This document shows positions 1 to 64,000 of a stretch of 64,000 nucleotides of DNA, piece after piece. The translations under genes were made by a program, and so were the position numbers. Source of the DNA: Candidatus Algichlamydia australiensis (lineage in GTDB: Bacteria > Chlamydiota > Chlamydiia > Chlamydiales > JAJFMI01); contig JAXCHI010000004.1 of assembly GCA_033977065.1 (NCBI GenBank), forward strand, positions 352,001-416,000, read 5' to 3'. The notes under the pieces are model-generated. The model did no database searches, had not been told where the DNA came from, and saw only the letters and a list, made by a program, of their open reading frames with translations. The first letter of the stretch is position 1. Each line of letters opens with the position of its first letter.

Positions 1-1147
1 CGCGCATTAAAAAAGTGGAGTAGACAGCGACAACAACTTTGCGATCTCCCTCTTTAGCAAGACCGCCAGCAAAAGTTACTGCGTGCCCTTCAGCAATCCC
101 CACATCTTTGCAGCGGGTAGGAAATTTTTCAATCATCTCAAGAAGTGCTGACCCAACTGGTGTAGCGGGGGAGACTACATAAATCTCTGGATCTTTCTCC
201 GCCATCTCTACAATTTGTTTTCCAAAAACTTTTGGAAAGCTGGGGCTCGATGCTTTTTTTGCATTTGTCGGTTTGACCCCGTGGTAGGTGATCGGATCCT
301 TTTCCGCTTCGTAGACGCCTTTTCCTTTGGTTGTGTGTAAATGGACAATCGTCGCTTTTTTTGTATTTTTTAGTTGCTCAAACGTCTCAATCATCTGTGG
401 AATATTGTGCCCATCAATGGGACCCACGTAGGAAAGCTCAAACTGTTCAAAAAAGAGGGCAGGGCTGACCAAATTTTTAATCGACTCTTTGATTTTTCGC
501 CCACCACGCATCACTTTTTCACCAACACCTGGAATCGCTTGAAGAGCTTTTTTAATTCCTTGGTAGGTACTGTTGGAAGTAGGGTTGTTGAGAACGCGAC
601 TTAAAATTTGTGTGATGGCTCCCTGGTTTTCATAAATTGACATCTCATTATCGTTCAAAATTGTAATGAAGCGGCCCAATTCTTGAGGAACGTTATTGAA
701 TGCTTCTAAAGTCAATCCGCAAGTCAAATTTCCATCACCTACAATGGGAATAATGTGCTCTTTGCTGCCTCGTAAATCGCGCGCTGTCGCCATTCCGAGC
801 CCAAGAGAGACCGCCGTACCTGCATGACCGGCGTAAAAATGGTCGTGAGGGGACTCATTGGGGTGAGTAAAGCCGCAAAGACCTTTGTATGTGCGAATCG
901 TGTCAAATTGCTTGTCCCGGCCAGTAAGTATTTTATGTGGATAAGATTGGTGACTCGTATCAAAAATAAACTTATCACGTGGAGAGTCGAAGACGTAGTG
1001 GAGGGCAATAATAAAATCTACAGAGCCTAGGTTCGAGGCTAGATGACCCCCATTTTTGCCCATCACATCAGTGATGCGTTGACGAATATCTTTAGAGAGT
1101 TCTTCAAGCTGTCTGTAACTTAAATTTTTAAGAGAGTGGTTGTCCAT
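1..1147 (-). CDS. dxs: 1-deoxy-D-xylulose-5-phosphate synthase, 5' part (continues past window start)
   Basis: Manual translation from ATG 1147: [41 protein letters not shown]... and [18 protein letters not shown] (TPP-binding GDG...N motif). Absent from the ORF track because no stop lies in the window. Confidence 0.95.
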
Positions 1148-1376
1148 TTTGTGGCTCGTAGGGAGTAAGTTCAGGTTCACCTTTGCGGTTTTTGATTAAC
1201 ATTTCAATTTTTTTCTCCGCTGTTGTGAGCTTTCCGAGCGCTGATTTGATTAACCCGTCTGCCTCTTCATAGAGTTTCAAAGAGTCATCAAGGGGAGTTT
1301 CTCCCGAATTGAGTTTATCTAAAATCTCTTCTAATCGTGAGTAAGCCGTTTCAAAAGAAAAATTTTTATTTTGCAT
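1128..1376 (-). CDS. xseB: Exodeoxyribonuclease VII small subunit
   Basis: [31 protein letters not shown] motif; directly downstream of xseA. Confidence 0.95.
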
Positions 1377-2700
1377 GTATCTCCTCCACAGTGGAAATCA
1401 ATTCGCCGTCATGAAAGAGAAGTCTAACTCGTTCTCCTACAGTGGCGGATGAAGAGTTCATCATAATCGAATTTTCCTTTTGCGTAAAAGGAATGCAGTA
1501 CCCTTTTTGTAAAATGTTCTTTGGATGCATCGCTTTGAACTGCAAATAGAGTGCTCGCAAGCTCTCTCGACGCTTTTCAAGATAAGTTTTTATGCATTGA
1601 TCGAGCGCTGTTTCATATCTTGAAACCTCTTTTTTGTGGAGAGTCACTTGATGACTCGGTTTGAATCCTGCAAGCTGGCGCTGCATGCCATTTAAGCGAA
1701 TTTTTTCTTGACCTAAGGTGTTTTTGGCCCACTGATCAAGGCGAAAGTTGATCTCATCAATTTTTTGAGAGTAGATTCCCAAAAGAGCAAAAGGATCCCG
1801 CATCAAAGGCTGAGATAAAATCTTTTCTAAGCGCAACTGTAAACTTTTATGTTGATGCAAGATATGAGTTTCCATCTGCTTTTTCATTTGTAGCAGTCGA
1901 TCGATCATTTGCTGCTTTTCGCCCAATACAATTTCGGCAGCAGCTGAAGGAGTTGGGGCGCGCACATCCGCTACAAAGTCACAAATAGAAAAATCAGTCT
2001 CATGGCCTACAGCGGAAACAACCGGAATTTCTGAACGGTGGACAGCTTCTGCAACGCACGCCTCATTAAATGGCCAGAGATCTTCTAAAGATCCTCCTCC
2101 GCGCCCGACAATCATCACATCACAAAGCTTTAAGTGATTTAAGACATTGATGGCACCTGCAATCTCTTCAGCAGCGCCTTTTCCCTGCACTCTTGCTGGC
2201 ACTAAAACCAAGCGAAATCCACCATGTCGCCTGGTAAGCACGTTAATAATGTCTTGGATGACAGCGCCTGTGGGACTTGTGACAACTCCAATGACCTTGG
2301 GAAAAGGAGGCAGAGGTTTTTTCTTCTCTTTGTCGAAGTACCCCAAACTCTCTAGCTTTTTCTTGCGCTCATGGAGCTGCATGAGCAATTCACCTACGCC
2401 TGCATACTCAAGCTTGCGCACAATCAATTGGTAGCCGCCGCGAGGGGGGTAAATATTGAGTTCCCCGTGGAGAATTACTTCATCACCCGGTTTCGGTTTT
2501 TTGCCAAGTTTCTCTGCTGCACCGCGAAAAAGCACAGCAGGAAGTTGTGCTCCCGCATCTTTTACACTAAAGTAGATGTGACCCGAAGCCTGAGCGCGAT
2601 AATTTGTAATTTCACCCTTTACCACAACGTTAGCAAAGTAGGGCTCTAAGCGATTTTTAATCGCCTGCGTCAGCTGAGTGACAGAAAGTGGAGTGCTCAA
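1366..2700 (-). CDS. xseA: Exodeoxyribonuclease VII large subunit
   Basis: [12 protein letters not shown]-fold; [35 protein letters not shown] and [10 protein letters not shown] motifs. Confidence 0.97.
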
Positions 2701-2906
2701 TCGTAACCTCGTGATTTGTTCTTCTTTATTTTAACTCGATGTTTTAATGATTTTTCTGTCCTGTTTTGAGGTGGTGGTGGGACAGCAAATGTTTTACTTG
2801 GAACTCCACTACTTTTTGGGTTTTTCGGGTGAAATCTTGAGCAAAAACAAGCTAAAGGGATTGCAGACTTAGGAAGAGGGCATCTTCTCATTGCACTTGC
2901 GATCAT
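2697..2906 (-). CDS. Small basic hypothetical protein (69 aa)
   Basis: GGAG Shine-Dalgarno upstream of ATG 2906; stop overlaps the xseA TTG start by 4 nt; no recognisable motif. Confidence 0.4.
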   Translation of the reverse strand: MIASAMRRCPLPKSAIPLACFCSRFHPKNPKSSGVPSKTFAVPPPPQNRTEKSLKHRVKIKKNKSRGYD

Positions 2907-3011
2907 AAAATTTCTCCACGTTGAAACTAACGAATATAGGGTTTTTCCCTTCTATGCGCAAGCAAACACTGAAGCGGGTGCTTTGCCGATAGGTGGAGCT
3001 GAAAATTCTAA

Positions 3012-3140
3012 AAAAGAGTTTTTGCAGTATCATTAGCCCATCAACATGTTCTTGTTCAGGGGAAGACTCACGCTGAAATTATAAGTATTGATACAGGCCT
3101 TTCTGACCATCGCGCTCTTAAGGCAAAAATAAAATTTTAA
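3012..3140 (+). pseudogene. Possible C-terminal remnant of an endonuclease/exonuclease/phosphatase (EEP) family gene
   Basis: Startless open frame ...HQHVLVQGKTHAEIISIDTGLSDHRALKAKIKF*; the SDH motif ~10 residues before the stop and an upstream H-V-L-V strand match the EEP C-terminus. Confidence 0.4.
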
Positions 3141-3160
3141 TTCTTCTCCATATTTGGTGA

Positions 3161-3189
3161 TTGAAAACTTAATTACTGAACGCTATACT
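3161..3189 (+). promoter_or_regulatory. Housekeeping-sigma promoter of tpiA-secG, near-leaderless
   Basis: TTGAAA-17 bp-TATACT, then 5 nt to GTG 3195 (8 nt to ATG 3198). Confidence 0.8.
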
Positions 3190-3194
3190 GGGGC

Positions 3195-3938
3195 GTGATG
3201 GAACCGATCATTATCGCAAACTGGAAGATGCACAAGACCCATGAAGAGGCGCGCAGCTTTATCGAGGGATTAAAACCGCTTATAGCTGGTAAAAAAGCGT
3301 GGATTGCCTCCCCTTTTACGGCTATCTCTTCTGCTGTTGTTGCTGCGGAGGGGAGTGAGATTATGATTGGTGCTCAGAACATGCATGATGCGCTGCAGGG
3401 CGCTTTCACAGGCCAGATCTCAGCATCTATGCTCAAGGCCCATGGAGTTAAATTTGTTTTATTAGGTCATTCAGAGTGTCGCCATATTTTTAACGAGTCT
3501 GATGATCTTATTCGTCGCAAGCTAGAGCGCGCGTTGATGGAGGGACTTATCCCTGTGCTCTGTATTGGTGAGACTCTTAAAGAGCGGGAATCAGATCAAA
3601 CACATGCGGTTTTGAGAAGACAGTTAATGAGCGCTTTAGAGGGCACTACAGATTTTACACCTCTAATTGTCGCCTATGAGCCCGTTTGGGCAATTGGCAC
3701 AGGAAAAGTGGCGAGTCCAGAGCTGGCACAGGAGGCGCATCTTACGTGCCGTAAGATTTTAGCAGAATTAAGCAGCGAACAGGTCGCTGCAAGTATCCCG
3801 ATTCTCTATGGAGGATCGGTTAAACCAGAAAATATTGCGGGACTGCTTGCGCAGCCCGACGTTGAAGGAGCCTTAGTTGGAGGCGCCTCTTTGGATGTAA
3901 ATAGCTATCACCAACTGCTTTTGGGAGGAACCACATGA
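3195..3938 (+). CDS. tpiA: Triosephosphate isomerase
   Basis: ANWKM, LGHSE, AYEPVWAIGTG, YGGSV and LVGGASL motifs. Confidence 0.98.
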   Translation: MMEPIIIANWKMHKTHEEARSFIEGLKPLIAGKKAWIASPFTAISSAVVAAEGSEIMIGAQNMHDALQGAFTGQISASMLKAHGVKFVLLGHSECRHIFNESDDLIRRKLERALMEGLIPVLCIGETLKERESDQTHAVLRRQLMSALEGTTDFTPLIVAYEPVWAIGTGKVASPELAQEAHLTCRKILAELSSEQVAASIPILYGGSVKPENIAGLLAQPDVEGALVGGASLDVNSYHQLLLGGTT

Positions 3939-4225
3939 CCATTTTATTTTTTATTGGAATCGCACTCTTTTTGCTTTTAGCTTTTGTGCTCTGTGCTGTA
4001 ATTCTTATTCAAGAGAGCAAGAGCATGGGACTTGGCGCTGCTTTTGGTGGCGATAGTGGAAATGCGCTCTTTGGAACCGACACAGCAGATGTGTTAAAGA
4101 AGTTCACTGCAACGCTTGTTACGATTTTTATGATCTCTTGTATCGTATTGTCACTTTGGTCATCAGCGATGGGTCGCAAAGCTCCTGCGCCGATTCCCAC
4201 TACAATCGAGCAAGTCCAAGAGTAG
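3935..4225 (+). CDS. secG: Preprotein translocase subunit SecG
   Basis: Two TM helices around ILIQESKSMGLGAAFGG; follows tpiA. Confidence 0.93.
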   Translation: MTILFFIGIALFLLLAFVLCAVILIQESKSMGLGAAFGGDSGNALFGTDTADVLKKFTATLVTIFMISCIVLSLWSSAMGRKAPAPIPTTIEQVQE

Positions 4226-4250
4226 CATTGGATAGATTATCAGGTTCTAT

Positions 4251-5864
4251 CTAAGGCTTATTTTTTGAAGTAAATTCTTTTACTAGTGAGTTTGAAGCTG
4301 AGTAAAGCTTTCCCTCCCAGCTGTTAATATTGCGAGTTTCAGAAGAAAAATTGACTCCAAGAACAAGCGTATTTTTTTCGCTTTGTACAAATCGTTCTTT
4401 GTATTTTTTTGTCTCTGCCTGAGTAAGAGCAATCTCTGCTGTTTTATCAAGTTTAAGTTCAAAGATACAGATTGCTTCGGGTGTTTCTGTCATTAAATCA
4501 ATACGCCCAATATTGGTTGCGATCTCAGAGCTTGTTCTGACACCAGCAGTTTCCAAGAAAGTGAAAAACACTGCTTGGTAAAATCCCTCTTTTGCGCTGC
4601 TAAAAACATGGTAGGGCATTTTGGCAAAGTGCGTATTAATTATGTTTATGAGGGACGAAATGTCTAATTTTTCTAGGCTTTTTTTAATCTCTAGAGCACT
4701 GCGACTAATTTCAACTGGATCGATTTCCGTAAATTCTTGTAAAAGAGAGTTAAAAAAAGCATTTTTAACTTCTTTATTGGGAAAGTCAATTTTGTAAGAG
4801 CTCTCTTCTGGGTTATATCCTTTAATTGTTAAATACCCTGCTTGGAACATCAGGGCCGCCAGGTTAATTCTGTCTACTCTGCTAATATCCGAGAGCGTGC
4901 TCTCTATTGCAGACTTTCCCCTAAGAGGGATAATTGATTGGGGTTGGTTATTGATTTGGTCAATTAAGAATGAAGGTGTCCCAGAACTGTACCAGTAAGT
5001 TTTTGTCTCTTTTTCATCCATATAATTTAAGGTAGAAAAAGGATTGTAAACATATGTTTCGGCACGAGAGAATCTATAGCCGTTGTACCAAACGCGCAGC
5101 TCATCTAGTATTGCACTTTTAGTGACTTTATACCCCTGTTTTTCTCGGCTTGCAATGACGGATTGGATATGTTGGGGAAAATAGCTTTTAAGTTCATCTT
5201 CGGTGTATCCCATCATCCCAGCGTATCTTGAATCCATAGTGATATCTTTAAGATTATTAGGACCTGAAAAAAGGGAGACTTGAGAGAATTTGCTCACTCC
5301 TGTAACAAATGTAAATTTTAGATAGCGATCTAGACTCTTTAAAGTGGCGAAAAATCCCTTTAGAATATCTCGGTTTTTTTCTGCTGTTTCTGGATGCTTA
5401 AGGTTATTGATAATTGCGTTGTCGTACTCATCAACTAAAACCACCACACGGTTTTTTCGAGATAAATCCTCAACTAAAACTTTTAATTGAAACTGTAGCG
5501 ATGGCCCTTCTACAGAAATCCCGTACAATTCCCCCATTCTCTTTAATTCTGCTGCTAACCCAGCTTCAAGCTGATCTGATGTGGTATTTAAAATTTGAGC
5601 AAAATCAAAATGCAAGATTGGATATTTTTCCCACTTATAATTACTTTTATAGATTTCAAGGCCCTTAAAAAGTTCTTTATTTCCCTTAAAAATCTCTTCT
5701 AGCGTATTGAGGAATAGTGATTTTCCAAACCTTCTGGGGCGAGACATAAAATAGTGCTTCCCAATAGCTATTAAATCTCTAGCAAACCCAGTTTTATCTA
5801 CGTAAATACAATCTTCTTCTAAGATCTCACGAATAGTTTGGATTCCTATGGGTAGTTTCTTCAT
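4251..5864 (-). CDS. AAA-ATPase-like protein with C-terminal PD-(D/E)XK nuclease domain
   Basis: MKKLPIGIQT, YVDKT, SRPRRFGKSL (Walker A), LVDEYD (Walker B), WYNGYRF, YNPFS and GRIDL...IFELK. Confidence 0.92.
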   Translation of the reverse strand: MKKLPIGIQTIREILEEDCIYVDKTGFARDLIAIGKHYFMSRPRRFGKSLFLNTLEEIFKGNKELFKGLEIYKSNYKWEKYPILHFDFAQILNTTSDQLEAGLAAELKRMGELYGISVEGPSLQFQLKVLVEDLSRKNRVVVLVDEYDNAIINNLKHPETAEKNRDILKGFFATLKSLDRYLKFTFVTGVSKFSQVSLFSGPNNLKDITMDSRYAGMMGYTEDELKSYFPQHIQSVIASREKQGYKVTKSAILDELRVWYNGYRFSRAETYVYNPFSTLNYMDEKETKTYWYSSGTPSFLIDQINNQPQSIIPLRGKSAIESTLSDISRVDRINLAALMFQAGYLTIKGYNPEESSYKIDFPNKEVKNAFFNSLLQEFTEIDPVEISRSALEIKKSLEKLDISSLINIINTHFAKMPYHVFSSAKEGFYQAVFFTFLETAGVRTSSEIATNIGRIDLMTETPEAICIFELKLDKTAEIALTQAETKKYKERFVQSEKNTLVLGVNFSSETRNINSWEGKLYSASNSLVKEFTSKNKP

Positions 5865-5984
5865 TGGTTATCAATTCTTTCTGTTGCCCTTTTATTATAA
5901 CTCATAAGTTAAATCGACACAAGGAGATATGTTGTAAGTTGCTTATAATCATAATGATGAATAGGGAAGACTTCTCTCAATTAT

Positions 5985-6005
5985 CTAGATAGCGTCGTCA
6001 AAAGG
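5985..6005. repeat. Isolated terminal fragment of hairpin element family C
   Basis: CTAGATAGCGTCGTCAAAAGG, identical to 56601-56621. Confidence 0.85.
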
Positions 6006-6628
6006 TGCCGCTTGTCTCTAGGGTTAGTTCATCGATTCGTTGAACAAGGCCTGCTACTGACTCTTCAACTGTGAGGTCGCCCTTTCCGCTTGTCATATCG
6101 GTTTTGACATAACCTGGATGAAGAACTGCGACTGCAATCTCTTGCTCTTTTAAGTCTTTTGCTAAGATTGCAGAGACCATGTTAAGCGCGGCTTTTGAGG
6201 GGCGGTAGCCGTATTGTCCTCCGCTTGCCAAGTCCCCAATTGAACCTGCCCGCGACGAGATCATGGCAATTTTCCCTCCCTTTTTTAGTAGCGGAAGAAA
6301 AGCTAAGGAAGTTTTTAACGGGGCAAGAGTATTGACTTCAAACTGCTCTTGAATTGCATTAAAGTCGATATTTTCAAGGGTCATTCTTAAGTATATCCCA
6401 GCGTTGTTAATAAGAAGGTCAAACTGCTTATCAGAGTGCTGCTGTTTTACCCTTTCAAGGGATTTTTCATCGCGTACATCAACGTTCTCTTCGATTGTTA
6501 CATCTAGACTTTTAAGATCTTGACTTGCTTTGCGGCAGAGAGCGAGTGCTTCCCCAACCTCTCTTTTTGTAAGCTTTAGCAAGTGCGAGTCCAATGCCTC
6601 TATTTGCGCCTGTGATAATTACTCTCAT
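5998..6628 (-). pseudogene. Short-chain dehydrogenase (CsgA-like SDR), frameshifted and probably 3'-truncated
   Basis: ATG 6628 gives MRVIITGANRGIGLALAKAYKKRGW (TGxxxGIG). An extra base in the C4 run 6552-6555 shifts into the frame carrying NNAG and YxxSK. It ends SGTF* at a stop supplied by the family C fragment. Confidence 0.85.
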
Positions 6629-6629
6629 T

Positions 6630-8672
6630 TTAATGCACCATTTTTAGTGAAAAAGTAAACTTGTCGGCGCGCACGGTGTGAAGATAGGTGAGCCGCAACC
6701 GCCAGTTTGCTGTTACCATTGTATAAATACTTCCTTTATACTCAAGATAGGCGGGCTCATTAGCGCGGCCCCAACCTGAATGTGTTTCAAAGCGCACGGT
6801 CCAGTCGGGTCTTGGATTGATCTGGATGCGCCCCAAAAAAGTGTTGCGACCATCTGAGAGAGGAGAGTCTTCGATCTCATCAATCGATCTTGTGACATCT
6901 AAAATATAATTATTATGATCGACTTTGCGCCAATCAAAACGGCTGCGGTGACGAAACTCAACTGAAACAGCGCAATCGGGGTTAACAGTAAAAAGAAGTC
7001 TAAAGTTGGCGCGATCAAGTAGATTTTCATTGAAATTCCAGCCTAGGTTAGCAAAGAGTTGCACGCGAGAGAGATTCCAGTTTAAGTCGGCATAAGCTTT
7101 GGGAATGGGGGTAGAAAAGGGCGTTGAGCCGAAAAAAGTGATTGCATAGAGATCGGCTGTAAAGAGGGGAGTAAGTTCCCATTTGTCACCAAAGATATCG
7201 CTCTGCGCTCCCCATCGTAAGAAGTTGAGGCGGTTGTAGCCATCTGCTAAATCAAAAATAAAGAGACTGTCGGGTGAAATCGTAGGGTCTGTGATGCCGC
7301 GAAATTCCGCGTAGGGGCGAAGCAAGTGAGAAAAATGCGAATAATTTTTACGTAAGGTTGTCGTAAGATGGGCGCCGTAGCGAAAGAGAACTTGTCCCAC
7401 GTCTTCGCTGCTTGGGCTGTTGTTGTAATAAATTCCTGTAAAACCAATGTCGGGAGTAAGAGTTGCATATTTGAAATTGAATGGCCGGTAGAGGCGTTGA
7501 TCTGTTTCAAGTCGAATTGCATGAAAGTCGCGCAGAAGGTTGTCGATATCATCGGAGAAAGAGTAGTCGAGGTAGGAGGTTTTTACGCGGTTATCCATAA
7601 CAATCCCGCTTGAGCCAAATGTAAAGGGCCGAAGGGAGAGAGCTGCGCTAGGCAATTCTTGTTTAAATCCTTGGAAGGAGTTAATCCGCGGGTTGGCGTA
7701 AATACTTGCAATGTGCCGATCTTCAATTTGCCTCACCCAAAGGTAGGAGCGCCGCGCTGTGGTGAGCTCGAAGTCGGAGCTTCCAAAATCACCTGGCATG
7801 TTCTTGTCATTGAATTTATCCCAGATCGCATAGGATTGGATCGTGCTCTTCTCGTTGCGCGAGGTGTAGCGTCCTTGGAGGCGAAATCGCGTCGACTTTT
7901 TTTTGGGATCGTCATCATTATAAAAAGTGTCATAGCCAAGATAATTTTTTGTTAACATGCGTGTGAGACCATCTTCACTGTGATAGTCACTCTCAACTGC
8001 TCCGCCAACTCCTCCTGTAAAAGGGCGTAGATCAAAACGAGTATAGAGATCGAGCGTATCCCAAGAGTAGATGCGGTAACGCATGGAGAAGCGCGGTCCC
8101 TGTGCAGTTGCCCAATCGATTTTGTAGCGTACAGGTGAGTCGCGAAAATAGCGGAGGTTGCTCTTGAAACGTGGAAGGTGAAAGAGTGGGAGCTCAACAA
8201 CGCGAAAGCTCACCCCAGAAGCTTCAACTCTTTGCTGCTCTTCGATTGTAATCCCTCTTGCTGTGATACTCCACTCGGGTTTTGCATTTTCACTTGTTGT
8301 AATGAGAGCTTCGCGAATGGATAGAGAGCGATCGCAGTTTAGAGCAATCTCCTTACCGGAGATAAACCACCCTTCAACCATTGTGCGGCCTTCATAAAGT
8401 TTTCCTTCCTGTGTTGTAAAATTATAGATTAAACGCTCTCCACCAAGGTAACGACCATCGTAATCAATAAGGAGATCGCCACTCGCATCGATTGAATTTT
8501 CCTCTCGGTTATAGGAGATGTTTTGTGCCTGAATACGAATACCGTCAGACGTAATCACCCCTCCCTTTTTTGTTTGCAAAACTCCTTGCGAGTAGGAGGG
8601 CTCTTGGAGATCAATTTGAATTTGCTCCTGAGCAAATAGCAGTAGTGGAATTAGCAAAAAAAGAGTGCGCAC
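6630..8672 (-). CDS. LptD-like outer-membrane LPS assembly protein
   Basis: Signal-peptide-like MRTLFLLIPLLLFA from GTG 8672; OstA-like N-terminal region, then an aromatic beta-strand-rich barrel. The extra ~69 aa in the ORF track call come mostly from an inserted repeat. Confidence 0.75.
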   Translation of the reverse strand: MRTLFLLIPLLLFAQEQIQIDLQEPSYSQGVLQTKKGGVITSDGIRIQAQNISYNREENSIDASGDLLIDYDGRYLGGERLIYNFTTQEGKLYEGRTMVEGWFISGKEIALNCDRSLSIREALITTSENAKPEWSITARGITIEEQQRVEASGVSFRVVELPLFHLPRFKSNLRYFRDSPVRYKIDWATAQGPRFSMRYRIYSWDTLDLYTRFDLRPFTGGVGGAVESDYHSEDGLTRMLTKNYLGYDTFYNDDDPKKKSTRFRLQGRYTSRNEKSTIQSYAIWDKFNDKNMPGDFGSSDFELTTARRSYLWVRQIEDRHIASIYANPRINSFQGFKQELPSAALSLRPFTFGSSGIVMDNRVKTSYLDYSFSDDIDNLLRDFHAIRLETDQRLYRPFNFKYATLTPDIGFTGIYYNNSPSSEDVGQVLFRYGAHLTTTLRKNYSHFSHLLRPYAEFRGITDPTISPDSLFIFDLADGYNRLNFLRWGAQSDIFGDKWELTPLFTADLYAITFFGSTPFSTPIPKAYADLNWNLSRVQLFANLGWNFNENLLDRANFRLLFTVNPDCAVSVEFRHRSRFDWRKVDHNNYILDVTRSIDEIEDSPLSDGRNTFLGRIQINPRPDWTVRFETHSGWGRANEPAYLEYKGSIYTMVTANWRLRLTYLHTVRADKFTFSLKMVH

Positions 8673-8687
8673 TTTGGTGATTATATC

Positions 8688-8858
8688 CTCAGTACTGGAC
8701 AAAAATTTCACCAATGGGAGAGCTGCACCTTCATCAAATCGATTCTCCTCCTTATCCATAGCGCTATGGGCTATGGATTCGTCGCTCGAATCGCTGCCGC
8801 TTCGATTTGATTTTGGTTCGCTTTGCTCCCCTTGGCAAAATTTTTGTCCAGTACTGAG
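8688..8858. mobile_element. Hairpin element family B, copy 1 (171 bp MITE-like, 9 bp target duplication)
   Basis: TIRs CTCAGTACTGGACAAAAATTT; flanking direct repeat GATTATATC at 8679-8687 and 8859-8867; 15 substitutions and no indels versus 55782-55952. Confidence 0.92.
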
Positions 8859-8865
8859 GATTATA

Positions 8866-10527
8866 TCACTGAAGTGCAATCAAAAGAAGCCCTGCTAAAG
8901 CAAAACGGTTTTGTTCATTCCCGTAGGCCATTGCATCCAAGAGGAGGTCGATCGCATTTGGCTCATGTGCAGTAGCAATTGCTTCATAGGTCTCAAAAAG
9001 AAGTTGAGATGTCTCTGCAGGTGCAAGTTCATAGGAAGTGAGTGCTTTTTTCTTTCTCTTCCACCCACTCTTTTTTTCAAATTGAATGAGATGTTTTCCC
9101 TGCTCATTATGAATCCAATCGATAAAGCTATTTTGATCAAAGCCATCTGCTTTTAATCGATAAAGTGCGAGGTTGCAGTACGCACGTGTGAGGGGCATTC
9201 CCATCTCTTTGGAGTAGGAGCGTAAAAGTTCGAGAGAGCAGGGGCTATTTTGATTTTCAAGTAGCCGAACAAGAGTAGGAATTAGTTCGCGGTGCCTTGT
9301 GTAAAAGATTTTACGAGCAATATGCATAAAGATTTTTTCCCCCAACTCCATCGAGTCTACAAGGAGTTCTTGGCGAAAACTACGAGTGATCATTGCAAGG
9401 CGTTCCCTCTCTTCTTTGGGTTGAGCTGAAGCGAGCCTTTTTACTCGCCAAGCGCGTAGTGAGCTTCCCGCAGAGAGCTGTGGCTCAAAACCAAGATCGC
9501 TCGGAGTTTTGAGCAGAAACTCTGCAATGGCGCCTAAAGCGCGCACCTCTTTTAATTTTAAGAGAGCTACAGTTGCGTTTAAACGTACGTTGATATCGCG
9601 ATCGTGAACGAGTTTAGCAAGGATATCCTTACCGCGCTCCCATTTGTGGAGCAAGTAAACGGCAAAAAGGTTTTTTTTCTCTGCCATTTTGACGATCTCG
9701 GAAAAATGCTGCTCCTCCCCAATCTGCATTAGAGCATAGAGCGCGGCAAGTTTTACATCATCAGATGGGGACTTTGCCAGATGCTCTAACTGTTTTTTTG
9801 AGCCAATATCTCCAAAATGACCGAGAGAAAAAGCAGCCATCTCCTGCTCAAATGGATCGACATGAGTAGAAAGGGCGCGAATGCTGGGAAGAAGGTCATC
9901 GCGGCCAAATTTTGTAATGGCAAAAAGAGTTGCTAGACGCACTTGCAAAAGTTGATGATTTAACAAGCTTTTTAAAAGCGCGCGCGCATCGCTTGTTTCA
10001 AGTTGTGCATAGAGCTCAGGGAAATAGGCCCAAAACTGTGGCGGTAGCTTGCGCATGAGTGATTCGATCTGTCCGCAAGCACCTTTTGCTGCACGTTGTG
10101 CCATAAAGTAGGCTGTCTGCACACGGATCATTAAAAATTTTGAGTGCATTCCTTCTAGAATTAAATCATCCGTGTAGTCTTCATGCATCTCAGCAACTGT
10201 ACCAAGAGCTGCTGCTTGCACATAGGGAGATTGACTATTTAACCCCTCTTCAAAAATGTGTAGAGGGCAGAGAACTTTTGCCGCTTTAGCGCCAAACATG
10301 CTCATCATCTGTACATCGGTATTGGAACTTGTAATGCCCTCATGTAAAAGCGAAATTGCCATCTCTTCAAGCAATTCTGGCTCATGATGCCCTACCTCAT
10401 TCCGATGGTGCATATACTCTTTGATAGCGCGCTCTGTCTCTCCGCGTTTGATTAGAAATAGGATGTGAGAAGGCTCTTTTGAAACTAAAGTACCGCAAAA
10501 AAAGCAGAAGAAAAGCAGACTGCGCAT
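8866..10527 (-). CDS. HEAT-repeat protein with signal peptide
   Basis: Recurring helical units (QVRLATLFAI, DVKLAALYAL, NVRLNATVAL); N-terminal hydrophobic leader; upstream of the lptD-like gene. Confidence 0.8.
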   Translation of the reverse strand: MRSLLFFCFFCGTLVSKEPSHILFLIKRGETERAIKEYMHHRNEVGHHEPELLEEMAISLLHEGITSSNTDVQMMSMFGAKAAKVLCPLHIFEEGLNSQSPYVQAAALGTVAEMHEDYTDDLILEGMHSKFLMIRVQTAYFMAQRAAKGACGQIESLMRKLPPQFWAYFPELYAQLETSDARALLKSLLNHQLLQVRLATLFAITKFGRDDLLPSIRALSTHVDPFEQEMAAFSLGHFGDIGSKKQLEHLAKSPSDDVKLAALYALMQIGEEQHFSEIVKMAEKKNLFAVYLLHKWERGKDILAKLVHDRDINVRLNATVALLKLKEVRALGAIAEFLLKTPSDLGFEPQLSAGSSLRAWRVKRLASAQPKEERERLAMITRSFRQELLVDSMELGEKIFMHIARKIFYTRHRELIPTLVRLLENQNSPCSLELLRSYSKEMGMPLTRAYCNLALYRLKADGFDQNSFIDWIHNEQGKHLIQFEKKSGWKRKKKALTSYELAPAETSQLLFETYEAIATAHEPNAIDLLLDAMAYGNEQNRFALAGLLLIALQ

Positions 10528-10535
10528 ACAACAGA

Positions 10536-11624
10536 TTAGAAGATATTCTGGTATTTCTTGGAAAGGGAATAAGTACGATTTTTATTTGATGGGTTTGCAA
10601 TTTCAAAAAAACCGGTCTCTACCCACTTCTGACAGAGTTGACGTGCGGTTCTAGGAGAAAAACTGAATAATTCAGCAATTAAAGAGGTTTTGACCTCTTC
10701 TGATGTCTCAAAAAGTTCCAATACTTTTCTTTGCTTAGGATCGAGTTTTCTTAATATAGGAGAGTGATCAACTTCGTTTTGCAGTAAGCTTCGCTCCATT
10801 TCTCTAATGACATTTTCAAAAGCAAAGGCCATGCCTTCGCAGAAATAGGAAATCCAGCCTGTGATATCAGCCTCAGCTCTACCCAAATAATAATTATGAG
10901 AAGGCCCGATGGTGATTGCCTCATAATATCTGGGAAGATTTTTGGCGTAGTACTCTTCAAGAGAGTAGAGCCCTTTTAGATCGTATCCTCCAAGATGGAG
11001 AACAAGTGTTGTTAGGAGCCTTGCGGTACGTCCATTGCCATCAAAATAGGGGTGAATTGTAGCAAATTGGTAGTGCGCAACTGCAGCGAGGACGGGGCAG
11101 GGGAGATGTTTGTTTTGATTTAGCCAATCAATCATTTGCTTCATCAGATTCGTTACATCTTTTGCCTCAGGTGGCATATAAACGATTTGTCCAGAGTAGC
11201 CATCACGAATGACATTTTGTCCATCACGATAAGGCGTAGGTTGCGCTTTTACTTTACCATCACTTATAACAAGCGCATGGAGAGTTTGAATAATTTTTTC
11301 TGTAATGCTGTTTTTTTCCTCTACATACATCTCAAGTTTTGCAAGTGCTGCGTAGTAGCCTTTCACCTCTTGTTCATCTCGCTCTCTTCCGGGGAAATGG
11401 CCGTTATGCTTAAGAACTTTTTTTACTTCCAACGGTTCCAGTTGATTGCCTTCAATCATTGTGGAGTAATGTGTGGTAAAGAGCTTGGCAGTTTGGCGTA
11501 AAGAGGTAAGAATCCTTGGATTTAGGGGGAGTGAGATCGATTTATTCTTGGCGTTTTCAATGCGAAGCAGATAGCTTGTAATTTCTTCTGTAAGGGTATA
11601 ATTAGGAGTAAACTTCTCATTCAT
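10536..11624 (-). CDS. Fic family protein with C-terminal HTH
   Basis: HPYFDGNGRTAR catalytic motif; STMIEGN inhibitory-helix motif; C-terminal wHTH-like segment (TSLIAELFSFSPRTARQLC). Confidence 0.95.
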   Translation of the reverse strand: MNEKFTPNYTLTEEITSYLLRIENAKNKSISLPLNPRILTSLRQTAKLFTTHYSTMIEGNQLEPLEVKKVLKHNGHFPGRERDEQEVKGYYAALAKLEMYVEEKNSITEKIIQTLHALVISDGKVKAQPTPYRDGQNVIRDGYSGQIVYMPPEAKDVTNLMKQMIDWLNQNKHLPCPVLAAVAHYQFATIHPYFDGNGRTARLLTTLVLHLGGYDLKGLYSLEEYYAKNLPRYYEAITIGPSHNYYLGRAEADITGWISYFCEGMAFAFENVIREMERSLLQNEVDHSPILRKLDPKQRKVLELFETSEEVKTSLIAELFSFSPRTARQLCQKWVETGFFEIANPSNKNRTYSLSKKYQNIF

Positions 11625-11632
11625 ACACCCCT

Positions 11633-11700
11633 ATTATGCCGATAAACCGCCGATAAGTCAAGGTGGAATGCCGATAAACCGCCGATAAACCGCCGATAAA
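11633..11700 (-). promoter_or_regulatory. fic promoter overlapped by five phased GCCGATAA(ACC) direct repeats
   Basis: Minus strand TTGACT(11661-11656)-17-CATAAT(11638-11633)-8 nt-ATG; repeats start at 11638, 11649, 11670, 11681 and 11692. Confidence 0.75.
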
Positions 11701-11727
11701 ATACATAAAAGATTAACTATAAAGGGA

Positions 11728-11898
11728 TTATTGTGTATCTTTATTGCAGCGTTTTTTCTTGCCGCAAGTAGGGCACTCCTTGTCTTCAGGGCGGCCACAG
11801 CGGCGCAGATGAAAGTGATTTTTTCCTGTGAGCCACTTTCCTATTGAAAGAAGAAAGACACAAGCAAGCAGAAGAAGCGCTGCTATTAGGAAAGTCAC
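11728..11898 (-). CDS. Small Cys-rich membrane protein (56 aa), not in ORF track
   Basis: MTFLIAALLLLACVFLLSIGKWLTGKNHFHLRRCGRPEDKECPTCGKKKRCNKDTQ*; GTG start overlaps the upstream TGA (GTGA); one TM helix plus four Cys including CPTC. Confidence 0.75.
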   Translation of the reverse strand: MTFLIAALLLLACVFLLSIGKWLTGKNHFHLRRCGRPEDKECPTCGKKKRCNKDTQ

Positions 11899-13796
11899 TT
11901 CTTCTTAGCCTTTGAAGGTTTTGCTGTTTGCTTGGAATTCTTTTCCTCTAGATCGATCCAAAGGGGAGAGCTCCAAGCGATATGACCATCTTTTTGCATT
12001 GCGCGCACGTAGTAGTAGCAGAAAGGAGAATGACCTTCAGGCTTTAGAGCAACTTTATCAAGAGGGTCGGTATCATCAACAGCGAATTCTAGTTTGTCTT
12101 CTTTAGGCTTGAAGGTTTTGTAGATTTCTCCATTACGAATTAAAAGAACTTCTTTGAGGTCGGTTGTTCCTGCAATAAATCCTTGGATATGGCGATTGAA
12201 TTGTAAACCGGGGCGATCTTTTAAAGAGATTTCTGCTCCCATATTCTCTTCTGCAATCAAAAGGCTTACAATCATGCGCTCACCAGTTGTTGCATAGCAA
12301 GATCTTTGGCTCAGTGCCTGCATCATGGCGTCACGCGTGTGTGTTTTTGCAATAATGGCAGTAAGTCCAGGAGAGTACTGGACTTGATCGGATTCGTAGA
12401 GGTGGTCAAAGGTTCCTCGATCGTCTAGCCCACCAGCAACAAACCCAAAGCGGCAGCCTGCGTTTAGTGCGGCACGGATGGATCCCTCTTTTGTTTCAGT
12501 ATAGTTTGTTTTAGATTCAATTGGGCGCGGGTTTCCTTCAGCCTTTGTACATTCAGATGAGCCCCAGCTATTATAGATCTCTACAACACGTTCGAACTCC
12601 GGATCGAATTCCTTAAAATCGTAGTGAACACCCTTTCCCATTGTGAAGGTTGGTATGGAAAGGATCTCTTTTGGTGTATGAGATTTATAAATCTTTTTTA
12701 ATTGGTTGGATTTTGGATCCTTTTTTCGGAGTAGGGGTTTATTATCTTTTGCATAGACGATTTGTCTTAGCCCTTCGGAACCTGCTGACCCGCTCCAAGA
12801 GAATCCAAGCATTGTTGAAAAGCGATCCTCTTCATTAAATTCTGCAACCTGTAAAGAGATGTTTTTCCAGATAGGGTTTGGGGTTTCTGCTTCGCTTTCA
12901 AAGTTTGAAGTGCCAAGAAATTGAAAAGCCTGATCGTCACGAAAGTAACGAAGCGCAGATTCAATGTTTTCTTGTGAATCGTAGCGTGTTGAGTCGCCGT
13001 GTAAAGATCCCCAGTAGAGACTCTTTTCTGAAGAGGGAACGCATTGAACAGGAGAGGAGTAAAAAATTTGATCTGTGCCTAGAATTTGCATTTTTAACTT
13101 GTAGATTCCCGGATCTGTAAAGTAAAAATTCGGAAGGGTGATAAAGCCCGTTTCTGGAACAAAAAGCTTCCAACTCAAGTTTTCGCGTTGTTGCTCATAA
13201 CTAAGCTCTACAAGTGTTCCTTCAGGTGCTAAGTTGGTTAGGTTGTTGAATTCGTCTTCAAAGCGGACAATAACATCGAAACGCTGCGAGCGACCAACTA
13301 GTGCAGGAGTAAGCATGCGCAAGTGGTGCAGTTTTTCACCGCGAACATCGAGAAAAAAAGATTCGGGATCTTTGTAATCTCCTTTGCCTTTTGTGTCGAT
13401 ATAGAGATGAAAAGGGCGACGTCTTTGCGTATAATACTGAGCACGATTGCTCGCTTTGTCGCCAGTTGTAGTACCGACATGAATGGCAATCTCTTCACCA
13501 GCCTTAATCTCTTTTGGGAGTACAAATTCATACTGCAGAGAAAAGGTTTTGGGGATCTCAATAGACTTTGCAGCAGAGACGCCACCATCAGGAAGGGAGA
13601 GCCATATCGAATTATTTTTTGTTTTTGGTCCCGTCTGCGGCTGCTGCCAATCGATGTCTCGCCCTTTTGAAAGGGGATCGAACTTGAGCTTTGTACCTTT
13701 GGGGAGATTATTTGAAGGAGTATAAATAAATTTCCAATTTCCTTCACTTCCAACACGAGCGAACTTAGGATCGCAATAACTGATAGATCTACGCAT
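11895..13796 (-). CDS. DUF3604-family PHP-like protein (chlamydial conserved hypothetical)
   Basis: YWGSLHGDS, VVEIYNSWGSSE, GCRFGFVAGGLDDRG and YYYVRAMQKDGHIAWSSPLW motifs. Confidence 0.8.
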   Translation of the reverse strand: MRRSISYCDPKFARVGSEGNWKFIYTPSNNLPKGTKLKFDPLSKGRDIDWQQPQTGPKTKNNSIWLSLPDGGVSAAKSIEIPKTFSLQYEFVLPKEIKAGEEIAIHVGTTTGDKASNRAQYYTQRRRPFHLYIDTKGKGDYKDPESFFLDVRGEKLHHLRMLTPALVGRSQRFDVIVRFEDEFNNLTNLAPEGTLVELSYEQQRENLSWKLFVPETGFITLPNFYFTDPGIYKLKMQILGTDQIFYSSPVQCVPSSEKSLYWGSLHGDSTRYDSQENIESALRYFRDDQAFQFLGTSNFESEAETPNPIWKNISLQVAEFNEEDRFSTMLGFSWSGSAGSEGLRQIVYAKDNKPLLRKKDPKSNQLKKIYKSHTPKEILSIPTFTMGKGVHYDFKEFDPEFERVVEIYNSWGSSECTKAEGNPRPIESKTNYTETKEGSIRAALNAGCRFGFVAGGLDDRGTFDHLYESDQVQYSPGLTAIIAKTHTRDAMMQALSQRSCYATTGERMIVSLLIAEENMGAEISLKDRPGLQFNRHIQGFIAGTTDLKEVLLIRNGEIYKTFKPKEDKLEFAVDDTDPLDKVALKPEGHSPFCYYYVRAMQKDGHIAWSSPLWIDLEEKNSKQTAKPSKAKKK

Positions 13797-13862
13797 AATA
13801 GGGGATTTTACATGACTTTTGATTCTTAGGCAAGGCTGTCGAAGGGTTTAGAAAAAAAATCT

Positions 13863-15152
13863 TTATGCAGACTTTCGTGGAGTAATACGCACCTTGTCGA
13901 TTGAGCGCTCATCAGCACTCTGGACTTCTAAATCAAAATTATCATGGTGGATTTTGAAACCTTTTTCAGGAATTAACCCACAAGACTGAACAATGTATCC
14001 TCCAAGGGTGTCGTAGTCGGGGCCCAGAGGAATTTGTATGCCAAGGTCGCGTTTGATATCAAGAAGACTCATCTTGGCGTCGACAATGTATCCTTTTTCG
14101 GGGTGGGGAGTGAAAGGAATTTCCTCATCTGTATCAAACTCATCTGCGATTTCTCCGACGAGCTCTTCTAAAATATCTTCGATAGAGACGATTCCTTCTG
14201 TGCCTCCATATTCATCAACAACGATTGCCATATGAATCTGTTTGCTACGAAATTCTTGAAGAAGTTGTGAAATACGCTTTGTTTCTGGTGTGTAAAGAAT
14301 GGGTTTGATTAGCTTTTCAAGTGGAATTTGATCAGGAGGCCCAAAGGTTTTGGGGTCAAGAAACGTCTCAAGAAGATCCTTGTAGTGAAGCACCCCGACG
14401 ATTTCATCAACAGAATCTTTGTAAATAGGGATCCGAGAGTAACCCTCTTTAATCAAATCAGAACCTGCATCTGCAATAGTAAGGTCTGCTGGAAGGCTAA
14501 AGATATCGACACGCGGAACCATCACTTCTCGTACAATGCGGTCTTTAAAGGTAGCAACAGAGCAGATGAGTTTTTGTTCTGAAACGGATAGTTCTTCTCC
14601 CATCTCTGTTTCATGAACCAGCTCTAAAATCTTTCTTTCAAGCTTTGGACCGCGCTCTGTCTCTTCGCGGTAGCGTGGAAAAAAGAGGCGTTGCACTTTA
14701 AGCAGCAGCGCTGTCAGAGGGAAAAAGAGAAGGAGAAAAACTGTGGCAAAAGGGTTGGAGAAACGTAGACAGAATTTTGGAGCGCCTTTTGCAAGCAAGC
14801 GTGTACCGAGGTCGAAGAGAAGAGAGAGGGCAATCAAAATAAGAAGAGAACCAAATCCAAGAAGAGAAAAAACACTTTCCAACTGATCAAGGCTACTGAG
14901 GTAGAAAAAGCCTAGAATCCCGTAGCAGAGCCTGCAGATCTGCTTACTCATACTAATCACAAAAAAGAGGTTTTCCCACTCCTCTTTGGGGAAAAAACGC
15001 TTGAGCAAACGAGGCAGAAAGTAAAATTTGGGTCTTCTGGCAAACTCTTTTTTCGACTCAATAAGGCCAAAGCGGTGCATTGCAACCGAATAAGCGGTCA
15101 GAGCGGTTGAGCCAAGCAGAAAAAGAATTGCAAAGAGGAGCCATGCCATCAT
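13863..15152 (-). CDS. HlyC/CorC family CBS-domain transporter (hemolysin-like)
   Basis: N-terminal TM region, VREVMVPR, GYSRIPIY, VVDEYGGTEGIVSIEDILEELVGEI and YDTLGG. Confidence 0.93.
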   Translation of the reverse strand: MMAWLLFAILFLLGSTALTAYSVAMHRFGLIESKKEFARRPKFYFLPRLLKRFFPKEEWENLFFVISMSKQICRLCYGILGFFYLSSLDQLESVFSLLGFGSLLILIALSLLFDLGTRLLAKGAPKFCLRFSNPFATVFLLLFFPLTALLLKVQRLFFPRYREETERGPKLERKILELVHETEMGEELSVSEQKLICSVATFKDRIVREVMVPRVDIFSLPADLTIADAGSDLIKEGYSRIPIYKDSVDEIVGVLHYKDLLETFLDPKTFGPPDQIPLEKLIKPILYTPETKRISQLLQEFRSKQIHMAIVVDEYGGTEGIVSIEDILEELVGEIADEFDTDEEIPFTPHPEKGYIVDAKMSLLDIKRDLGIQIPLGPDYDTLGGYIVQSCGLIPEKGFKIHHDNFDLEVQSADERSIDKVRITPRKSA

Positions 15153-15179
15153 ATCCGCATTGTAGCAAACTTATAGAGT

Positions 15180-15312
15180 AGAGTACTAGTACTTGTAAGA
15201 GAAAAAATCGATTTTAAGCTATTTAGCGCACGATGCACTCACTTCCCATTCTCTACCTTGTTTCGGGAGGAGCTTTTTATGTCGCCTGCGGGGCGGTTTT
15301 TGCAGAAAAGTT
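15180..15312. repeat. Degenerate relative of the 37.7-38.4 kb array (junction palindrome plus cargo fragment)
   Basis: AGAGTACTAGTACT at 15180-15193 equals the array junction; 15225-15312 aligns with 38052-38148 (shared TTGTTTCGGGAGG, GTCGC and TTTTGCAGAAAA). Confidence 0.65.
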
Positions 15313-16059
15313 TCTTAATTCCTGCATCAGAAGCTTATCTCCGTGCGAGAGGTCTGGTAATTTTTCGAAAAAGAGAAGGGAACCTAGGGCCTGTATGTGC
15401 GCTTTTTGCGTGTTGCCTTGCTTATAGTCAATGATTGTGAGCATCGCATAACTTTCTGCTTTCTCTCTTAAGTCTGTTAAATCTGTGCTAGACTCTCCTA
15501 AATTTAGGAGTGCGCTTACCAAGTCAACTTTGGCTTCCCTATACTTTCTCTGTTCAAATTTCATTTTACCGCTGTAGAATTTGAAGGATGCAAGAATTAC
15601 CTGCTTGTTTTTTTCTAATAAATTGAGAGGAGTCGAAGAGTCTGGCTGGGAGGAATCCAGTATTGAGGTTACAGGTAATAATATTTTTAAGTTTTTTATT
15701 TGCAGTTTTATATGCTCTTGCTTGGCAGGAGAACAAAGAGGCGCAAGCTTTGAGGCTTTTGTGATAAACATTAGTGCTCTATCTAGGGCATTGTCTAACG
15801 TATGAATAAGTGAAAGTCTAAAATAGCTGTCAGCTAATTCTTTTGTTTTTACTCCCGACTTTTCCCACATTGATGTGGCATGTAAAAAGTATTTGCTCGC
15901 TTCTACATAATTTTTAGCTTCAGAAAATTTGATAGCTTGATGGTAAGATCGATCTGCTTCTTCAGCTATATTTAGAGGCTCTTTAGAAGAAGAATCTGAA
16001 TTGGATTCTTTTAAACCTAAAAAGTTAGGATAATTTTCTGATATTCTTTCTGTTTTCAT
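15277..16059 (-). CDS. TPR-like helical repeat protein
   Basis: ADSYFRLSLIHTLDNALDRALMFITKA and AESYAMLTIIDYKQGNTQKAHIQALGSL are TPR-like; low-complexity N-terminus; AT-rich. Confidence 0.65.
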   Translation of the reverse strand: MKTERISENYPNFLGLKESNSDSSSKEPLNIAEEADRSYHQAIKFSEAKNYVEASKYFLHATSMWEKSGVKTKELADSYFRLSLIHTLDNALDRALMFITKASKLAPLCSPAKQEHIKLQIKNLKILLPVTSILDSSQPDSSTPLNLLEKNKQVILASFKFYSGKMKFEQRKYREAKVDLVSALLNLGESSTDLTDLREKAESYAMLTIIDYKQGNTQKAHIQALGSLLFFEKLPDLSHGDKLLMQELRNFSAKTAPQAT

Positions 16060-16314
16060 AATAAAAAACGTTTGTTTTAATAAAATTATACATTAAAAGG
16101 TGATTAAATAACAACTAAAAAATAATTTAAATAAATGTTTTTAATTTTTCTGTTGTTTGTGTCTTATGTTTTTAAGATAAAGGTGCTTAAGCGCTCATTT
16201 TGAAACTCAATAAAGAACAAAAAAGATCTGTCTGGAGAGAGACTTGAGTTTTAAAGCCTCTATTTCACAAAGTATATATTTCAATCTTGTTCGATTAACG
16301 ATTTTGGAGAAAAG

Positions 16315-16369
16315 TGGAGCCCAAACGTGAAAAATAAGATGGTTGTATGCTTTTGACGACGCTATCTAG
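16315..16369. repeat. Right arm of hairpin element family C
   Basis: 16315-16368 matches 56713-56766 at 53/54 positions and ends in CTAG. Confidence 0.88.
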
Positions 16370-16817
16370 CATCTCTTAAAAGAGCGTCTTTTTTTGAGAG
16401 GTAGTCGAGAGCTAGACGCTCTTCCGCGCGCATCTGTTTTTGTTCGTCTTCGGTTCTATCTTTGAATCCCAGAAGATGGAGGAGGCCATGAACAATGTAG
16501 AGAGCGCACTCATCAAAGGGGTCTTCACCGATTTCTTTTCCTTTTTCAACGGCGACTTCTGGACAGACAAAAATTTCCCCTAAAACAATGCAAAGTTTTT
16601 GATCGGGGGGATCGATAGGAAAAGTCATGCAATCTGTTGGAGAGGGGTCTGCAAAGTATTTTGCATGCATCGTGCAGATGCTGTTTTTATCAACAAAGTG
16701 CAGAATTACTTCTTGGCAGAAGATTTTTTTCCATTTAAGAAAAGTTTTCACAAGGCGCTCAATTCTAGTGTGGTCGAGATCAAGCGCTTGTTGAGAGTCG
16801 TAAACCGTGACGTGCAA
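16362..16817 (-). CDS. ybeY: rRNA maturation endoribonuclease YbeY
   Basis: PTDCMTFP, LGEIFVCP and HGLLHLLGF metal-binding motif. Confidence 0.95.
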   Translation of the reverse strand: MHVTVYDSQQALDLDHTRIERLVKTFLKWKKIFCQEVILHFVDKNSICTMHAKYFADPSPTDCMTFPIDPPDQKLCIVLGEIFVCPEVAVEKGKEIGEDPFDECALYIVHGLLHLLGFKDRTEDEQKQMRAEERLALDYLSKKDALLRDAR

Positions 16818-16979
16818 TTATTTTGCAACAGGGGTTTTAGGAAGATTTGTTACGCGCTTGTTATCGCCATCTTTCCAACGACCAAGTGAACGTAACACAT
16901 CAATGCGCTCAAAACGCTTGAGAACGTTGCGTTTTTTCCCGCCTTTTCCACTCTTTCCGTAACTGCGGTGTCTAGACAT
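16818..16979 (-). CDS. PVC-superphylum signature small basic protein (53 aa)
   Basis: MSRHRSYGKS...KRNVLKRFERIDVLRSLGRW...LPKT; GGAGG SD upstream of ATG 16979. Confidence 0.9.
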   Translation of the reverse strand: MSRHRSYGKSGKGGKKRNVLKRFERIDVLRSLGRWKDGDNKRVTNLPKTPVAK

Positions 16980-17154
16980 CTTTGCCTCCTGGAATAAAGG
17001 TAAGTACTTCACCCTGTGTGGTGATGTTATTTGTGTGTTCGCGGTATCCCTTTGGGAGGTTGTCCTTTTTGGGTCCTGTTTTCTCAGCAGCGTTATAGTG
17101 ACGCTTGCGAGGAGAGCGGTGACGTCGCTCGCCCTTCTTACTCATGCGTGTCAT
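16972..17154 (-). CDS. Small basic chlamydial protein (60 aa)
   Basis: MTRMSKKGERRHRSPRKR...HTN; GGAG SD. From recall (not searched), it resembles the small protein preceding the PVC signature gene in Chlamydia. Confidence 0.7.
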   Translation of the reverse strand: MTRMSKKGERRHRSPRKRHYNAAEKTGPKKDNLPKGYREHTNNITTQGEVLTFIPGGKDV

Positions 17155-17203
17155 GAAATTTCTCCAATCTTTCAGCTAATTATAGAGAAGATTAACAATT
17201 CGT

Positions 17204-17608
17204 TCAAGAGGTCAACGTGATTTGAAAACCTTTTTCTTTATAGGCTTTATAACGGGATTTTGAAACTGCAGGCTGGGTGCGATCATCAAACTCATAGACG
17301 GTAGTGAAAGAAAATTTAGAATTGTCAATGGGGTGAGCTGTAAGGTTGAAAACTGTGTGCGCTTTATTGGGATTGCACTCTAAACAAGTAATTGCAATTA
17401 ACTCCTCTGTAGGACGGTCTGTTGCTACATGAGGAAGAAAAGAGCCAACAGGCTCTTTCCAAAGAAGGGTGTCAATATACTCTTTCGCCTTTTCGTTAGG
17501 AGCTAAAAAAAGCAAAGGCTCTCGCTTTTCAAAATGTTTATATGAAACCTTAAGGATACCCTTTAGCTTTTCTTGTGGGTTTTGAATCGTAATGAAAACT
17601 ACTTTCAC
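17204..17608 (-). CDS. holC: DNA polymerase III chi subunit-like protein
   Basis: IDTLLWKEPVGSFLPH matches the HolC LD-x-x-LW...SF-x-PH motif; C-terminal RYKAYKEKGF. Confidence 0.75.
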   Translation of the reverse strand: MKVVFITIQNPQEKLKGILKVSYKHFEKREPLLFLAPNEKAKEYIDTLLWKEPVGSFLPHVATDRPTEELIAITCLECNPNKAHTVFNLTAHPIDNSKFSFTTVYEFDDRTQPAVSKSRYKAYKEKGFQITLTS

Positions 17609-18243
17609 TCTTTCTCCTTAGGGTCAAAAAGTCCGCATGAAACTAAAAATTTCAATACTTCTTCGCCCTTCATATCGACTTGCGAAATCTGCTCTTGTTC
17701 CATTAGCAGTAAAAATCCGGAAATAGGGTGGGGCGCTGTTGGGACAAAAACGGAGTGAACATCCTTGCAATCAGGAAGTTTTTTCTCCACTTCTTTAGGA
17801 GCTTTTGCTGTTTTAAATCCGAGGGCGTGCGCTTTTGAGTGAGGGAATTTTACCAGTACACAATTTTTAAAGACGTTTTCTGTCTTTCCGAGCACAGCTT
17901 CACTCACTTCCCTTGTCGTTCTGTAGATGAAGCGCACAAGGGGGATGCGCTCGAAAATGCGATCGGTTATGCGGACAAAATAGCCAAGGAAGAGTTTTTG
18001 TGTGCAAAAGCCAAGAACGACAATGAAAATCACAAGAAGGATCAGAGCTATAATACGTGAGGTCCAGAGAAAGAGTTCTCTATGAGCGATAAATTTATAA
18101 ATTTGTGCATCGAATTGGTGAAAAAAGTCTTCTACTAGGCCGACAAACGGAGCCGTAAGGAGCTTGATGATCCATATAACAATGATTGCAGTGATAGTTA
18201 GCGGTAGGAGCGTGGCAAGACCAGTAATAAAATACTTCTTCAT
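17605..18243 (-). CDS. DUF502 family membrane protein (paralog 2)
   Basis: KYFITGL, RIPLVRFIY, VFVPTAPHPISGFL and VSCG motifs. Confidence 0.9.
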   Translation of the reverse strand: MKKYFITGLATLLPLTITAIIVIWIIKLLTAPFVGLVEDFFHQFDAQIYKFIAHRELFLWTSRIIALILLVIFIVVLGFCTQKLFLGYFVRITDRIFERIPLVRFIYRTTREVSEAVLGKTENVFKNCVLVKFPHSKAHALGFKTAKAPKEVEKKLPDCKDVHSVFVPTAPHPISGFLLLMEQEQISQVDMKGEEVLKFLVSCGLFDPKEKE

Positions 18244-18887
18244 GTGTTTACAGGCATATGTTCAGGTGTGATGACACCGCAAGATACGATGTACTTGATC
18301 GCTGTTTCAGGCTTCATGTCCAAAAAGGTAATATCCTCCTCTGCATACATTAAGAGAAAACCTGTGGTCGGGTTGGGGGTTGTCGGAATCAAAACAGAGA
18401 AAAGTTTTTTGCCCGCCTTTTCTGAACAGGTTTTTGGTGACTCCCGTGATACAAGGCCTAAGATATAACTTCCCTCCTTAGGAAAGGGAACCATCACAAC
18501 TTGTTTAAAGCTCGTCTTATCTGTGACAAAGAGCGTTTTGATAATCTCTTGCGTGGTCTTATATACTTTATTCACCAGCGGAATGCGATGCAAAATCCGA
18601 TCGCTTAGACTGATAAGCGACTTAAAGAAAAACCAGCGAGCGATCATTCCTAGTAAGATTGTAAAGGCAAAAATTCCTAAGAGAATGAGCAGTTGAGAGC
18701 CGTAGCGAATTAGCTGTTCAGGAGAAAGAAAGAGAAAACCTCGGTTAGCAATTCCTGTATTTCGTAAAAAGTCTGTCATTGCCCCAATAAAGGGTTGTGT
18801 CAAAAAGTTTACGATAAAAAAGATAATCGCAATCGTAACAGCAAGTGGGAGAAGAATGACCATCCCCGTAATAAAGTACTTCTTCAT
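18240..18887 (-). CDS. DUF502 family membrane protein (paralog 1)
   Basis: KYFITGM, RIPLVNKVY, VLIPTTPNPTTGFL and VSCG motifs. Confidence 0.9.
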   Translation of the reverse strand: MKKYFITGMVILLPLAVTIAIIFFIVNFLTQPFIGAMTDFLRNTGIANRGFLFLSPEQLIRYGSQLLILLGIFAFTILLGMIARWFFFKSLISLSDRILHRIPLVNKVYKTTQEIIKTLFVTDKTSFKQVVMVPFPKEGSYILGLVSRESPKTCSEKAGKKLFSVLIPTTPNPTTGFLLMYAEEDITFLDMKPETAIKYIVSCGVITPEHMPVNT

Positions 18888-18902
18888 TCTTACGAGTATA
18901 GC

Positions 18903-19913
18903 TTACAAAACATTACTTGCAAGGTAGGCATTGATTTCATTAATTATTTCTTCGATGATTTTTGGTAGATCTAGATCATAAGCTTGATTTGCAACTGACA
19001 AATAATGCGCGCTCCATAATCTTTGTAAGCTCTTAAGTGCACCATCCGAGAAATTTACAAGACCAGCAGCTGTTTTTCTTTTAGAAAAAGTTTTATGCAC
19101 CTGCTTTCGTAATTTTTCCGTATTCAGCCTCTCTTTGTTTTTCAGAATTATAAATAAATCGTGATAATCTTTCATCCTGCTGTTTAATGAACCTTTTGAA
19201 ATCACTGTTTCAACTTTTTCTGAAAAAATAGCCCCGATTGGGTAAGTTTTTAAAACAATATCTCCTAGAAATAAAGGATTGTTTCGAAATTTCACTTGTG
19301 GGATTTCTCTTTCTGTCGGTTCGACAAGATCTCCAATGCCTATATCTAATCGAATTTGGTCTCGCATGGCTCCAAAATTCGCAGATAAAAATATACGAAA
19401 TCCAGGGTATAGCATGTGCCTTTGCATTAACGATTTAATTTTAACTAAATGAAATGCAAATCCATCTTCAAGTCGCATTGAAGCAATTTCTTCGAAAACA
19501 TAGTATAGCCTTGATTCTTCTGCATCAATTTGTCTAAGTAAAAAACTCAAGTTGCTACCCCCTTCCTCCTCTGGAGAGACCCTTTTTGCGATCTGTTTAG
19601 TTTAAAATTTCAGAAATGTTTAACAAACATTCCTTCAATTTGAAACGAAACATCTCATCAAAAATCCCTCTCTCCATAGGCGAAACTGGGTAGCAACTTG
19701 AGTTAAAAAGTCTAAATCGACAGTTTCTCGACCAATTCTCAGCAGGTAGGAAAGAAGAAAACCACCTTTAAAAACAAGCTTTTCACGATAGGGAGAAAGC
19801 GAAATTCTTGCTAAAAATCGTTCAAGCAATAGTCTCTTCCAACAATAGTTGAAAGAGACGTTGTTTCTTGCTGCAATGATCCTAATGCGATCTTTTAGTG
19901 TTTGTTCATTCAA
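18903..19913 (-). pseudogene. AbiEii-type nucleotidyltransferase toxin interrupted by a 159 bp element
   Basis: N-part ERFLARIS...VFKGGFLL...RETVDLDFL; C-part DIGIGD, SEKVET, NSRMKDYHD. Removing 165 nt rejoins DLDFL-LRQI into 281 aa. Confidence 0.92.
19545..19703. mobile_element. Hairpin element family D (159 bp MITE-like, 6 bp target duplication)
   Basis: Perfect TIR ACTCAAGTTGCTACCC; TAAAAA duplicated at 19539-19544 and 19704-19709; nested internal inverted repeats. Confidence 0.92.
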
Positions 19914-20490
19914 TTACCAATGCCATGAGATAGGGTTCGATTCTTACCCTAAACTTTTTAGCATATGCTTGTATTTTTGGAATACTAATGGGATCTTTTT
20001 TGTTTTCTAGTGCACTCTTCAGCGAAGAAATAGCGATTTCAGGTCCAAGAAAACGAAACGTATCGATAATTGTACGTTCACGATCAAAGATAGGAATTTT
20101 TGTTCCCATGAGGTCAATTTCAGTTTTTCCAAGCTCAATGTTTCGAGTGCGCGTAAGGCGCACTTCAGGCTTAACTTTTATCGAAGTATTATGGTCGATC
20201 GCAATCCAGTGTTGACGAGGAAGCTGGTCAGTAATTTCATAAACTGCAAGAGCTGATGTTAGGCAAATAACCCCGCTTTTAATGGAGAGGGCTGTTTCAA
20301 TAAGATCTTCCCACTGAAAAAAGGGCTCTTCATAATCTGAAAATTTATATACCCCATGCCGAATGCGTTGGATAAGTTTCAGCTTTGCATAGTAGCTAAG
20401 TTGTGCTGAACTGATTCCATGAGCATGGGCATCCTTTGTAAAAAATACTGGAGTAGCTCGCAGAGCTTGAAGTTTTTCAATAAGTTCCAT
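19906..20490 (-). CDS. AbiEi-type antitoxin / transcriptional regulator
   Basis: N-terminal wHTH (IQRIRHGVY), GVICLTSALAVYEITDQLP and FDRERTIID; overlaps the toxin start. Confidence 0.92.
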   Translation of the reverse strand: MELIEKLQALRATPVFFTKDAHAHGISSAQLSYYAKLKLIQRIRHGVYKFSDYEEPFFQWEDLIETALSIKSGVICLTSALAVYEITDQLPRQHWIAIDHNTSIKVKPEVRLTRTRNIELGKTEIDLMGTKIPIFDRERTIIDTFRFLGPEIAISSLKSALENKKDPISIPKIQAYAKKFRVRIEPYLMALVIE

Positions 20491-20496
20491 GTCTGT

Positions 20497-20545
20497 ATTT
20501 TAATATTAACACCCAATAACGTCAAATGGGTGTTAATATTAAAAT
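20497..20545. promoter_or_regulatory. AbiE operator inverted repeat overlapping a leaderless promoter
   Basis: Perfect 19 bp arms ATTTTAATATTAACACCCA / TGGGTGTTAATATTAAAAT with 11 bp spacer; minus strand TTGACG-17-TAAAAT-6 nt-ATG. Confidence 0.85.
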
Positions 20546-21105
20546 TTTAGAAGAAATCGGTAGGGGAGTTTGGCATCTTCCCCTGCATAATCCACACCAA
20601 TACGGGGCGTGGTTTGAATTTCTCCAACTAGATTCGGATTCTCTTGTAGAAAGATCTGGTTGCGGGTGAGAGAAAGTCCTGTATGAGAGGTGGTGATCCC
20701 AAGTGCTTGGGTAAGGGTGCCAGGACCAGAAGAGAGGGGGCTGCGATTTTTGCGACGCTCTCTCATGATGGGTATTCCGTGCGTAGGATGAATTGCTCGG
20801 ATGAGAATGGCGTGGGGTGTATCTTTTTTGTGCGTAACAATATTGAAAAGGTGATGCATGCCGTAGCAGAGGTAGACGTAAGCGATGCCACCGGCTGCGA
20901 ACATAGGTTCGGTTCGGTTGGTGCGACGATTGCCAAATGCGTGGCAGGCGCGATCAGTGGCACCAAGATATGCCTCTGTTTCTATAATAATACCACCTGT
21001 TAGTTGGTTGTTAAAATTGGTGAAGAGTGTTTTTCCAAGGAGAGACTTTGCAAGAGCTGTTGTGTCTTCTTGTCGAAAGTAGTCGAGAGTTAGAAGATTC
21101 TCCAT
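20539..21105 (-). CDS. mpg: DNA-3-methyladenine glycosylase
   Basis: IIETEAYLG, YVYLCYGMH, AILIRA, GPGTL and TPRIGV motifs. Confidence 0.95.
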   Translation of the reverse strand: MENLLTLDYFRQEDTTALAKSLLGKTLFTNFNNQLTGGIIIETEAYLGATDRACHAFGNRRTNRTEPMFAAGGIAYVYLCYGMHHLFNIVTHKKDTPHAILIRAIHPTHGIPIMRERRKNRSPLSSGPGTLTQALGITTSHTGLSLTRNQIFLQENPNLVGEIQTTPRIGVDYAGEDAKLPYRFLLKF

Positions 21106-21151
21106 CTCTAAATAGTTTATGCAAGAATAAGAAGGTAGTCAAGTGGTGGGA

Positions 21152-21331
21152 CTTTCTTACGGAAACTCTGAACAACTCATCCACCGATATCTCGGCCGAG
21201 AAATTCTAGAAAAGATTATTTTCAATCTCCAATAACTGTATACAGTTATTTACGGTCTCCAAATAACCTTTTTTAGAATTTTCGGCTCGACCTATCGGTA
21301 CAGCAGTTGTTCAGTGCTTCCTTACCGAAAG
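21152..21331. repeat. Long imperfect palindrome (~90 bp arms) with perfect 20 bp centre
   Basis: Centre AATAACTGTATACAGTTATT (21231-21250); paired blocks CTGAACAACT/AGTTGTTCAG, ACCGATA/TATCGGT and AAATTCTA/TAGAATTT. Confidence 0.85.
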
Positions 21332-21483
21332 CTTGAATCTTAAAATCAAGGTTCTGTTTAACTGTACCCAAAAGCAGTACAGTAGAAATTGTTAACTCTT
21401 GTATTGCAGTCCGCTCTATGCTTTAAGGATGGTTTTTTCAAAAGGGGCATACACGAACTCTTAATTTTGCTACAATTGCTACC

Positions 21484-22629
21484 ATGGAAACAAACTTTGA
21501 AGAAAATATCTACGATTTGATAGAGGAGTTGGCACATTTCCAATATTATATCGAATCTGTAGATCGTATTTGGGATATCTTATTTCCAGATAACAAAAAC
21601 AAGTATCATCATATCAGAATTTCCCACTCGTATGATCTCTTTTACCTATTCCATATGGATGGCAATCTTTGCAATTTAGAGGTTGAAAAAAACAAGTGTG
21701 TGCGGGCTGGATCATCATTTGGTTCTCGCTCGTGTGATGATGGGAGTGAGTTTTTTGCCAAGGTTTGGAATCCTTTAATTACTTCTGCTCTAAAGTGGCT
21801 TCGCTTTGCAAAGAAAAATTGGATTAAAGCTGCCAAAGAGGTATATGCGTCTTATCCTCTTAACCGCCGCTATGGAGTCGTTTCCAACTCTTTTGTAAAA
21901 GCTTCGCTACAAAATCTCTATCATATTGACAAAGAGCTAGGAAAAACAAAAACGAAAAAATTTATTCGTTTAGTTGAGCAAGGATATTTTCATAAAAGCG
22001 AAAATACAACTCGAGAAACAATGACAGCCAATGATTTTTTTGAGTACTGTAAAATTGCCTACATAGCAGGCAAGCGAAAAGAGGACTATGTTGATGAAAA
22101 TTTGACAGGGCGCGAAATGTATGAGCGCTACGCTGATGGGCGTGATGAGGGTCTTTTAGAGATTTCCCCCGATTCGAAAATTGAATTTGCCGATTGGATT
22201 GATGGTAAACATCCGAAAAAATCGAGCGGTGGACATCCTTGGGAAATTAAACGAGGTGGCAATACTACCCACATTGATCTTTCCGTCTCACGCCCTTTAT
22301 ATTATCGAGATGAGGGTTTTACAGTCTCTCTGTGTGGGGCTTCTGCTGGCCGACTAAAGGAAACAGTTTGTATGTTTTTGGCTATTCAAAAAGCAGGTCT
22401 ACCCATTACGATTCATGATCCAGAAGGAATTCGAAAGAGGCTTCTTGCTCAAGACAATATTGGTATTATCCCCTGTCATCACTCGCTGCATCGAGCAAAT
22501 CAGCATTTTCATGAGCATGAAGATGTCTATGATGTTCTCTACTTTGATGATTTAGGAAGATTTAAGCAGAGGATCAAACCCTTTGTTCTTTGGGAACCGC
22601 TGCCAATTCTTAAACCTTTAACTCTGTGA
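21484..22629 (+). CDS. Hypothetical protein (381 aa)
   Basis: Long ORF with its own TGC-TACAAT promoter and motif-like DGRDEGL and GGHPWEIKRGGNTTHIDL; function not recognised. Confidence 0.8.
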   Translation: METNFEENIYDLIEELAHFQYYIESVDRIWDILFPDNKNKYHHIRISHSYDLFYLFHMDGNLCNLEVEKNKCVRAGSSFGSRSCDDGSEFFAKVWNPLITSALKWLRFAKKNWIKAAKEVYASYPLNRRYGVVSNSFVKASLQNLYHIDKELGKTKTKKFIRLVEQGYFHKSENTTRETMTANDFFEYCKIAYIAGKRKEDYVDENLTGREMYERYADGRDEGLLEISPDSKIEFADWIDGKHPKKSSGGHPWEIKRGGNTTHIDLSVSRPLYYRDEGFTVSLCGASAGRLKETVCMFLAIQKAGLPITIHDPEGIRKRLLAQDNIGIIPCHHSLHRANQHFHEHEDVYDVLYFDDLGRFKQRIKPFVLWEPLPILKPLTL

Positions 22630-22630
22630 G

Positions 22631-24499
22631 CTATGAAAGGATTTTCCAGTCGGTAGTTTGCTCGATAAGGTCGACGTGTTCGAGTTCTACTTTGAGGCGG
22701 GTGCCTGGCGTAAAGTGGCGGCCAGTGCGCTCGCCTAAAAGATCGCCCTGTTTAGGGTCAAAAATATAGTAGTCAGAGCCTATTTCTGAGATGTGGACGA
22801 AGGATTCGATCATGAGAGGTTCGATGTTGAGTATTAAGCCAAAAGGTTTAATTTTAGAGACGAGGGCTTCAAAATGCACACGCTTTTTCTTTTTTTGTAG
22901 GTAGTTAAGGAGACGAAGCTTTTTGAGGTTGAGGACGCTGGATTCGGCGCGGAAAGAGAGACGCTCTTGCTCAGAGAGGTGAGAGGCGATTTGTTCGATG
23001 TTTTCTGAAGGGATTTTGTCGAAAAGAAGACGGTGGACGATGAGATCGCTGTAGCGGCGAATGGGACTTGTAAAATGGGTATAATGCTCAAGGGAGAGGC
23101 CGTAATGGCCAACGTTTTCGGGTGAGTAGGTCGCCAATTTCATACTGCGGATAAAGGCGACTGAAATCTGCTTTTCGTGTGGTGTGCCGCGCGCGCTATC
23201 GAAAAGTTTTTGGATTTCAGCGGGAGTAGGGTTCGCTGTGAGAGGAAAGCCGAGGAGGCGAGCAACAGCGTAGAAATCTTCCAAATTTTCTTCTGCCGGT
23301 GTATCATGGATCCGAAAAATTCCTTTAACACCACGCTTGAGAAGTGTACCAGCGACGATTTCATTCGCTTTAAGCATAAATTCTTCCACCATCTGGTGGG
23401 TGATGTCATACTCTTCCAAGCGGTAGCCTGTGGGGACGCCTTTGTCGTTGATTTCAAGGATAAGTTCCGGCATGGCAAGATCGACGCTGCCGCGCTTACG
23501 ACGTAAGTTTTTGAGCAGGCTACAGAGCTTGGTCATTAGCTGTAGTGTTTTTTTGTGTGGGCTCTTTTTTTTATTTTCTAAAACCTCACGCGCTTGTGAG
23601 TAGGTAAAGCGTTTTTTACTCTGAATAACTGAGCGGTAAATTTCATGGTTTTGTAGGTTGCCGTTTTCATCAAATTCCATCTCAACGGTAGCTGCAAGAC
23701 GATCTACTTTTTCTTTGAGGCTGCAGAGGTTGTTGGAGAGCTCTTCTGGCAGCATGGGGATACAGCGTTTTGGAAAGTAGGTGGAGTTAGCGCGTTTTTT
23801 AGCTTCAACATCGAGAGGAGAATCGGGGAGGACATAAGCAGAAACATCCGCTATATGGACAAAGAGACGGTAGCCTTGTGGGGTGGTTTCGACAAAAAGG
23901 GCGTCATCGAAATCTTTGGCAGTTGTGGGGTCGATGGTCACGCAAGGTTGATCAGTGAGGTCGCGACGGTTTTTTTTGTCAGAGGAGCTTACCTCTTTGC
24001 CATACTTTTTTGCGTTGCTGACAACGCTTTTGGGGAAAGAGGCGCTCAGTTCGAATTCGAGCAGGGCAACATCTACATCGATGGCAGCGTTTTTAATCGA
24101 TCCTAGATTTTTTTTAAGACTGCAAGTAATAAGATCTTCATTCCAATCTGTGACGGTGATGAGAACTCGATCCCCTTCCGAGAGGTTTTTTGGCTTTGGA
24201 ATGCAAACATATTTCTCAGGGCCAAGAACAGGCACGAAAACTTCGGCCTCGTCGCGGTCGACATCGCGAACGATCCCGATCAGGTCTTTGCGATTGCGTT
24301 TAATGATTTTGAGAACGCGCCCTTCTGGACCTTTACTGCTCAATTTTGGTGAAATTTTAGCTAGGACGGTGTCTCCATCAGCTGCAGAGGCGATGTGAGG
24401 CTTGGGTATAAAAATGTCATCTCCGCCTTCTACAAGAACGAATCCAAATCCACGGGGGTGAACACGTATTGTACTGATGATTTCATTGCTTTTTTTCAT
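22631..24499 (-). CDS. rnr: Ribonuclease R
   Basis: HPRGFGFV cold-shock domain, TIDPTTAKDFDDAL, VEEFMLKAN, YTHFTSPIRRYSDL and C-terminal S1. Confidence 0.96.
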   Translation of the reverse strand: MKKSNEIISTIRVHPRGFGFVLVEGGDDIFIPKPHIASAADGDTVLAKISPKLSSKGPEGRVLKIIKRNRKDLIGIVRDVDRDEAEVFVPVLGPEKYVCIPKPKNLSEGDRVLITVTDWNEDLITCSLKKNLGSIKNAAIDVDVALLEFELSASFPKSVVSNAKKYGKEVSSSDKKNRRDLTDQPCVTIDPTTAKDFDDALFVETTPQGYRLFVHIADVSAYVLPDSPLDVEAKKRANSTYFPKRCIPMLPEELSNNLCSLKEKVDRLAATVEMEFDENGNLQNHEIYRSVIQSKKRFTYSQAREVLENKKKSPHKKTLQLMTKLCSLLKNLRRKRGSVDLAMPELILEINDKGVPTGYRLEEYDITHQMVEEFMLKANEIVAGTLLKRGVKGIFRIHDTPAEENLEDFYAVARLLGFPLTANPTPAEIQKLFDSARGTPHEKQISVAFIRSMKLATYSPENVGHYGLSLEHYTHFTSPIRRYSDLIVHRLLFDKIPSENIEQIASHLSEQERLSFRAESSVLNLKKLRLLNYLQKKKKRVHFEALVSKIKPFGLILNIEPLMIESFVHISEIGSDYYIFDPKQGDLLGERTGRHFTPGTRLKVELEHVDLIEQTTDWKILS

Positions 24500-24652
24500 C
24501 CTCTCATTGTACCACAGGCGAGCTCCTTCGACAAACGAATTGGAAAAAGAAAAAACTTCATCAAGGGTATTGCAAAGGAAAAATAAGATTTGTTAATGTG
24601 TTTTCATCGATATTGTAAAGTAAAATTAGAATTGTGAACCCAGGAGGAACGC

Positions 24653-27454
24653 ATGAAAAAAATGGCAATTATTGGGCTGTTTTCTCTCTTTGCGATAGGA
24701 AATATCCAAGGAGAAAACAGAGAGGATCTACGCGGGTTGCGTGGTGACACTGAGAGAGTGGAGGTCGAAGAGCAAAACGAGCACTTCTTCCTTCTCGAAG
24801 ATGATGCGATCATCGAGTATGATATTTTTGCTCTTGCTAAGGGAGAAACTCTCTCGTTTAAGCAGAAGAGCCAAGATTCCTGGGGGCTTGTGCGTTTTAC
24901 GTCGAAGGAGCCTGTAAAGATTTCTGGGAAGGTTGTAGCAAATGGAAATCTGCTTCTCTGCTGCCCTGCAGGTTTTGTGATTGATGGAACAATGAAGAGC
25001 GCGGGTATGATTCTTACAGCAAAGGAGATCACAGATAGGAGTTTTCTTTCTGATGATGCATGGCAATTTGCTGAATCAGGTGGAGACATTTATGTCAGCG
25101 GAACAATTGAGGTAACAGATAGTGATCTCTATCTATTTGCTGATAAAATCACAAACATTGGTGACTGGGCAGGTCCTGATAAAATGTGGGCAGCAACGCA
25201 TAAAAAAATCACCCTCTTCCCTAATCAAGGGGTTGGAGAGGCTTTGGGCTCTGTCCATAACAATGGTCAAATAAGAGCAAACTCAATCAAGATAGATTCT
25301 AAAGAGGTTGTCAACACAGGGGTTGTTGCTGCGCTCGGACTTGAAGGAAGTGTTGAGATGTTTGCTAAAAACGGTGAGCTCATTCAAGAGGGTGTAGTTA
25401 AAGCTCGCTGCGGTGATCATGGAGGAAATGTTGTCATCTGTGGACATGAAGTGACTTTTACAGCGGACTCAATGGTCGATGTGAGCGGAGATCTAGGAGG
25501 TGGTCACGTTTCTGTTCAGGGAGATAAATGCTTTCTTGCTTCAGACGCTACAGGATTTACTTTAGTTGAAGGTGGCGAGGTGGTCTATCGGGGGCCAGCC
25601 CCAACGTCTGAAGAAGAGATGCGCGAAATGCTTGAAAGAAGAAGAAGCAATGTAGGTGTTTTACAGCCACTTTTTAATGCAGATGCTCTTATTGAAGGAG
25701 ATGGGGGATCTATTTCTATTCATTCCAATCATGAGCAAATGTTTGGGGCACAAATTCTTGCAAGAGGAGCCGGTAGTAGAGGAAATGGGGGGATTGCAGA
25801 AATTTGCTCTAAGGGTTCTCTAAGTTATACTGGTTCGGTGGACATGATGGCACCAGAAGGGAGGTCGGGTCATCTTCTTCTCGATCCTAAGTATGTAACA
25901 ATTGGAGTACTGGGTAATGATCCCGCAACAGGAAACTCTTTCGCTTCGGATGCTTCAGGAACAGTCACAATTTCAGGAGCAGATCTTGAAGCGGCTCTCA
26001 ACTCGGCTTCTGTAACAATCCAGGCAAATACAGATATCACTTTTGGAGACACGGTTGTTGCGACTACAAGCGGAAACGGACTTACCTTACAAGCTGGTCG
26101 TTCGATCTATTTCACTAGTGGGGGAGACTTAACTCTAAATAATGCGCCTTTTTTAGCGACAATTAACGATGCAGCGGCAGTTGCAGCGGATCGTGAACCG
26201 GGAGACGCTGTTTTCCAAATGTATGATGGTACAAGGATTTTTACTCAAGGTGGAGATATTACTGTCAGCCTAAGTAATTTTACGGGAAACTTTGAAGGAA
26301 GAGTTATTCTTGGGCAGGCAATTGTAGAGGCCGTTGGGGGTACGATTACAATGACGGGTACAGGATTTCCTGGTCTTTCAAACCAAAGCGGTATCCGTTT
26401 ATCTAATACTATAGTTTCTACAGTAGGCGATATTAACCTATTAGGAACAGGCGGTGCAGGTGTAGACAATAACATTGGTATCTATGCTACTGGAAGAGAG
26501 GCTCATATTTTGGGGGGGGCCGGTTTAATTACGATGAATGGAACAGGGGGCAACTCAACGGGAAGCAGTAACCAAGGAGTTCGTTTAGAAAGTGGAGCCT
26601 CAGTTCGAACGACAAGCGGTAGTATCAATATAAATGGGAATGCAGGTGGGGGTACAGACTGGAATATGGGTGTTATTCTTTCTGGGACGGGCTCAAAAGT
26701 AACATCTACAGATGGGGATATCGATTTGACGGGGGTTGCTTCAGGTACAGGGCAGATGAATCAAGGGGTTCGTCTTGAAATTGGTTCATTTGTAACGTCA
26801 ACAGGAACCGGATCAAATGCAGGGATAATTAACATTGATGGAACAGCTGCACCAGGTCTTGCTAACTGTACAGGAGTCTGCGTTTCTGGAGATGGGTCTC
26901 TTATTAGTTCTGTAAAAGGTAACATTTCTGTAACGGGGGTTGGTGATAGTGATGGTACAAATATTTGCGATCAGGGTGTTCGTTTAGAAGCGCGCGGAAA
27001 AATTGTTTCTACAGGTTTAGGAACAGATGCGGCAACAATAACGGTTATAGGGAATGGTGGTGCTGGAACGGACCATAACGATGGAGTGATTCTTTCTGGT
27101 GGTGGTTCAGTAATTACATCTGTTGATGGAGATATTAGTGTTACAGGAATAGGAGCTGGTACCGGCAGTCAAAACCAAGGAATTCGTTGCGAAAGCAAGG
27201 GAAGTATTCTTTCTACTGGTACTGGTGTAAACGCCTCAAATATTAATTGCATAGGCACGGGTGCAAATGGCACTAGTATGAATAATGGAGTACTTCTTAT
27301 TGGAGTAGGTTCCATGATTGACGCAGTTGATGGTGATATTGGTGTAACAGGGACGGCTCAAGGAGGAGGACCTACAGAAGGTGTTTCAGAGCAGGGGGGA
27401 ACCATAAACTCTGCAAATGGAACCGTTTCGATTACAAGCAACGATGTACCTTAA
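24653..27454 (+). CDS. Filamentous-haemagglutinin-like beta-helical exported protein
   Basis: AGGAGG SD and signal peptide; TPS-like ISGKVVANGNLLL; GNGGIAEICSK...GHLLLDP; C-terminal Gly/Thr repeats with NQGVRLE. Confidence 0.8.
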   Translation: MKKMAIIGLFSLFAIGNIQGENREDLRGLRGDTERVEVEEQNEHFFLLEDDAIIEYDIFALAKGETLSFKQKSQDSWGLVRFTSKEPVKISGKVVANGNLLLCCPAGFVIDGTMKSAGMILTAKEITDRSFLSDDAWQFAESGGDIYVSGTIEVTDSDLYLFADKITNIGDWAGPDKMWAATHKKITLFPNQGVGEALGSVHNNGQIRANSIKIDSKEVVNTGVVAALGLEGSVEMFAKNGELIQEGVVKARCGDHGGNVVICGHEVTFTADSMVDVSGDLGGGHVSVQGDKCFLASDATGFTLVEGGEVVYRGPAPTSEEEMREMLERRRSNVGVLQPLFNADALIEGDGGSISIHSNHEQMFGAQILARGAGSRGNGGIAEICSKGSLSYTGSVDMMAPEGRSGHLLLDPKYVTIGVLGNDPATGNSFASDASGTVTISGADLEAALNSASVTIQANTDITFGDTVVATTSGNGLTLQAGRSIYFTSGGDLTLNNAPFLATINDAAAVAADREPGDAVFQMYDGTRIFTQGGDITVSLSNFTGNFEGRVILGQAIVEAVGGTITMTGTGFPGLSNQSGIRLSNTIVSTVGDINLLGTGGAGVDNNIGIYATGREAHILGGAGLITMNGTGGNSTGSSNQGVRLESGASVRTTSGSININGNAGGGTDWNMGVILSGTGSKVTSTDGDIDLTGVASGTGQMNQGVRLEIGSFVTSTGTGSNAGIINIDGTAAPGLANCTGVCVSGDGSLISSVKGNISVTGVGDSDGTNICDQGVRLEARGKIVSTGLGTDAATITVIGNGGAGTDHNDGVILSGGGSVITSVDGDISVTGIGAGTGSQNQGIRCESKGSILSTGTGVNASNINCIGTGANGTSMNNGVLLIGVGSMIDAVDGDIGVTGTAQGGGPTEGVSEQGGTINSANGTVSITSNDVP

Positions 27455-28037
27455 GAACATCGTAGAGGGGCTGAAACCCGGTAAAATGGTGACCATTTAT
27501 ACCGGCTCTTTGAGCCCCTTCAATATTCTCTTTTAAATCATCAATAAAAAGACATTTTTCAGGGCTTGACGAGGCTCTCTTAAGCGCGTGCGCATATATT
27601 TTAGGATCTGGTTTTAAGACACCGACTTCGTAGGATAGTACAAGTTCATCAAAGTGGTGAATAAAATTAAAATAGTCGCGATTAAAGTGAAAATGAATCT
27701 CGTTTGTATTAGAAAGGGCAATAAGTTCAATATCTTTCTTTTTAAGTTCGACTAATAGGGAGACAAGCTCCTCTCTTGGATAAGAATTTTCGTGACTCAT
27801 ATGGTGTTTAAGTTCAGCAATCTCAAGATTGCGATTTGATAAGTGGCTTAGGTGTTGGCAGAGTTCATTAGTCGTTACTTTACCAGATTCATAGAGATCT
27901 AAAAGTTTTTCTTTGAAAAAAAGTTGTTGGATTCGCTCCTGACCAAGCCCTGTAAGAGTTCCTAAGTTTGCGCACATTTTTTCAGGGAAAATTTCAAGAA
28001 CTACATTACCGAGATCAAAGAAGATTGTCGTATACAT
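27432..28037 (-). CDS. HAD-family phosphatase
   Basis: IFFDLGNVV, LSNT, KPDPKIY and FIDD motifs; start placed at MYTTIFFD. Confidence 0.92.
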   Translation of the reverse strand: MYTTIFFDLGNVVLEIFPEKMCANLGTLTGLGQERIQQLFFKEKLLDLYESGKVTTNELCQHLSHLSNRNLEIAELKHHMSHENSYPREELVSLLVELKKKDIELIALSNTNEIHFHFNRDYFNFIHHFDELVLSYEVGVLKPDPKIYAHALKRASSSPEKCLFIDDLKENIEGAQRAGINGHHFTGFQPLYDVLKVHRCL

Positions 28038-28878
28038 AAGTTTCCTCATATTGGTTTTGAACATTTTTTATAAATTCTTTTAATTCCTTTGGATTGTCGT
28101 AGAGCATAGCAGCTGTAGCAATTGCGTCAGCAAGAGCGCAACTCTTTGCCTGTACTGTGACGCTGCGGATTGTCTTTTTGCACCGCAACATTGCCTCTGT
28201 TTTGGGGTTGTAAATATGTGTTTGATTCCCCCAGCGCTGAACGCTATCCCCACTTGTTGCAAGAGAAGAATCTGTAATTTCAATAAGTTGTGATCCTGAA
28301 GCAATTTTCCAAGGGCGGTTAGTAGGGTGTTGTCCCACACAGCGAATTTCTCCGCCCCACTCAACATAAAGAGAGGTATACCCAAGCTTTTTTAATTTTT
28401 TTGCTATGCGGTCGACGGCAAAACCTTTAAGTATCCCATCAAAATCAAAGTAGTTTGCCGTGTGTGCAGCGGTCAGCTCACTTTCGCTTGGAGTTGTTTC
28501 TACATTAAGATGATTCTTCCAAAGCTGAATAAGGGCTCCTTTTGAGGGATCAAATCTTCCGCCAGAGAGCTTTTGGATCCTGTTTGAGATCGCAAGGAGC
28601 TTTTCTACTTCTTTGGGGAGAGTTTTGAGAGTTCCTTTGTTGTACTGTGAGAGAGAAGATTTTGGGTTCCAGTGATTACATGTGCTATCAATTTTGGAAA
28701 ATTCCCTAGCAATGATCTGCTCTACGCGCTTTTTTTTCCACGTATTCAAGGGCTCTCCAACCTTCACTTGGTAGGGAATCGTCATTGCCATCCCTGTGAA
28801 TGTAGAGATCTTCTCTCCCTTTTCACACGCCGTAAAAAGAAAAATTAGAGCGAGTGCCGTCTTTTGAAACTTAGCCAT
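28015..28878 (-). CDS. apbE: FAD:protein FMN transferase (ApbE family lipoprotein)
   Basis: Lipobox FTAC; SGGRFDPS, DGILKGFAVD, GGEIR, ATSGD, HIYNP and ADAIATA. Confidence 0.9.
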   Translation of the reverse strand: MAKFQKTALALIFLFTACEKGEKISTFTGMAMTIPYQVKVGEPLNTWKKKRVEQIIAREFSKIDSTCNHWNPKSSLSQYNKGTLKTLPKEVEKLLAISNRIQKLSGGRFDPSKGALIQLWKNHLNVETTPSESELTAAHTANYFDFDGILKGFAVDRIAKKLKKLGYTSLYVEWGGEIRCVGQHPTNRPWKIASGSQLIEITDSSLATSGDSVQRWGNQTHIYNPKTEAMLRCKKTIRSVTVQAKSCALADAIATAAMLYDNPKELKEFIKNVQNQYEETYVYDNLL

Positions 28879-29693
28879 GTGTTTTTTAGTAACATTGCGA
28901 TCGTCATGGGACCAACACCACCAGGAACAGGTGAGATCGCAGAAGCGACTTTTGCTACCTGATCATAGTCCACATCACCAATCAGTTTTTGATCTTTTGT
29001 GCGGTTGATACCTACGTCAACCACGACAGCTCCCGGCTTTACCATGTTAGCGGAAATTGCCTTAGGTTTTCCCAGCGCTGCGACAAGGATGTCTGCTCGC
29101 TTGCAAACCTCAGCGAGGTTTTTTGTGCGGCTGTGAGCAACAGTGACCGTTGCATCGCGCCCCTTTTGCATTAAAAGGGCTGCCAAGGGCTTTCCTACAA
29201 TGTTGCTCCGTCCCACGATAACGACCTCTTTTCCACTCGTAGAGATCTTGTTGCGCTCAAGTAGTGTCACAATTCCGAGGGGGGTGCAAGAGATCAAACC
29301 GCTCTCATCACCCAATAAAAGTTTTCCTATGTTTTGGGGGTGAAAGCCATCAACATCTTTGTAAATATCAACAGCTCGAATAACTCGTGTGGAGCAGATG
29401 TGGGCAGGTAGAGGCTGTTGCACAATAATCCCATCTATTTCAGCTTCTCCATTTAGCTCCTCGACTTTTGCGAGCAGCTCTCCTTCGGAGATTTTCTCAC
29501 CTAAACGGCAATCAAAAGAGGCGATTCCTACTTTTTCACAAGCAAGAATTTTTCTTTTTATATAAGCCTCAGACGCCGGATTTTTCCCGACAAGAACAAA
29601 AGCGAGACCTGGCCTCACATTGTGAGAGGCAATTTCTCTCTTAATCTCATCTAATATTTGATCTGCAACGATCTTGCCGCTAAGAGTCTTCAT
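28845..29693 (-). CDS. folD: Bifunctional methylenetetrahydrofolate dehydrogenase/cyclohydrolase
   Basis: KDVDGFHP, GRSNIVGKP and PVPGGVGPMTIAML. Confidence 0.97.
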   Translation of the reverse strand: MKTLSGKIVADQILDEIKREIASHNVRPGLAFVLVGKNPASEAYIKRKILACEKVGIASFDCRLGEKISEGELLAKVEELNGEAEIDGIIVQQPLPAHICSTRVIRAVDIYKDVDGFHPQNIGKLLLGDESGLISCTPLGIVTLLERNKISTSGKEVVIVGRSNIVGKPLAALLMQKGRDATVTVAHSRTKNLAEVCKRADILVAALGKPKAISANMVKPGAVVVDVGINRTKDQKLIGDVDYDQVAKVASAISPVPGGVGPMTIAMLLKNTWLSFKRRHSL

Positions 29694-30507
29694 AGGTTGT
29701 TTTAAAGTGTTCAATTAGTTGGTTGTGAACTCTACCATTACTCGCTAAAATAGGGCCCTCTATAATTTCTTCGTAGCGCTTTCCCAAAAAGTCTGTTACG
29801 ACCCCGCCCGCTTCTTCAATGAGAAGCATACCGGCAGCATAGTCCCAAGGCCTTAGTGAGACCTCCCAAAAGCAATCAACACGTCCAGCTGCCATATAGG
29901 CTAAGTCAATAGCAGCAGAACCAATTCTGCGCAGAGGAATTCCGAGCTTTGCCATGTAAGTAAAATGGTCAATACAGTGAAGAGGGTTTTCATACGTATT
30001 GTAGGGGAACCCTGTTGCTGCAATGCAGTCAGACAGAGTCTCTGTCTCTGTCACTTTTAACTTCGATCCATTGAGATAGGCGCCATTACCCTTTTCAGCT
30101 GTAAATAGCTCTCCAACCATAGGGTTATAAATCGCAGCGCTTAACACACTGCCCTCAAAGACTGCAGCAATGCTCACTGCAAATATAGGAATGTTATGGG
30201 CAAAATTGACTGTACCATCGAGTGGATCGATTACCCAAGTAATCACATCTTTGCGACTTCCACTTAAGCCGCCCTCTTCTGCAAGGAAGTTGTGCTCAGG
30301 AAAAGTCTTGCGAATGAACGCAACGATGAGCTCTTCTGCTAGCATATCGTATTCAGTGACAAGATTGTGCTTTCCCGACTTGGAAGAGATCTCAAAGCTA
30401 GAGCCAAAACCCTTTTTTAAAATTTCTCCTGCACGCAAGGCCGCCAAAGTAGCAACATTAGAGAGGCGTGAAACTAAGGATCCAGGAATATTTAACGGTG
30501 TTTCCAT
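29680..30507 (-). CDS. suhB: Inositol monophosphatase family protein
   Basis: WVIDPLDGTVNF and WDYAAG motifs. Confidence 0.93.
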   Translation of the reverse strand: METPLNIPGSLVSRLSNVATLAALRAGEILKKGFGSSFEISSKSGKHNLVTEYDMLAEELIVAFIRKTFPEHNFLAEEGGLSGSRKDVITWVIDPLDGTVNFAHNIPIFAVSIAAVFEGSVLSAAIYNPMVGELFTAEKGNGAYLNGSKLKVTETETLSDCIAATGFPYNTYENPLHCIDHFTYMAKLGIPLRRIGSAAIDLAYMAAGRVDCFWEVSLRPWDYAAGMLLIEEAGGVVTDFLGKRYEEIIEGPILASNGRVHNQLIEHFKTTYEDS

Positions 30508-30998
30508 CTTAAAAAGTATTTATCAAAATTCTGTGCAAGGTATAGAGGCCCCGTGAAAAAGATCAGCGCATAGAACCCATCTACTATAGACATGATCATA
30601 CACTCTGAACAGATTCCTTTCCAATCGAATGGAGGGAGGGATGCAAAGATTGCGAGGCTGATAATTTCAAAAACTGTTTTTGCAATTGAAAAAAGTGCTG
30701 TATAAAGAGCGAGACCCCAAAGTTTATCTGCAAAAAAACTGTGACGTTGTGAGTGCACAACCCACGTAGCAAAAAGAGAGGAAAGAGAGTAAAAGCCAAA
30801 ATGTGTATCACTACTCAAGAGATCAAGGAGCGCTCCTGCTAAAAGGGAACTCCGGTAAACTTTTGGAACGGGGGCTGAAAGAGCTGTTAGCGCAAGCAGG
30901 GGAGCGATATAAGTAATTTTTAGTTTAGGAAAAAGGTGCGGCAGGAAAAGAAGAACTAGTAGAGTCATTCCGAGCGGCAAATATTTCCTTAGCATCAA
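30492..30998 (-). CDS. Membrane protein, MreD-like
   Basis: About five TM segments with GALLDLLSS...FGFYSL, similar to the MreD G-L-L-x-D...G pattern. Confidence 0.6.
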   Translation of the reverse strand: MMLRKYLPLGMTLLVLLFLPHLFPKLKITYIAPLLALTALSAPVPKVYRSSLLAGALLDLLSSDTHFGFYSLSSLFATWVVHSQRHSFFADKLWGLALYTALFSIAKTVFEIISLAIFASLPPFDWKGICSECMIMSIVDGFYALIFFTGPLYLAQNFDKYFLRWKHR

Positions 30999-31618
30999 TA
31001 GGCACCTCTAGCTGAGAGCATAACAGGAATTGTTTTTGCAACAAGAGCAAGATCGAATAGAAAGGAGCGTCTACGAACGTAGCAGAGCTCTAAAGAGCGC
31101 CGCCTTTTTATGGTTACGCAACTTCTTCCAGAAGTCTGCCAGAGCCCTGTAATTCCCGGCTTTACTGAGAGGATCTCATCGCTTGAATCGCCTAAAACCT
31201 CTTTTACTTCCTCGTTTGATTTTCTAACAGAAAGAGGTCGAGGTCCAACGACACTAATTTCACCTCGGAGGCTATTGATAAATTGGGGCAGCTCATCAAG
31301 TGAAGTTTTGCGCAAAAAACGTCCGAGGGGAGTTACACGAGGGTCGATCTTAAATTTGCGATAGCGCTCCCACTCTCTCTTTTTTTGCGGATCTTGCAAA
31401 AGCTCCTCAAGGCGCTCTTCAGCATCGACATACATTGTACGAAATTTAAAGCATAAAAAGGGCTTGTAGTTGCGCCCTAATCGAGAGCTTTTAAAAAAAA
31501 CAGGGCCATTTGATGAAACCTTAATTGCTAAACCTATAAAGAGAAAAAGAGGCGCTCCGAAAAGGAGAACGGCTAAGCTAAAAAGAGAGTCAAAAATCCG
31601 TTTATTTACTCTGTACAT
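30995..31618 (-). CDS. Bacterial sugar transferase (phosphoglycosyl transferase)
   Basis: [27 protein letters not shown] and KPGITGLWQ. Confidence 0.95.
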
Positions 31619-32336
31619 ATTGAGGAATTTTAAGAACTTGTTGAATATTTTTGAGTGGGGAGATTTTTGTAATAAAATCCTTTAACTCCTCATGCATTTG
31701 GTAAGAGGTAGCGTCACCATCTTCTAAATCATCAAACCACTGGTAGAGTAGCCCATACTGCTCTCCCAAGAGATGAAATTTTTTCTGCGGCTCTCCTGCT
31801 AAAACAGCTGCAAACGAAAAGGCACAAGCAAAAAGAGCGCCAGTTTTTAAGCGATTGCAGTTAAGCCAGTCGGTTCCGCCCTGCAAATCGATCATCTGGC
31901 CCTCAACAAGCCCCCTTGCTCCAGAGGCTTCGCTTAAAATCTGTATGAGCAAAATCTTTTTTTCAGCTGGCAGTTTGCACTTTGCAAGAATTTCAAAGGC
32001 GAGTGTAAGAAAAAAATCGCCAGTTAAAACAGCTGTTGCTTCTGGAAACGCTCTATGTAGTGAGGGCATGCCGCGGCGAAAGTCGTCATCATCCATACAG
32101 GGCAAATCGTCGTGAATAAGAGAGTAAGTGTGGACAAGTTCTAAGCTGCAACCTGGATCTAGTCCCGTCTCTAAATTCAGACCAAAATCTTCTAAAAGCG
32201 CAAGTGTGCATAGAGGGCGAATGCGCTTACCGCCTGAAAAGAGCGCATACTCTGCCGCTCTCTTTAATTCACCACTGGCACCGGACTTTTCGATCCAGCT
32301 TTTAAGGCGCTGATCAACTCTTTCGGATCTTTCCAT
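31602..32336 (-). CDS. ispA: Polyprenyl (farnesyl) diphosphate synthase
   Basis: GGKRIRP, SLIHDDLPCMDDDDFRRG, GQMID, KTGAL and YQWFDD. Confidence 0.92.
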   Translation of the reverse strand: MERSERVDQRLKSWIEKSGASGELKRAAEYALFSGGKRIRPLCTLALLEDFGLNLETGLDPGCSLELVHTYSLIHDDLPCMDDDDFRRGMPSLHRAFPEATAVLTGDFFLTLAFEILAKCKLPAEKKILLIQILSEASGARGLVEGQMIDLQGGTDWLNCNRLKTGALFACAFSFAAVLAGEPQKKFHLLGEQYGLLYQWFDDLEDGDATSYQMHEELKDFITKISPLKNIQQVLKIPQYVQSK

Positions 32337-33637
32337 CTTCCTACCGAATAATAGGTAAAACCGCTCTCTTGCATTGCTTTGGGATCGTACTGGTTGCGAC
32401 CGTCAAAAAACGCCTTACCCTTCATGTTTTTCTTCACTCTTTTTAAGTCGACAAAACGAAACTGGCGCCACTCTGTAATGAGCACAACTGCCTCAGCATT
32501 TTGTGCTGCTGCATACTCATCTTCGCAAAAGGTGACACCGGATAGCAGCTTTTTTGCCCCCTCCATTGCTACAGGGTCAAAAACTTGCACAACAGCCCCA
32601 GCTTTTTGCAGCGCCTCAATTAATACAAGAGATGGCGCCTCGCGCAGATCATCTGTATCGGGTTTAAATGCTAAGCCCCAAACGCCAATGACCTTTCCCT
32701 TTAAAGCGCCAAAGTGGGCCTGCAATCGAGTGAAAAGAAGTTTTTTCTGCTCACAATTGACCTCTTCAACAGCCGCAAGCAGGGGAGTCTCTACTCCTTT
32801 CATTCTAGCAGTCGCCTGCAGTGCGCGAATGTCTTTAGGAAAACAGGAGCCGCCATAGCCCGCACCTGCGTAAAGAAAACTATTGCCAATGCGCTTATCT
32901 GAGCCAATGCCTTTGCGCACAGCACTAATATCAGCGCCAACTTTTTCACAAAGCCGCGCCATCTCATTCATAAAGGAAATTCTTGTCGCTAGCATTGCAT
33001 TAGCCGCATACTTTGTGAGCTCGGCAGAGGCAACATCCATTACCTGCAAGCGCTCATGATTCATCATAAAAGGGGAGTAGAGCTTGCGCATAAGTGCAAT
33101 TGCGCGCGCGCTTTCTGAGCCAATAATCACGCGATCAGGCTTCATGCAGTCTGCAACTGCGCTTCCCTCCTTTAAAAATTCAGGATTGGAAACAACGTCA
33201 ATTTGCGCCTCAGGATTTTCTTCTAAAATTGCCTCACGCACGGCCTGAGCCGTACCTACTGGTACCGTCGACTTATTGACAATGACGACATAACCACCTA
33301 AAAATTTGGCTAGCTGTTTGGCAGCCCGAAGCACAAACGCCACGTTTGCACCACCCATTTCATCAGATGGAGTAGGAAGAGAGAGAAAAATTGCCTCAGC
33401 GCCAGCAACGGCTTCTTGATAGTCTGTAGTAAAACTCAGTCGATTTGCTGCACTATTTCGCGCAACCATCTCTTCAAGTCCTGGCTCATAAATGGGAATC
33501 TCTCCCTGCTTCAGCAAAGAAATCTTTTCTTGATCGATATCAAGACAAGTCACCTCATGTCCCATCTCTGCAAAGCAGGTTCCTGTTACAAGGCCAACGT
33601 AGCCCGTTCCAATCACTGTGATTTTACTGCTGCTCAT
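32264..33637 (-). CDS. ugd: UDP-glucose 6-dehydrogenase
   Basis: GTGYVG, KSTVPVGT, SNPEFLKEG, GYGGSCFPKD and FKPDTDDLRE. Confidence 0.96.
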   Translation of the reverse strand: MSSSKITVIGTGYVGLVTGTCFAEMGHEVTCLDIDQEKISLLKQGEIPIYEPGLEEMVARNSAANRLSFTTDYQEAVAGAEAIFLSLPTPSDEMGGANVAFVLRAAKQLAKFLGGYVVIVNKSTVPVGTAQAVREAILEENPEAQIDVVSNPEFLKEGSAVADCMKPDRVIIGSESARAIALMRKLYSPFMMNHERLQVMDVASAELTKYAANAMLATRISFMNEMARLCEKVGADISAVRKGIGSDKRIGNSFLYAGAGYGGSCFPKDIRALQATARMKGVETPLLAAVEEVNCEQKKLLFTRLQAHFGALKGKVIGVWGLAFKPDTDDLREAPSLVLIEALQKAGAVVQVFDPVAMEGAKKLLSGVTFCEDEYAAAQNAEAVVLITEWRQFRFVDLKRVKKNMKGKAFFDGRNQYDPKAMQESGFTYYSVGRWKDPKELISALKAGSKSPVPVVN

Positions 33638-33722
33638 AAGATAAAAAGTATAATGAATTTATGAATTAGAGTCATTCTCTGAATTTCTGGATTTGAGGAG
33701 CTGATTTCTTTTTAGAAGAAAT

Positions 33723-34382
33723 TCAGAAGTTTAGAGAAGGACTCTTAGGTGCGAGTCGTATGGTGCGGTCGCACTTGAGGGCAAGCTGCTCGTCATGAGT
33801 CGCGACAATTAAAGATTTTTGCATCTCACGACAGAGAGTTAAAAGGAGATCTTGCACTTGAGATGAGGTGTGTGAATCGAGATTTCCAGTGGGTTCATCG
33901 GCAAGAATAATTTGAGGATCATTCATAAGAGCGCGGGCAATGGCAACGCGCTGTTTTTCTCCGCCAGAGAGGACTTTTGCAAGGAAGTTTGCACGCTCTT
34001 CTAAACCCACTTTTTCTAAAAGCATGAGGGCGCGTTTCTCATCAGGTTCACCAGCAATTCGGCCAGGTAGGAGCACATTTTGCAGCGCAGTAAATTCTTC
34101 AAGCAGATGAAAACGTTGGAAGATAAAGCCGATGAGGTGGTTGCGCTTTTTTGAGAGGTCACCTTTGAGAGCGTTTTTTCCTAAAATTTCCAAGTAACCT
34201 GATGTCGGTTTTTCTAAAGTTCCCAATATAGAGAGAAGTGTGCTCTTTCCTACCCCTGAAGGTCCCATGATTGCAATAGTTTCTCCACGCTCAAGAGAGA
34301 GAGAGAGGCGTGAGAGAACCTCGAGTTTTCCTGAAGGGCCTTTATAGATCTTTTTTAGATCTCTAGCTTGAAGTAGGCTCAT
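33723..34382 (-). CDS. lolD: Lipoprotein-releasing ABC transporter ATPase
   Basis: GPSGVGKST, LSGGEKQRVAIARAL and ADEPTGNLD; paired with a LolC/E-type permease. Confidence 0.85.
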   Translation of the reverse strand: MSLLQARDLKKIYKGPSGKLEVLSRLSLSLERGETIAIMGPSGVGKSTLLSILGTLEKPTSGYLEILGKNALKGDLSKKRNHLIGFIFQRFHLLEEFTALQNVLLPGRIAGEPDEKRALMLLEKVGLEERANFLAKVLSGGEKQRVAIARALMNDPQIILADEPTGNLDSHTSSQVQDLLLTLCREMQKSLIVATHDEQLALKCDRTIRLAPKSPSLNF

Positions 34383-36409
34383 TTGAGTACCTCAGCTGGT
34401 TGCAATCGGCACGCTTTGAGTGCGGGGACAAGTCCTGCAACTAAAGAGATAATTGGAGTAGAGATGAGCATAAAGAGCAGAGCACTTTTTGAGAGCTCAT
34501 TTGGGAGTGAGGTTCCGTAAAAGGCGCTATTAAAGGCATCATGTCCTTGAAAGAAGCTCAGTATTTGGGCCACGTGATCGATATTGTGAAGAGTCAAAAG
34601 AGCAAGGGCTGTTCCTGCAACGCTGCCGATCAAACCAAGGATCACTCCAGAACCTGCGAAGATGGTGGCAATATGCCCTTTTGTCGCGCCCATCGCTTGG
34701 AGTATGGCAATCTCTTCGCGTTTGTCATTCACAAGAAGAGAGAGCAGAGAGATGATATTGGTGCAGGCGACAACCAAAATAATAATTCCAATGAGAGTAA
34801 AGAGGTATTTATCACTCTCAAATTGCTGCAAGAGATCTTTTGCAAAGTCGTACTGGCGAAAACTCTGTACTTGCCAGAAGGCGCTAAGCCCCTTTTCATC
34901 AAGACGTGTGCGAATGTTTTCTGCAAGTTCTTCTGCTTGGCTTAAGTCCTGTGTCCAGACTTGAATCCCTGTTGAAAGCGATCGGTCAAGAGTGTAGGAG
35001 TGGTTGGCGCTGCGCATTGCTGTTACAAGATCGCTGTCTGTGAAAATGCACTTATTGCCGATCGACATAATGCCGGGATCGTAAAATCCTGCAACAGAGA
35101 TAGGAATGCGCTGCTCTTGTACACCGCTTGTTGTCTGTGCGCCATAAGAGAGGTAGCCGAGGTCGCCCACCTGCACACCGCTCTCTTGATAGCTCTTTGC
35201 AATGACAACAGCAGTTGCCTCGGTAAACTCAGGTAAAAAACTTTTTCCTTCTACCTGGTAGGTCCAAGGTGGGGCTACTTTTGGCTCTGCGTCAAACTTC
35301 TGTTTAGCCTGCACTTTTTCTAATGAGAGGTTTTTGTAGGGAATGGAGCCGCTAAGATCTTTCCCCTGCAGAACTGTTTTGACCCGAAGTTTCAGATCGA
35401 CAATGTGCTTGGCATTCTCGTAAGAGATCTCTTTAACGGAGAAATGGAGGGGGTGTTCAGGATATAAAACAACTTTTTGGTGCAATTTTTTTCCATCTAA
35501 AAAGAGGGATTTCCCTCTGCGATGAACAAGAAATGTTCCCTCTTTTGCTAGAGTGATTCGTTTAACTCTGCCACCATGTGAGGAATAACTTGCATGGAAA
35601 GGCACCCCTTCAGGTAGGAGAGTGATCGGAAATTCCCAATCATCATGAGTTACCACTTCATCAATAGAGAGGTTGTCTAAAATTCGCTCAAGCTGATCTT
35701 GAAAAGAGTCGCGAGAGCTTTTCTTAGCAAGACCCGCCTCATCTTTAACGATTCCTTCACCTGAGATTGCCGCCATGTGAATAAGGTGATCTACTTCGGA
35801 GGCTTTTGGTGAAAGTAGCAGTTCGGGCAAACTGGGATTTTTTTCAGGAAACGAGCTGATGTAGGTCACCTGTGTTAAATAGTTTTGCTGCTCCTCGCCT
35901 GGCAGATCAAACTCAGGATGAATCATGCGCAGTTTCAAAAGGCCGCCTGTCATCTCAAAAGCGGAAGCTGCCACTTCACTTGAACAATCTCCAATCGCAG
36001 TAAAAGTCTCTTGAACAAGATCGACAACACTCCCATCTGCATTTTTCAAAGGTTCAGGCATGAAAGCGGGGAGTTGTGAGTCGACATCGGGATCGTAGGG
36101 GTCAGCGTTAGCTGCCAAGCACTTTTCGCGCAAAGATTTTGTTTGATACCCAGAGGCGTAAGAGAGCTGATCAATTAGGTGATAGTAGCTGTGATAGTAT
36201 TTGGGAGTAGGAGTAAGGCGAACCGGCGCGTTAAGCGAGGTAAGCTTTTTGAGCCAGCCGCGCTCCATTCCTTCCGTCACTGATAGGAAAACAAGAGTTA
36301 GCCAAACAACAAGAGAGATGACGCAGATCGACATCATTGCAATAAGGGATACCGAGAGCTGCTTGCGGCTAGGAACTAAATATTTTCTTATAAATGAAAA
36401 CGCAAACAA
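34379..36409 (-). CDS. LolC/E-type ABC permease with enlarged periplasmic domain
   Basis: N-terminal TM, long periplasmic region and FtsX-type C-terminus (KREEIAILQAMGA, PAEVLK). Confidence 0.85.
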   Translation of the reverse strand: MFAFSFIRKYLVPSRKQLSVSLIAMMSICVISLVVWLTLVFLSVTEGMERGWLKKLTSLNAPVRLTPTPKYYHSYYHLIDQLSYASGYQTKSLREKCLAANADPYDPDVDSQLPAFMPEPLKNADGSVVDLVQETFTAIGDCSSEVAASAFEMTGGLLKLRMIHPEFDLPGEEQQNYLTQVTYISSFPEKNPSLPELLLSPKASEVDHLIHMAAISGEGIVKDEAGLAKKSSRDSFQDQLERILDNLSIDEVVTHDDWEFPITLLPEGVPFHASYSSHGGRVKRITLAKEGTFLVHRRGKSLFLDGKKLHQKVVLYPEHPLHFSVKEISYENAKHIVDLKLRVKTVLQGKDLSGSIPYKNLSLEKVQAKQKFDAEPKVAPPWTYQVEGKSFLPEFTEATAVVIAKSYQESGVQVGDLGYLSYGAQTTSGVQEQRIPISVAGFYDPGIMSIGNKCIFTDSDLVTAMRSANHSYTLDRSLSTGIQVWTQDLSQAEELAENIRTRLDEKGLSAFWQVQSFRQYDFAKDLLQQFESDKYLFTLIGIIILVVACTNIISLLSLLVNDKREEIAILQAMGATKGHIATIFAGSGVILGLIGSVAGTALALLTLHNIDHVAQILSFFQGHDAFNSAFYGTSLPNELSKSALLFMLISTPIISLVAGLVPALKACRLQPAEVLK

Positions 36410-36410
36410 G

Positions 36411-36576
36411 TTACTTTGCTTCTTTAAATACGACGTGACGTTTTAGGCTTTTTGTCATACTTAGAGAGTTCAAGTCTGTCTGGTGTATTGCGCTTATTTT
36501 TACGGGTCCAGTAGACCTCTTTACTCTCAGTACTTTTTAATTTAATGATCTCGCGCGCGCCTTTTTTCTTGGCCAT
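36411..36576 (-). pseudogene. rpmG: 50S ribosomal protein L33 with apparent +1 frameshift (may be a sequencing error)
   Basis: [18 protein letters not shown]...LELSKYDKK; deleting one base of the GG at 36446-36447 restores [11 protein letters not shown] ending at 36411. Confidence 0.85.
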
Positions 36577-36623
36577 TGCAAATACCTCTATTTTGACGAG
36601 ATTATACCGAAAAAGACTCTTCT

Positions 36624-37631
36624 CTAACAAGTAAAAAGATCTTTTACACGAGGAGAAGCTGCAAGATGTAAAGGATTAATTTCAGGATTAAGATGATAAG
36701 CAAGGCCGGCGATCATTGCTGCATTGTCAAGGGAGAGTCCTTTTGGAGGAAAAAAAGCCTTTACGTTTTCTGGAATTAGGGAGCGAAGGTACTGGTTGTT
36801 GCTAACTCCTCCGCCAAAGTAGATGGCCTGGCAGTCGAATTTCTCTGCTGCGAGAAGAGATTTCTCAACTATATCTGAGAGCGCTGTATGCTGGAAACTG
36901 GCTGCCACATGTGGCTTTTCTCCATTTGCAAGAAGCGTGGGGGCTGATTTTTGACAATCCTTTCCTTTAATTGTGTAGAGTACATTTGTTTTCAAGCCGC
37001 TAAACGAAAAGTTCAAGGGATTTTTCTTCACAACACCGCGTTTAAAGGGATATTTTGTGCGATCGCCTCTTTTAGCAAGCTTTTCAATTTCTGGGCCTCC
37101 CGGATAAGAAAGATCCAGGAGCGCAGCAACTTTATCAAAAGCTTCGCCAACAGCATCATCAACGGTTTTTCCGAGCAGCTCATATTTGCCAATTGCATCC
37201 ATTTTGAGCATATGAGTGTGACCACCAGAAATCACAACACCAAGTGAAGGAAAGAGCTGAGGTGCGTCCATCATAGCAGCGTAAAGATGCGCTTCGACGT
37301 GGTTGACGCCAACAAGAGGTATATTCCAGGCAAAACTCAAACTTTTTGCGCAGGTAACTCCAGTGAGGATCGCCCCCATCAAGCCAGGATTTGAAGCGAC
37401 AGCAATGCGATCGAGATCTTTGGGTTTTACTTGAGCTTGATTCATCGCCTCTTCAATAATCGGAAGCATTACGTCAAAATGTTGGCGACAAGCGAGTTCC
37501 GGAAAAACTCCTTGATAGGGCCGGTGCGTTTCAATCTGCGAGCGCACAACATGGGAAAAAATTTCTTTACCATCTTTGACGACACTTGCGGCCGTTTCAT
37601 CACAGGTAGATTCAATGCCAAGGATTAACAT
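36624..37631 (-). CDS. tsaD: tRNA threonylcarbamoyladenosine transferase
   Basis: [42 protein letters not shown] and DNAAMIA. Confidence 0.97.
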
Positions 37632-37696
37632 GCAATTGATTTTAGCAGATTTACAGAAATTTCGCAGCATTAGAATCTGTTACGGAGAGCTAGGAA

Positions 37697-37865
37697 CTAG
37701 TACTCTGTAACAGAAATTTTTAGCATTATTTTTACGTCAAAGCCTCGGGATTGAACTATCGAAAATCACCTCGTATTTGATTAATACTAGGTGACTTGCG
37801 ATAGCCCAATCGCGAGAGCTTTCACGTTAAAAAGAATAGCAAAAATTTTTGTTACAGAGTACTAG
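37697..37865. mobile_element. Hairpin element family A, unit A1
   Basis: CTAG-TACTCTGTAACA...TGTTACAGAGTA-CTAG; 165 bp period; nested internal inverted repeats. Confidence 0.9.
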
Positions 37866-38272
37866 TACTCCGTAACAGAAAATCTTAGTGTTTAATTTAA
37901 AAAAAAACAGCCAATAGAGACAGTCGGGCAAATCCCCGCTGCCCTTTGAGCTTCACCTTGGCATGCCAAATTGCGTTTCGTCGGAAAACCGTGCAAAGCA
38001 CTACTTCTTCCTCCTGCACCGCAATTTTTCAAAGCCAATCTGAAGCCATCGAGCGCATCGCGCGTTCATTCCCCACCCTCCACTTTGTTTCGGGAGGGGC
38101 CCCTTTCACGTCGCTTGCGCGGCTGTTTTTTTTGTTTTGCAGAAAACTTTGCAAGGTCTAGACAGCTTTTTCAATCACATACAATCGCTTTACTTTTCAC
38201 GTTTGGGATCCATTTTTATGCGAAGGCTTTGACGTAAAAATAATGCTAAAAATTTCTGTTACAGAGTACTAG
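37862..38272. mobile_element. Family A long unit carrying GC-richer structured cargo and a nested family C arm
   Basis: Same TIRs; its last 49 bp are the exact reverse complement of 37697-37745; 38158-38221 is a diverged family C arm. Confidence 0.8.
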
Positions 38273-38437
38273 TACTTCGTAACAGAAAATTTTAGTATTA
38301 TTTTTACGTCAAAGCCTCGGGATTGAACTATCGAAAATCACCTCGTATTTGATTAATACTAGGTGACTTGCGATAGCCCAATCGCGAGAGCTTTCACGTT
38401 AAAAAGAATAGCAAAATTTTCTGTTACAGAGTACTAG
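38269..38437. mobile_element. Hairpin element family A, unit A2
   Basis: Direct copy of A1 with 6 substitutions, all in the terminal arms. Confidence 0.9.
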
Positions 38438-38445
38438 GTTGAGGA

Positions 38446-39594
38446 TTATTTTAAAGGAGGGGCGGCAAAGTCAAATTCGTGGGTAATCTTGCACCCGTCC
38501 GGTAAATACTTTTTGATAAACTCCTCTTTTTGAATGCCGCAATAAGCAAAAAAACTTTTTGCAACATTAAAACGAGTAAGATTCGGTAGTTTTTTAAGTC
38601 CTTCTAGGTTTGGTATGAGGGTCGATTTAAGACTAAAGGACCAACAAATAAGATCAAGGCACTCTAAACTTTCTATATTGAAAACCCAATTCGGAAAAGT
38701 GCAATCTATCCCATTAGGTCTAGATGTCAGTATAAGGTTTTTAAGTCTTTTTGGTAATTTCGTTGGGGTAGTATTATCGATATAATTGTACTCACCAAGA
38801 TAAAGTGTTTCTATACCCTTAGGTAACGCGTCTAGACTAGCTTGTTTGAAGCGAGTTTCTTCATGCTTGTTATGAGGTTCTATACGGAGGTATTCTAGAT
38901 TGGGGAATGCTCGGCAGACATAATCGAAAGTTTTTTGTGTATAGCGATGTATGATGAGTGTTGAAATGTTTGGGAACTGATTTGTGGAAGTGCCTTCTAT
39001 ATGGAGTGTATCAACTAAGGTTACTCTTTTTAGTTTTTTAAAATCATTTAGAGTAGGTTCTATATATTTTTTTAGGTTAAAAGCAATAATTTCTAAATTA
39101 GGCATTGCATCTAAAACTTCTTTTAAATCAATAGGTGGAAGCTCTTCAGGTAAGGAATTTTCAGAGTAAGCGAAGCCTTCTATTTCTCTAAGATTGTAGG
39201 CAGAAAGGGGGGGGAAGGTCTGGATTTTTAAATTTTTAATCCTTAAACGGTTATCTCTTTTTGTATTTTTTAGGGCTCTCGCAAGTCGTTGAGCCTCACT
39301 AAGATTTTTCGGAATCTCGAGCCACTCTCTTACACGCTTATTGTCAGAGCTAGATATTGTGCTGTTCATTTTCTGTAATGCTGAATCGATTTTACGCTTG
39401 TGGAGTGTGGATCCAATTTTTTTGACAAGAAAAGCTGTTCCGCAAAGAGCAGCAATTAAAACTACTTTACCCCTTAGTGAGAGATTATTAAATTGTCGAA
39501 TTGGAGAAAAAAAGACCTCTGTAAATTTTTTTTTGCAGGAAGGGAGCGGAATAGAGGGAAGTGGGCCGCTTTTTATATTGATTTTTTCAATCAT
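38446..39594 (-). CDS. Leucine-rich-repeat-like protein with N-terminal hydrophobic segment
   Basis: MPNLEIIAF, FPNISTLII, FPNLEYLRI, LPKGIETLYL, LPKRLKNLIL and LPNLTRFNV repeats; low GC. Confidence 0.7.
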   Translation of the reverse strand: MIEKINIKSGPLPSIPLPSCKKKFTEVFFSPIRQFNNLSLRGKVVLIAALCGTAFLVKKIGSTLHKRKIDSALQKMNSTISSSDNKRVREWLEIPKNLSEAQRLARALKNTKRDNRLRIKNLKIQTFPPLSAYNLREIEGFAYSENSLPEELPPIDLKEVLDAMPNLEIIAFNLKKYIEPTLNDFKKLKRVTLVDTLHIEGTSTNQFPNISTLIIHRYTQKTFDYVCRAFPNLEYLRIEPHNKHEETRFKQASLDALPKGIETLYLGEYNYIDNTTPTKLPKRLKNLILTSRPNGIDCTFPNWVFNIESLECLDLICWSFSLKSTLIPNLEGLKKLPNLTRFNVAKSFFAYCGIQKEEFIKKYLPDGCKITHEFDFAAPPLK

Positions 39595-39654
39595 GTTATA
39601 ACTCGCTTAAATTTGGATCTTAATTTTAGTAGAAAAATACAAAAAAAACAAGAG

Positions 39655-40359
39655 CTATTTTTCCAATAAACCTGCAGCGGCAAGGTCGAGGATCCAAAGA
39701 GCTCTGCTCTCAGGAGTACCGATGAGCTGAGAAGGAAAGTTGTGCTCAGGTTCTGTAAAGACTTTTTTTATCATCTCTTTTTTTGAGTCTCCGAGTACAT
39801 AGAAGACGATGTTGCGAGCTCTGTTAATGCAGGGAAAGGTGAGAGTCATGCGCATGGTCTCTTTTTGCGGCACGTGATTGGGAAGAACTAAGCGCTCTTT
39901 TTCATTTAGTGCAGCAGTATTTGGAAAAAGGGAGGCGGTGTGACCATCTTCCCCCATTCCAAGCATTACGAGGTCAAGTGGAGCTGCTTGCATAAGTTTT
40001 TCATAGGCACGCGCGTTTGCTTCAATCTCTTTTTCTGCGACCATACGGTGGATTTGATTTTCTGGGATTGGGAGTTTGCTAAATCCTGCGTCCATGGCCA
40101 TTTTGTAATTGCTGTCAGGATGATCGGGAGAGACGGTGCGTTCATCCCCCCAAAAAAGGTGAACTTCAGACCAATCAATTTTATCTGCAAATTCTGTAGA
40201 GAGTTTTTGATAGATCGCCTTCGGTGTGGAACCACCTGAAAGGGCTACGCGAAAGCTGCCCCTATTTTGAATCGCTTCAGTTGCAGTTTTCACCCAATGC
40301 TCTACAGCAAAAGCTAGAGTCTCTTCTTTATTTCCTGGGAGGGTAGTGGTTGCATTCAT
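39655..40359 (-). CDS. pgl: 6-phosphogluconolactonase
   Basis: ALSGGSTP, WGDER and LGMGEDGHTASLFP. Confidence 0.96.
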   Translation of the reverse strand: MNATTTLPGNKEETLAFAVEHWVKTATEAIQNRGSFRVALSGGSTPKAIYQKLSTEFADKIDWSEVHLFWGDERTVSPDHPDSNYKMAMDAGFSKLPIPENQIHRMVAEKEIEANARAYEKLMQAAPLDLVMLGMGEDGHTASLFPNTAALNEKERLVLPNHVPQKETMRMTLTFPCINRARNIVFYVLGDSKKEMIKKVFTEPEHNFPSQLIGTPESRALWILDLAAAGLLEK

Positions 40360-41465
40360 AAAAGATCTTGGGGGTTGAGATGCTGAATTGCTTTTAGCGT
40401 GCGGAGAAAATGTTCCGATGTGCCATTGTGGCAGATTTCGCGAACGAGTGAGAGACCAGAGGCTTCACGCTCCATCAGTGTGTGTGTGGGCATTTCGCAG
40501 AGAGTTTCTGTTGAACATTCGGACTGGACTTCGTGAGGTTTGAGGGGGTTACGAACAAGGGTACACTGCTCTTTATTGGCAGTGGTGACCTCTATATTGA
40601 TAATTCTTCCAGGCGGAAGCTCTTTAATGGTTGTGGGGTGGAGATAGATTTGGATCGGCCCTTGACCATTCTCGTATGTGAAAGCAGCTTTCTTATCCTC
40701 TTTTGCTACTTTGACAAATTTCCACTCTAATTGGTGTGCAAGCCATGCTTGAAGATAGACTCCTTGTGTCTTATTGTGAGAAAAGCAGTCTGTTTCATAG
40801 CAGTTGTAGTGGATATGGATGCTATTAGAGCGCTTGAGCATCTCAAGCTTTTCTTGTGTGTGGAAGGTAGCGGCAAGAAGGTTGCGCCACCCTTCTAGCC
40901 TTGCCCAGTTGAGATCTGCAACATCTGCATCAAATTCTTCATGGTGAGAGAGAAGAGTTTTAGCAAAAAAAGGAAGATTCTCTGAGGTTTCAGAATCAAA
41001 GATGATGCGGCTCGAGATGTGCTCCAATTCTAGGCAGATGGGATCTTCTTTAGTGGGGTCATCACCGCGTACAAGGTAGACGGGGAGATCGGGCAAGATG
41101 TGTGGGAGAATTAAAAAGGGAATGCGCTCTTTTCGGCTGCGTGAGACTTCAATACGAATCAAATCACAAACAATTGAGCACTCTCCTTCATTGGCTGTTA
41201 AAACGGAGACGGAAGTTTGGAGTTTTTCAGTTTGATCTTCAGGGTCAAATTCTACAAAGATGATGCGTGAGGGGAACTTCTCAATAACTTTTTTGGCAAC
41301 ATCTTTGATATACTCTTCGCGCCGATTTTTCTCGCTGACAATGATGAGATTGAAAAGGCAAGCGCGCATCTTATTTGTGCCCTGAAGAGAGTCCCAGATT
41401 CTGGTGAGCTCGTTCTCAATTTCGCTTGGCGCTACTACTTGTTCTGTACTCATATCATCCGCCAC
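40356..41465 (-). CDS. opcA: Glucose-6-phosphate dehydrogenase assembly protein OpcA
   Basis: RACLFNLII, PSRII, LPDLPVYL, RIIFDS and DLNWARL; lies between zwf and pgl. Confidence 0.88.
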   Translation of the reverse strand: MADDMSTEQVVAPSEIENELTRIWDSLQGTNKMRACLFNLIIVSEKNRREEYIKDVAKKVIEKFPSRIIFVEFDPEDQTEKLQTSVSVLTANEGECSIVCDLIRIEVSRSRKERIPFLILPHILPDLPVYLVRGDDPTKEDPICLELEHISSRIIFDSETSENLPFFAKTLLSHHEEFDADVADLNWARLEGWRNLLAATFHTQEKLEMLKRSNSIHIHYNCYETDCFSHNKTQGVYLQAWLAHQLEWKFVKVAKEDKKAAFTYENGQGPIQIYLHPTTIKELPPGRIINIEVTTANKEQCTLVRNPLKPHEVQSECSTETLCEMPTHTLMEREASGLSLVREICHNGTSEHFLRTLKAIQHLNPQDLL

Positions 41466-42973
41466 TTTCTTCCATCTTGTTCTAGCATTTGATCAGCTGC
41501 TTTTGGTCCCCAGCTGCCCGCTTCGTAGTTAGGAAATTCTTTAGGAGTTGTCTCTGCCCAGTAATTGAGCAGGGGAGTGAAGAGTTTCCACGACTCAATC
41601 ACTTCATCCTGTCTTGCAAAAAGCGTATTATCTCCTAACATACAGTCACAAATCAATCTCTCATACGCTTCCGGTGGAGCCAAGCCAAAAAATGAGCCGT
41701 AACGAAAGTCCATCGTAACCGGTTGTACAGGACTTGCTGGTCCGGGAACTTTCGTATTAATTTTTAGCGCAATGCCCTCATTTGGTTGAATACGAATAGC
41801 AAGGACATTAGAGCCTGTCATCTTAAATAATGCACCAGGCGGATCTTTAAAAGTTACAGCAATTTCCGTGCAGCGCTTTGGAAGACGCTTGGCCCCGCGC
41901 AGGTAGAAAGGAACTCCGGACCAGCGCCAATTTTCAATTTGAAAGCGAATGGCAGCAAATGTCTCTACCTGCGAATTAGAGTTGACATTATCCTCTTCAC
42001 GATAGCCTTTGACCTCTTCGCCACCAACAAAACCTCTCCCATACTGCCCACGCACAGCATATTTCTCCATATCCTCTTGGGTAAACGGACGGATTGATTC
42101 CAAAACTTTTACCTTCTCATCATGAATTGAGGCGGGCTCTAAGTTAGCAGGAGGTTCCATTGCAACAAGAGAGAGCAGCTGCATCATGTGATTTTGCATG
42201 ATATCGCGCACTAAACCCTCTTCTTCATAGAATTTCCCACGTGTACCAATGCCTATATCTTCACTCACAGTGAATTGAACATGGTCGATGTAGCGATTGT
42301 TCCAAAGATTCTCAAAAATAGAGTTAGCAAAACGAAAGACAAGCAAATTCTGCGCTGTCTCTTTTCCAAGGTAGTGATCAATGCGGTAGAGCTGTTTTTC
42401 AGATAAATTTTTCATCAATTCATCTTGCAGAGCTAATGCTGAATCTAGATCGTGTCCAAACGGTTTTTCAATAATCACGCGTGACCATTTACTCTTCTCT
42501 TTTTTCTCATCGTAGAGAAGATTGTGCTGTTTTAATTTAGCAATGATCTTTGGAAAAAAGTTGGGTTGGGTGGAGAGGTAAAAAACGCGATTTCCCTTTG
42601 TCCCATACTGCGCATCAAGTTGCTGTAAAAACTCCCCAAACGCTTTGTATCCTTCATCATCATCAAATTCTGACTTGTGATAAAAAATCTGTTTCTGAAA
42701 GTTTCCCCAAAGATCCTCATCAATCGGCTTAACCCGTGAGTGTTTGGCAATGCCCTCTTTCATCTCATCGCGAAAAACTTCATGCGTTTTTTCACGGCGC
42801 GCAAATCCTACACAAGCAAATTGAGCGGGTAGTTGGCTCTCACGTTTCAAATTATAAATAGCTGGCATGAGCTTGCGAGCAGTTAAATCGCCCGTTGCTC
42901 CGAAGATTACAAGGATACAAGGGTCCAAGCTTTTGCTTTGCTGGCCCTCCTCCTCTAAAGGGTGGTCTATCAT
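41450..42973 (-). CDS. zwf: Glucose-6-phosphate 1-dehydrogenase
   Basis: GATGDL, EKPFG, RIDHYLGKE and QNHMMQ. Confidence 0.98.
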   Translation of the reverse strand: MIDHPLEEEGQQSKSLDPCILVIFGATGDLTARKLMPAIYNLKRESQLPAQFACVGFARREKTHEVFRDEMKEGIAKHSRVKPIDEDLWGNFQKQIFYHKSEFDDDEGYKAFGEFLQQLDAQYGTKGNRVFYLSTQPNFFPKIIAKLKQHNLLYDEKKEKSKWSRVIIEKPFGHDLDSALALQDELMKNLSEKQLYRIDHYLGKETAQNLLVFRFANSIFENLWNNRYIDHVQFTVSEDIGIGTRGKFYEEEGLVRDIMQNHMMQLLSLVAMEPPANLEPASIHDEKVKVLESIRPFTQEDMEKYAVRGQYGRGFVGGEEVKGYREEDNVNSNSQVETFAAIRFQIENWRWSGVPFYLRGAKRLPKRCTEIAVTFKDPPGALFKMTGSNVLAIRIQPNEGIALKINTKVPGPASPVQPVTMDFRYGSFFGLAPPEAYERLICDCMLGDNTLFARQDEVIESWKLFTPLLNYWAETTPKEFPNYEAGSWGPKAADQMLEQDGRKWRMI

Positions 42974-43106
42974 AGCCCCTTTTTACCTTCTGTAAGGGAT
43001 TAGTTTCAAGTGATATAGGAACCTTTTAAATAAGCGAAAATTACAATTAACATTTAATTAATATTGTGGTATAATATTATTAATTATATTTTATTTTATA
43101 TTAATT

Positions 43107-44516
43107 ATGAGTTTAGAATTAAGTCTTTGTGGAACAAAACGACCAGCAATAGCAGATATTTCTCCTGCTCCTAAAAAAGAAAAAAACGATTTTTTGAAGC
43201 GAATATCTGCTCTTGTAGCAACGGGAATTACACGGATCGAAGAACTTAGGGGAGAGAGAATGCCTCTTAACCAAAAAACCATTTTTCAAATTTTAAGCAG
43301 GCCCTGCGTTGATAAATTTGGCCCTGAACTAGCATGGATGAATACAAATGCGACAAATCTATGGGAGCTCTTTGAAGAGGTTCTTATCGATCAAAATCGA
43401 GAAGTTGCGTTGTTTATGGTGAACAGCAGCAACACTATACAAACTGCGATTAGCTCAGAGATTTCAAAAGGAAATCAGGAATTGTTGGATTTATTTATAA
43501 AAATGAAGTTTTTTCCGATTGATTCGGTTAATTCTAGAATCACTTTACTCCACTCTGCAGCTACATGTGATGAAACAGAAGGAGTAAAAAAACTTCTTGA
43601 ACAAGGTTTTGATATCAACGCGAAAGACGAACGGGGAGAAACAGTTCTTCACTATGCAGTAAAATCATGCCAATTAAACACAATACAAGTCTTGATCAGC
43701 TCTCTACCGGAACTCGACATCAACGCAGCTGATATTGACGGAAATACTGCTCTTCATATGGCTGTTTTTGGAAGAGATTTTCAAACTATTAAAGATCTAC
43801 TTCGCCACGGTGCAGATCCATCACGTTTCAATAAAAAGGGAGAATCTCCACTTTTTCTGGCGATAAAAAACCAAGATAGACAACTAATGGAGGCGCTTTT
43901 TCACAGCGGTGACGAAAGAATTTTAGTAAGCCGCTCTGATGATCTGATGACTCCTACTCAATATGCGGTCTTAGTTAGATCTCTTCCTGCGCTTGTTTTT
44001 CTAAATGATTATGGTCTGGTTGATCTCTCTTCTTGCCAAAGTGGATGCGACCCTCTTTATCAACTTCTGATAAGCGATTATTTTTCAGAAGAGTCATTTT
44101 TTCATCTTTGGGATGGCAAGTTTGACTTAACAAAAAAAATGCCTGTGAGTTGGAATGATGAAGAGGAGACAACCTATTTGCATCAAATTGTTAAAAGGCG
44201 ATTTACCAAAGTTTTGGAGCTCTTCTCTATGGAGAGCAAAAAGTCAAAACCGCTCTTAAATTACCTGGCAAGGCGAGAATTAGGAGAAAAAAACGCATTT
44301 AATCTTGTAAATCCGTTTTCAATTCGAAATGAGTGGGGAGATACCCTTCTACATACAGCAGTGCGTACTCGTGACAAAGCAACAATCGAAGTGGTTCTTC
44401 GAGCTAATAGAGATTCTGCTTTTGTAAAAAACTCTCGTAGGAAGAGGCCTACTGATCTATTGGGTCGAAACTATGAGGAGCTGAAAAGTTGGCTTCAAGC
44501 CAAGATTGAAGGATGA
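43107..44516 (+). CDS. Ankyrin-repeat protein
   Basis: GETVLHYA, GNTALHMA, GESPLFLA and GDTLLHTA repeats. Confidence 0.92.
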   Translation: MSLELSLCGTKRPAIADISPAPKKEKNDFLKRISALVATGITRIEELRGERMPLNQKTIFQILSRPCVDKFGPELAWMNTNATNLWELFEEVLIDQNREVALFMVNSSNTIQTAISSEISKGNQELLDLFIKMKFFPIDSVNSRITLLHSAATCDETEGVKKLLEQGFDINAKDERGETVLHYAVKSCQLNTIQVLISSLPELDINAADIDGNTALHMAVFGRDFQTIKDLLRHGADPSRFNKKGESPLFLAIKNQDRQLMEALFHSGDERILVSRSDDLMTPTQYAVLVRSLPALVFLNDYGLVDLSSCQSGCDPLYQLLISDYFSEESFFHLWDGKFDLTKKMPVSWNDEEETTYLHQIVKRRFTKVLELFSMESKKSKPLLNYLARRELGEKNAFNLVNPFSIRNEWGDTLLHTAVRTRDKATIEVVLRANRDSAFVKNSRRKRPTDLLGRNYEELKSWLQAKIEG

Positions 44517-44892
44517 CAACAGCACTAAGCGCGTCTACGTTTTGCGCGCGCTTTTTGCGATTGATTCCGGCACGCCCCATCTCTTTTTCTACAAGAGTTG
44601 AGGTTAAGCGCTCATCAATAAGATGAACTCTCTTTCCTGAAACTTCCTCTAAAAGTTTTGCAAACAGGCGCACCTCTTTGGACATCTCGCTCTCATTTCC
44701 TGAGAGATGGAGAGGTAGACCAACAACAAAAGCTTCAAAAGGATCTTCAAGAGAAGAAAGAATTTTTTGAATCGAATCCTTATGCTCCTTTTCTGCTTTG
44801 ATTGTAGGAAGAGGGGACGCAAGAATCCCCATTGGATCGGATTTGGCAATCCCAATTCGCGCTCTGCCGTAGTCAATGCCAATGTATCTCAT
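44449..44892 (-). CDS. ruvX: YqgF/RuvX pre-16S rRNA nuclease
   Basis: GIDYGRARIGIAKSD, VVGLP, DERLTS and VDALSA. Confidence 0.95.
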   Translation of the reverse strand: MRYIGIDYGRARIGIAKSDPMGILASPLPTIKAEKEHKDSIQKILSSLEDPFEAFVVGLPLHLSGNESEMSKEVRLFAKLLEEVSGKRVHLIDERLTSTLVEKEMGRAGINRKKRAQNVDALSAVVILQSWLEANFSAPHSFDPIDQ

Positions 44893-44939
44893 GGCAAAAA
44901 GTCTAACACACTTATCAATTTTTTGCTACAATTCGCAAT

Positions 44940-46508
44940 ATGGGTACATTTGAGAATCAAAGAAAAGAGTATAAACCTACTCTTCCTGCAGTATTAAAAA
45001 ATTTAAAAGAGCTTCACTTCAAAGAGGTCATGAATGTCGACCACGACGAAGAGATTAAAGAGCGTTTCCCACTCAGTAGCCATGATGCCCTTTTAAGGGC
45101 AGAGGTGGGTGATGAGACCAAAACAAAAAGTTTAAAAGTTGGAGTAGTCTTTTCAGGTGGTCAAGCATCAGGAGGACACAATGTGATCACGGGTCTCTTT
45201 GATGGTCTTAAGAAATTGAATGAGAACTCTGAACTCATCGGATTTTTAGGTGGTCCCAGCGGTATCATAGAAAATCGCACAAAAAAGTTAGATGAGGAGT
45301 TGCTTCAAGAATTTCGCAATATGGGCGGATTTGACCTCATTGGATCGGGGCGCACAAAAATTGAAACAGATGAGCAGTTTGCCAGCTCCCTTGAAACAGT
45401 TAAAAAGCTAGAACTCAATGGCCTTGTGATTATTGGCGGTGATGACTCCAATACGAATGCAGCCCTACTTGATGAGTATCTTCGCAAACATGAAATCGAT
45501 TGCAAGGTTGTGGGTGTGCCCAAAACCATCGATGGCGATCTGCAAAATGAGTGGGTCCAGATCTCTTTTGGATTTGATAGTGCCTGCCGCGTCTACAGTG
45601 AGATGATTGGCAATATTGAGCGCGATTGCCTCTCTGCAAAAAAGTATACGCACTTTGTAAAATTGATGGGACGCTCCGCTTCTCATATCGCTTTGGAATG
45701 TGCGCTTGCTACACAACCTAATAAAACCATTATTGGAGAAGAGGTAGCACGAGATGAAAAGACACTTTCGCAAATCACCTACGAAATCGCCTCCCTCATT
45801 GAAAAGCGCTCAGCCAAAGGCAAAGACTATGGCGTCATCCTTATCCCAGAAGGTCTCATTGAGTTTATCCCAGAAGTTAAGGCTCTTATTGCAGAGATCA
45901 ATAAATTGATCGCCTCAGGGGAGCAAAATCCGGAAACCAAACTTTCTGAAAAGTGCCAAGCTACTTTTTCCTACCTTCCGGAGCGCATCCAGAAACAGCT
46001 TCTGTTAGAGCGTGATCCTCATGGTAATGTGCAAGTCTCTAAGATCGACACACAAGAACTTTTAATTGAAACCGTTACTAATGAAATAAAAAAACATCGC
46101 GATTTTAAAGGAAAATTTAACCCTGTAAGTCATTTTTTTGGCTACGAGGGCCGCGCAGGCTATCCCACGAACTTTGATGCAACTTATTGCTATGCATTGG
46201 GGCAGACAGCCGCTCTTTTAATCGAGGAGGGTCACTCTGGTTTTATGGCGGCACTTGGCGGGTTGACCAAACCTCCAGAGGAGTGGGAACCTCTTGGAGT
46301 CCCTATCACAAGCTTAATGCACTTTGAAATGCGAAAAGGCAAAAGAAAACCTGTAATCTCAAAAGCATTGGTTGATCTTTCAGGAAAAGCCTTCCGCCGC
46401 TTTGCAGAAAAACGCTCTGAGTGGGCGATGAACGACGCGTATCTTTTTCCTGGGCCGACACAGTATAGCGGTGATGAGACCCTTTTGCCGCCCCACATTA
46501 TCGAATAA
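44940..46508 (+). CDS. pfp: Pyrophosphate-dependent phosphofructokinase
   Basis: SGGQASGGHN, GGDDSNTNA, PKTIDGD and LMGRSASH. Confidence 0.95.
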   Translation: MGTFENQRKEYKPTLPAVLKNLKELHFKEVMNVDHDEEIKERFPLSSHDALLRAEVGDETKTKSLKVGVVFSGGQASGGHNVITGLFDGLKKLNENSELIGFLGGPSGIIENRTKKLDEELLQEFRNMGGFDLIGSGRTKIETDEQFASSLETVKKLELNGLVIIGGDDSNTNAALLDEYLRKHEIDCKVVGVPKTIDGDLQNEWVQISFGFDSACRVYSEMIGNIERDCLSAKKYTHFVKLMGRSASHIALECALATQPNKTIIGEEVARDEKTLSQITYEIASLIEKRSAKGKDYGVILIPEGLIEFIPEVKALIAEINKLIASGEQNPETKLSEKCQATFSYLPERIQKQLLLERDPHGNVQVSKIDTQELLIETVTNEIKKHRDFKGKFNPVSHFFGYEGRAGYPTNFDATYCYALGQTAALLIEEGHSGFMAALGGLTKPPEEWEPLGVPITSLMHFEMRKGKRKPVISKALVDLSGKAFRRFAEKRSEWAMNDAYLFPGPTQYSGDETLLPPHIIE

Positions 46509-46509
46509 A

Positions 46510-47127
46510 ATGTTGACTTTCTTACGATACCGCTTAGGAGAGCTTGTGCGCGAAAGACAAATTCGCAAGCTCTATCCGGAGCTACCTGCATTTGCAGCAC
46601 TTGATCGCAAACTCAAACGCGCCTACCGCTATCGCAACTCCTTTGCAATTGCGCGCAAATTCCACGGCACCCCCTGCTATGGCGAAACCCCATTGCCCAT
46701 CCTAAAAAATATTGCAAAGAGGTGTGGCTTGAAAAAAGAGGATCATCTTTTTGAATTAGGAGCGGGGAGGGGACGCGGCGCTTTTTTCATAAACTCCCTG
46801 ACTGGCTGTCAGGTCACGGCAGTGGAAATTGTTCCCACGTTTGTAGAGATTGGGAAAGAGCTTGCCCCCTCATCTGTTAACTTTATCCAAGAAGACTTTC
46901 TTGACTGCGACTTTTCGGAAGCGACCTGTATCTATCTGTCAGGGACTATGCTTACGCGAGATACTATCCGTAGACTTTGCAAAAAACTACAAAATAGCAA
47001 AGCAAAAATTATCTCTGTGAGTTATCCGTTAAAAGCTTACGACTCTCGCTTTACAACCTTGAGCAGTTGGGAAGAAAAATTTCCTTGGGGTAAAACAAAA
47101 CTCTATCTTCAAAAATCCTCTACTTGA
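46510..47127 (+). CDS. SAM-dependent methyltransferase
   Basis: YGETP, ELGAGRGR motif I and FPWG C-terminus. Confidence 0.85.
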   Translation: MLTFLRYRLGELVRERQIRKLYPELPAFAALDRKLKRAYRYRNSFAIARKFHGTPCYGETPLPILKNIAKRCGLKKEDHLFELGAGRGRGAFFINSLTGCQVTAVEIVPTFVEIGKELAPSSVNFIQEDFLDCDFSEATCIYLSGTMLTRDTIRRLCKKLQNSKAKIISVSYPLKAYDSRFTTLSSWEEKFPWGKTKLYLQKSST

Positions 47128-47139
47128 TACTTTTTAATT

Positions 47140-47787
47140 ATGGCGAAAGTAGCAGTAATTCTCTCAGGTTGTGGGTATCTTGATGGAGCGGAGATCCATG
47201 AGTCTGTTCTCTCCCTTCTTGTTTTGGAACAGAAAGGGCATACCTACCAATGTTTTGCACCTGATATTGTGCAAAAAAAAGTAATCAATCACCTTACTCA
47301 AGAGGAGGTGCTGGGGCAAAAGCGCAATGTCTTAGAAGAGTCGGCGCGCATTGCACGGGGCAGAGTTCTGCCTCTTGCCGATTTAAAGGCGGACAGTTTT
47401 GATGCGGTGATGTTTCCTGGTGGATTTGGTGCAGCGCTGAACTTAAGCGACTTTGCTGAATTGCAAGAGAGTTGCTCGCTGCATCCAGATGTAAAAGTTT
47501 TATTGCATCAGTTTCACGAAGAGAAAAAGCCTATTTTAGCTACATGCATTAGTCCAGCTCTGCTTGCGCGTGCATTTTCAGGAAAACAAGAACTAAAAAT
47601 GACTTTGGGTAGCGATCCGAGCAGTTGTGAGCTTCTTAAGAGGATGGGGATGAAGGCAGAGAGAAAAAAGATAGATGAGGCATGCTTTGATGAGGCCAAC
47701 CGTATCTACACAACTCCTTGCTACATGGAGCCAGATGATCTAACCGGCTTGTACAAGGGTATTTGCTTAATCGTAGACAAACTCTAA
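47140..47787 (+). CDS. elbB: ElbB/ES1 family glyoxalase (DJ-1/PfpI)
   Basis: LSGCGYLDGAEIHE, RNVLEESARIARG, PGGFGAA and CISP. Confidence 0.93.
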   Translation: MAKVAVILSGCGYLDGAEIHESVLSLLVLEQKGHTYQCFAPDIVQKKVINHLTQEEVLGQKRNVLEESARIARGRVLPLADLKADSFDAVMFPGGFGAALNLSDFAELQESCSLHPDVKVLLHQFHEEKKPILATCISPALLARAFSGKQELKMTLGSDPSSCELLKRMGMKAERKKIDEACFDEANRIYTTPCYMEPDDLTGLYKGICLIVDKL

Positions 47788-48060
47788 ATAGTTTGTTTTC
47801 TAATCTCAATTTTTTCGCAAAAATTGGGAGTTGAATTTTGCAAGTGGTTAAATATCAGAAAGATCAATAGAAAAGCAATTTTTGCAACCACCAAACTCTT
47901 CGACAGGGTCGTCTTCACCGACCATTTTGCAAGGTGTACAACCAAGAAATAATAGAAAAAATAGGGCTAATCGCTTCATGTCTTCTACATAGCTTTTATT
48001 TGGATTTAATTAAAGATTTGTCGGTTGATTGCGGTTGAAGAAATCGTTACAATGGTTGCT

Positions 48061-49665
48061 ATGCGTAGGAAAACAAGAGAAATTTTAGTAGGCAATGTGG
48101 GTGTTGGAGGGGGGAATCCTGTCCGCATTCAGTCGATGACAACCTCCCCAACAGATGATGTTAAGGCGACTGTTGATCAAATTTTGCGTCTTGAGGAGGT
48201 AGGCTGTGAGATTGCGCGGGTCACTGTCCAAGGGAAGAAGGAGGCGCGAGCTTGCGAGAATATTAAAAATTCTTTAATTCAAAAGGGGTCTCGTATCCCT
48301 CTTGTTGCAGACATCCATTTCTATCCTCCAGCTGCGATGCTAGTTGCGGACTTTGTTGATAAGGTGCGTGTCAATCCGGGTAACTATCTCGATCGGCGTG
48401 CTACATTTAGAAACGACGCGGCATTTGATGATCAAGCATATATCGAAGAGGGGTTTTCTCCGCTGGTTTTAAAGTGCAAGAGTTTGGGGCGTGCAATGCG
48501 AATTGGCACAAATCACGGCTCTTTATCTGATCGCATTATGTGTAAATATGGCGATACTCCTCAAGGAATGGTGGAGTCAGCTATCGAATATGCAAAGGTC
48601 TGCCGCACGCATGACTATCATAATTTTCTTTTTTCAATGAAATCCTCAAATCCTCTGATAATGATTCAGGCGTATCGTCTGTTGGTACAGAGAATGGATG
48701 AGCTAAGTTGGGATTATCCTCTCCATCTGGGCGTAACTGAAGCTGGTGATGGTGAAAATGGACGTATCAAGTCTGCTGTTGGAATTGGCGCGCTGCTTTT
48801 AGAAGGTCTAGGTGACACAATTCGTGTTTCTCTTACCGAAGATCCTTGGTTAGAGATCGATTCCTGCAAACGGCTTCGCGATTTTGCAGAAAAATCGGAA
48901 AAAAGACGCGCAAAGTGGGGTGAGATTCCTGTTCGTCAAAAATTAGAGGATCCCTACCTCCATCCTGATGGCTCCGTGGTTGCGCATGTTTCAAAAGAAG
49001 ATTTAGAACGCCCCGACTTTTTTGAAGCGATTGGGTGTGATCTCTATCTAGGGCGGCCGCAGAAAGGAGAGTTTTGTGCAGATGCGATCTATGTTGAAAA
49101 GATTGATAAGGAGAAAAAGACGTTGCTTGAGACAGCAGGTATTGGCGTTTTTACGACTCCTCACCCTGCGATTTTGCACTACGCCTCTGACGTCTCTTAT
49201 GAGGATTTGCTAATTCAAGCAAGCGCGAAAGTGGGCGCTATTTTAGCTGATGGCATTGGACATGGAGTCTGTATTGAAGGCTCTTATCCTCTCGAAAAAA
49301 AGATCGATTTTTCTTTTAAACTCTTGCAAGCGTGCCGGATGCGCGCCACTAAGACAGAATTTATCTCTTGCCCAAGTTGTGGAAGGACACTTTTTGACTT
49401 GCAGGAAGTGACACAGAAGATTCGCGAGCGTACAGACCACTTGCCAGGTGTAAAAATTGCAATTATGGGCTGTATTGTCAACGGTCCTGGTGAGATGGCA
49501 GATGCGCACTTTGGCTATGTTGGCTCCGGTAAAGGAAAAATTGATCTCTATGTGGGTAAAGAGCGTGTAGAGAAGGGGATTCCAGAAGGAGAGGCTGTGG
49601 ATAGACTGATTGCTCTGATCCAATCGCATGGAATGTGGGTGGAACCCCTTGTATTAAATTCTTGA
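48061..49665 (+). CDS. ispG: 4-hydroxy-3-methylbut-2-enyl diphosphate synthase
   Basis: RIQSMT, VADIHF, RIGTNHGSL, CPSCGRT and MGCIVNGPGE; start at MRRKTRE is supported by TTGATT-17-TACAAT-7-ATG. Confidence 0.96.
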   Translation: MRRKTREILVGNVGVGGGNPVRIQSMTTSPTDDVKATVDQILRLEEVGCEIARVTVQGKKEARACENIKNSLIQKGSRIPLVADIHFYPPAAMLVADFVDKVRVNPGNYLDRRATFRNDAAFDDQAYIEEGFSPLVLKCKSLGRAMRIGTNHGSLSDRIMCKYGDTPQGMVESAIEYAKVCRTHDYHNFLFSMKSSNPLIMIQAYRLLVQRMDELSWDYPLHLGVTEAGDGENGRIKSAVGIGALLLEGLGDTIRVSLTEDPWLEIDSCKRLRDFAEKSEKRRAKWGEIPVRQKLEDPYLHPDGSVVAHVSKEDLERPDFFEAIGCDLYLGRPQKGEFCADAIYVEKIDKEKKTLLETAGIGVFTTPHPAILHYASDVSYEDLLIQASAKVGAILADGIGHGVCIEGSYPLEKKIDFSFKLLQACRMRATKTEFISCPSCGRTLFDLQEVTQKIRERTDHLPGVKIAIMGCIVNGPGEMADAHFGYVGSGKGKIDLYVGKERVEKGIPEGEAVDRLIALIQSHGMWVEPLVLNS

Positions 49666-49695
49666 AAATCGCAACTTTGGGAAAAAGGAGTTCCC

Positions 49696-49875
49696 ATGAG
49701 TAGTGAAGTTTCAGGTGCAGGTGGCTCGCAAGGCCCACAAAATATTAATCAAAACGAAGAGCTGTCCAACAACCAACCTGTTGGAACTAAGGAGGCTGCA
49801 ACTGCTGCCACAGTTATTGGATCAGCAATTGATGCTTTTATTGCTCCAATGATGGAAGCAAAAGAACAATTATAA
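49696..49875 (+). CDS. Small protein (59 aa), not in ORF track
   Basis: AAGGAG SD; MSSEVSGAGGSQGPQNINQNEELSNNQPVGTKEAATAATVIGSAIDAFIAPMMEAKEQL*. Confidence 0.72.
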   Translation: MSSEVSGAGGSQGPQNINQNEELSNNQPVGTKEAATAATVIGSAIDAFIAPMMEAKEQL

Positions 49876-50003
49876 TAAGTTTTATGTTATTGTAATTATG
49901 TAGGGGTTGTAAGAACTACTTGTTTAGTTCCGCTCTGGTTGACCCGTCTTCTAATTAGAAGCGTGATTGGAATTTTCTTTCCTATCTATTTTTGCTAGAG
50001 TAA

Positions 50004-51251
50004 TTAAGAACTTCCCCTACGCTTTTTTCTAAAATATTCCACTCTTTTTTTCATCTCTCGCTCAAAGCCGCGTTCCACAGGTTCGTAGTAATTTTCGCCT
50101 TTTATTTCGTCTGGAAAATAGTTTTGCCCCGAGCAGCCGGAAGCGGTATCGTGATCATACTCATATCCTTTTCCATACCCAAGATCTTTCATGGTTCTAG
50201 TTGGTGCGTTCAAAATGTGTTTTGGGGGATTGAGATGAGAGGTCTCTTGGGCAGCTTGTTTTGCTTTGTTTAAGGCAATGTAGAGTCTATTGCTTTTGGG
50301 AGCAAGTGCGAGATAGACGGTAAGCTCTGCAAGGGCAAGTTCCCCTTCTTTGGGTCCTAGTTTTTCATAAATATCCCAGCAGGATGTGGCAAGTGATGAA
50401 GCCTGCGGGTCCGCTAAGCCAATATCTTCAAGTGCCATTCGAGCAAGACGTCTCAAAATATAGCGAGGATCTTCACCAGCAATCAACATTCGCGAAAGGT
50501 AGTAGAGGGCGGCATCTGGATCTGAACCTCTCACGCTTTTGTGAAGAGCGGAGATGAGATTGAAGTGTCCGTCGCTTTTGCGATCGTAAAGAGGAGCGCG
50601 TTTTTGAATCAGCTGCTGAAGTTCTGTTAAATCGATCTCTTTGCTGCCTCCATAGGTCAAAATATTTTCAACCATATTGAGTAAATGGCGCGCATCACCT
50701 CCAGCACAACTGAGCAGTGCACTCTGCGCTTCCGGGGTAAGAGAGAGGGGAATTTTTGATAAGATTTGGGAGAGTGCGTCTTCAGCAAGAGGCTTGAGTT
50801 CGACAACTTGTAATCGGGAGAGGAGCGCGTTATTGAGAACAAAAGAGGGGTTTTCAGTTGTAGCCGCAACAAGGGTAATCGTGCCATCTTCTAAATAGGG
50901 TAAAAAGAGATCTTGCTGCGCTTTATTGAAACGGTGGATCTCATCCACAAAAAGAATCGATTGGCTAGAGAGTAGAGGTTGGCTCTTTTTTTCTGCTATA
51001 TGTTTTTTGAGGTCAGCAACCCCATGAAAGAGGGGAGTAAATGAGTGAAGGTCGCAACCGAGCGTTTTTGCGTAGAGTTTTGCTAAGGTAGTTTTGCCAC
51101 ACCCAGGCGGTCCCCAAAGAAGCAGAGAAATGGGCTTTTTCGTTGAAAAAATGCGATGAATGAGCCCTGTTTCTCCCGTAAGATGCTCCTGGCCAACAAG
51201 ATCTTCAATTGAGCTAGGTCGCATGCGATCAGCTAATGGGGAATTACTCAT
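50004..51251 (-). CDS. rarA: Replication-associated recombination protein A
   Basis: PLADRMRP, GPPGCGKTT, DEIHRFNKAQQD and SALHKSVRGSD. Confidence 0.96.
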   Translation of the reverse strand: MSNSPLADRMRPSSIEDLVGQEHLTGETGLIHRIFSTKKPISLLLWGPPGCGKTTLAKLYAKTLGCDLHSFTPLFHGVADLKKHIAEKKSQPLLSSQSILFVDEIHRFNKAQQDLFLPYLEDGTITLVAATTENPSFVLNNALLSRLQVVELKPLAEDALSQILSKIPLSLTPEAQSALLSCAGGDARHLLNMVENILTYGGSKEIDLTELQQLIQKRAPLYDRKSDGHFNLISALHKSVRGSDPDAALYYLSRMLIAGEDPRYILRRLARMALEDIGLADPQASSLATSCWDIYEKLGPKEGELALAELTVYLALAPKSNRLYIALNKAKQAAQETSHLNPPKHILNAPTRTMKDLGYGKGYEYDHDTASGCSGQNYFPDEIKGENYYEPVERGFEREMKKRVEYFRKKRRGSS

Positions 51252-52654
51252 TCAGGCAGTTTAAGCCACTCTGGCTTTTTGAATCTATGGAAGATAAATG
51301 GAAGAGCAACCATGCTCAAAACTCCTAAAATAATAAAAGATTCGTAGAGTAAAATATTTCCTGTTGGAATTTGCGAGGGAGGGATACAAGTCAGGGTAAT
51401 TCCTAGAATAGATCCCAAGACACCTACAGAAGCAACAAGCCAAATCCCCTTATGTGGGTGGGGAATTTTGTAGGGGCGCGGAACATCAGGACGAGCATAG
51501 CGCAATCGTATTGCGGCAATGAACATCATCACATACATGATGAGATACATCTGCGCTGCTATAGCTGTTAAGGCCCAGTAAGATGTACTTACAGAAGGTA
51601 GAAAAAGAAAGATAAGCGAGACAAAGGAAACAATAATTGCTTGATAAAAGAGCAGTCTCGTTGGCACCCCGTGTGGGTTCAATTTCTGAAAGTAGGGAGG
51701 TAAATTTCCATGAAGTGAAGCCATATGGAGAGCTTTTATTGGCCCGATAATCCAGGCATTGACTTCGGCGATGGCCCCTAAAATGAGCAAACTCCCTATA
51801 ACAGGAAGAAGAAAGCCAAGGTGATAGAAATCTAAAAAGGTTTTAAATGCCTCCATAAGCCCTGTAACGAGCTGAATCTCTTTTCCTGGAATGACATAAG
51901 CTACAGACAAAGATCCAAGCATGAAGAGGAAGAAAACAATAATTGCAGCGATTATAATGGCCTTTGGAAAGTTTTTTTGTGGCTCGTGGACTTCACCTGC
52001 ATATCCGGCTGATACCTCAAGACCTGCAAAAGCGAGAAAAAATCCCCCAAGAAAAACAAGGTTTTGAATGCGTGTAATGTCCGGAATTAAACTTTTGGCA
52101 GTAAACTGGATCTGAACTGGGTTTCCCGTTGTTACATAGTAAATAGCAAGAAGAATAATAAAGACCCCAGGGAGGATCGTTCCCGCTACTACACCAATGC
52201 TTGAAAAGAGGCCTGAAGTCTTGATTCCCCTATAGTTAAGATAGGTCATTCCCCAGTAGGAGGTGAGCACAATCGCAATAATGAAAAGAGGATTATCGGC
52301 CAGAGCGGGGTTCATCATGTAGGCGAGCGTAGCAGCAACAAAAGAGAGAATTGCGGGGTACCAGGTTAAATTGTGGGCCCATTGCATCCAGATAGCAAAA
52401 AAGCCCCACTTGTTTCCAAAAGCCTCACGCACCCAGATGTAGATTCCCCCCGATTTAGGCCATCCTGTTGCAAGCTCAGCTGATACAAGGGCTGATGGCA
52501 CAAGAAAAAGAATCCCTACAACGAAAAAGAAAAAGAGCGCGCTGTAGCCATATTCTGCTACAAGAGGAAGATTGCGCAAACTGGCCATGATTGAAACATT
52601 GAGCAGGACAAGCATGGGAACAGTGATGGTTCTGCTAGAAGAGAATTCTGCCAT
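51248..52654 (-). CDS. APC-family amino acid permease (GadC-like)
   Basis: About 12 TM segments; SAELATGWPKSGGIYIWVREAFG and FAGLE. Confidence 0.9.
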   Translation of the reverse strand: MAEFSSSRTITVPMLVLLNVSIMASLRNLPLVAEYGYSALFFFFVVGILFLVPSALVSAELATGWPKSGGIYIWVREAFGNKWGFFAIWMQWAHNLTWYPAILSFVAATLAYMMNPALADNPLFIIAIVLTSYWGMTYLNYRGIKTSGLFSSIGVVAGTILPGVFIILLAIYYVTTGNPVQIQFTAKSLIPDITRIQNLVFLGGFFLAFAGLEVSAGYAGEVHEPQKNFPKAIIIAAIIVFFLFMLGSLSVAYVIPGKEIQLVTGLMEAFKTFLDFYHLGFLLPVIGSLLILGAIAEVNAWIIGPIKALHMASLHGNLPPYFQKLNPHGVPTRLLFYQAIIVSFVSLIFLFLPSVSTSYWALTAIAAQMYLIMYVMMFIAAIRLRYARPDVPRPYKIPHPHKGIWLVASVGVLGSILGITLTCIPPSQIPTGNILLYESFIILGVLSMVALPFIFHRFKKPEWLKLPE

Positions 52655-52974
52655 TAGTAGTTGTTATCCAAGTACTGAAGAATAGCGGACGATTCATACA
52701 TAGGGCGTCCATTAATGAAGAGGCAGGGGACCTGCCCTTTTCCGCCTTTGCTGATGAGCTCGCGCTTAGCAGACGGATCTGCAGAGACATTTTTTAATGT
52801 TACAGGTATGTTCTTCTCTCGAATCTTATTTAGTACGGGCTTGCAATAGGGACAGGTTGGCATGTAGTAGAGGACAAGCTGCTCGCTTTTCACCTGAATT
52901 ACAGGGGTGTTGCAGTCGGCTTGTAGAGATGGCGGGAAGAATAAAGGGCCTAGTAAAAAGAGGAGTTTTCTCAT
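52654..52974 (-). CDS. Glutaredoxin-like protein with signal peptide
   Basis: CPYC, QVPCLFING and YESSAI; N-terminal leader ending LQA. Confidence 0.88.
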   Translation of the reverse strand: MRKLLFLLGPLFFPPSLQADCNTPVIQVKSEQLVLYYMPTCPYCKPVLNKIREKNIPVTLKNVSADPSAKRELISKGGKGQVPCLFINGRPMYESSAILQYLDNNY

Positions 52975-53319
52975 AAATCACTCATAATTAGTGTTGTTTA
53001 TATATTCACAAAAGTAACAAATTTTTAGCTAAATATTCAACTGTTTTTAAGCTGTTTTTTTTGATGTAAATTCAGTGTTTTGAACATCAATTATTTCGAA
53101 ATTTTCTTTTTTTTCGTTAAAAAAGAAAAATATTTAAAAAAAAATTTCAAATGAAAAAAATGCCGTTTTACTAGGGGAATTGCGTTAATTGATTAACTGT
53201 TTTGATTTTAAATAATAAAAAAACTAAAAAAATTTTTTATTAATTATTATAAATATAGTATATTGAAATTAAATAGAGAGAATATTAATTAATTGCGGCT
53301 ATAAAAGGAGAAGATAGTT

Positions 53320-53964
53320 ATGGCTACAAAGCGAAAGAAGTCAACGGCTAAAAGAAAGCCTGCGGCTAAAAAAACAACTGCGAAGCGTAAGACGACTCGC
53401 AGAAAGACAGTGGCAAAGAAAAAGCCAGCTGTGAAAAGAAAAACAGCGGCAAAGAAAAAGCCAGCTGCGAAAAGAAAAACAGCGGCAAAGAAAAAGCCAG
53501 CTGCGAAAAGAAAAACAGCGGCAAAGAAAAAGCCAGCTGCGAAGAGAAAAACTGCTGCTAAAAGAAAGCCAGCAGCTAAGAAAAAAACTTCTGCACGTAA
53601 GAAGACTACAGCGAAGAGAAAGACTACAGCTAAAAGAAAGCCAGCTGCTAAGAAGAAAACTTCTGCACGTAAGAAGACTACAGCGAAGAGAAAAACTACA
53701 GCTAAAAGAAAGCCAGCTGCTAAGAAGAAAACTGCTGCACGTAAGAAGACTACAGCAAAAAGAAAGACTACAGCTAAGAAAAAGCCAGCTGCTAAGAAGA
53801 AAACTGCTGTACGTAAGAAGACTACAGCAAAAAGAAAGACTACAGCTAAGAGAAAGCCAGCTGCGAAAAGAACAACTCGCAGAAAAACTACTGCAAAGAG
53901 AAAGCCAGCTGCGAAGAGAACAACTCGCAGAAAGACGACTCGCAGAAAAACTGCTAAAAAGTAA
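53320..53964 (+). CDS. hctB: Histone H1-like nucleoid protein Hc2
   Basis: K/R/A/T-rich short repeats (KKKPAAKRKTAA); AGGAG SD; tandem 36 bp and 72 bp DNA repeats. Confidence 0.85.
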   Translation: MATKRKKSTAKRKPAAKKTTAKRKTTRRKTVAKKKPAVKRKTAAKKKPAAKRKTAAKKKPAAKRKTAAKKKPAAKRKTAAKRKPAAKKKTSARKKTTAKRKTTAKRKPAAKKKTSARKKTTAKRKTTAKRKPAAKKKTAARKKTTAKRKTTAKKKPAAKKKTAVRKKTTAKRKTTAKRKPAAKRTTRRKTTAKRKPAAKRTTRRKTTRRKTAKK

Positions 53965-53987
53965 GAACTTTCTTACCTTATCTTTCT

Positions 53988-54017
53988 AAAAAGCGGGATT
54001 TACGTCCCGCTTTTTTT
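53988..54017. terminator. Bidirectional intrinsic terminator
   Basis: AAAAAGCGGGA-TTTACG-TCCCGCTTTTTTT between convergent hctB and nitroreductase. Confidence 0.85.
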
Positions 54018-54581
54018 ATACTTGCCTTTCATAGCAAAAGAATTGATGGGATTCCGATCAGACATTTTTTCCATTTTTTGCATATCTTCTGGTAAAGACT
54101 CTTTTAGCCCTGGTCTGCCCACAGCAATCATCATTTCGACCTCATACTCATCTGGAATTTCTAGAATTTCACGGGCTCTTTTATAGCTAAACCCCTCCAT
54201 TCCATGAACAACAAGATTCATGCTCACACCTTGGATAGCAAGCCCCATCCAAGCAGCACCCGTGTCAAAACTGTGCGTTTTGCAAGGCTTGTCGTTGTGA
54301 GTAAACGTTTTACGTGAAATTGTGCAGATGATAGCCCCTGCATTTTTTGCCCAATTTTTATTAAAGTCAATGAGCAGGTCAAGGAATTGCTCCCATTCAG
54401 GATCTTCACGTTTGACATAGATAAATCGCCAAGGTTGGCCGTTATAACTTGATGGAGCCCATCGAGCTGCATCAAAAAGTGTCATGAGTTCTTCATCTGA
54501 AATGCTCTCTCCGTTCATGGCTCTTGAATACCAACGGTTTAGTATTTCAGGCAAGATAAGATGTTCGGGTTTACGTTTCAT
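54000..54581 (-). CDS. Nitroreductase family protein
   Basis: AARWAPSSYNGQPWRF, FDTGAA and HGMEGF. Confidence 0.93.
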   Translation of the reverse strand: MKRKPEHLILPEILNRWYSRAMNGESISDEELMTLFDAARWAPSSYNGQPWRFIYVKREDPEWEQFLDLLIDFNKNWAKNAGAIICTISRKTFTHNDKPCKTHSFDTGAAWMGLAIQGVSMNLVVHGMEGFSYKRAREILEIPDEYEVEMMIAVGRPGLKESLPEDMQKMEKMSDRNPINSFAMKGKYKKSGT

Positions 54582-55170
54582 GTATTTTCTCTAAAAAGAA
54601 TTGAGTATAAAGCCAGTGTGCTACAACAGCAACACTAAATCCTAAAATATTTCCCGCAACTACATCGCTTAAAAAGTGGGAATTCAGGCCTACGCGGACC
54701 ATTGTGGTGAAAAAGAGTGTTCCAATCAAGTAGGGCACTTGTTTTGGGTAGCGCATTGCAAAAAAACCAAAGAGAGTCGCAATAGTGGCAGCATGTCTTG
54801 AAGGAAAAGATTGAAAGTTTGAGTCTAGGCAGAAAAAGGAGGGGAAGTAAATCCCTTCAGAACAAAAAAGTTTTGGCCGCGGTCTTCCTATAATGTATTT
54901 TAAAAATGTCACTAAAGTGTTTGTTGCGAGAATATTAAAGTTAATTAGCAGCAGTGAGTTTCTAACAGATTTTATCTTCCATAAGGTGAAAAGAAGCAGA
55001 GGCCAAAGAACAAGGTGGAGGAGGGGAGAGATTAAAAAGGAGATGGAGCGACAACTACTACGAAGTATCTTAGTAGAATTTTGATCGATCCACTCAGAGA
55101 GAGGGAGGTCGATCAAAATAGTACCAAGAAAGAGTAAGGAAAAGAGAAAAAGTGATTTACGCAAATTCAT
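54571..55170 (-). CDS. PAP2-family membrane phosphatase
   Basis: KYIIGRPRP, SFPSRH and RVGLNSHFLSDV motifs. Confidence 0.9.
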   Translation of the reverse strand: MNLRKSLFLFSLLFLGTILIDLPLSEWIDQNSTKILRSSCRSISFLISPLLHLVLWPLLLFTLWKIKSVRNSLLLINFNILATNTLVTFLKYIIGRPRPKLFCSEGIYFPSFFCLDSNFQSFPSRHAATIATLFGFFAMRYPKQVPYLIGTLFFTTMVRVGLNSHFLSDVVAGNILGFSVAVVAHWLYTQFFLEKIHET

Positions 55171-55182
55171 TTAAAAGAGCTA

Positions 55183-55695
55183 CTATGAATCTGCTAATTT
55201 GAACTTTACAAGGGTCATATTTTGTTGATCCTCTTTGATGTATAGTTCAGCTGGTTCAGAAACATCTAGAGATCGAAATGGTTCATAGACAACTTGTTTT
55301 GCTCTCTTTTTTGACCAAGAGTCTGTGCACCACCCCTCTTTTTTAATTGTTTGCGTCTCTGTGATAGTAAAGTTGATTCCGCCACCCTCTACATTTTGAG
55401 CAGAGACGTGGAAGGAGACTGTGTGGGGATTTCGGGAAGGATGGGTTGCTAGAATTAGATTGCCCTCTATCTCTGTGTGATCTTCTTCATTTGAGGGTGC
55501 ATACTCACTGCAAAAAGCTAGGTGTTCAGGGGCGCTTGTGATCAGATAGATGACTCCATCTACTGGATTGGCGCAGATTCCCTTGACGTGCAGAGAAGGC
55601 GTTCCCTCTTCAACTTTTGTAGAGAATGCGGAGAGCTCTGTAGAAAAAATTGTGAAAAAAAATACTAAAAGAAACGCTGAAATTTTACGAGCCAT
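55183..55695 (-). CDS. Exported hypothetical protein (paralog of 56022-56528)
   Basis: AAGGAG SD; signal peptide MARKISAFLLVFFFTIFSTELSA; collinear similarity to its neighbour. Confidence 0.8.
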   Translation of the reverse strand: MARKISAFLLVFFFTIFSTELSAFSTKVEEGTPSLHVKGICANPVDGVIYLITSAPEHLAFCSEYAPSNEEDHTEIEGNLILATHPSRNPHTVSFHVSAQNVEGGGINFTITETQTIKKEGWCTDSWSKKRAKQVVYEPFRSLDVSEPAELYIKEDQQNMTLVKFKLADS

Positions 55696-55781
55696 GATTA
55701 CTCCTTTGTCTTTAATCTCCCATCCTACCAAGGAGTTTTAAAATAACGCAAAGAGATTATTTTTGAGTTTGTATTTTTTCT

Positions 55782-55952
55782 CTCTGTACTGGACAAAAAT
55801 TTTGCCAATGGGAGAGCTGCGCTTTTATCAAATCGATTCTCCTCCTCGTCCATAGCACTATGGGCTATGGACTCGTCGCTCGAAACGCTGCTGCTTCGAT
55901 TTGATTTTGGCTCGCTTTGCTCCTCTTGGCAAAATTTTTGTCCAGTACAGAG
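55782..55952. mobile_element. Hairpin element family B, copy 2
   Basis: Perfect 27 bp TIR CTCTGTACTGGACAAAAATTTTGCCAA; ATTTTTTCT duplicated at 55773-55781 and 55953-55961. Confidence 0.92.
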
Positions 55953-56021
55953 ATTTTTTCTGATCTAAAAGACAGTCTCTAAACTTGCTTGGTGGTTATT
56001 TAGAAAGAGAGGAAAGTCGTT

Positions 56022-56528
56022 TTATTCTGCCAATAGATTATAGTGGATGAAGCCTAAATTTTGGCATGCTTGTGTATGAACCATTTCAGCTTTTACTTTT
56101 GTATCTAAGGTACGGTTTTTCACGTGAATTCTGCGAGATGCTTTTTTGCGAAAAGAGCTATTAGTACAACAGCTTCCTTCTTCGAAGATTTGTGTTTCGT
56201 TTATTAAAAAGTCAATTCCCTCATCTGTATTTTGGGCTGAAACAACAAAGTTGATCATTTGAGGGTTTTTAGAAGGGTATGTTGCAAGTATAAAGTCTCC
56301 CTCAACTTCTAGACCATCTTCTTGAAGAGAGGAAGAGTACATTTGATTTATTGTTAGATGGTTTGGAGCTTGCATAATTAGACTCAGAATTCCATTCTCA
56401 AAGCTCCCAGCTCCAACAATTTTGATTAATGGGATCCCTTCTTCAATTTCGTCATGAAAAGCAGACAATTCAGATGAAAAAATTGCGGAAAAAAATAGTA
56501 GAAAAAATGTTGAAATTTTACGGCCCAT
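56022..56528 (-). CDS. Exported hypothetical protein (paralog of 55183-55695)
   Basis: AGGAG SD; signal peptide MGRKISTFFLLFFSAIFSSELSA. Confidence 0.8.
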   Translation of the reverse strand: MGRKISTFFLLFFSAIFSSELSAFHDEIEEGIPLIKIVGAGSFENGILSLIMQAPNHLTINQMYSSSLQEDGLEVEGDFILATYPSKNPQMINFVVSAQNTDEGIDFLINETQIFEEGSCCTNSSFRKKASRRIHVKNRTLDTKVKAEMVHTQACQNLGFIHYNLLAE

Positions 56529-56603
56529 AAACTGCTCCTGTAGATCAATATAAGAAGCAAGTCTACCAACTTGAATTATTTTAACAAAAGCAAGAAGCGC
56601 CTA

Positions 56604-56764
56604 GATAGCGTCGTCAAAAGGCTATAATCAGATTATTTTTCATGTTTGCAGCTTATTTTTGTACGGAAATTGAAGCTGAATTTGTAAATTCCGCTTCATT
56701 TGAGCACAAAAATGGAGCCCAAACATGAAAAATAAGATGGTTGTATGCTTTTGACGACGCTATC
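56604..56764. mobile_element. Hairpin element family C, complete copy (161 bp, TA-flanked)
   Basis: TA-GATAGCGTCGTCAAAAG...CTTTTGACGACGCTATC-TA; subterminal TTATTTTTCATGTTTG/CAAACATGAAAAATAA. Confidence 0.9.
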
Positions 56765-56774
56765 TAATACTCTG

Positions 56775-57959
56775 TTATGCTGAGGTTTTCAGAGTCTCTT
56801 TGCTGTACTCAAAAAAGATAGAAGAGTCGATGCCCTTGTACTTAAGGTAAGGAGAGCCAAAAAACTGAATCGCTTTTCGACCAATTTTGTATCCTACTTC
56901 TGGGATGATTTTTGATGGCTTGCATGACCAGCCATCTTCATTAATTGTGGTCTGAAATAAGAAATATTTAATTGCCCAGCAAGCAGTTCCAACTAAACTG
57001 ATTGCAGTTGCAGCAAGGGAAATGCTCAAAACAGATGTAAAAGGGAGCAGAACCATATAGGTAAAGGAGAAGAGAACACCAACGAGGGAAATTGCGCCAA
57101 TTAAAAGCCGTTTTTCGCACTGCTTTTTCACCTTTAACATCAGCTCATGTGCCTCAGCTTTTTCAGCTTTAGAACCAGACTTTGCATAGTTAATTAGAAT
57201 AGGAAGATCATCGCAAATTTGTTTAGCAAGGCGAGGGCGAACCACTCTTGAGAGTTGGCGGACTTTTTCGGTAAGAAGGTCATCTTTTAGCTCTTTAATT
57301 CTTTCAGGAGAACCTAAACCTTTTTTCTCAATTTTGGCCAATTCATCTTCTGAAAGAGAGAGATAATTATCGCGAATTGTCTTAAGATCCTGCAATACAA
57401 AATCTTTGTCATGCGTAAACTGTTTATGAAATTTTACTGTTCTATAAATCCATCTTCCTTGAATCAAAAATTCAAGAGCACAGAGAAGAGATCCTGTAAG
57501 AGAAAGGGAGTTAATCATAGAAGCTGTAATCGAAATAGGAATGAAAAAGAAAGTGATGAATTCAGTAGCGTATTTCCAAATGTTGATTGTGGCGTAGTAG
57601 AGATACCCAACAAGTTGGGGAAGAGTTAAGACGAGTTCAGAAACAGTTTGATAGTCTTTTCTTTTTACTTCATCCTTAGTAAAGCTAAACCACTCTTTAA
57701 GAGCGAGAAGATAGGGAAGAACTGCAGCAACGCCAAAAGTACCGGGGAGGTTACTGGCTCCCGTCCCGTCATAAAGCTCTTTTTCAGGCACCTCAAGCTT
57801 TTTACTCTGAATATGCTCTAATCTTTTCTGTTCTAAAGATGTAGCAGTGAGTATCCCACTGGGTACGTAAGTGCCCATATCGATGATAGGAGTAGAGGGA
57901 GAGAGTTGTCCCAGATCCTCTAGGCCGGGAGTTGTAAAACCTTCTTCGATGTTATTCAT
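56775..57959 (-). CDS. Membrane protein with bilobed hydrophobic segments (Inc-like candidate)
   Basis: Disordered N-terminus; ~50 aa hydrophobic hairpin LIGAISLVG...WAIKYFLF; helical middle region. Confidence 0.65.
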   Translation of the reverse strand: MNNIEEGFTTPGLEDLGQLSPSTPIIDMGTYVPSGILTATSLEQKRLEHIQSKKLEVPEKELYDGTGASNLPGTFGVAAVLPYLLALKEWFSFTKDEVKRKDYQTVSELVLTLPQLVGYLYYATINIWKYATEFITFFFIPISITASMINSLSLTGSLLCALEFLIQGRWIYRTVKFHKQFTHDKDFVLQDLKTIRDNYLSLSEDELAKIEKKGLGSPERIKELKDDLLTEKVRQLSRVVRPRLAKQICDDLPILINYAKSGSKAEKAEAHELMLKVKKQCEKRLLIGAISLVGVLFSFTYMVLLPFTSVLSISLAATAISLVGTACWAIKYFLFQTTINEDGWSCKPSKIIPEVGYKIGRKAIQFFGSPYLKYKGIDSSIFFEYSKETLKTSA

Positions 57960-58066
57960 TACTTAATTATATAATATTAACAATTTATTTACAATCGCAT
58001 AAGTTGTTAACAATTAGCATCTTAAAATGTATAGAATCTTTTTTCTTAAGAGGTTATGCTGCAATT

Positions 58067-58702
58067 ATGAAGAAATTTTTCCTTATCCTTGTCATTTTGG
58101 CCCTATCATCTAGTGTTTTTGCTGATTACAAGGCCAAAGACTATTCTTACCTTTTAGGTCACGTAAAAGGGCTAGATGACTCCCTTCTGAAGATGCATTT
58201 TACTCTCTATCAAGGCTATGTAAAAAATACAAACAGTCTCCTTGCAACTATTGAAGAGCTATCAAAGTCGGGAAAAGATCGCACAGCTGCCTATGGAGCT
58301 CTTAAACGTCGTGTTGGATGGGAGATGGACGGGATGCTTCTCCACGAACTCTACTTTTCAAATCTTGGCGGAAAAGGGAACCTCGATTCAAATTCTCCAC
58401 TTTATAAAGCGATTGTCAGCGATTTTGGCAGCTATGAAAGTTGGAAAAAAGACTATATTGCAACCGGCATGATGCGGGGAATCGGCTGGGTGATCCTCTA
58501 TCGCGATCCTAAAAACAGACGTTTACAGAATATCTGGATTGAGGAGCATGATCTTGGCCACATCGCAGGTGGAACTCCAATTCTTATTATGGATGTTTGG
58601 GAGCACGCCTACATTACCCAATTTGGGTTAGATCGCGCCGGCTACATCAACACTTTTTTTCAAAATATCAATTGGAAAGAGGTTGAGCAGAGAGTAAAAT
58701 AG
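58067..58702 (+). CDS. Fe/Mn superoxide dismutase family protein with signal peptide
   Basis: MKKFFLILVILALSSSVFA leader; HFTLYQGYV, LHELYF and DVWEHAY ligands. Confidence 0.9.
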   Translation: MKKFFLILVILALSSSVFADYKAKDYSYLLGHVKGLDDSLLKMHFTLYQGYVKNTNSLLATIEELSKSGKDRTAAYGALKRRVGWEMDGMLLHELYFSNLGGKGNLDSNSPLYKAIVSDFGSYESWKKDYIATGMMRGIGWVILYRDPKNRRLQNIWIEEHDLGHIAGGTPILIMDVWEHAYITQFGLDRAGYINTFFQNINWKEVEQRVK

Positions 58703-58802
58703 GTGTTTTTTTTGAAAACCTGGAGCTGTTTTGTCTCTCTGTAGGAAAAATCGGGTAGTAACCTGAGTTTAACAAATTCTTAAAATCTGCAATAATAGCG
58801 AC

Positions 58803-59375
58803 ATGGATTTCATTAAGCTTTTACAAAAAGGGGAAGTGATCGGTTTTCCCACGGATACAGTTTATGGTATTGGAGCAGCCTTCAGCCAAATATCTGGAAT
58901 TCAAAAAATTTATGCAATTAAAGGGCGTCCAGAAACAAAGCCATTAATTGCACACGTAAGCTCTTTTGAAATGGCAGAAGCGCTTTTTGAAAGCCCCTCT
59001 AAACGCTTTTATGAGCTCGCCAAAGAGCATTGGCCGGGTCCTGTTACACTTATAGATAAAAAAGCATCCCATGTTTCTGATCTTATTACGGCCAATTTGC
59101 CTACGATCGGTGTTCGCATACCGAATTGCCAGCAGACTCAAGATTTAATTGAAAAGCTAGGAGAGCCTCTTATTGGCACTTCAGCAAACTACTCTGGAGG
59201 CGACCCCCTCTTTTCCCATATAGAAGCAGAAAAACTCTTTGGTAATAAACTGGCAGGGTACTTAGAAGGGAGTGCTTCTCTAAAAGTACCTTCAACAGTT
59301 TACTCTCTTTTCGATGGGCAGATCTTACGAAGAGGATCGACTCAACTTACTGCAAAAATCAGTACTGATCTGTAA
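58803..59375 (+). CDS. tsaC: Threonylcarbamoyl-AMP synthase (Sua5/TsaC)
   Basis: FPTDTVYGIG, KGRP, WPGPVT, TSANYSG and PSTV. Confidence 0.93.
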   Translation: MDFIKLLQKGEVIGFPTDTVYGIGAAFSQISGIQKIYAIKGRPETKPLIAHVSSFEMAEALFESPSKRFYELAKEHWPGPVTLIDKKASHVSDLITANLPTIGVRIPNCQQTQDLIEKLGEPLIGTSANYSGGDPLFSHIEAEKLFGNKLAGYLEGSASLKVPSTVYSLFDGQILRRGSTQLTAKISTDL

Positions 59376-59792
59376 AACAAGATGTTGTTCATTCTCTTCT
59401 AAAGTGGGTATCCCTCGTGTAATAATATTTTCTGCGTGAATCAAGTAGTCCTCTTTATCAAAAGTGCCATCGCTTTTTACAAATAAGGCTTTTGATTTTT
59501 CAAGCTCTTCAAAGAGTGCCCTTACATTTTGAGATGCAGATTCAGGGACATCATAGGTCAGAGGTTTTTTTTGAATGTATTCTACTATTCTACTCATGAT
59601 ATCGGGGAAAAATGGAAAATAGGGAGAATTGAGAACTTCTGCTGGAAGCATATCTGTCTTGTTTTCTAGATTGGCTAGTTTACAGAATATCTCTACATAT
59701 GCATTTGAAGCTTCAGCGGTAACTTGAATCACTTCTTTTTCGCGTAACTCATGAAGAGTTGAAATAAATGTTCTGACCCCTACTGCTTGCAT
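59325..59792 (-). CDS. Hypothetical protein (155 aa)
   Basis: Open frame with protein-like composition; no motif recognised. Confidence 0.6.
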   Translation of the reverse strand: MQAVGVRTFISTLHELREKEVIQVTAEASNAYVEIFCKLANLENKTDMLPAEVLNSPYFPFFPDIMSRIVEYIQKKPLTYDVPESASQNVRALFEELEKSKALFVKSDGTFDKEDYLIHAENIITRGIPTLEENEQHLVLQISTDFCSKLSRSSS

Positions 59793-59847
59793 ACAATCTA
59801 TTGAATTCTGTTAAAACTATATTAATACTAGTAATAAGTTTAATATA

Positions 59848-59900
59848 ACTCAAGTCATTACCCAGTCTCTCCAAAGGGGGAAGAGGGTAGCAATTTGAGG
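59848..59900. repeat. Internally deleted miniature of family D
   Basis: ACTCAAGTCATTACCCAGT (16/19 to one end) joined to 59865-59899, which matches the other end at 31/35. Confidence 0.8.
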
Positions 59901-59945
59901 TAACGATCGAGAGCAAACTTGAATACACCTTAAAAGCCCTAAAAA

Positions 59946-61235
59946 TTAAAAAAGGCACGAGACAAGGTAGAGAGGAAAATTGGCAATTTTGCCATCAATT
60001 TTGAGATTCATCAGCGTCGCTCTGCAAAGCCTTTCTGGAGCGTACTTGTCAGCATACACAAGCAGACTCTTTTTCTTTGGGCTCGTTCCGGACTTGACTT
60101 CAAGGGGATAAATCTCATGGTCGCACTCGAGAAGAAAATCAATTTCTGCTGTGCCACTACTTTTCCAATAGTAAAGATTGTGCCTGCGGCTAGGTATGAG
60201 CTCTTGTGCAATGAAATTTTCTGTTAATGCTCCCTTGAATTCTGTGAACATCCGATTGCCATCTAAAATTGTTTTGGCATTGAGATTGCTTTGTGCAGCA
60301 AGAAGGCCTACATCAAGTGAGAAGATTTTAAAAATATGCTCTTCAGAATAGGCACTTAAGGGGAATTTTGGTGTTAGGACAAGAGAGCTTTTATGAATAA
60401 GACCTGCATCTAAGAGCCACTGAATTGCTTCTTCGTAGTCTCGAGCTCGTGCACTTTTACGAATGGTAGAAAAGATGAATTTTTTGTTTTCTTTGGCAAG
60501 TTGTTTGTGAATGAGCTTCCAGACCGTTGTGATTTTCATCACTTGATTGGGTGGAGCGTGTTTTGCAAAATCTTTTTCATATGCATCTAAAATTTCCTCA
60601 TGCACTTCGCGAGCAGTAGATAAATTTTGATGTTTTCGGTATTCACTAACCGCTTCGGGCATTCCTCCGACAAACATGTAAATCTTCAAAAGTTTAGTTA
60701 GCTCATCATGAAAGGTGATTGATTCAAAAGATTGGATGTTTTCTAAGTAGGTTCGCTTTTTTGATTCGCCCATTGCTGAGAGGAATTCAAAGAAGGTGAG
60801 GGGATAGAGGTGTAAAAAATTAACTTTTCCAACGGGAAAGCCCTTTTCTTGTGTGGTTTTAACCCCAAGAAGCGAACCAGCTGCCGCAACATGGTACTCT
60901 TTTGCTTCTTCGCAAAAGTATTTTAAGCAATTGAGCGCTCGAGGGCACTCTTGGATTTCATCAAAGATAATCAGAGTATTTTTAGGCTCTATTTCAACCT
61001 CTGCATGAATTGCTAAAGTTTTGAGAAGCTCATGGGGATCTAGAGTTGTTTTAAAGTAGGAATGGAGTTTTTCACTTTTTTCAAAGTTAAAATAGACAAA
61101 TTTTTTGTAAGCTGTTTGACCAAAATGCTTAAGAGCATAAGTTTTACCAACTTGTCTAGCACCATTGATAATCAGCGGCTTACGTCGAGGGGATTTTTTC
61201 CACTCTTCTAAAGATTTATAAATATCTCTTTTCAT
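59946..61235 (-). CDS. AAA+ ATPase with DUF4143 domain
   Basis: GARQVGKT, FDEIQE, AGSLLG, GGMPEA and AEIDFL...PLEVKS. Confidence 0.92.
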   Translation of the reverse strand: MKRDIYKSLEEWKKSPRRKPLIINGARQVGKTYALKHFGQTAYKKFVYFNFEKSEKLHSYFKTTLDPHELLKTLAIHAEVEIEPKNTLIIFDEIQECPRALNCLKYFCEEAKEYHVAAAGSLLGVKTTQEKGFPVGKVNFLHLYPLTFFEFLSAMGESKKRTYLENIQSFESITFHDELTKLLKIYMFVGGMPEAVSEYRKHQNLSTAREVHEEILDAYEKDFAKHAPPNQVMKITTVWKLIHKQLAKENKKFIFSTIRKSARARDYEEAIQWLLDAGLIHKSSLVLTPKFPLSAYSEEHIFKIFSLDVGLLAAQSNLNAKTILDGNRMFTEFKGALTENFIAQELIPSRRHNLYYWKSSGTAEIDFLLECDHEIYPLEVKSGTSPKKKSLLVYADKYAPERLCRATLMNLKIDGKIANFPLYLVSCLF

Positions 61236-61323
61236 ACCTTAAAAATAACCTTTCTTCCCTTAAAAAGCAATTATTCCTCAGGAAAACGTGGTTGAATTTC
61301 GCTTTATTCGTTGGAAAAACGTG

Positions 61324-62979
61324 TTATTTATGCACGTTTTTCCATGGAAAAGCGTGTTTTGAGGGTGGACTTGCTGGGGCAGTTGCGTCAGTGATGCCGC
61401 TGAAAAGCTGGCCCCAACCGCCTAAGCTTGGGATCGCTTGCTTGCGAGCGATCAGCCAGGCTATTTTTTTTGCTGCCGCACCTGAATCGAGCTCTACGTT
61501 TCCAAATGGTCCTTTAAAGGGAATTTGTAGTACGTAGCCTATTGGAAGGTTTGGAATTGAGAGGGTTTTTTCGAGGGTTTTGGCAGGGATACCAAAGATC
61601 ATATTGACTTTGCGCTTAGCGAGGTCAATTGTCCCCCAGGTGGCAAAGTGATAGGCTTTTTGAAAGAGGAAGTCGGTGCGCTCGATTGTGATTTTTCCTT
61701 TATGAATCGAAAAGTCTGCGGGAGTAAACCAGAGATGAATGCCCCCAGAGGATTCTGCTTTAAGGAGCCCTCCCAAATTGGAAGTAACGCCTATGTTTTC
61801 AACAATGATTTGTCCGATTTGTAGCTGGCCGCTTTTTACTTCAAATTTTCTTAAATTAAGAGGGTATAAGGGAAGAGAAAAACCTTTTTTCGAGATGGTA
61901 AGAGTGATGGGTTGGGAAGCCTCTAAGAGTTGTACGTCAAAATTTTTATAAAGAAGTGTGGCGAGCTTTTTTGAGGGAGTCAGTTGCGCTTGCAAATCCT
62001 TGCGTAAAGTTAGAATGTTTTGATTGAGGCTTCCTGCGATATTAAGAGTTAGCGCTTCTGATTGTAGTTGGAGGTCAAGTGTACCTCGGCCATTTTTAAG
62101 TTTTGTTTGATAAGTTCCTTGTAAATCTGAACTTGTTAGCTTGGCGTCGAGACCATTTTCTGAAGCTGTTCCGGTGAGGCTGAGGTTTTCAAGAGGGTAG
62201 CCGTCCAACGAAAATTCTGGCAGTGAGAGCGAAAAGGTTACAGGTACTTTAATTTTTTTAGTAAATGAGTAGGTAAAGGGCTGAATTTTTCCTGTAAAAT
62301 TTTCTGTTTTTGTAAGAGTGATCGCATCCCAATTGGTAAGTTTTTGAAAGGTAAGAGGAGTGAGGCTTCCCTCTATTTCAATTGGTTTTTTTACTTTGAT
62401 TCCTTCTAGGCTCGCTTGCATTTGTGCGTTTAAGGTAAAGGGGCTTGTAAAGAGAAACCCGCTTGCCTCAAGATGTTTTCCATCCCATATCCCGGCAAAT
62501 TTGTTGATCTGGATATGGTCGTAGAGAATTTTTTCAAACTGGAAGGAGCCCGTTTCAAAATTCCCCCTTACTTCTGCGGAAAACGTTTTTTCATCCTCCA
62601 AGGGAATCTCTTTGATTGAGGCTTGAAAGGTGTTTTCTTTAGTTGCAAAAGAGAAACTTCCCTTGCCTGCTCCGCTAATTTTTCCATTTTCTAGGGAAGT
62701 GGTCTTTGGAATCTGTCTGCGCAGCAGCGCAATAAAAGTATCACCATAGGTTATTGAGGAAGCGCTTAGCTCAATTTCTTGATTTTTGTATTGAATTTGT
62801 TTAGCTACTTGTGGACCTGTCCAGCTAAACCGCATTGATTCAGCTTTTAGGTTTCCACCAAAACGTTTTTCTACATTTGATGTGATGAGCTCATTTCCCC
62901 AAGAAGTTGAGAGAATCATCGGTGTAAAACCTATGATGAGTAAAAGGAGAATCAGGAGAGTAATGAAAAGTTTTTTCAT
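61324..62979 (-). CDS. Membrane-anchored beta-rich hypothetical protein (AsmA-like candidate)
   Basis: Single N-terminal TM followed by extended beta-strand-like sequence; coupled to the glmS stop. Confidence 0.65.
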   Translation of the reverse strand: MKKLFITLLILLLLIIGFTPMILSTSWGNELITSNVEKRFGGNLKAESMRFSWTGPQVAKQIQYKNQEIELSASSITYGDTFIALLRRQIPKTTSLENGKISGAGKGSFSFATKENTFQASIKEIPLEDEKTFSAEVRGNFETGSFQFEKILYDHIQINKFAGIWDGKHLEASGFLFTSPFTLNAQMQASLEGIKVKKPIEIEGSLTPLTFQKLTNWDAITLTKTENFTGKIQPFTYSFTKKIKVPVTFSLSLPEFSLDGYPLENLSLTGTASENGLDAKLTSSDLQGTYQTKLKNGRGTLDLQLQSEALTLNIAGSLNQNILTLRKDLQAQLTPSKKLATLLYKNFDVQLLEASQPITLTISKKGFSLPLYPLNLRKFEVKSGQLQIGQIIVENIGVTSNLGGLLKAESSGGIHLWFTPADFSIHKGKITIERTDFLFQKAYHFATWGTIDLAKRKVNMIFGIPAKTLEKTLSIPNLPIGYVLQIPFKGPFGNVELDSGAAAKKIAWLIARKQAIPSLGGWGQLFSGITDATAPASPPSKHAFPWKNVHK

Positions 62980-64000
62980 TCGACGGTAACAGACTTGGCT
63001 AGATTGCGGGGCTGGTCAATCTCCGCTCCTCGTTCCAAGGCGATATAGTAAGCAAAAAGTTGCAAGGCAATCGAGTAGAGAATGGGCGCTAGATGGTCGA
63101 TCACCTTAGGCATAAAGAGCAAATCATCGGCAATTGCCTCCATTCTTTTTGTTCCTTCAGGAACTAAAGCGAAAATAGGAGCGCCGCGCGCTTTGACCTC
63201 CATCAAATTGCTCTCCATCTTCTCAAGTGTCAAAGAATTTCCTAAGAGGGCAATTATAGGTAAATTTTCATCCAGAAGCGCAATCGGACCATGCTTCATT
63301 TCGCCACCAGGATAGGCGCTTGCCTGCAGATAACTAATCTCTTTTAATTTGAGTGCAGCTTCTAGAGAGGCTTCAAACATAGCTTGGCGCCCTAAAAAGA
63401 AAAAGCTTTCATATTTCGCATACTTCTTTGCAATTGCGCGAATTTGGGAGTTGAGTTGCAAAACGCTATCTGCCAATTTTGGTATACGATCAATTTCATG
63501 CAGAACTTTTCCACTTAACTTGCATGTTAAAAGAGTGAGAACAGCAAGCTGTGCGGTAAAAGCTTTGGTTGAGCAGACGCTAATTTCTGGCCCTGCACGC
63601 AGCATTAAAGTGGAATCCGCCTCTCGAACCAGTGTGCAGTAGGGGACATTACAAATTCCCAGTATTTTCGCTCCGCGACTCTTTGCAAGTCGTACGGCTG
63701 CCAAAGTGTCTGCTGTTTCACCCGACTGACTAATTGCGACAACTAAACTTTTCTTATCTACAAGAGGGTTTGAATAGCGAAATTCTGAAGCGACAACTGC
63801 TTTAGCAGGAATGCGCGCCATCTCCTCAATTAAATTGCAGGCAACAAGACCTGCATGCCATGAGGAACCGCAAGCAAGAATGATGACATTTTCAATATTA
63901 TCAAGAGGGAAGTTGAGCTCTTCAAAGAACACTTTTTCGCCTTGAATGCGTCCTGCAATTGCCTGTGTTAAACTCAGTGGCTGCTCAAAAATCTCTTTAA
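62976..64000 (-). CDS. glmS: Glutamine-fructose-6-phosphate aminotransferase, 3' part
   Basis: ACGSSWHA, SQSGETADT, STKAF, ALKLKEISY, EMKHGPIAL and PRNLAKSVTVE; starts beyond the window end. Confidence 0.97.
   Translation of the reverse strand, partial: KEIFEQPLSLTQAIAGRIQGEKVFFEELNFPLDNIENVIILACGSSWHAGLVACNLIEEMARIPAKAVVASEFRYSNPLVDKKSLVVAISQSGETADTLAAVRLAKSRGAKILGICNVPYCTLVREADSTLMLRAGPEISVCSTKAFTAQLAVLTLLTCKLSGKVLHEIDRIPKLADSVLQLNSQIRAIAKKYAKYESFFFLGRQAMFEASLEAALKLKEISYLQASAYPGGEMKHGPIALLDENLPIIALLGNSLTLEKMESNLMEVKARGAPIFALVPEGTKRMEAIADDLLFMPKVIDHLAPILYSIALQLFAYYIALERGAEIDQPRNLAKSVTVE

Follow-up and report, generated by a model that had tools for sequence, protein, structure and literature searches.

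The window, by which the whole analysed stretch of 64,000 nucleotides from Candidatus Algichlamydia australiensis is meant, contains 18 genes for which an earlier note had described promoter-like strings abutting the start codon, and every −35 element, spacer, −10 element and distance quoted there was found again in its place. A −35 element paired with a −10 element precedes tpiA (3161..3200, + strand; TTGAAA-17-TATACT-8-ATG with the ATG at 3198, position 1 of the Pfam TIM profile lying at residue 3), the DUF3604 gene (13794..13833, −; TTGCCT-17-TAAAAT-8-ATG), DUF502 (18885..18922, −; TTGCAA-16-TATACT-7-ATG), an abiEi-like ORF (20488..20525, −; TTGACG-17-TAAAAT-6-ATG) with an AbiEii ORF (Pfam) downstream, mpg (21103..21142, −; TTGACT-17-TAAACT-8-ATG, Pur_DNA_glyco from residue 10), ugd (33635..33675, −; ATGACT-17-TATACT-9-ATG, UDPG_MGDP_dh_N from residue 5), ispG (48025..48063, +; TTGATT-17-TACAAT-7-ATG at the third candidate start, 48061, with GcpE profile position 1 at residue 5) and ORF 57959 (57957..57994, −; TTGTAA-17-TATAAT-6-ATG). 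TGn together with a poor −35 element was seen for hlyC, encoding a CorC/HlyC-CBS protein (15150..15167, −; extended −10 TGCTACAAT-6-ATG), ORF 21484 (21468..21486, +; TGCTACAAT-7-ATG), tsaD (37629..37647, −; TGCTAAAAT-7-ATG at the second ATG, 37631), ruvX (44890..44908, −; TGTTAGACT-7-ATG, with RuvX profile positions 1-133 on residues 1-133) and pfp (44924..44942, +; TGCTACAAT-7-ATG), the last two being the halves of one 47-bp divergent region. The rnr (RNB) junction (24497..24534, −) reads TTGTCG-17-TGGTACAAT-6-ATG. In the same genus, the pfp orthologue has TGCTAGAAT-6-ATG, and DUF502 retains TATACT 8 nt before its ATG although the upstream neighbour differs.

These 14 junctions pass a stringent rule: the −10 element must read TANNNT and match TATAAT at 4/6 positions or more, and it must be accompanied either by TGn or by a −35 element that matches at 4/6 positions or more with a summed score of ≥9. 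The remaining four fail it: fic (11622..11661, −; TTGACT-17-CATAAT-8-ATG), whose −10 element is not TANNNT; tsaC (Sua5; 58769..58805, +; TTAACA-16-TGCAATAAT-6-ATG), which has TGn but AATAAT as −10 element; a weak junction of an AAA_14/DUF4143 gene (61233..61270, −; TTGCTT-17-TATTTT-6-ATG); and sod (58052..58069, +; TATGCT-6-ATG), the weakest of the 18, with AGAGG upstream and neither a −35 element nor TGn. The single weak cases sod and AAA may be chance matches. Gene names were borne out by Pfam for 15 of the 18 genes, including fic, whereas the abiEi-like ORF, ORF 21484 and ORF 57959 had no Pfam match at E ≤ 1e-5.

The analysis was extended to the 1.8-Mb genome with 1,504 ORF-based genes built for this purpose. 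Using this gene set and a rule for "strong" sites, both being our own definitions, a strong site at a spacer of 6-9 nt was found before the first ATG of 73/727 operon-first genes, compared to 7.7 ± 2.8 (maximum 16) in 200 dinucleotide shuffles, so that the positional enrichment anticipated in the earlier note is clearly present. In these 727 genes the strong sites at spacers 6, 7, 8 and 9 numbered 18, 14, 24 and 17, followed by a trough of 0-5 per position at spacers 10-17, a second broad hump at spacers 22-34 and about 1.8 per position beyond 40. When up to five candidate starts were allowed per gene, ATG matches were obtained for 126/1,390 genes versus 16-29 at 11 control offsets; 81 of the 126 were operon-first (81/690, 12%) and the other 45 lay behind a same-strand gene. 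With GTG and TTG included, the 142 matches were distributed over spacers 6-9 as 38, 38, 37 and 29, a flat spread which suggests that part of the set may carry leaders of 1-3 nt. Short divergent gaps were loosely linked to the motif, TANNNT being present on at least one side in 31/50 pairs separated by ≤60 bp versus 57/123 pairs separated by ≥150 bp.

The boxes are promoter elements beyond mere A/T richness. TTG was located 16-18 nt upstream of 29.1% of 179 TANNNT boxes at spacers 6-9, versus 3.9% at a control offset of 11-13 nt, and TG at −15/−14 accompanied 25.1% of spacer-6-9 boxes but only 4.9% of boxes 61-150 nt upstream. In the 142 matches, these extended −10 positions were T in 67% and G in 68%, values partly enriched by the selection rule. 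The nucleotide at −1 was a pyrimidine in 85/112 candidates compared to 729/1,379 other genes (p = 1.6e-6) and 384/654 other operon-first genes; together with A at +1 and T at +2, this forms the Y-R-Y start element reported in PMC12641261. Where TANNNT stood bare at spacers 6-9 (176 genes), the −1 pyrimidine was near background (61%), which argues that most of these boxes do not define start sites. A Shine-Dalgarno (SD) core preceded 5/112 candidates versus 201/654 other operon-first genes, and the 3′ end of the 16S rRNA, GGATCACCTCCTTT, is intact.

The enrichment was restricted to ATG, which made up 126/142 matches although just 2,230/4,105 candidate starts are ATG, while GTG and TTG starts displayed no excess (16 matches versus 16-30 at control offsets). 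In E. coli, leaderless initiation requires AUG to proceed efficiently. For tpiA, the promoter proposed earlier was recovered, but the start assigned to it, GTG 3195 at spacer 5, is less likely than ATG 3198, since the same-genus orthologue has a matching ATG with TATACT-8 and since GTG and TTG lack a genome-wide excess.

Taken together, the leaderless-type layout is a real second mode, yet modest in share. The view that two initiation modes coexist was thus upheld insofar as promoter-start fusion is statistically strong beside SD-led genes, whereas leaderless initiation is not the majority mode. With one tenth of operon-first genes, or 126/1,390 genes under the looser choice of starts, it can neither be called pervasive nor assigned to most housekeeping operon leaders, as had been proposed. 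The window itself is the richest stretch of the genome for such sites: they occur at 14 of its 55 genes, compared to aligned 64-kb bins that average 4.3 and reach 10 at most. The suggestion that SD-led genes preferentially encode exported proteins was not supported either: a hydrophobic N-terminus, a crude proxy for export, was equally common whether genes were leaderless-type (27/126, 21%), SD-led (110/443, 25%) or neither (222/924, 24%).

From these sequence features we infer, with reasonable though not full confidence, that ordinary promoters ending 6-9 nt before an ATG yield leaderless mRNAs in this genome. Promoters of the housekeeping sigma factor (sigma-70/sigma-66 type), many of the extended −10 class (T-TGnTAnAAT), would direct RNA polymerase to start at the A of the start codon or no more than about 3 nt away from it. 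A start at this place would leave no space for an SD sequence, so that the ribosome would load onto the 5′-terminal AUG, as on leaderless mRNAs elsewhere. This layout would apply to some 100-125 genes out of roughly 1,500 (7-8%; approximately 10% of the operon-first genes), with the remaining genes having short leaders with an SD sequence or no recognizable signal. Based on the −35 and TGn elements, the ATG-only excess, the −1 pyrimidine, the near-absence of SD sequences and the N-terminal alignment with homologues, it is probable that about 100 genes are leaderless, equal to about 7% of all genes and roughly 10% of operon leaders. Position, promoter identity, ATG restriction, −1 pyrimidine, SD depletion and N-terminal conservation were all computed; a transcription start on the ATG, and the mode of translation that would follow from it, are what these features point to. 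Additional leadered transcripts may arise from promoters further upstream.

This last point leads to an alternative that we regard as unlikely, namely that the promoters are real but secondary or internal, with the main transcripts being leadered from further upstream, leaderless translation being minor and the boxes lacking −35 and TGn acting in the RNA as unstructured or S1-binding segments. Such an explanation would suit the 45/126 matches that are not operon-first, e.g., DUF502, only 15 nt from a same-strand ORF upstream, and the abiEi-like ORF with a same-strand gene 48 nt upstream, as well as the near-background −1 pyrimidine of the bare-TANNNT genes. However, the majority of matches (81/126) is operon-first, the 47-bp gap between ruvX and pfp is too small for leaders unless the promoters sit within the opposite gene, and ATG restriction, −1 pyrimidine and near-absence of SD sequences are unexpected if translation relied on longer leaders.

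Promoters with normal short leaders would also result if start codons had been misassigned and the true starts were located downstream, an explanation we consider very improbable. The first-ATG rule is indeed wrong at times, as tsaD, ispG and ybeY require other starts, and for 55/112 candidates a search in about 2 Mb of relatives' DNA returned no homologue for comparison. Nevertheless, 44/57 candidates with a homologue align to it from residue 5 or earlier, exceeding the 400/602 of other genes, and Pfam domains beginning within 1-10 residues of the chosen ATGs (TIM, RuvX, MPG, UGD, GcpE, Sua5 and RNase R) agree with these starts. Moreover, the corrected starts of tsaD (second ATG) and ispG (third ATG) are themselves leaderless-type, and there is no rationale for a promoter at exactly 6-9 nt from an ATG that is not a start. 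Chance matches in A/T-rich intergenic DNA, selected by eye, might be invoked because bare TANNNT is frequent (2-7% per position upstream of starts) and four of the 18 original cases are weak; as an account of the whole set, chance is rejected by the shuffles, the control offsets and two control genomes lacking the peak in the same pipeline, and we give it hardly any credence.

The control genomes in question are a Chlamydia-family genome (1/199) and a low-GC genome of family f33 (2/165). In all five other sampled chlamydial families (5/5) a significant peak was present, which covered 3.5-6.2% of the operon-first genes with P values between 0.005 and 6e-6 relative to the background of the respective genome, a signal weaker than in the genome studied here. 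Whether tpiA and pfp are leaderless-type or SD-led varies among families, and in genome G029 the orthologues were leaderless-type for 5/16 candidates versus 22/189 other genes. It might tentatively be proposed, with somewhat less than even confidence, that leaderless initiation is a labile second expression mode across many non-Chlamydiaceae families, with orthologues flipping between SD-led and promoter-fused forms from family to family, and that the Chlamydia family, along with one further lineage or more, either lost it or never saw it expand. If true, such a labile mode could supply separately controllable messages, for example during the developmental cycle.

While the mechanism is a known one and the share of genes modest, there are practical consequences. 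Gene finders tuned to SD sequences will misplace starts in such genomes, as illustrated by the second ATG of tsaD and the third ATG of ispG, both marked by their promoter. Furthermore, among 49 bacterial TSS data sets compiled in 2025 (PMC12641261), the Chlamydiota are represented by two Chlamydia species only, which would be unrepresentative of the order with regard to message start and translation. The set of about 100 genes offers a means to probe differential use of leaderless messages across the chlamydial developmental cycle.

The mechanism itself is already well known from other bacteria; for Chlamydiae, literature searches found no description of a leaderless layout of this kind, in line with the earlier note, which was not aware of any. 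Differential RNA-seq identified 3 leaderless transcripts in C. trachomatis, with TSSs assigned for 317 protein-coding genes (PMC2817459), and 5/437 in C. pneumoniae (PMC3333780). Thus, as reported in these two studies, about 1% of mapped Chlamydia mRNAs are leaderless and leader lengths peak at 21-40 nt. This rarity agrees with the 1/199 obtained by our pipeline. Phylum and sigma-66-type transcription machinery are shared with Chlamydia, whereas in the present genome the leaderless-type class, as predicted from sequence, is roughly tenfold more common than the one mapped in Chlamydia. A second comparison is offered by group C of GeneMarkS-2, to which Mycobacterium tuberculosis and Deinococcus deserti belong and for which leaderless shares of 25-50% of transcripts are quoted (PMC6028130); in Table S4 of that work, 15/17 Chlamydiae and 8/8 Parachlamydiales are placed in the SD-dominated group A. 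As in group C, a Pribnow-type −10 element lies at a fixed short distance before operon-first starts lacking an SD sequence, and SD-led genes coexist. In contrast to group C, the share here is about 10% (12% with the looser choice of starts) and thus below the range of that group, the spacers are spread flat over 6-9 instead of peaking at 6-8 as given by GeneMarkS-2 for M. tuberculosis, the excess is confined to ATG, and TGn-extended −10 boxes are abundant (G at −14 in 68%, partly via the selection rule).

Each of the 18 promoter/start-codon junctions that an earlier note had listed from the sequence of the window (G000:C4:352001-416000, where G000 denotes the source genome of 1.80 Mb, 7 contigs and about 42% G+C) was re-read, and the quoted strings and distances were present in all 18 cases. 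For 15 of the 18 listed genes the given name is backed by a Pfam match (TIM, Fic, DUF3604, CorC_HlyC/CBS, DUF502, MPG, RNB, UDP-glucose dehydrogenase, TsaD, RuvX, PFK, GcpE, SOD, Sua5, and AAA_14/DUF4143), whereas the other three ORFs had none. Under a stringent promoter rule, which defines a strong site as TANNNT with at least 4/6 matches to TATAAT plus TGn or a -35 box with at least 4/6 matches at a summed score of 9 or more, 14 of the 18 junctions pass; those failing are fic (CATAAT), tsaC (AATAAT), the AAA gene (TATTTT/TTGCTT), and sod (TATGCT). The contrasting set of Shine-Dalgarno (SD)-led genes named alongside was also present, namely the hctB-like ORF 53320 (AAAAGGAGAAGATAGTT-ATG), ORF 24653/24662 (CCCAGGAGGAACGC-ATG), secG (GGGAGGAACCAC-ATG), the pair at 55695 and 56528, and a 59-aa ORF at 49696.

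Several loci of the window deserve separate mention. The start codons of ruvX (-) and pfp (+) lie 47 bp apart (44893-44939), with a separate extended -10 box for either gene (TGTTAGACT-7 and TGCTACAAT-7), while each -35 region would overlap the promoter or start of the partner gene; this back-to-back arrangement is preserved in the same-genus genome. The 214-aa Lys/Ala-rich repeat protein (MATKRKKSTAKRKPAAKK...) encoded at 53320-53964 (+) behind the clear SD of the hctB-like ORF is presumably histone-H1-like, comparable to chlamydial Hc2/HctB, and an antisense ORF at the same position was rejected as a repeat artefact. For ybeY (16362-16817, -), the Pfam YbeY profile matched the 102-aa product of the first ATG only from position 44, which is why the true start is probably the upstream GTG 16751 or TTG 16817. 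The region ahead of the ankyrin-repeat gene (43107-44516), at 43050-43106, is extremely A/T-rich and contains several overlapping TATAAT-like boxes (GGTATAATATTATTAATTATATTTTATTTTATATTAATT), among which no single clear promoter for this gene could be assigned.

For the genome-wide analysis, a self-built set of 1,504 genes, obtained by applying a codon log-odds filter to long ORFs and accounting for 90% of the genome, was used together with the equally self-made promoter rule, with sites scored at all distances 5' of the first ATG. Since a histogram of bare TANNNT gave only a modest peak (5-7% versus 2-4% per position), scoring was carried out at the level of the promoter. Among 727 operon-first genes, strong sites with spacers (from the end of the -10 box to the start codon) of 6, 7, 8, and 9 nt occurred 18, 14, 24, and 17 times, compared to 0-5 per position at spacers 10-17, about 6-16 per position in a second broad hump at 22-34, and about 1.8 per position at 40-99. 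Dinucleotide shuffles of the upstream 60 or 45 nt yielded 7.7+-2.8 and 7.8+-2.7 genes, respectively, versus the 73 observed, so that the enrichment over shuffled sequence proposed as a check in the earlier note is clearly seen. When up to five ATG starts were allowed per gene, by which examples such as tsaD and ispG were recovered, 126 of 1,390 genes had such a site, whereas eleven control offsets gave 16-29, which leaves about 105 genes in excess; for the operon-first subset the corresponding numbers were 81/690 versus 10-18. Genome-wide counts of the word TGnTAnnnT-N(6-9)-ATG relative to other spacings, taken without gene context, did not separate the genomes (ratios of 0.8-1.7), and pattern scans across the class were therefore left unused. 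The promoter/start-codon pattern is real and far above chance.

Whether the sites are promoters and whether transcription starts on the ATG itself can be judged from five lines of evidence, none of them used for picking the sites, and all of them concur. TTG is found 16-18 nt 5' of 29.1% of the TANNNT boxes at spacer 6-9 (n=179) versus 3.9% at an 11-13-nt control offset, and TG at -15/-14 accompanies 25.1% of these boxes versus 4.9% of boxes 61-150 nt upstream, the consensus of the aligned set being TTG...T-TGnTAnAAT. ATG accounts for 126 of 142 matches, though for only 2,230 of 4,105 candidate starts, and GTG/TTG starts show no excess (16 matches versus 16-30 at control offsets); the excess of spacer 6-9 sites is confined to ATG starts. 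A pyrimidine occupies -1 in 85/112 candidates versus 729/1,379 other genes (p=1.6e-6), with C directly before the ATG in 36% versus 17%. Together with A+1 and T+2, this pyrimidine forms the Y-R-Y "start element" which, according to a 2025 study, is centred on bacterial transcription starts (PMC12641261). An SD core precedes only 5/112 candidates versus 201/654 other operon-first and 210/586 operon-internal genes; the 16S rRNA 3' end is canonical (GGATCACCTCCTTT). Homologues of 57 candidates were available in about 2 Mb of DNA from relatives; the alignment begins at residue 5 or earlier in 44 of these (other genes: 400/602) and at residue 10 or earlier in 48 (467/602), and the Pfam domains TIM, RuvX, MPG, UGD, GcpE, Sua5, and RNase R begin 1-10 residues from the proposed Met. 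Going by these alignments, the candidate ATGs are to be regarded as the true N-termini. The geometry of -10 box and ATG leaves no space for a transcribed SD. While the transcription start sites of the leaderless-type genes (strong site at spacer 6-9) are here deduced from sequence features, the leaderless reading is the best supported one and probably correct. In addition, the middle base of codon 2 was A in 56% of leaderless-type genes versus 39% of the others, many of the former opening with ATGAAA or ATGGAA; this may reflect a downstream preference that belongs either to leaderless messages or to the initially transcribed region.

With respect to the size of the class, 73/727 operon-first genes have a leaderless-type site (SD core in 5%), 139/727 a strong site at 18-35 nt, i.e., a short leader (44%), and 90/727 a strong site at 36-120 nt (28%), while 425/727 lack a strong site in the 120 nt examined (27%). 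Genes that have no more than a bare TANNNT at 6-9 (n=176) are near background for the -1 pyrimidine, and most real cases therefore seem to lie inside the stringent set. We estimate that the class comprises about 100-125 genes, equivalent to 7-8% of genes and to some 10% of operon leaders; among operon leaders for which a nearby promoter could be recognised, its share is about a quarter. Of the two initiation modes proposed previously, the existence of a leaderless-type class beside SD-led genes stands, but the scope claimed for it was too wide: rather than most housekeeping operon leaders, as had been suggested, it covers a substantial minority. This impression arose because the window is unusually rich, with 14 leaderless-type among 55 genes, whereas aligned 64-kb bins average 4.3 and reach at most 10; across 400-kb pieces, the leaderless-type share of operon-first genes varies from 5.2% to 14.1%. 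Nor could a link between the SD mode and exported proteins be upheld, as a hydrophobic N-terminus, admittedly a crude proxy, was found in 21% of leaderless-type, 25% of SD-led, and 24% of other genes. Outside the window, contig C1 (87,402 bp) has 37.6% G+C versus about 42% in other large contigs and 0/61 leaderless-type genes where about 5 are expected; it is possibly a plasmid, an island, or DNA of foreign origin.

The source genome belongs to a small family (f1), for which two further genomes were found; the order comprises dozens of families. A sample of 8 genomes was surveyed by family with an identical pipeline, using 354-400 kb from each relative and counting operon-first genes with a strong site at spacer 6-9 (Poisson P against each genome's own 40-99-nt background). 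Values were 6/119 (5.0%, P 0.0042) for G002 of the same family, 10/161 (6.2%, P 0.00038) for G029 (f28), 8/177 (4.5%, P 5.6e-6) for G009 (f8), 6/149 (4.0%, P 0.0047) for G191 (f31), 6/171 (3.5%, P 0.0015) for G019 (f18), 2/165 (1.2%, P 0.62) for G078 (f33, 35% G+C), and 1/199 (0.5%, P 0.88) for G103 of the Chlamydia family; since the latter matches Chlamydia dRNA-seq, G103 can serve as the negative control of the pipeline. A motif-free indicator, the share of divergent gene pairs with first ATGs at most 60 bp apart, points the same way, with 50/233 (21%) in G000, 29% in G002, 21% in G029, 18% in G009, 13% in G019, 6% in G191, 2% in G078, and 8% in G103, although in G000 the link between such gaps and the motif is only a loose one. 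Family f32 is identified as the Chlamydia family by full-length MOMP genes, which are predicted in all of its genomes (27/27). In the class-wide search for the MOMP family (PF01308), these genes were single or double, family f31 gave 4-32 partial matches per genome, and G000 one weak match (E 1.2e-6).

Comparison of orthologues points to turnover between modes. The same-genus DNA comparison covered part of window 3001-23000 at about 75% identity in fragmented contigs and was used for tpiA and DUF502 alone, and pfp was located by protein search. In the same-genus genome, tpiA has TATACT-8-ATG, DUF502 retains TATACT 8 nt ahead of its ATG despite a different upstream neighbour, and pfp retains both TGCTAGAAT-6-ATG and the adjoining ruvX start. 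Strong leaderless-type promoters precede tpiA in three other families (e.g., TTGTCA-17-TGTTATGAT-8-ATG in G029) and clear SD sequences in several further ones; pfp is SD-led in G029 and G191. Orthologues of G000 candidates were leaderless-type in 5/16 cases in G029 (other genes: 22/189), 2/15 in G002 (2/189), 0/12 in G078, and 0/20 in G103. In contig G001:C84 of the same genus, the rnr 3' end follows the DUF502 gene by about 66 bp, which indicates that the block with the AbiEii/abiEi-like pair, mpg, and ORF21484 (window 18903-22629) is missing there; leaderless-type promoters nonetheless precede three genes of this variable block.

In literature searches on Chlamydia, Chlamydiae, and five environmental chlamydial genera, no description of leaderless architecture of this kind was found, in line with the earlier note, which was aware of none for Chlamydiae. 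Nakagawa et al. (2017) report a negative score for Chlamydiae on the leaderless/S1 component (PMC5397173), and chlamydiae are absent from the main text of Zheng et al. (2011). By dRNA-seq, 3 leaderless transcripts were found in C. trachomatis, where transcription start sites were assigned for 317 protein-coding genes, and 5/437 in C. pneumoniae, one of these five being glgX, with leader lengths in Chlamydia peaking at 21-40 nt (PMC2817459, PMC3333780). When putative counterparts of such genes (yjjK-, yceA-, and glgX-like) were sought in G000, a strong leaderless-type promoter was found for a CBM48-domain gene (670 aa, C4:216723, +, outside the window; TTGAGT-17-TGTTACTAT-6-ATG), putatively glgX- or glgB-like, and none for the ABC-F and UPF0176 genes. 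In Actinobacteria and Deinococcus-Thermus, both leaderless mRNAs and the promoter signature that goes with them are well documented. The GeneMarkS-2 paper describes group C as having 25-50% leaderless transcripts and a Pribnow box at 6-8 nt before the start, with 15/17 Chlamydiae and 8/8 Parachlamydiales placed in the SD-dominated group A in Supplemental Table S4 (PMC6028130). The mechanism itself is known, and it is here newly quantified in a lineage whose published model organisms almost lack leaderless mRNAs.
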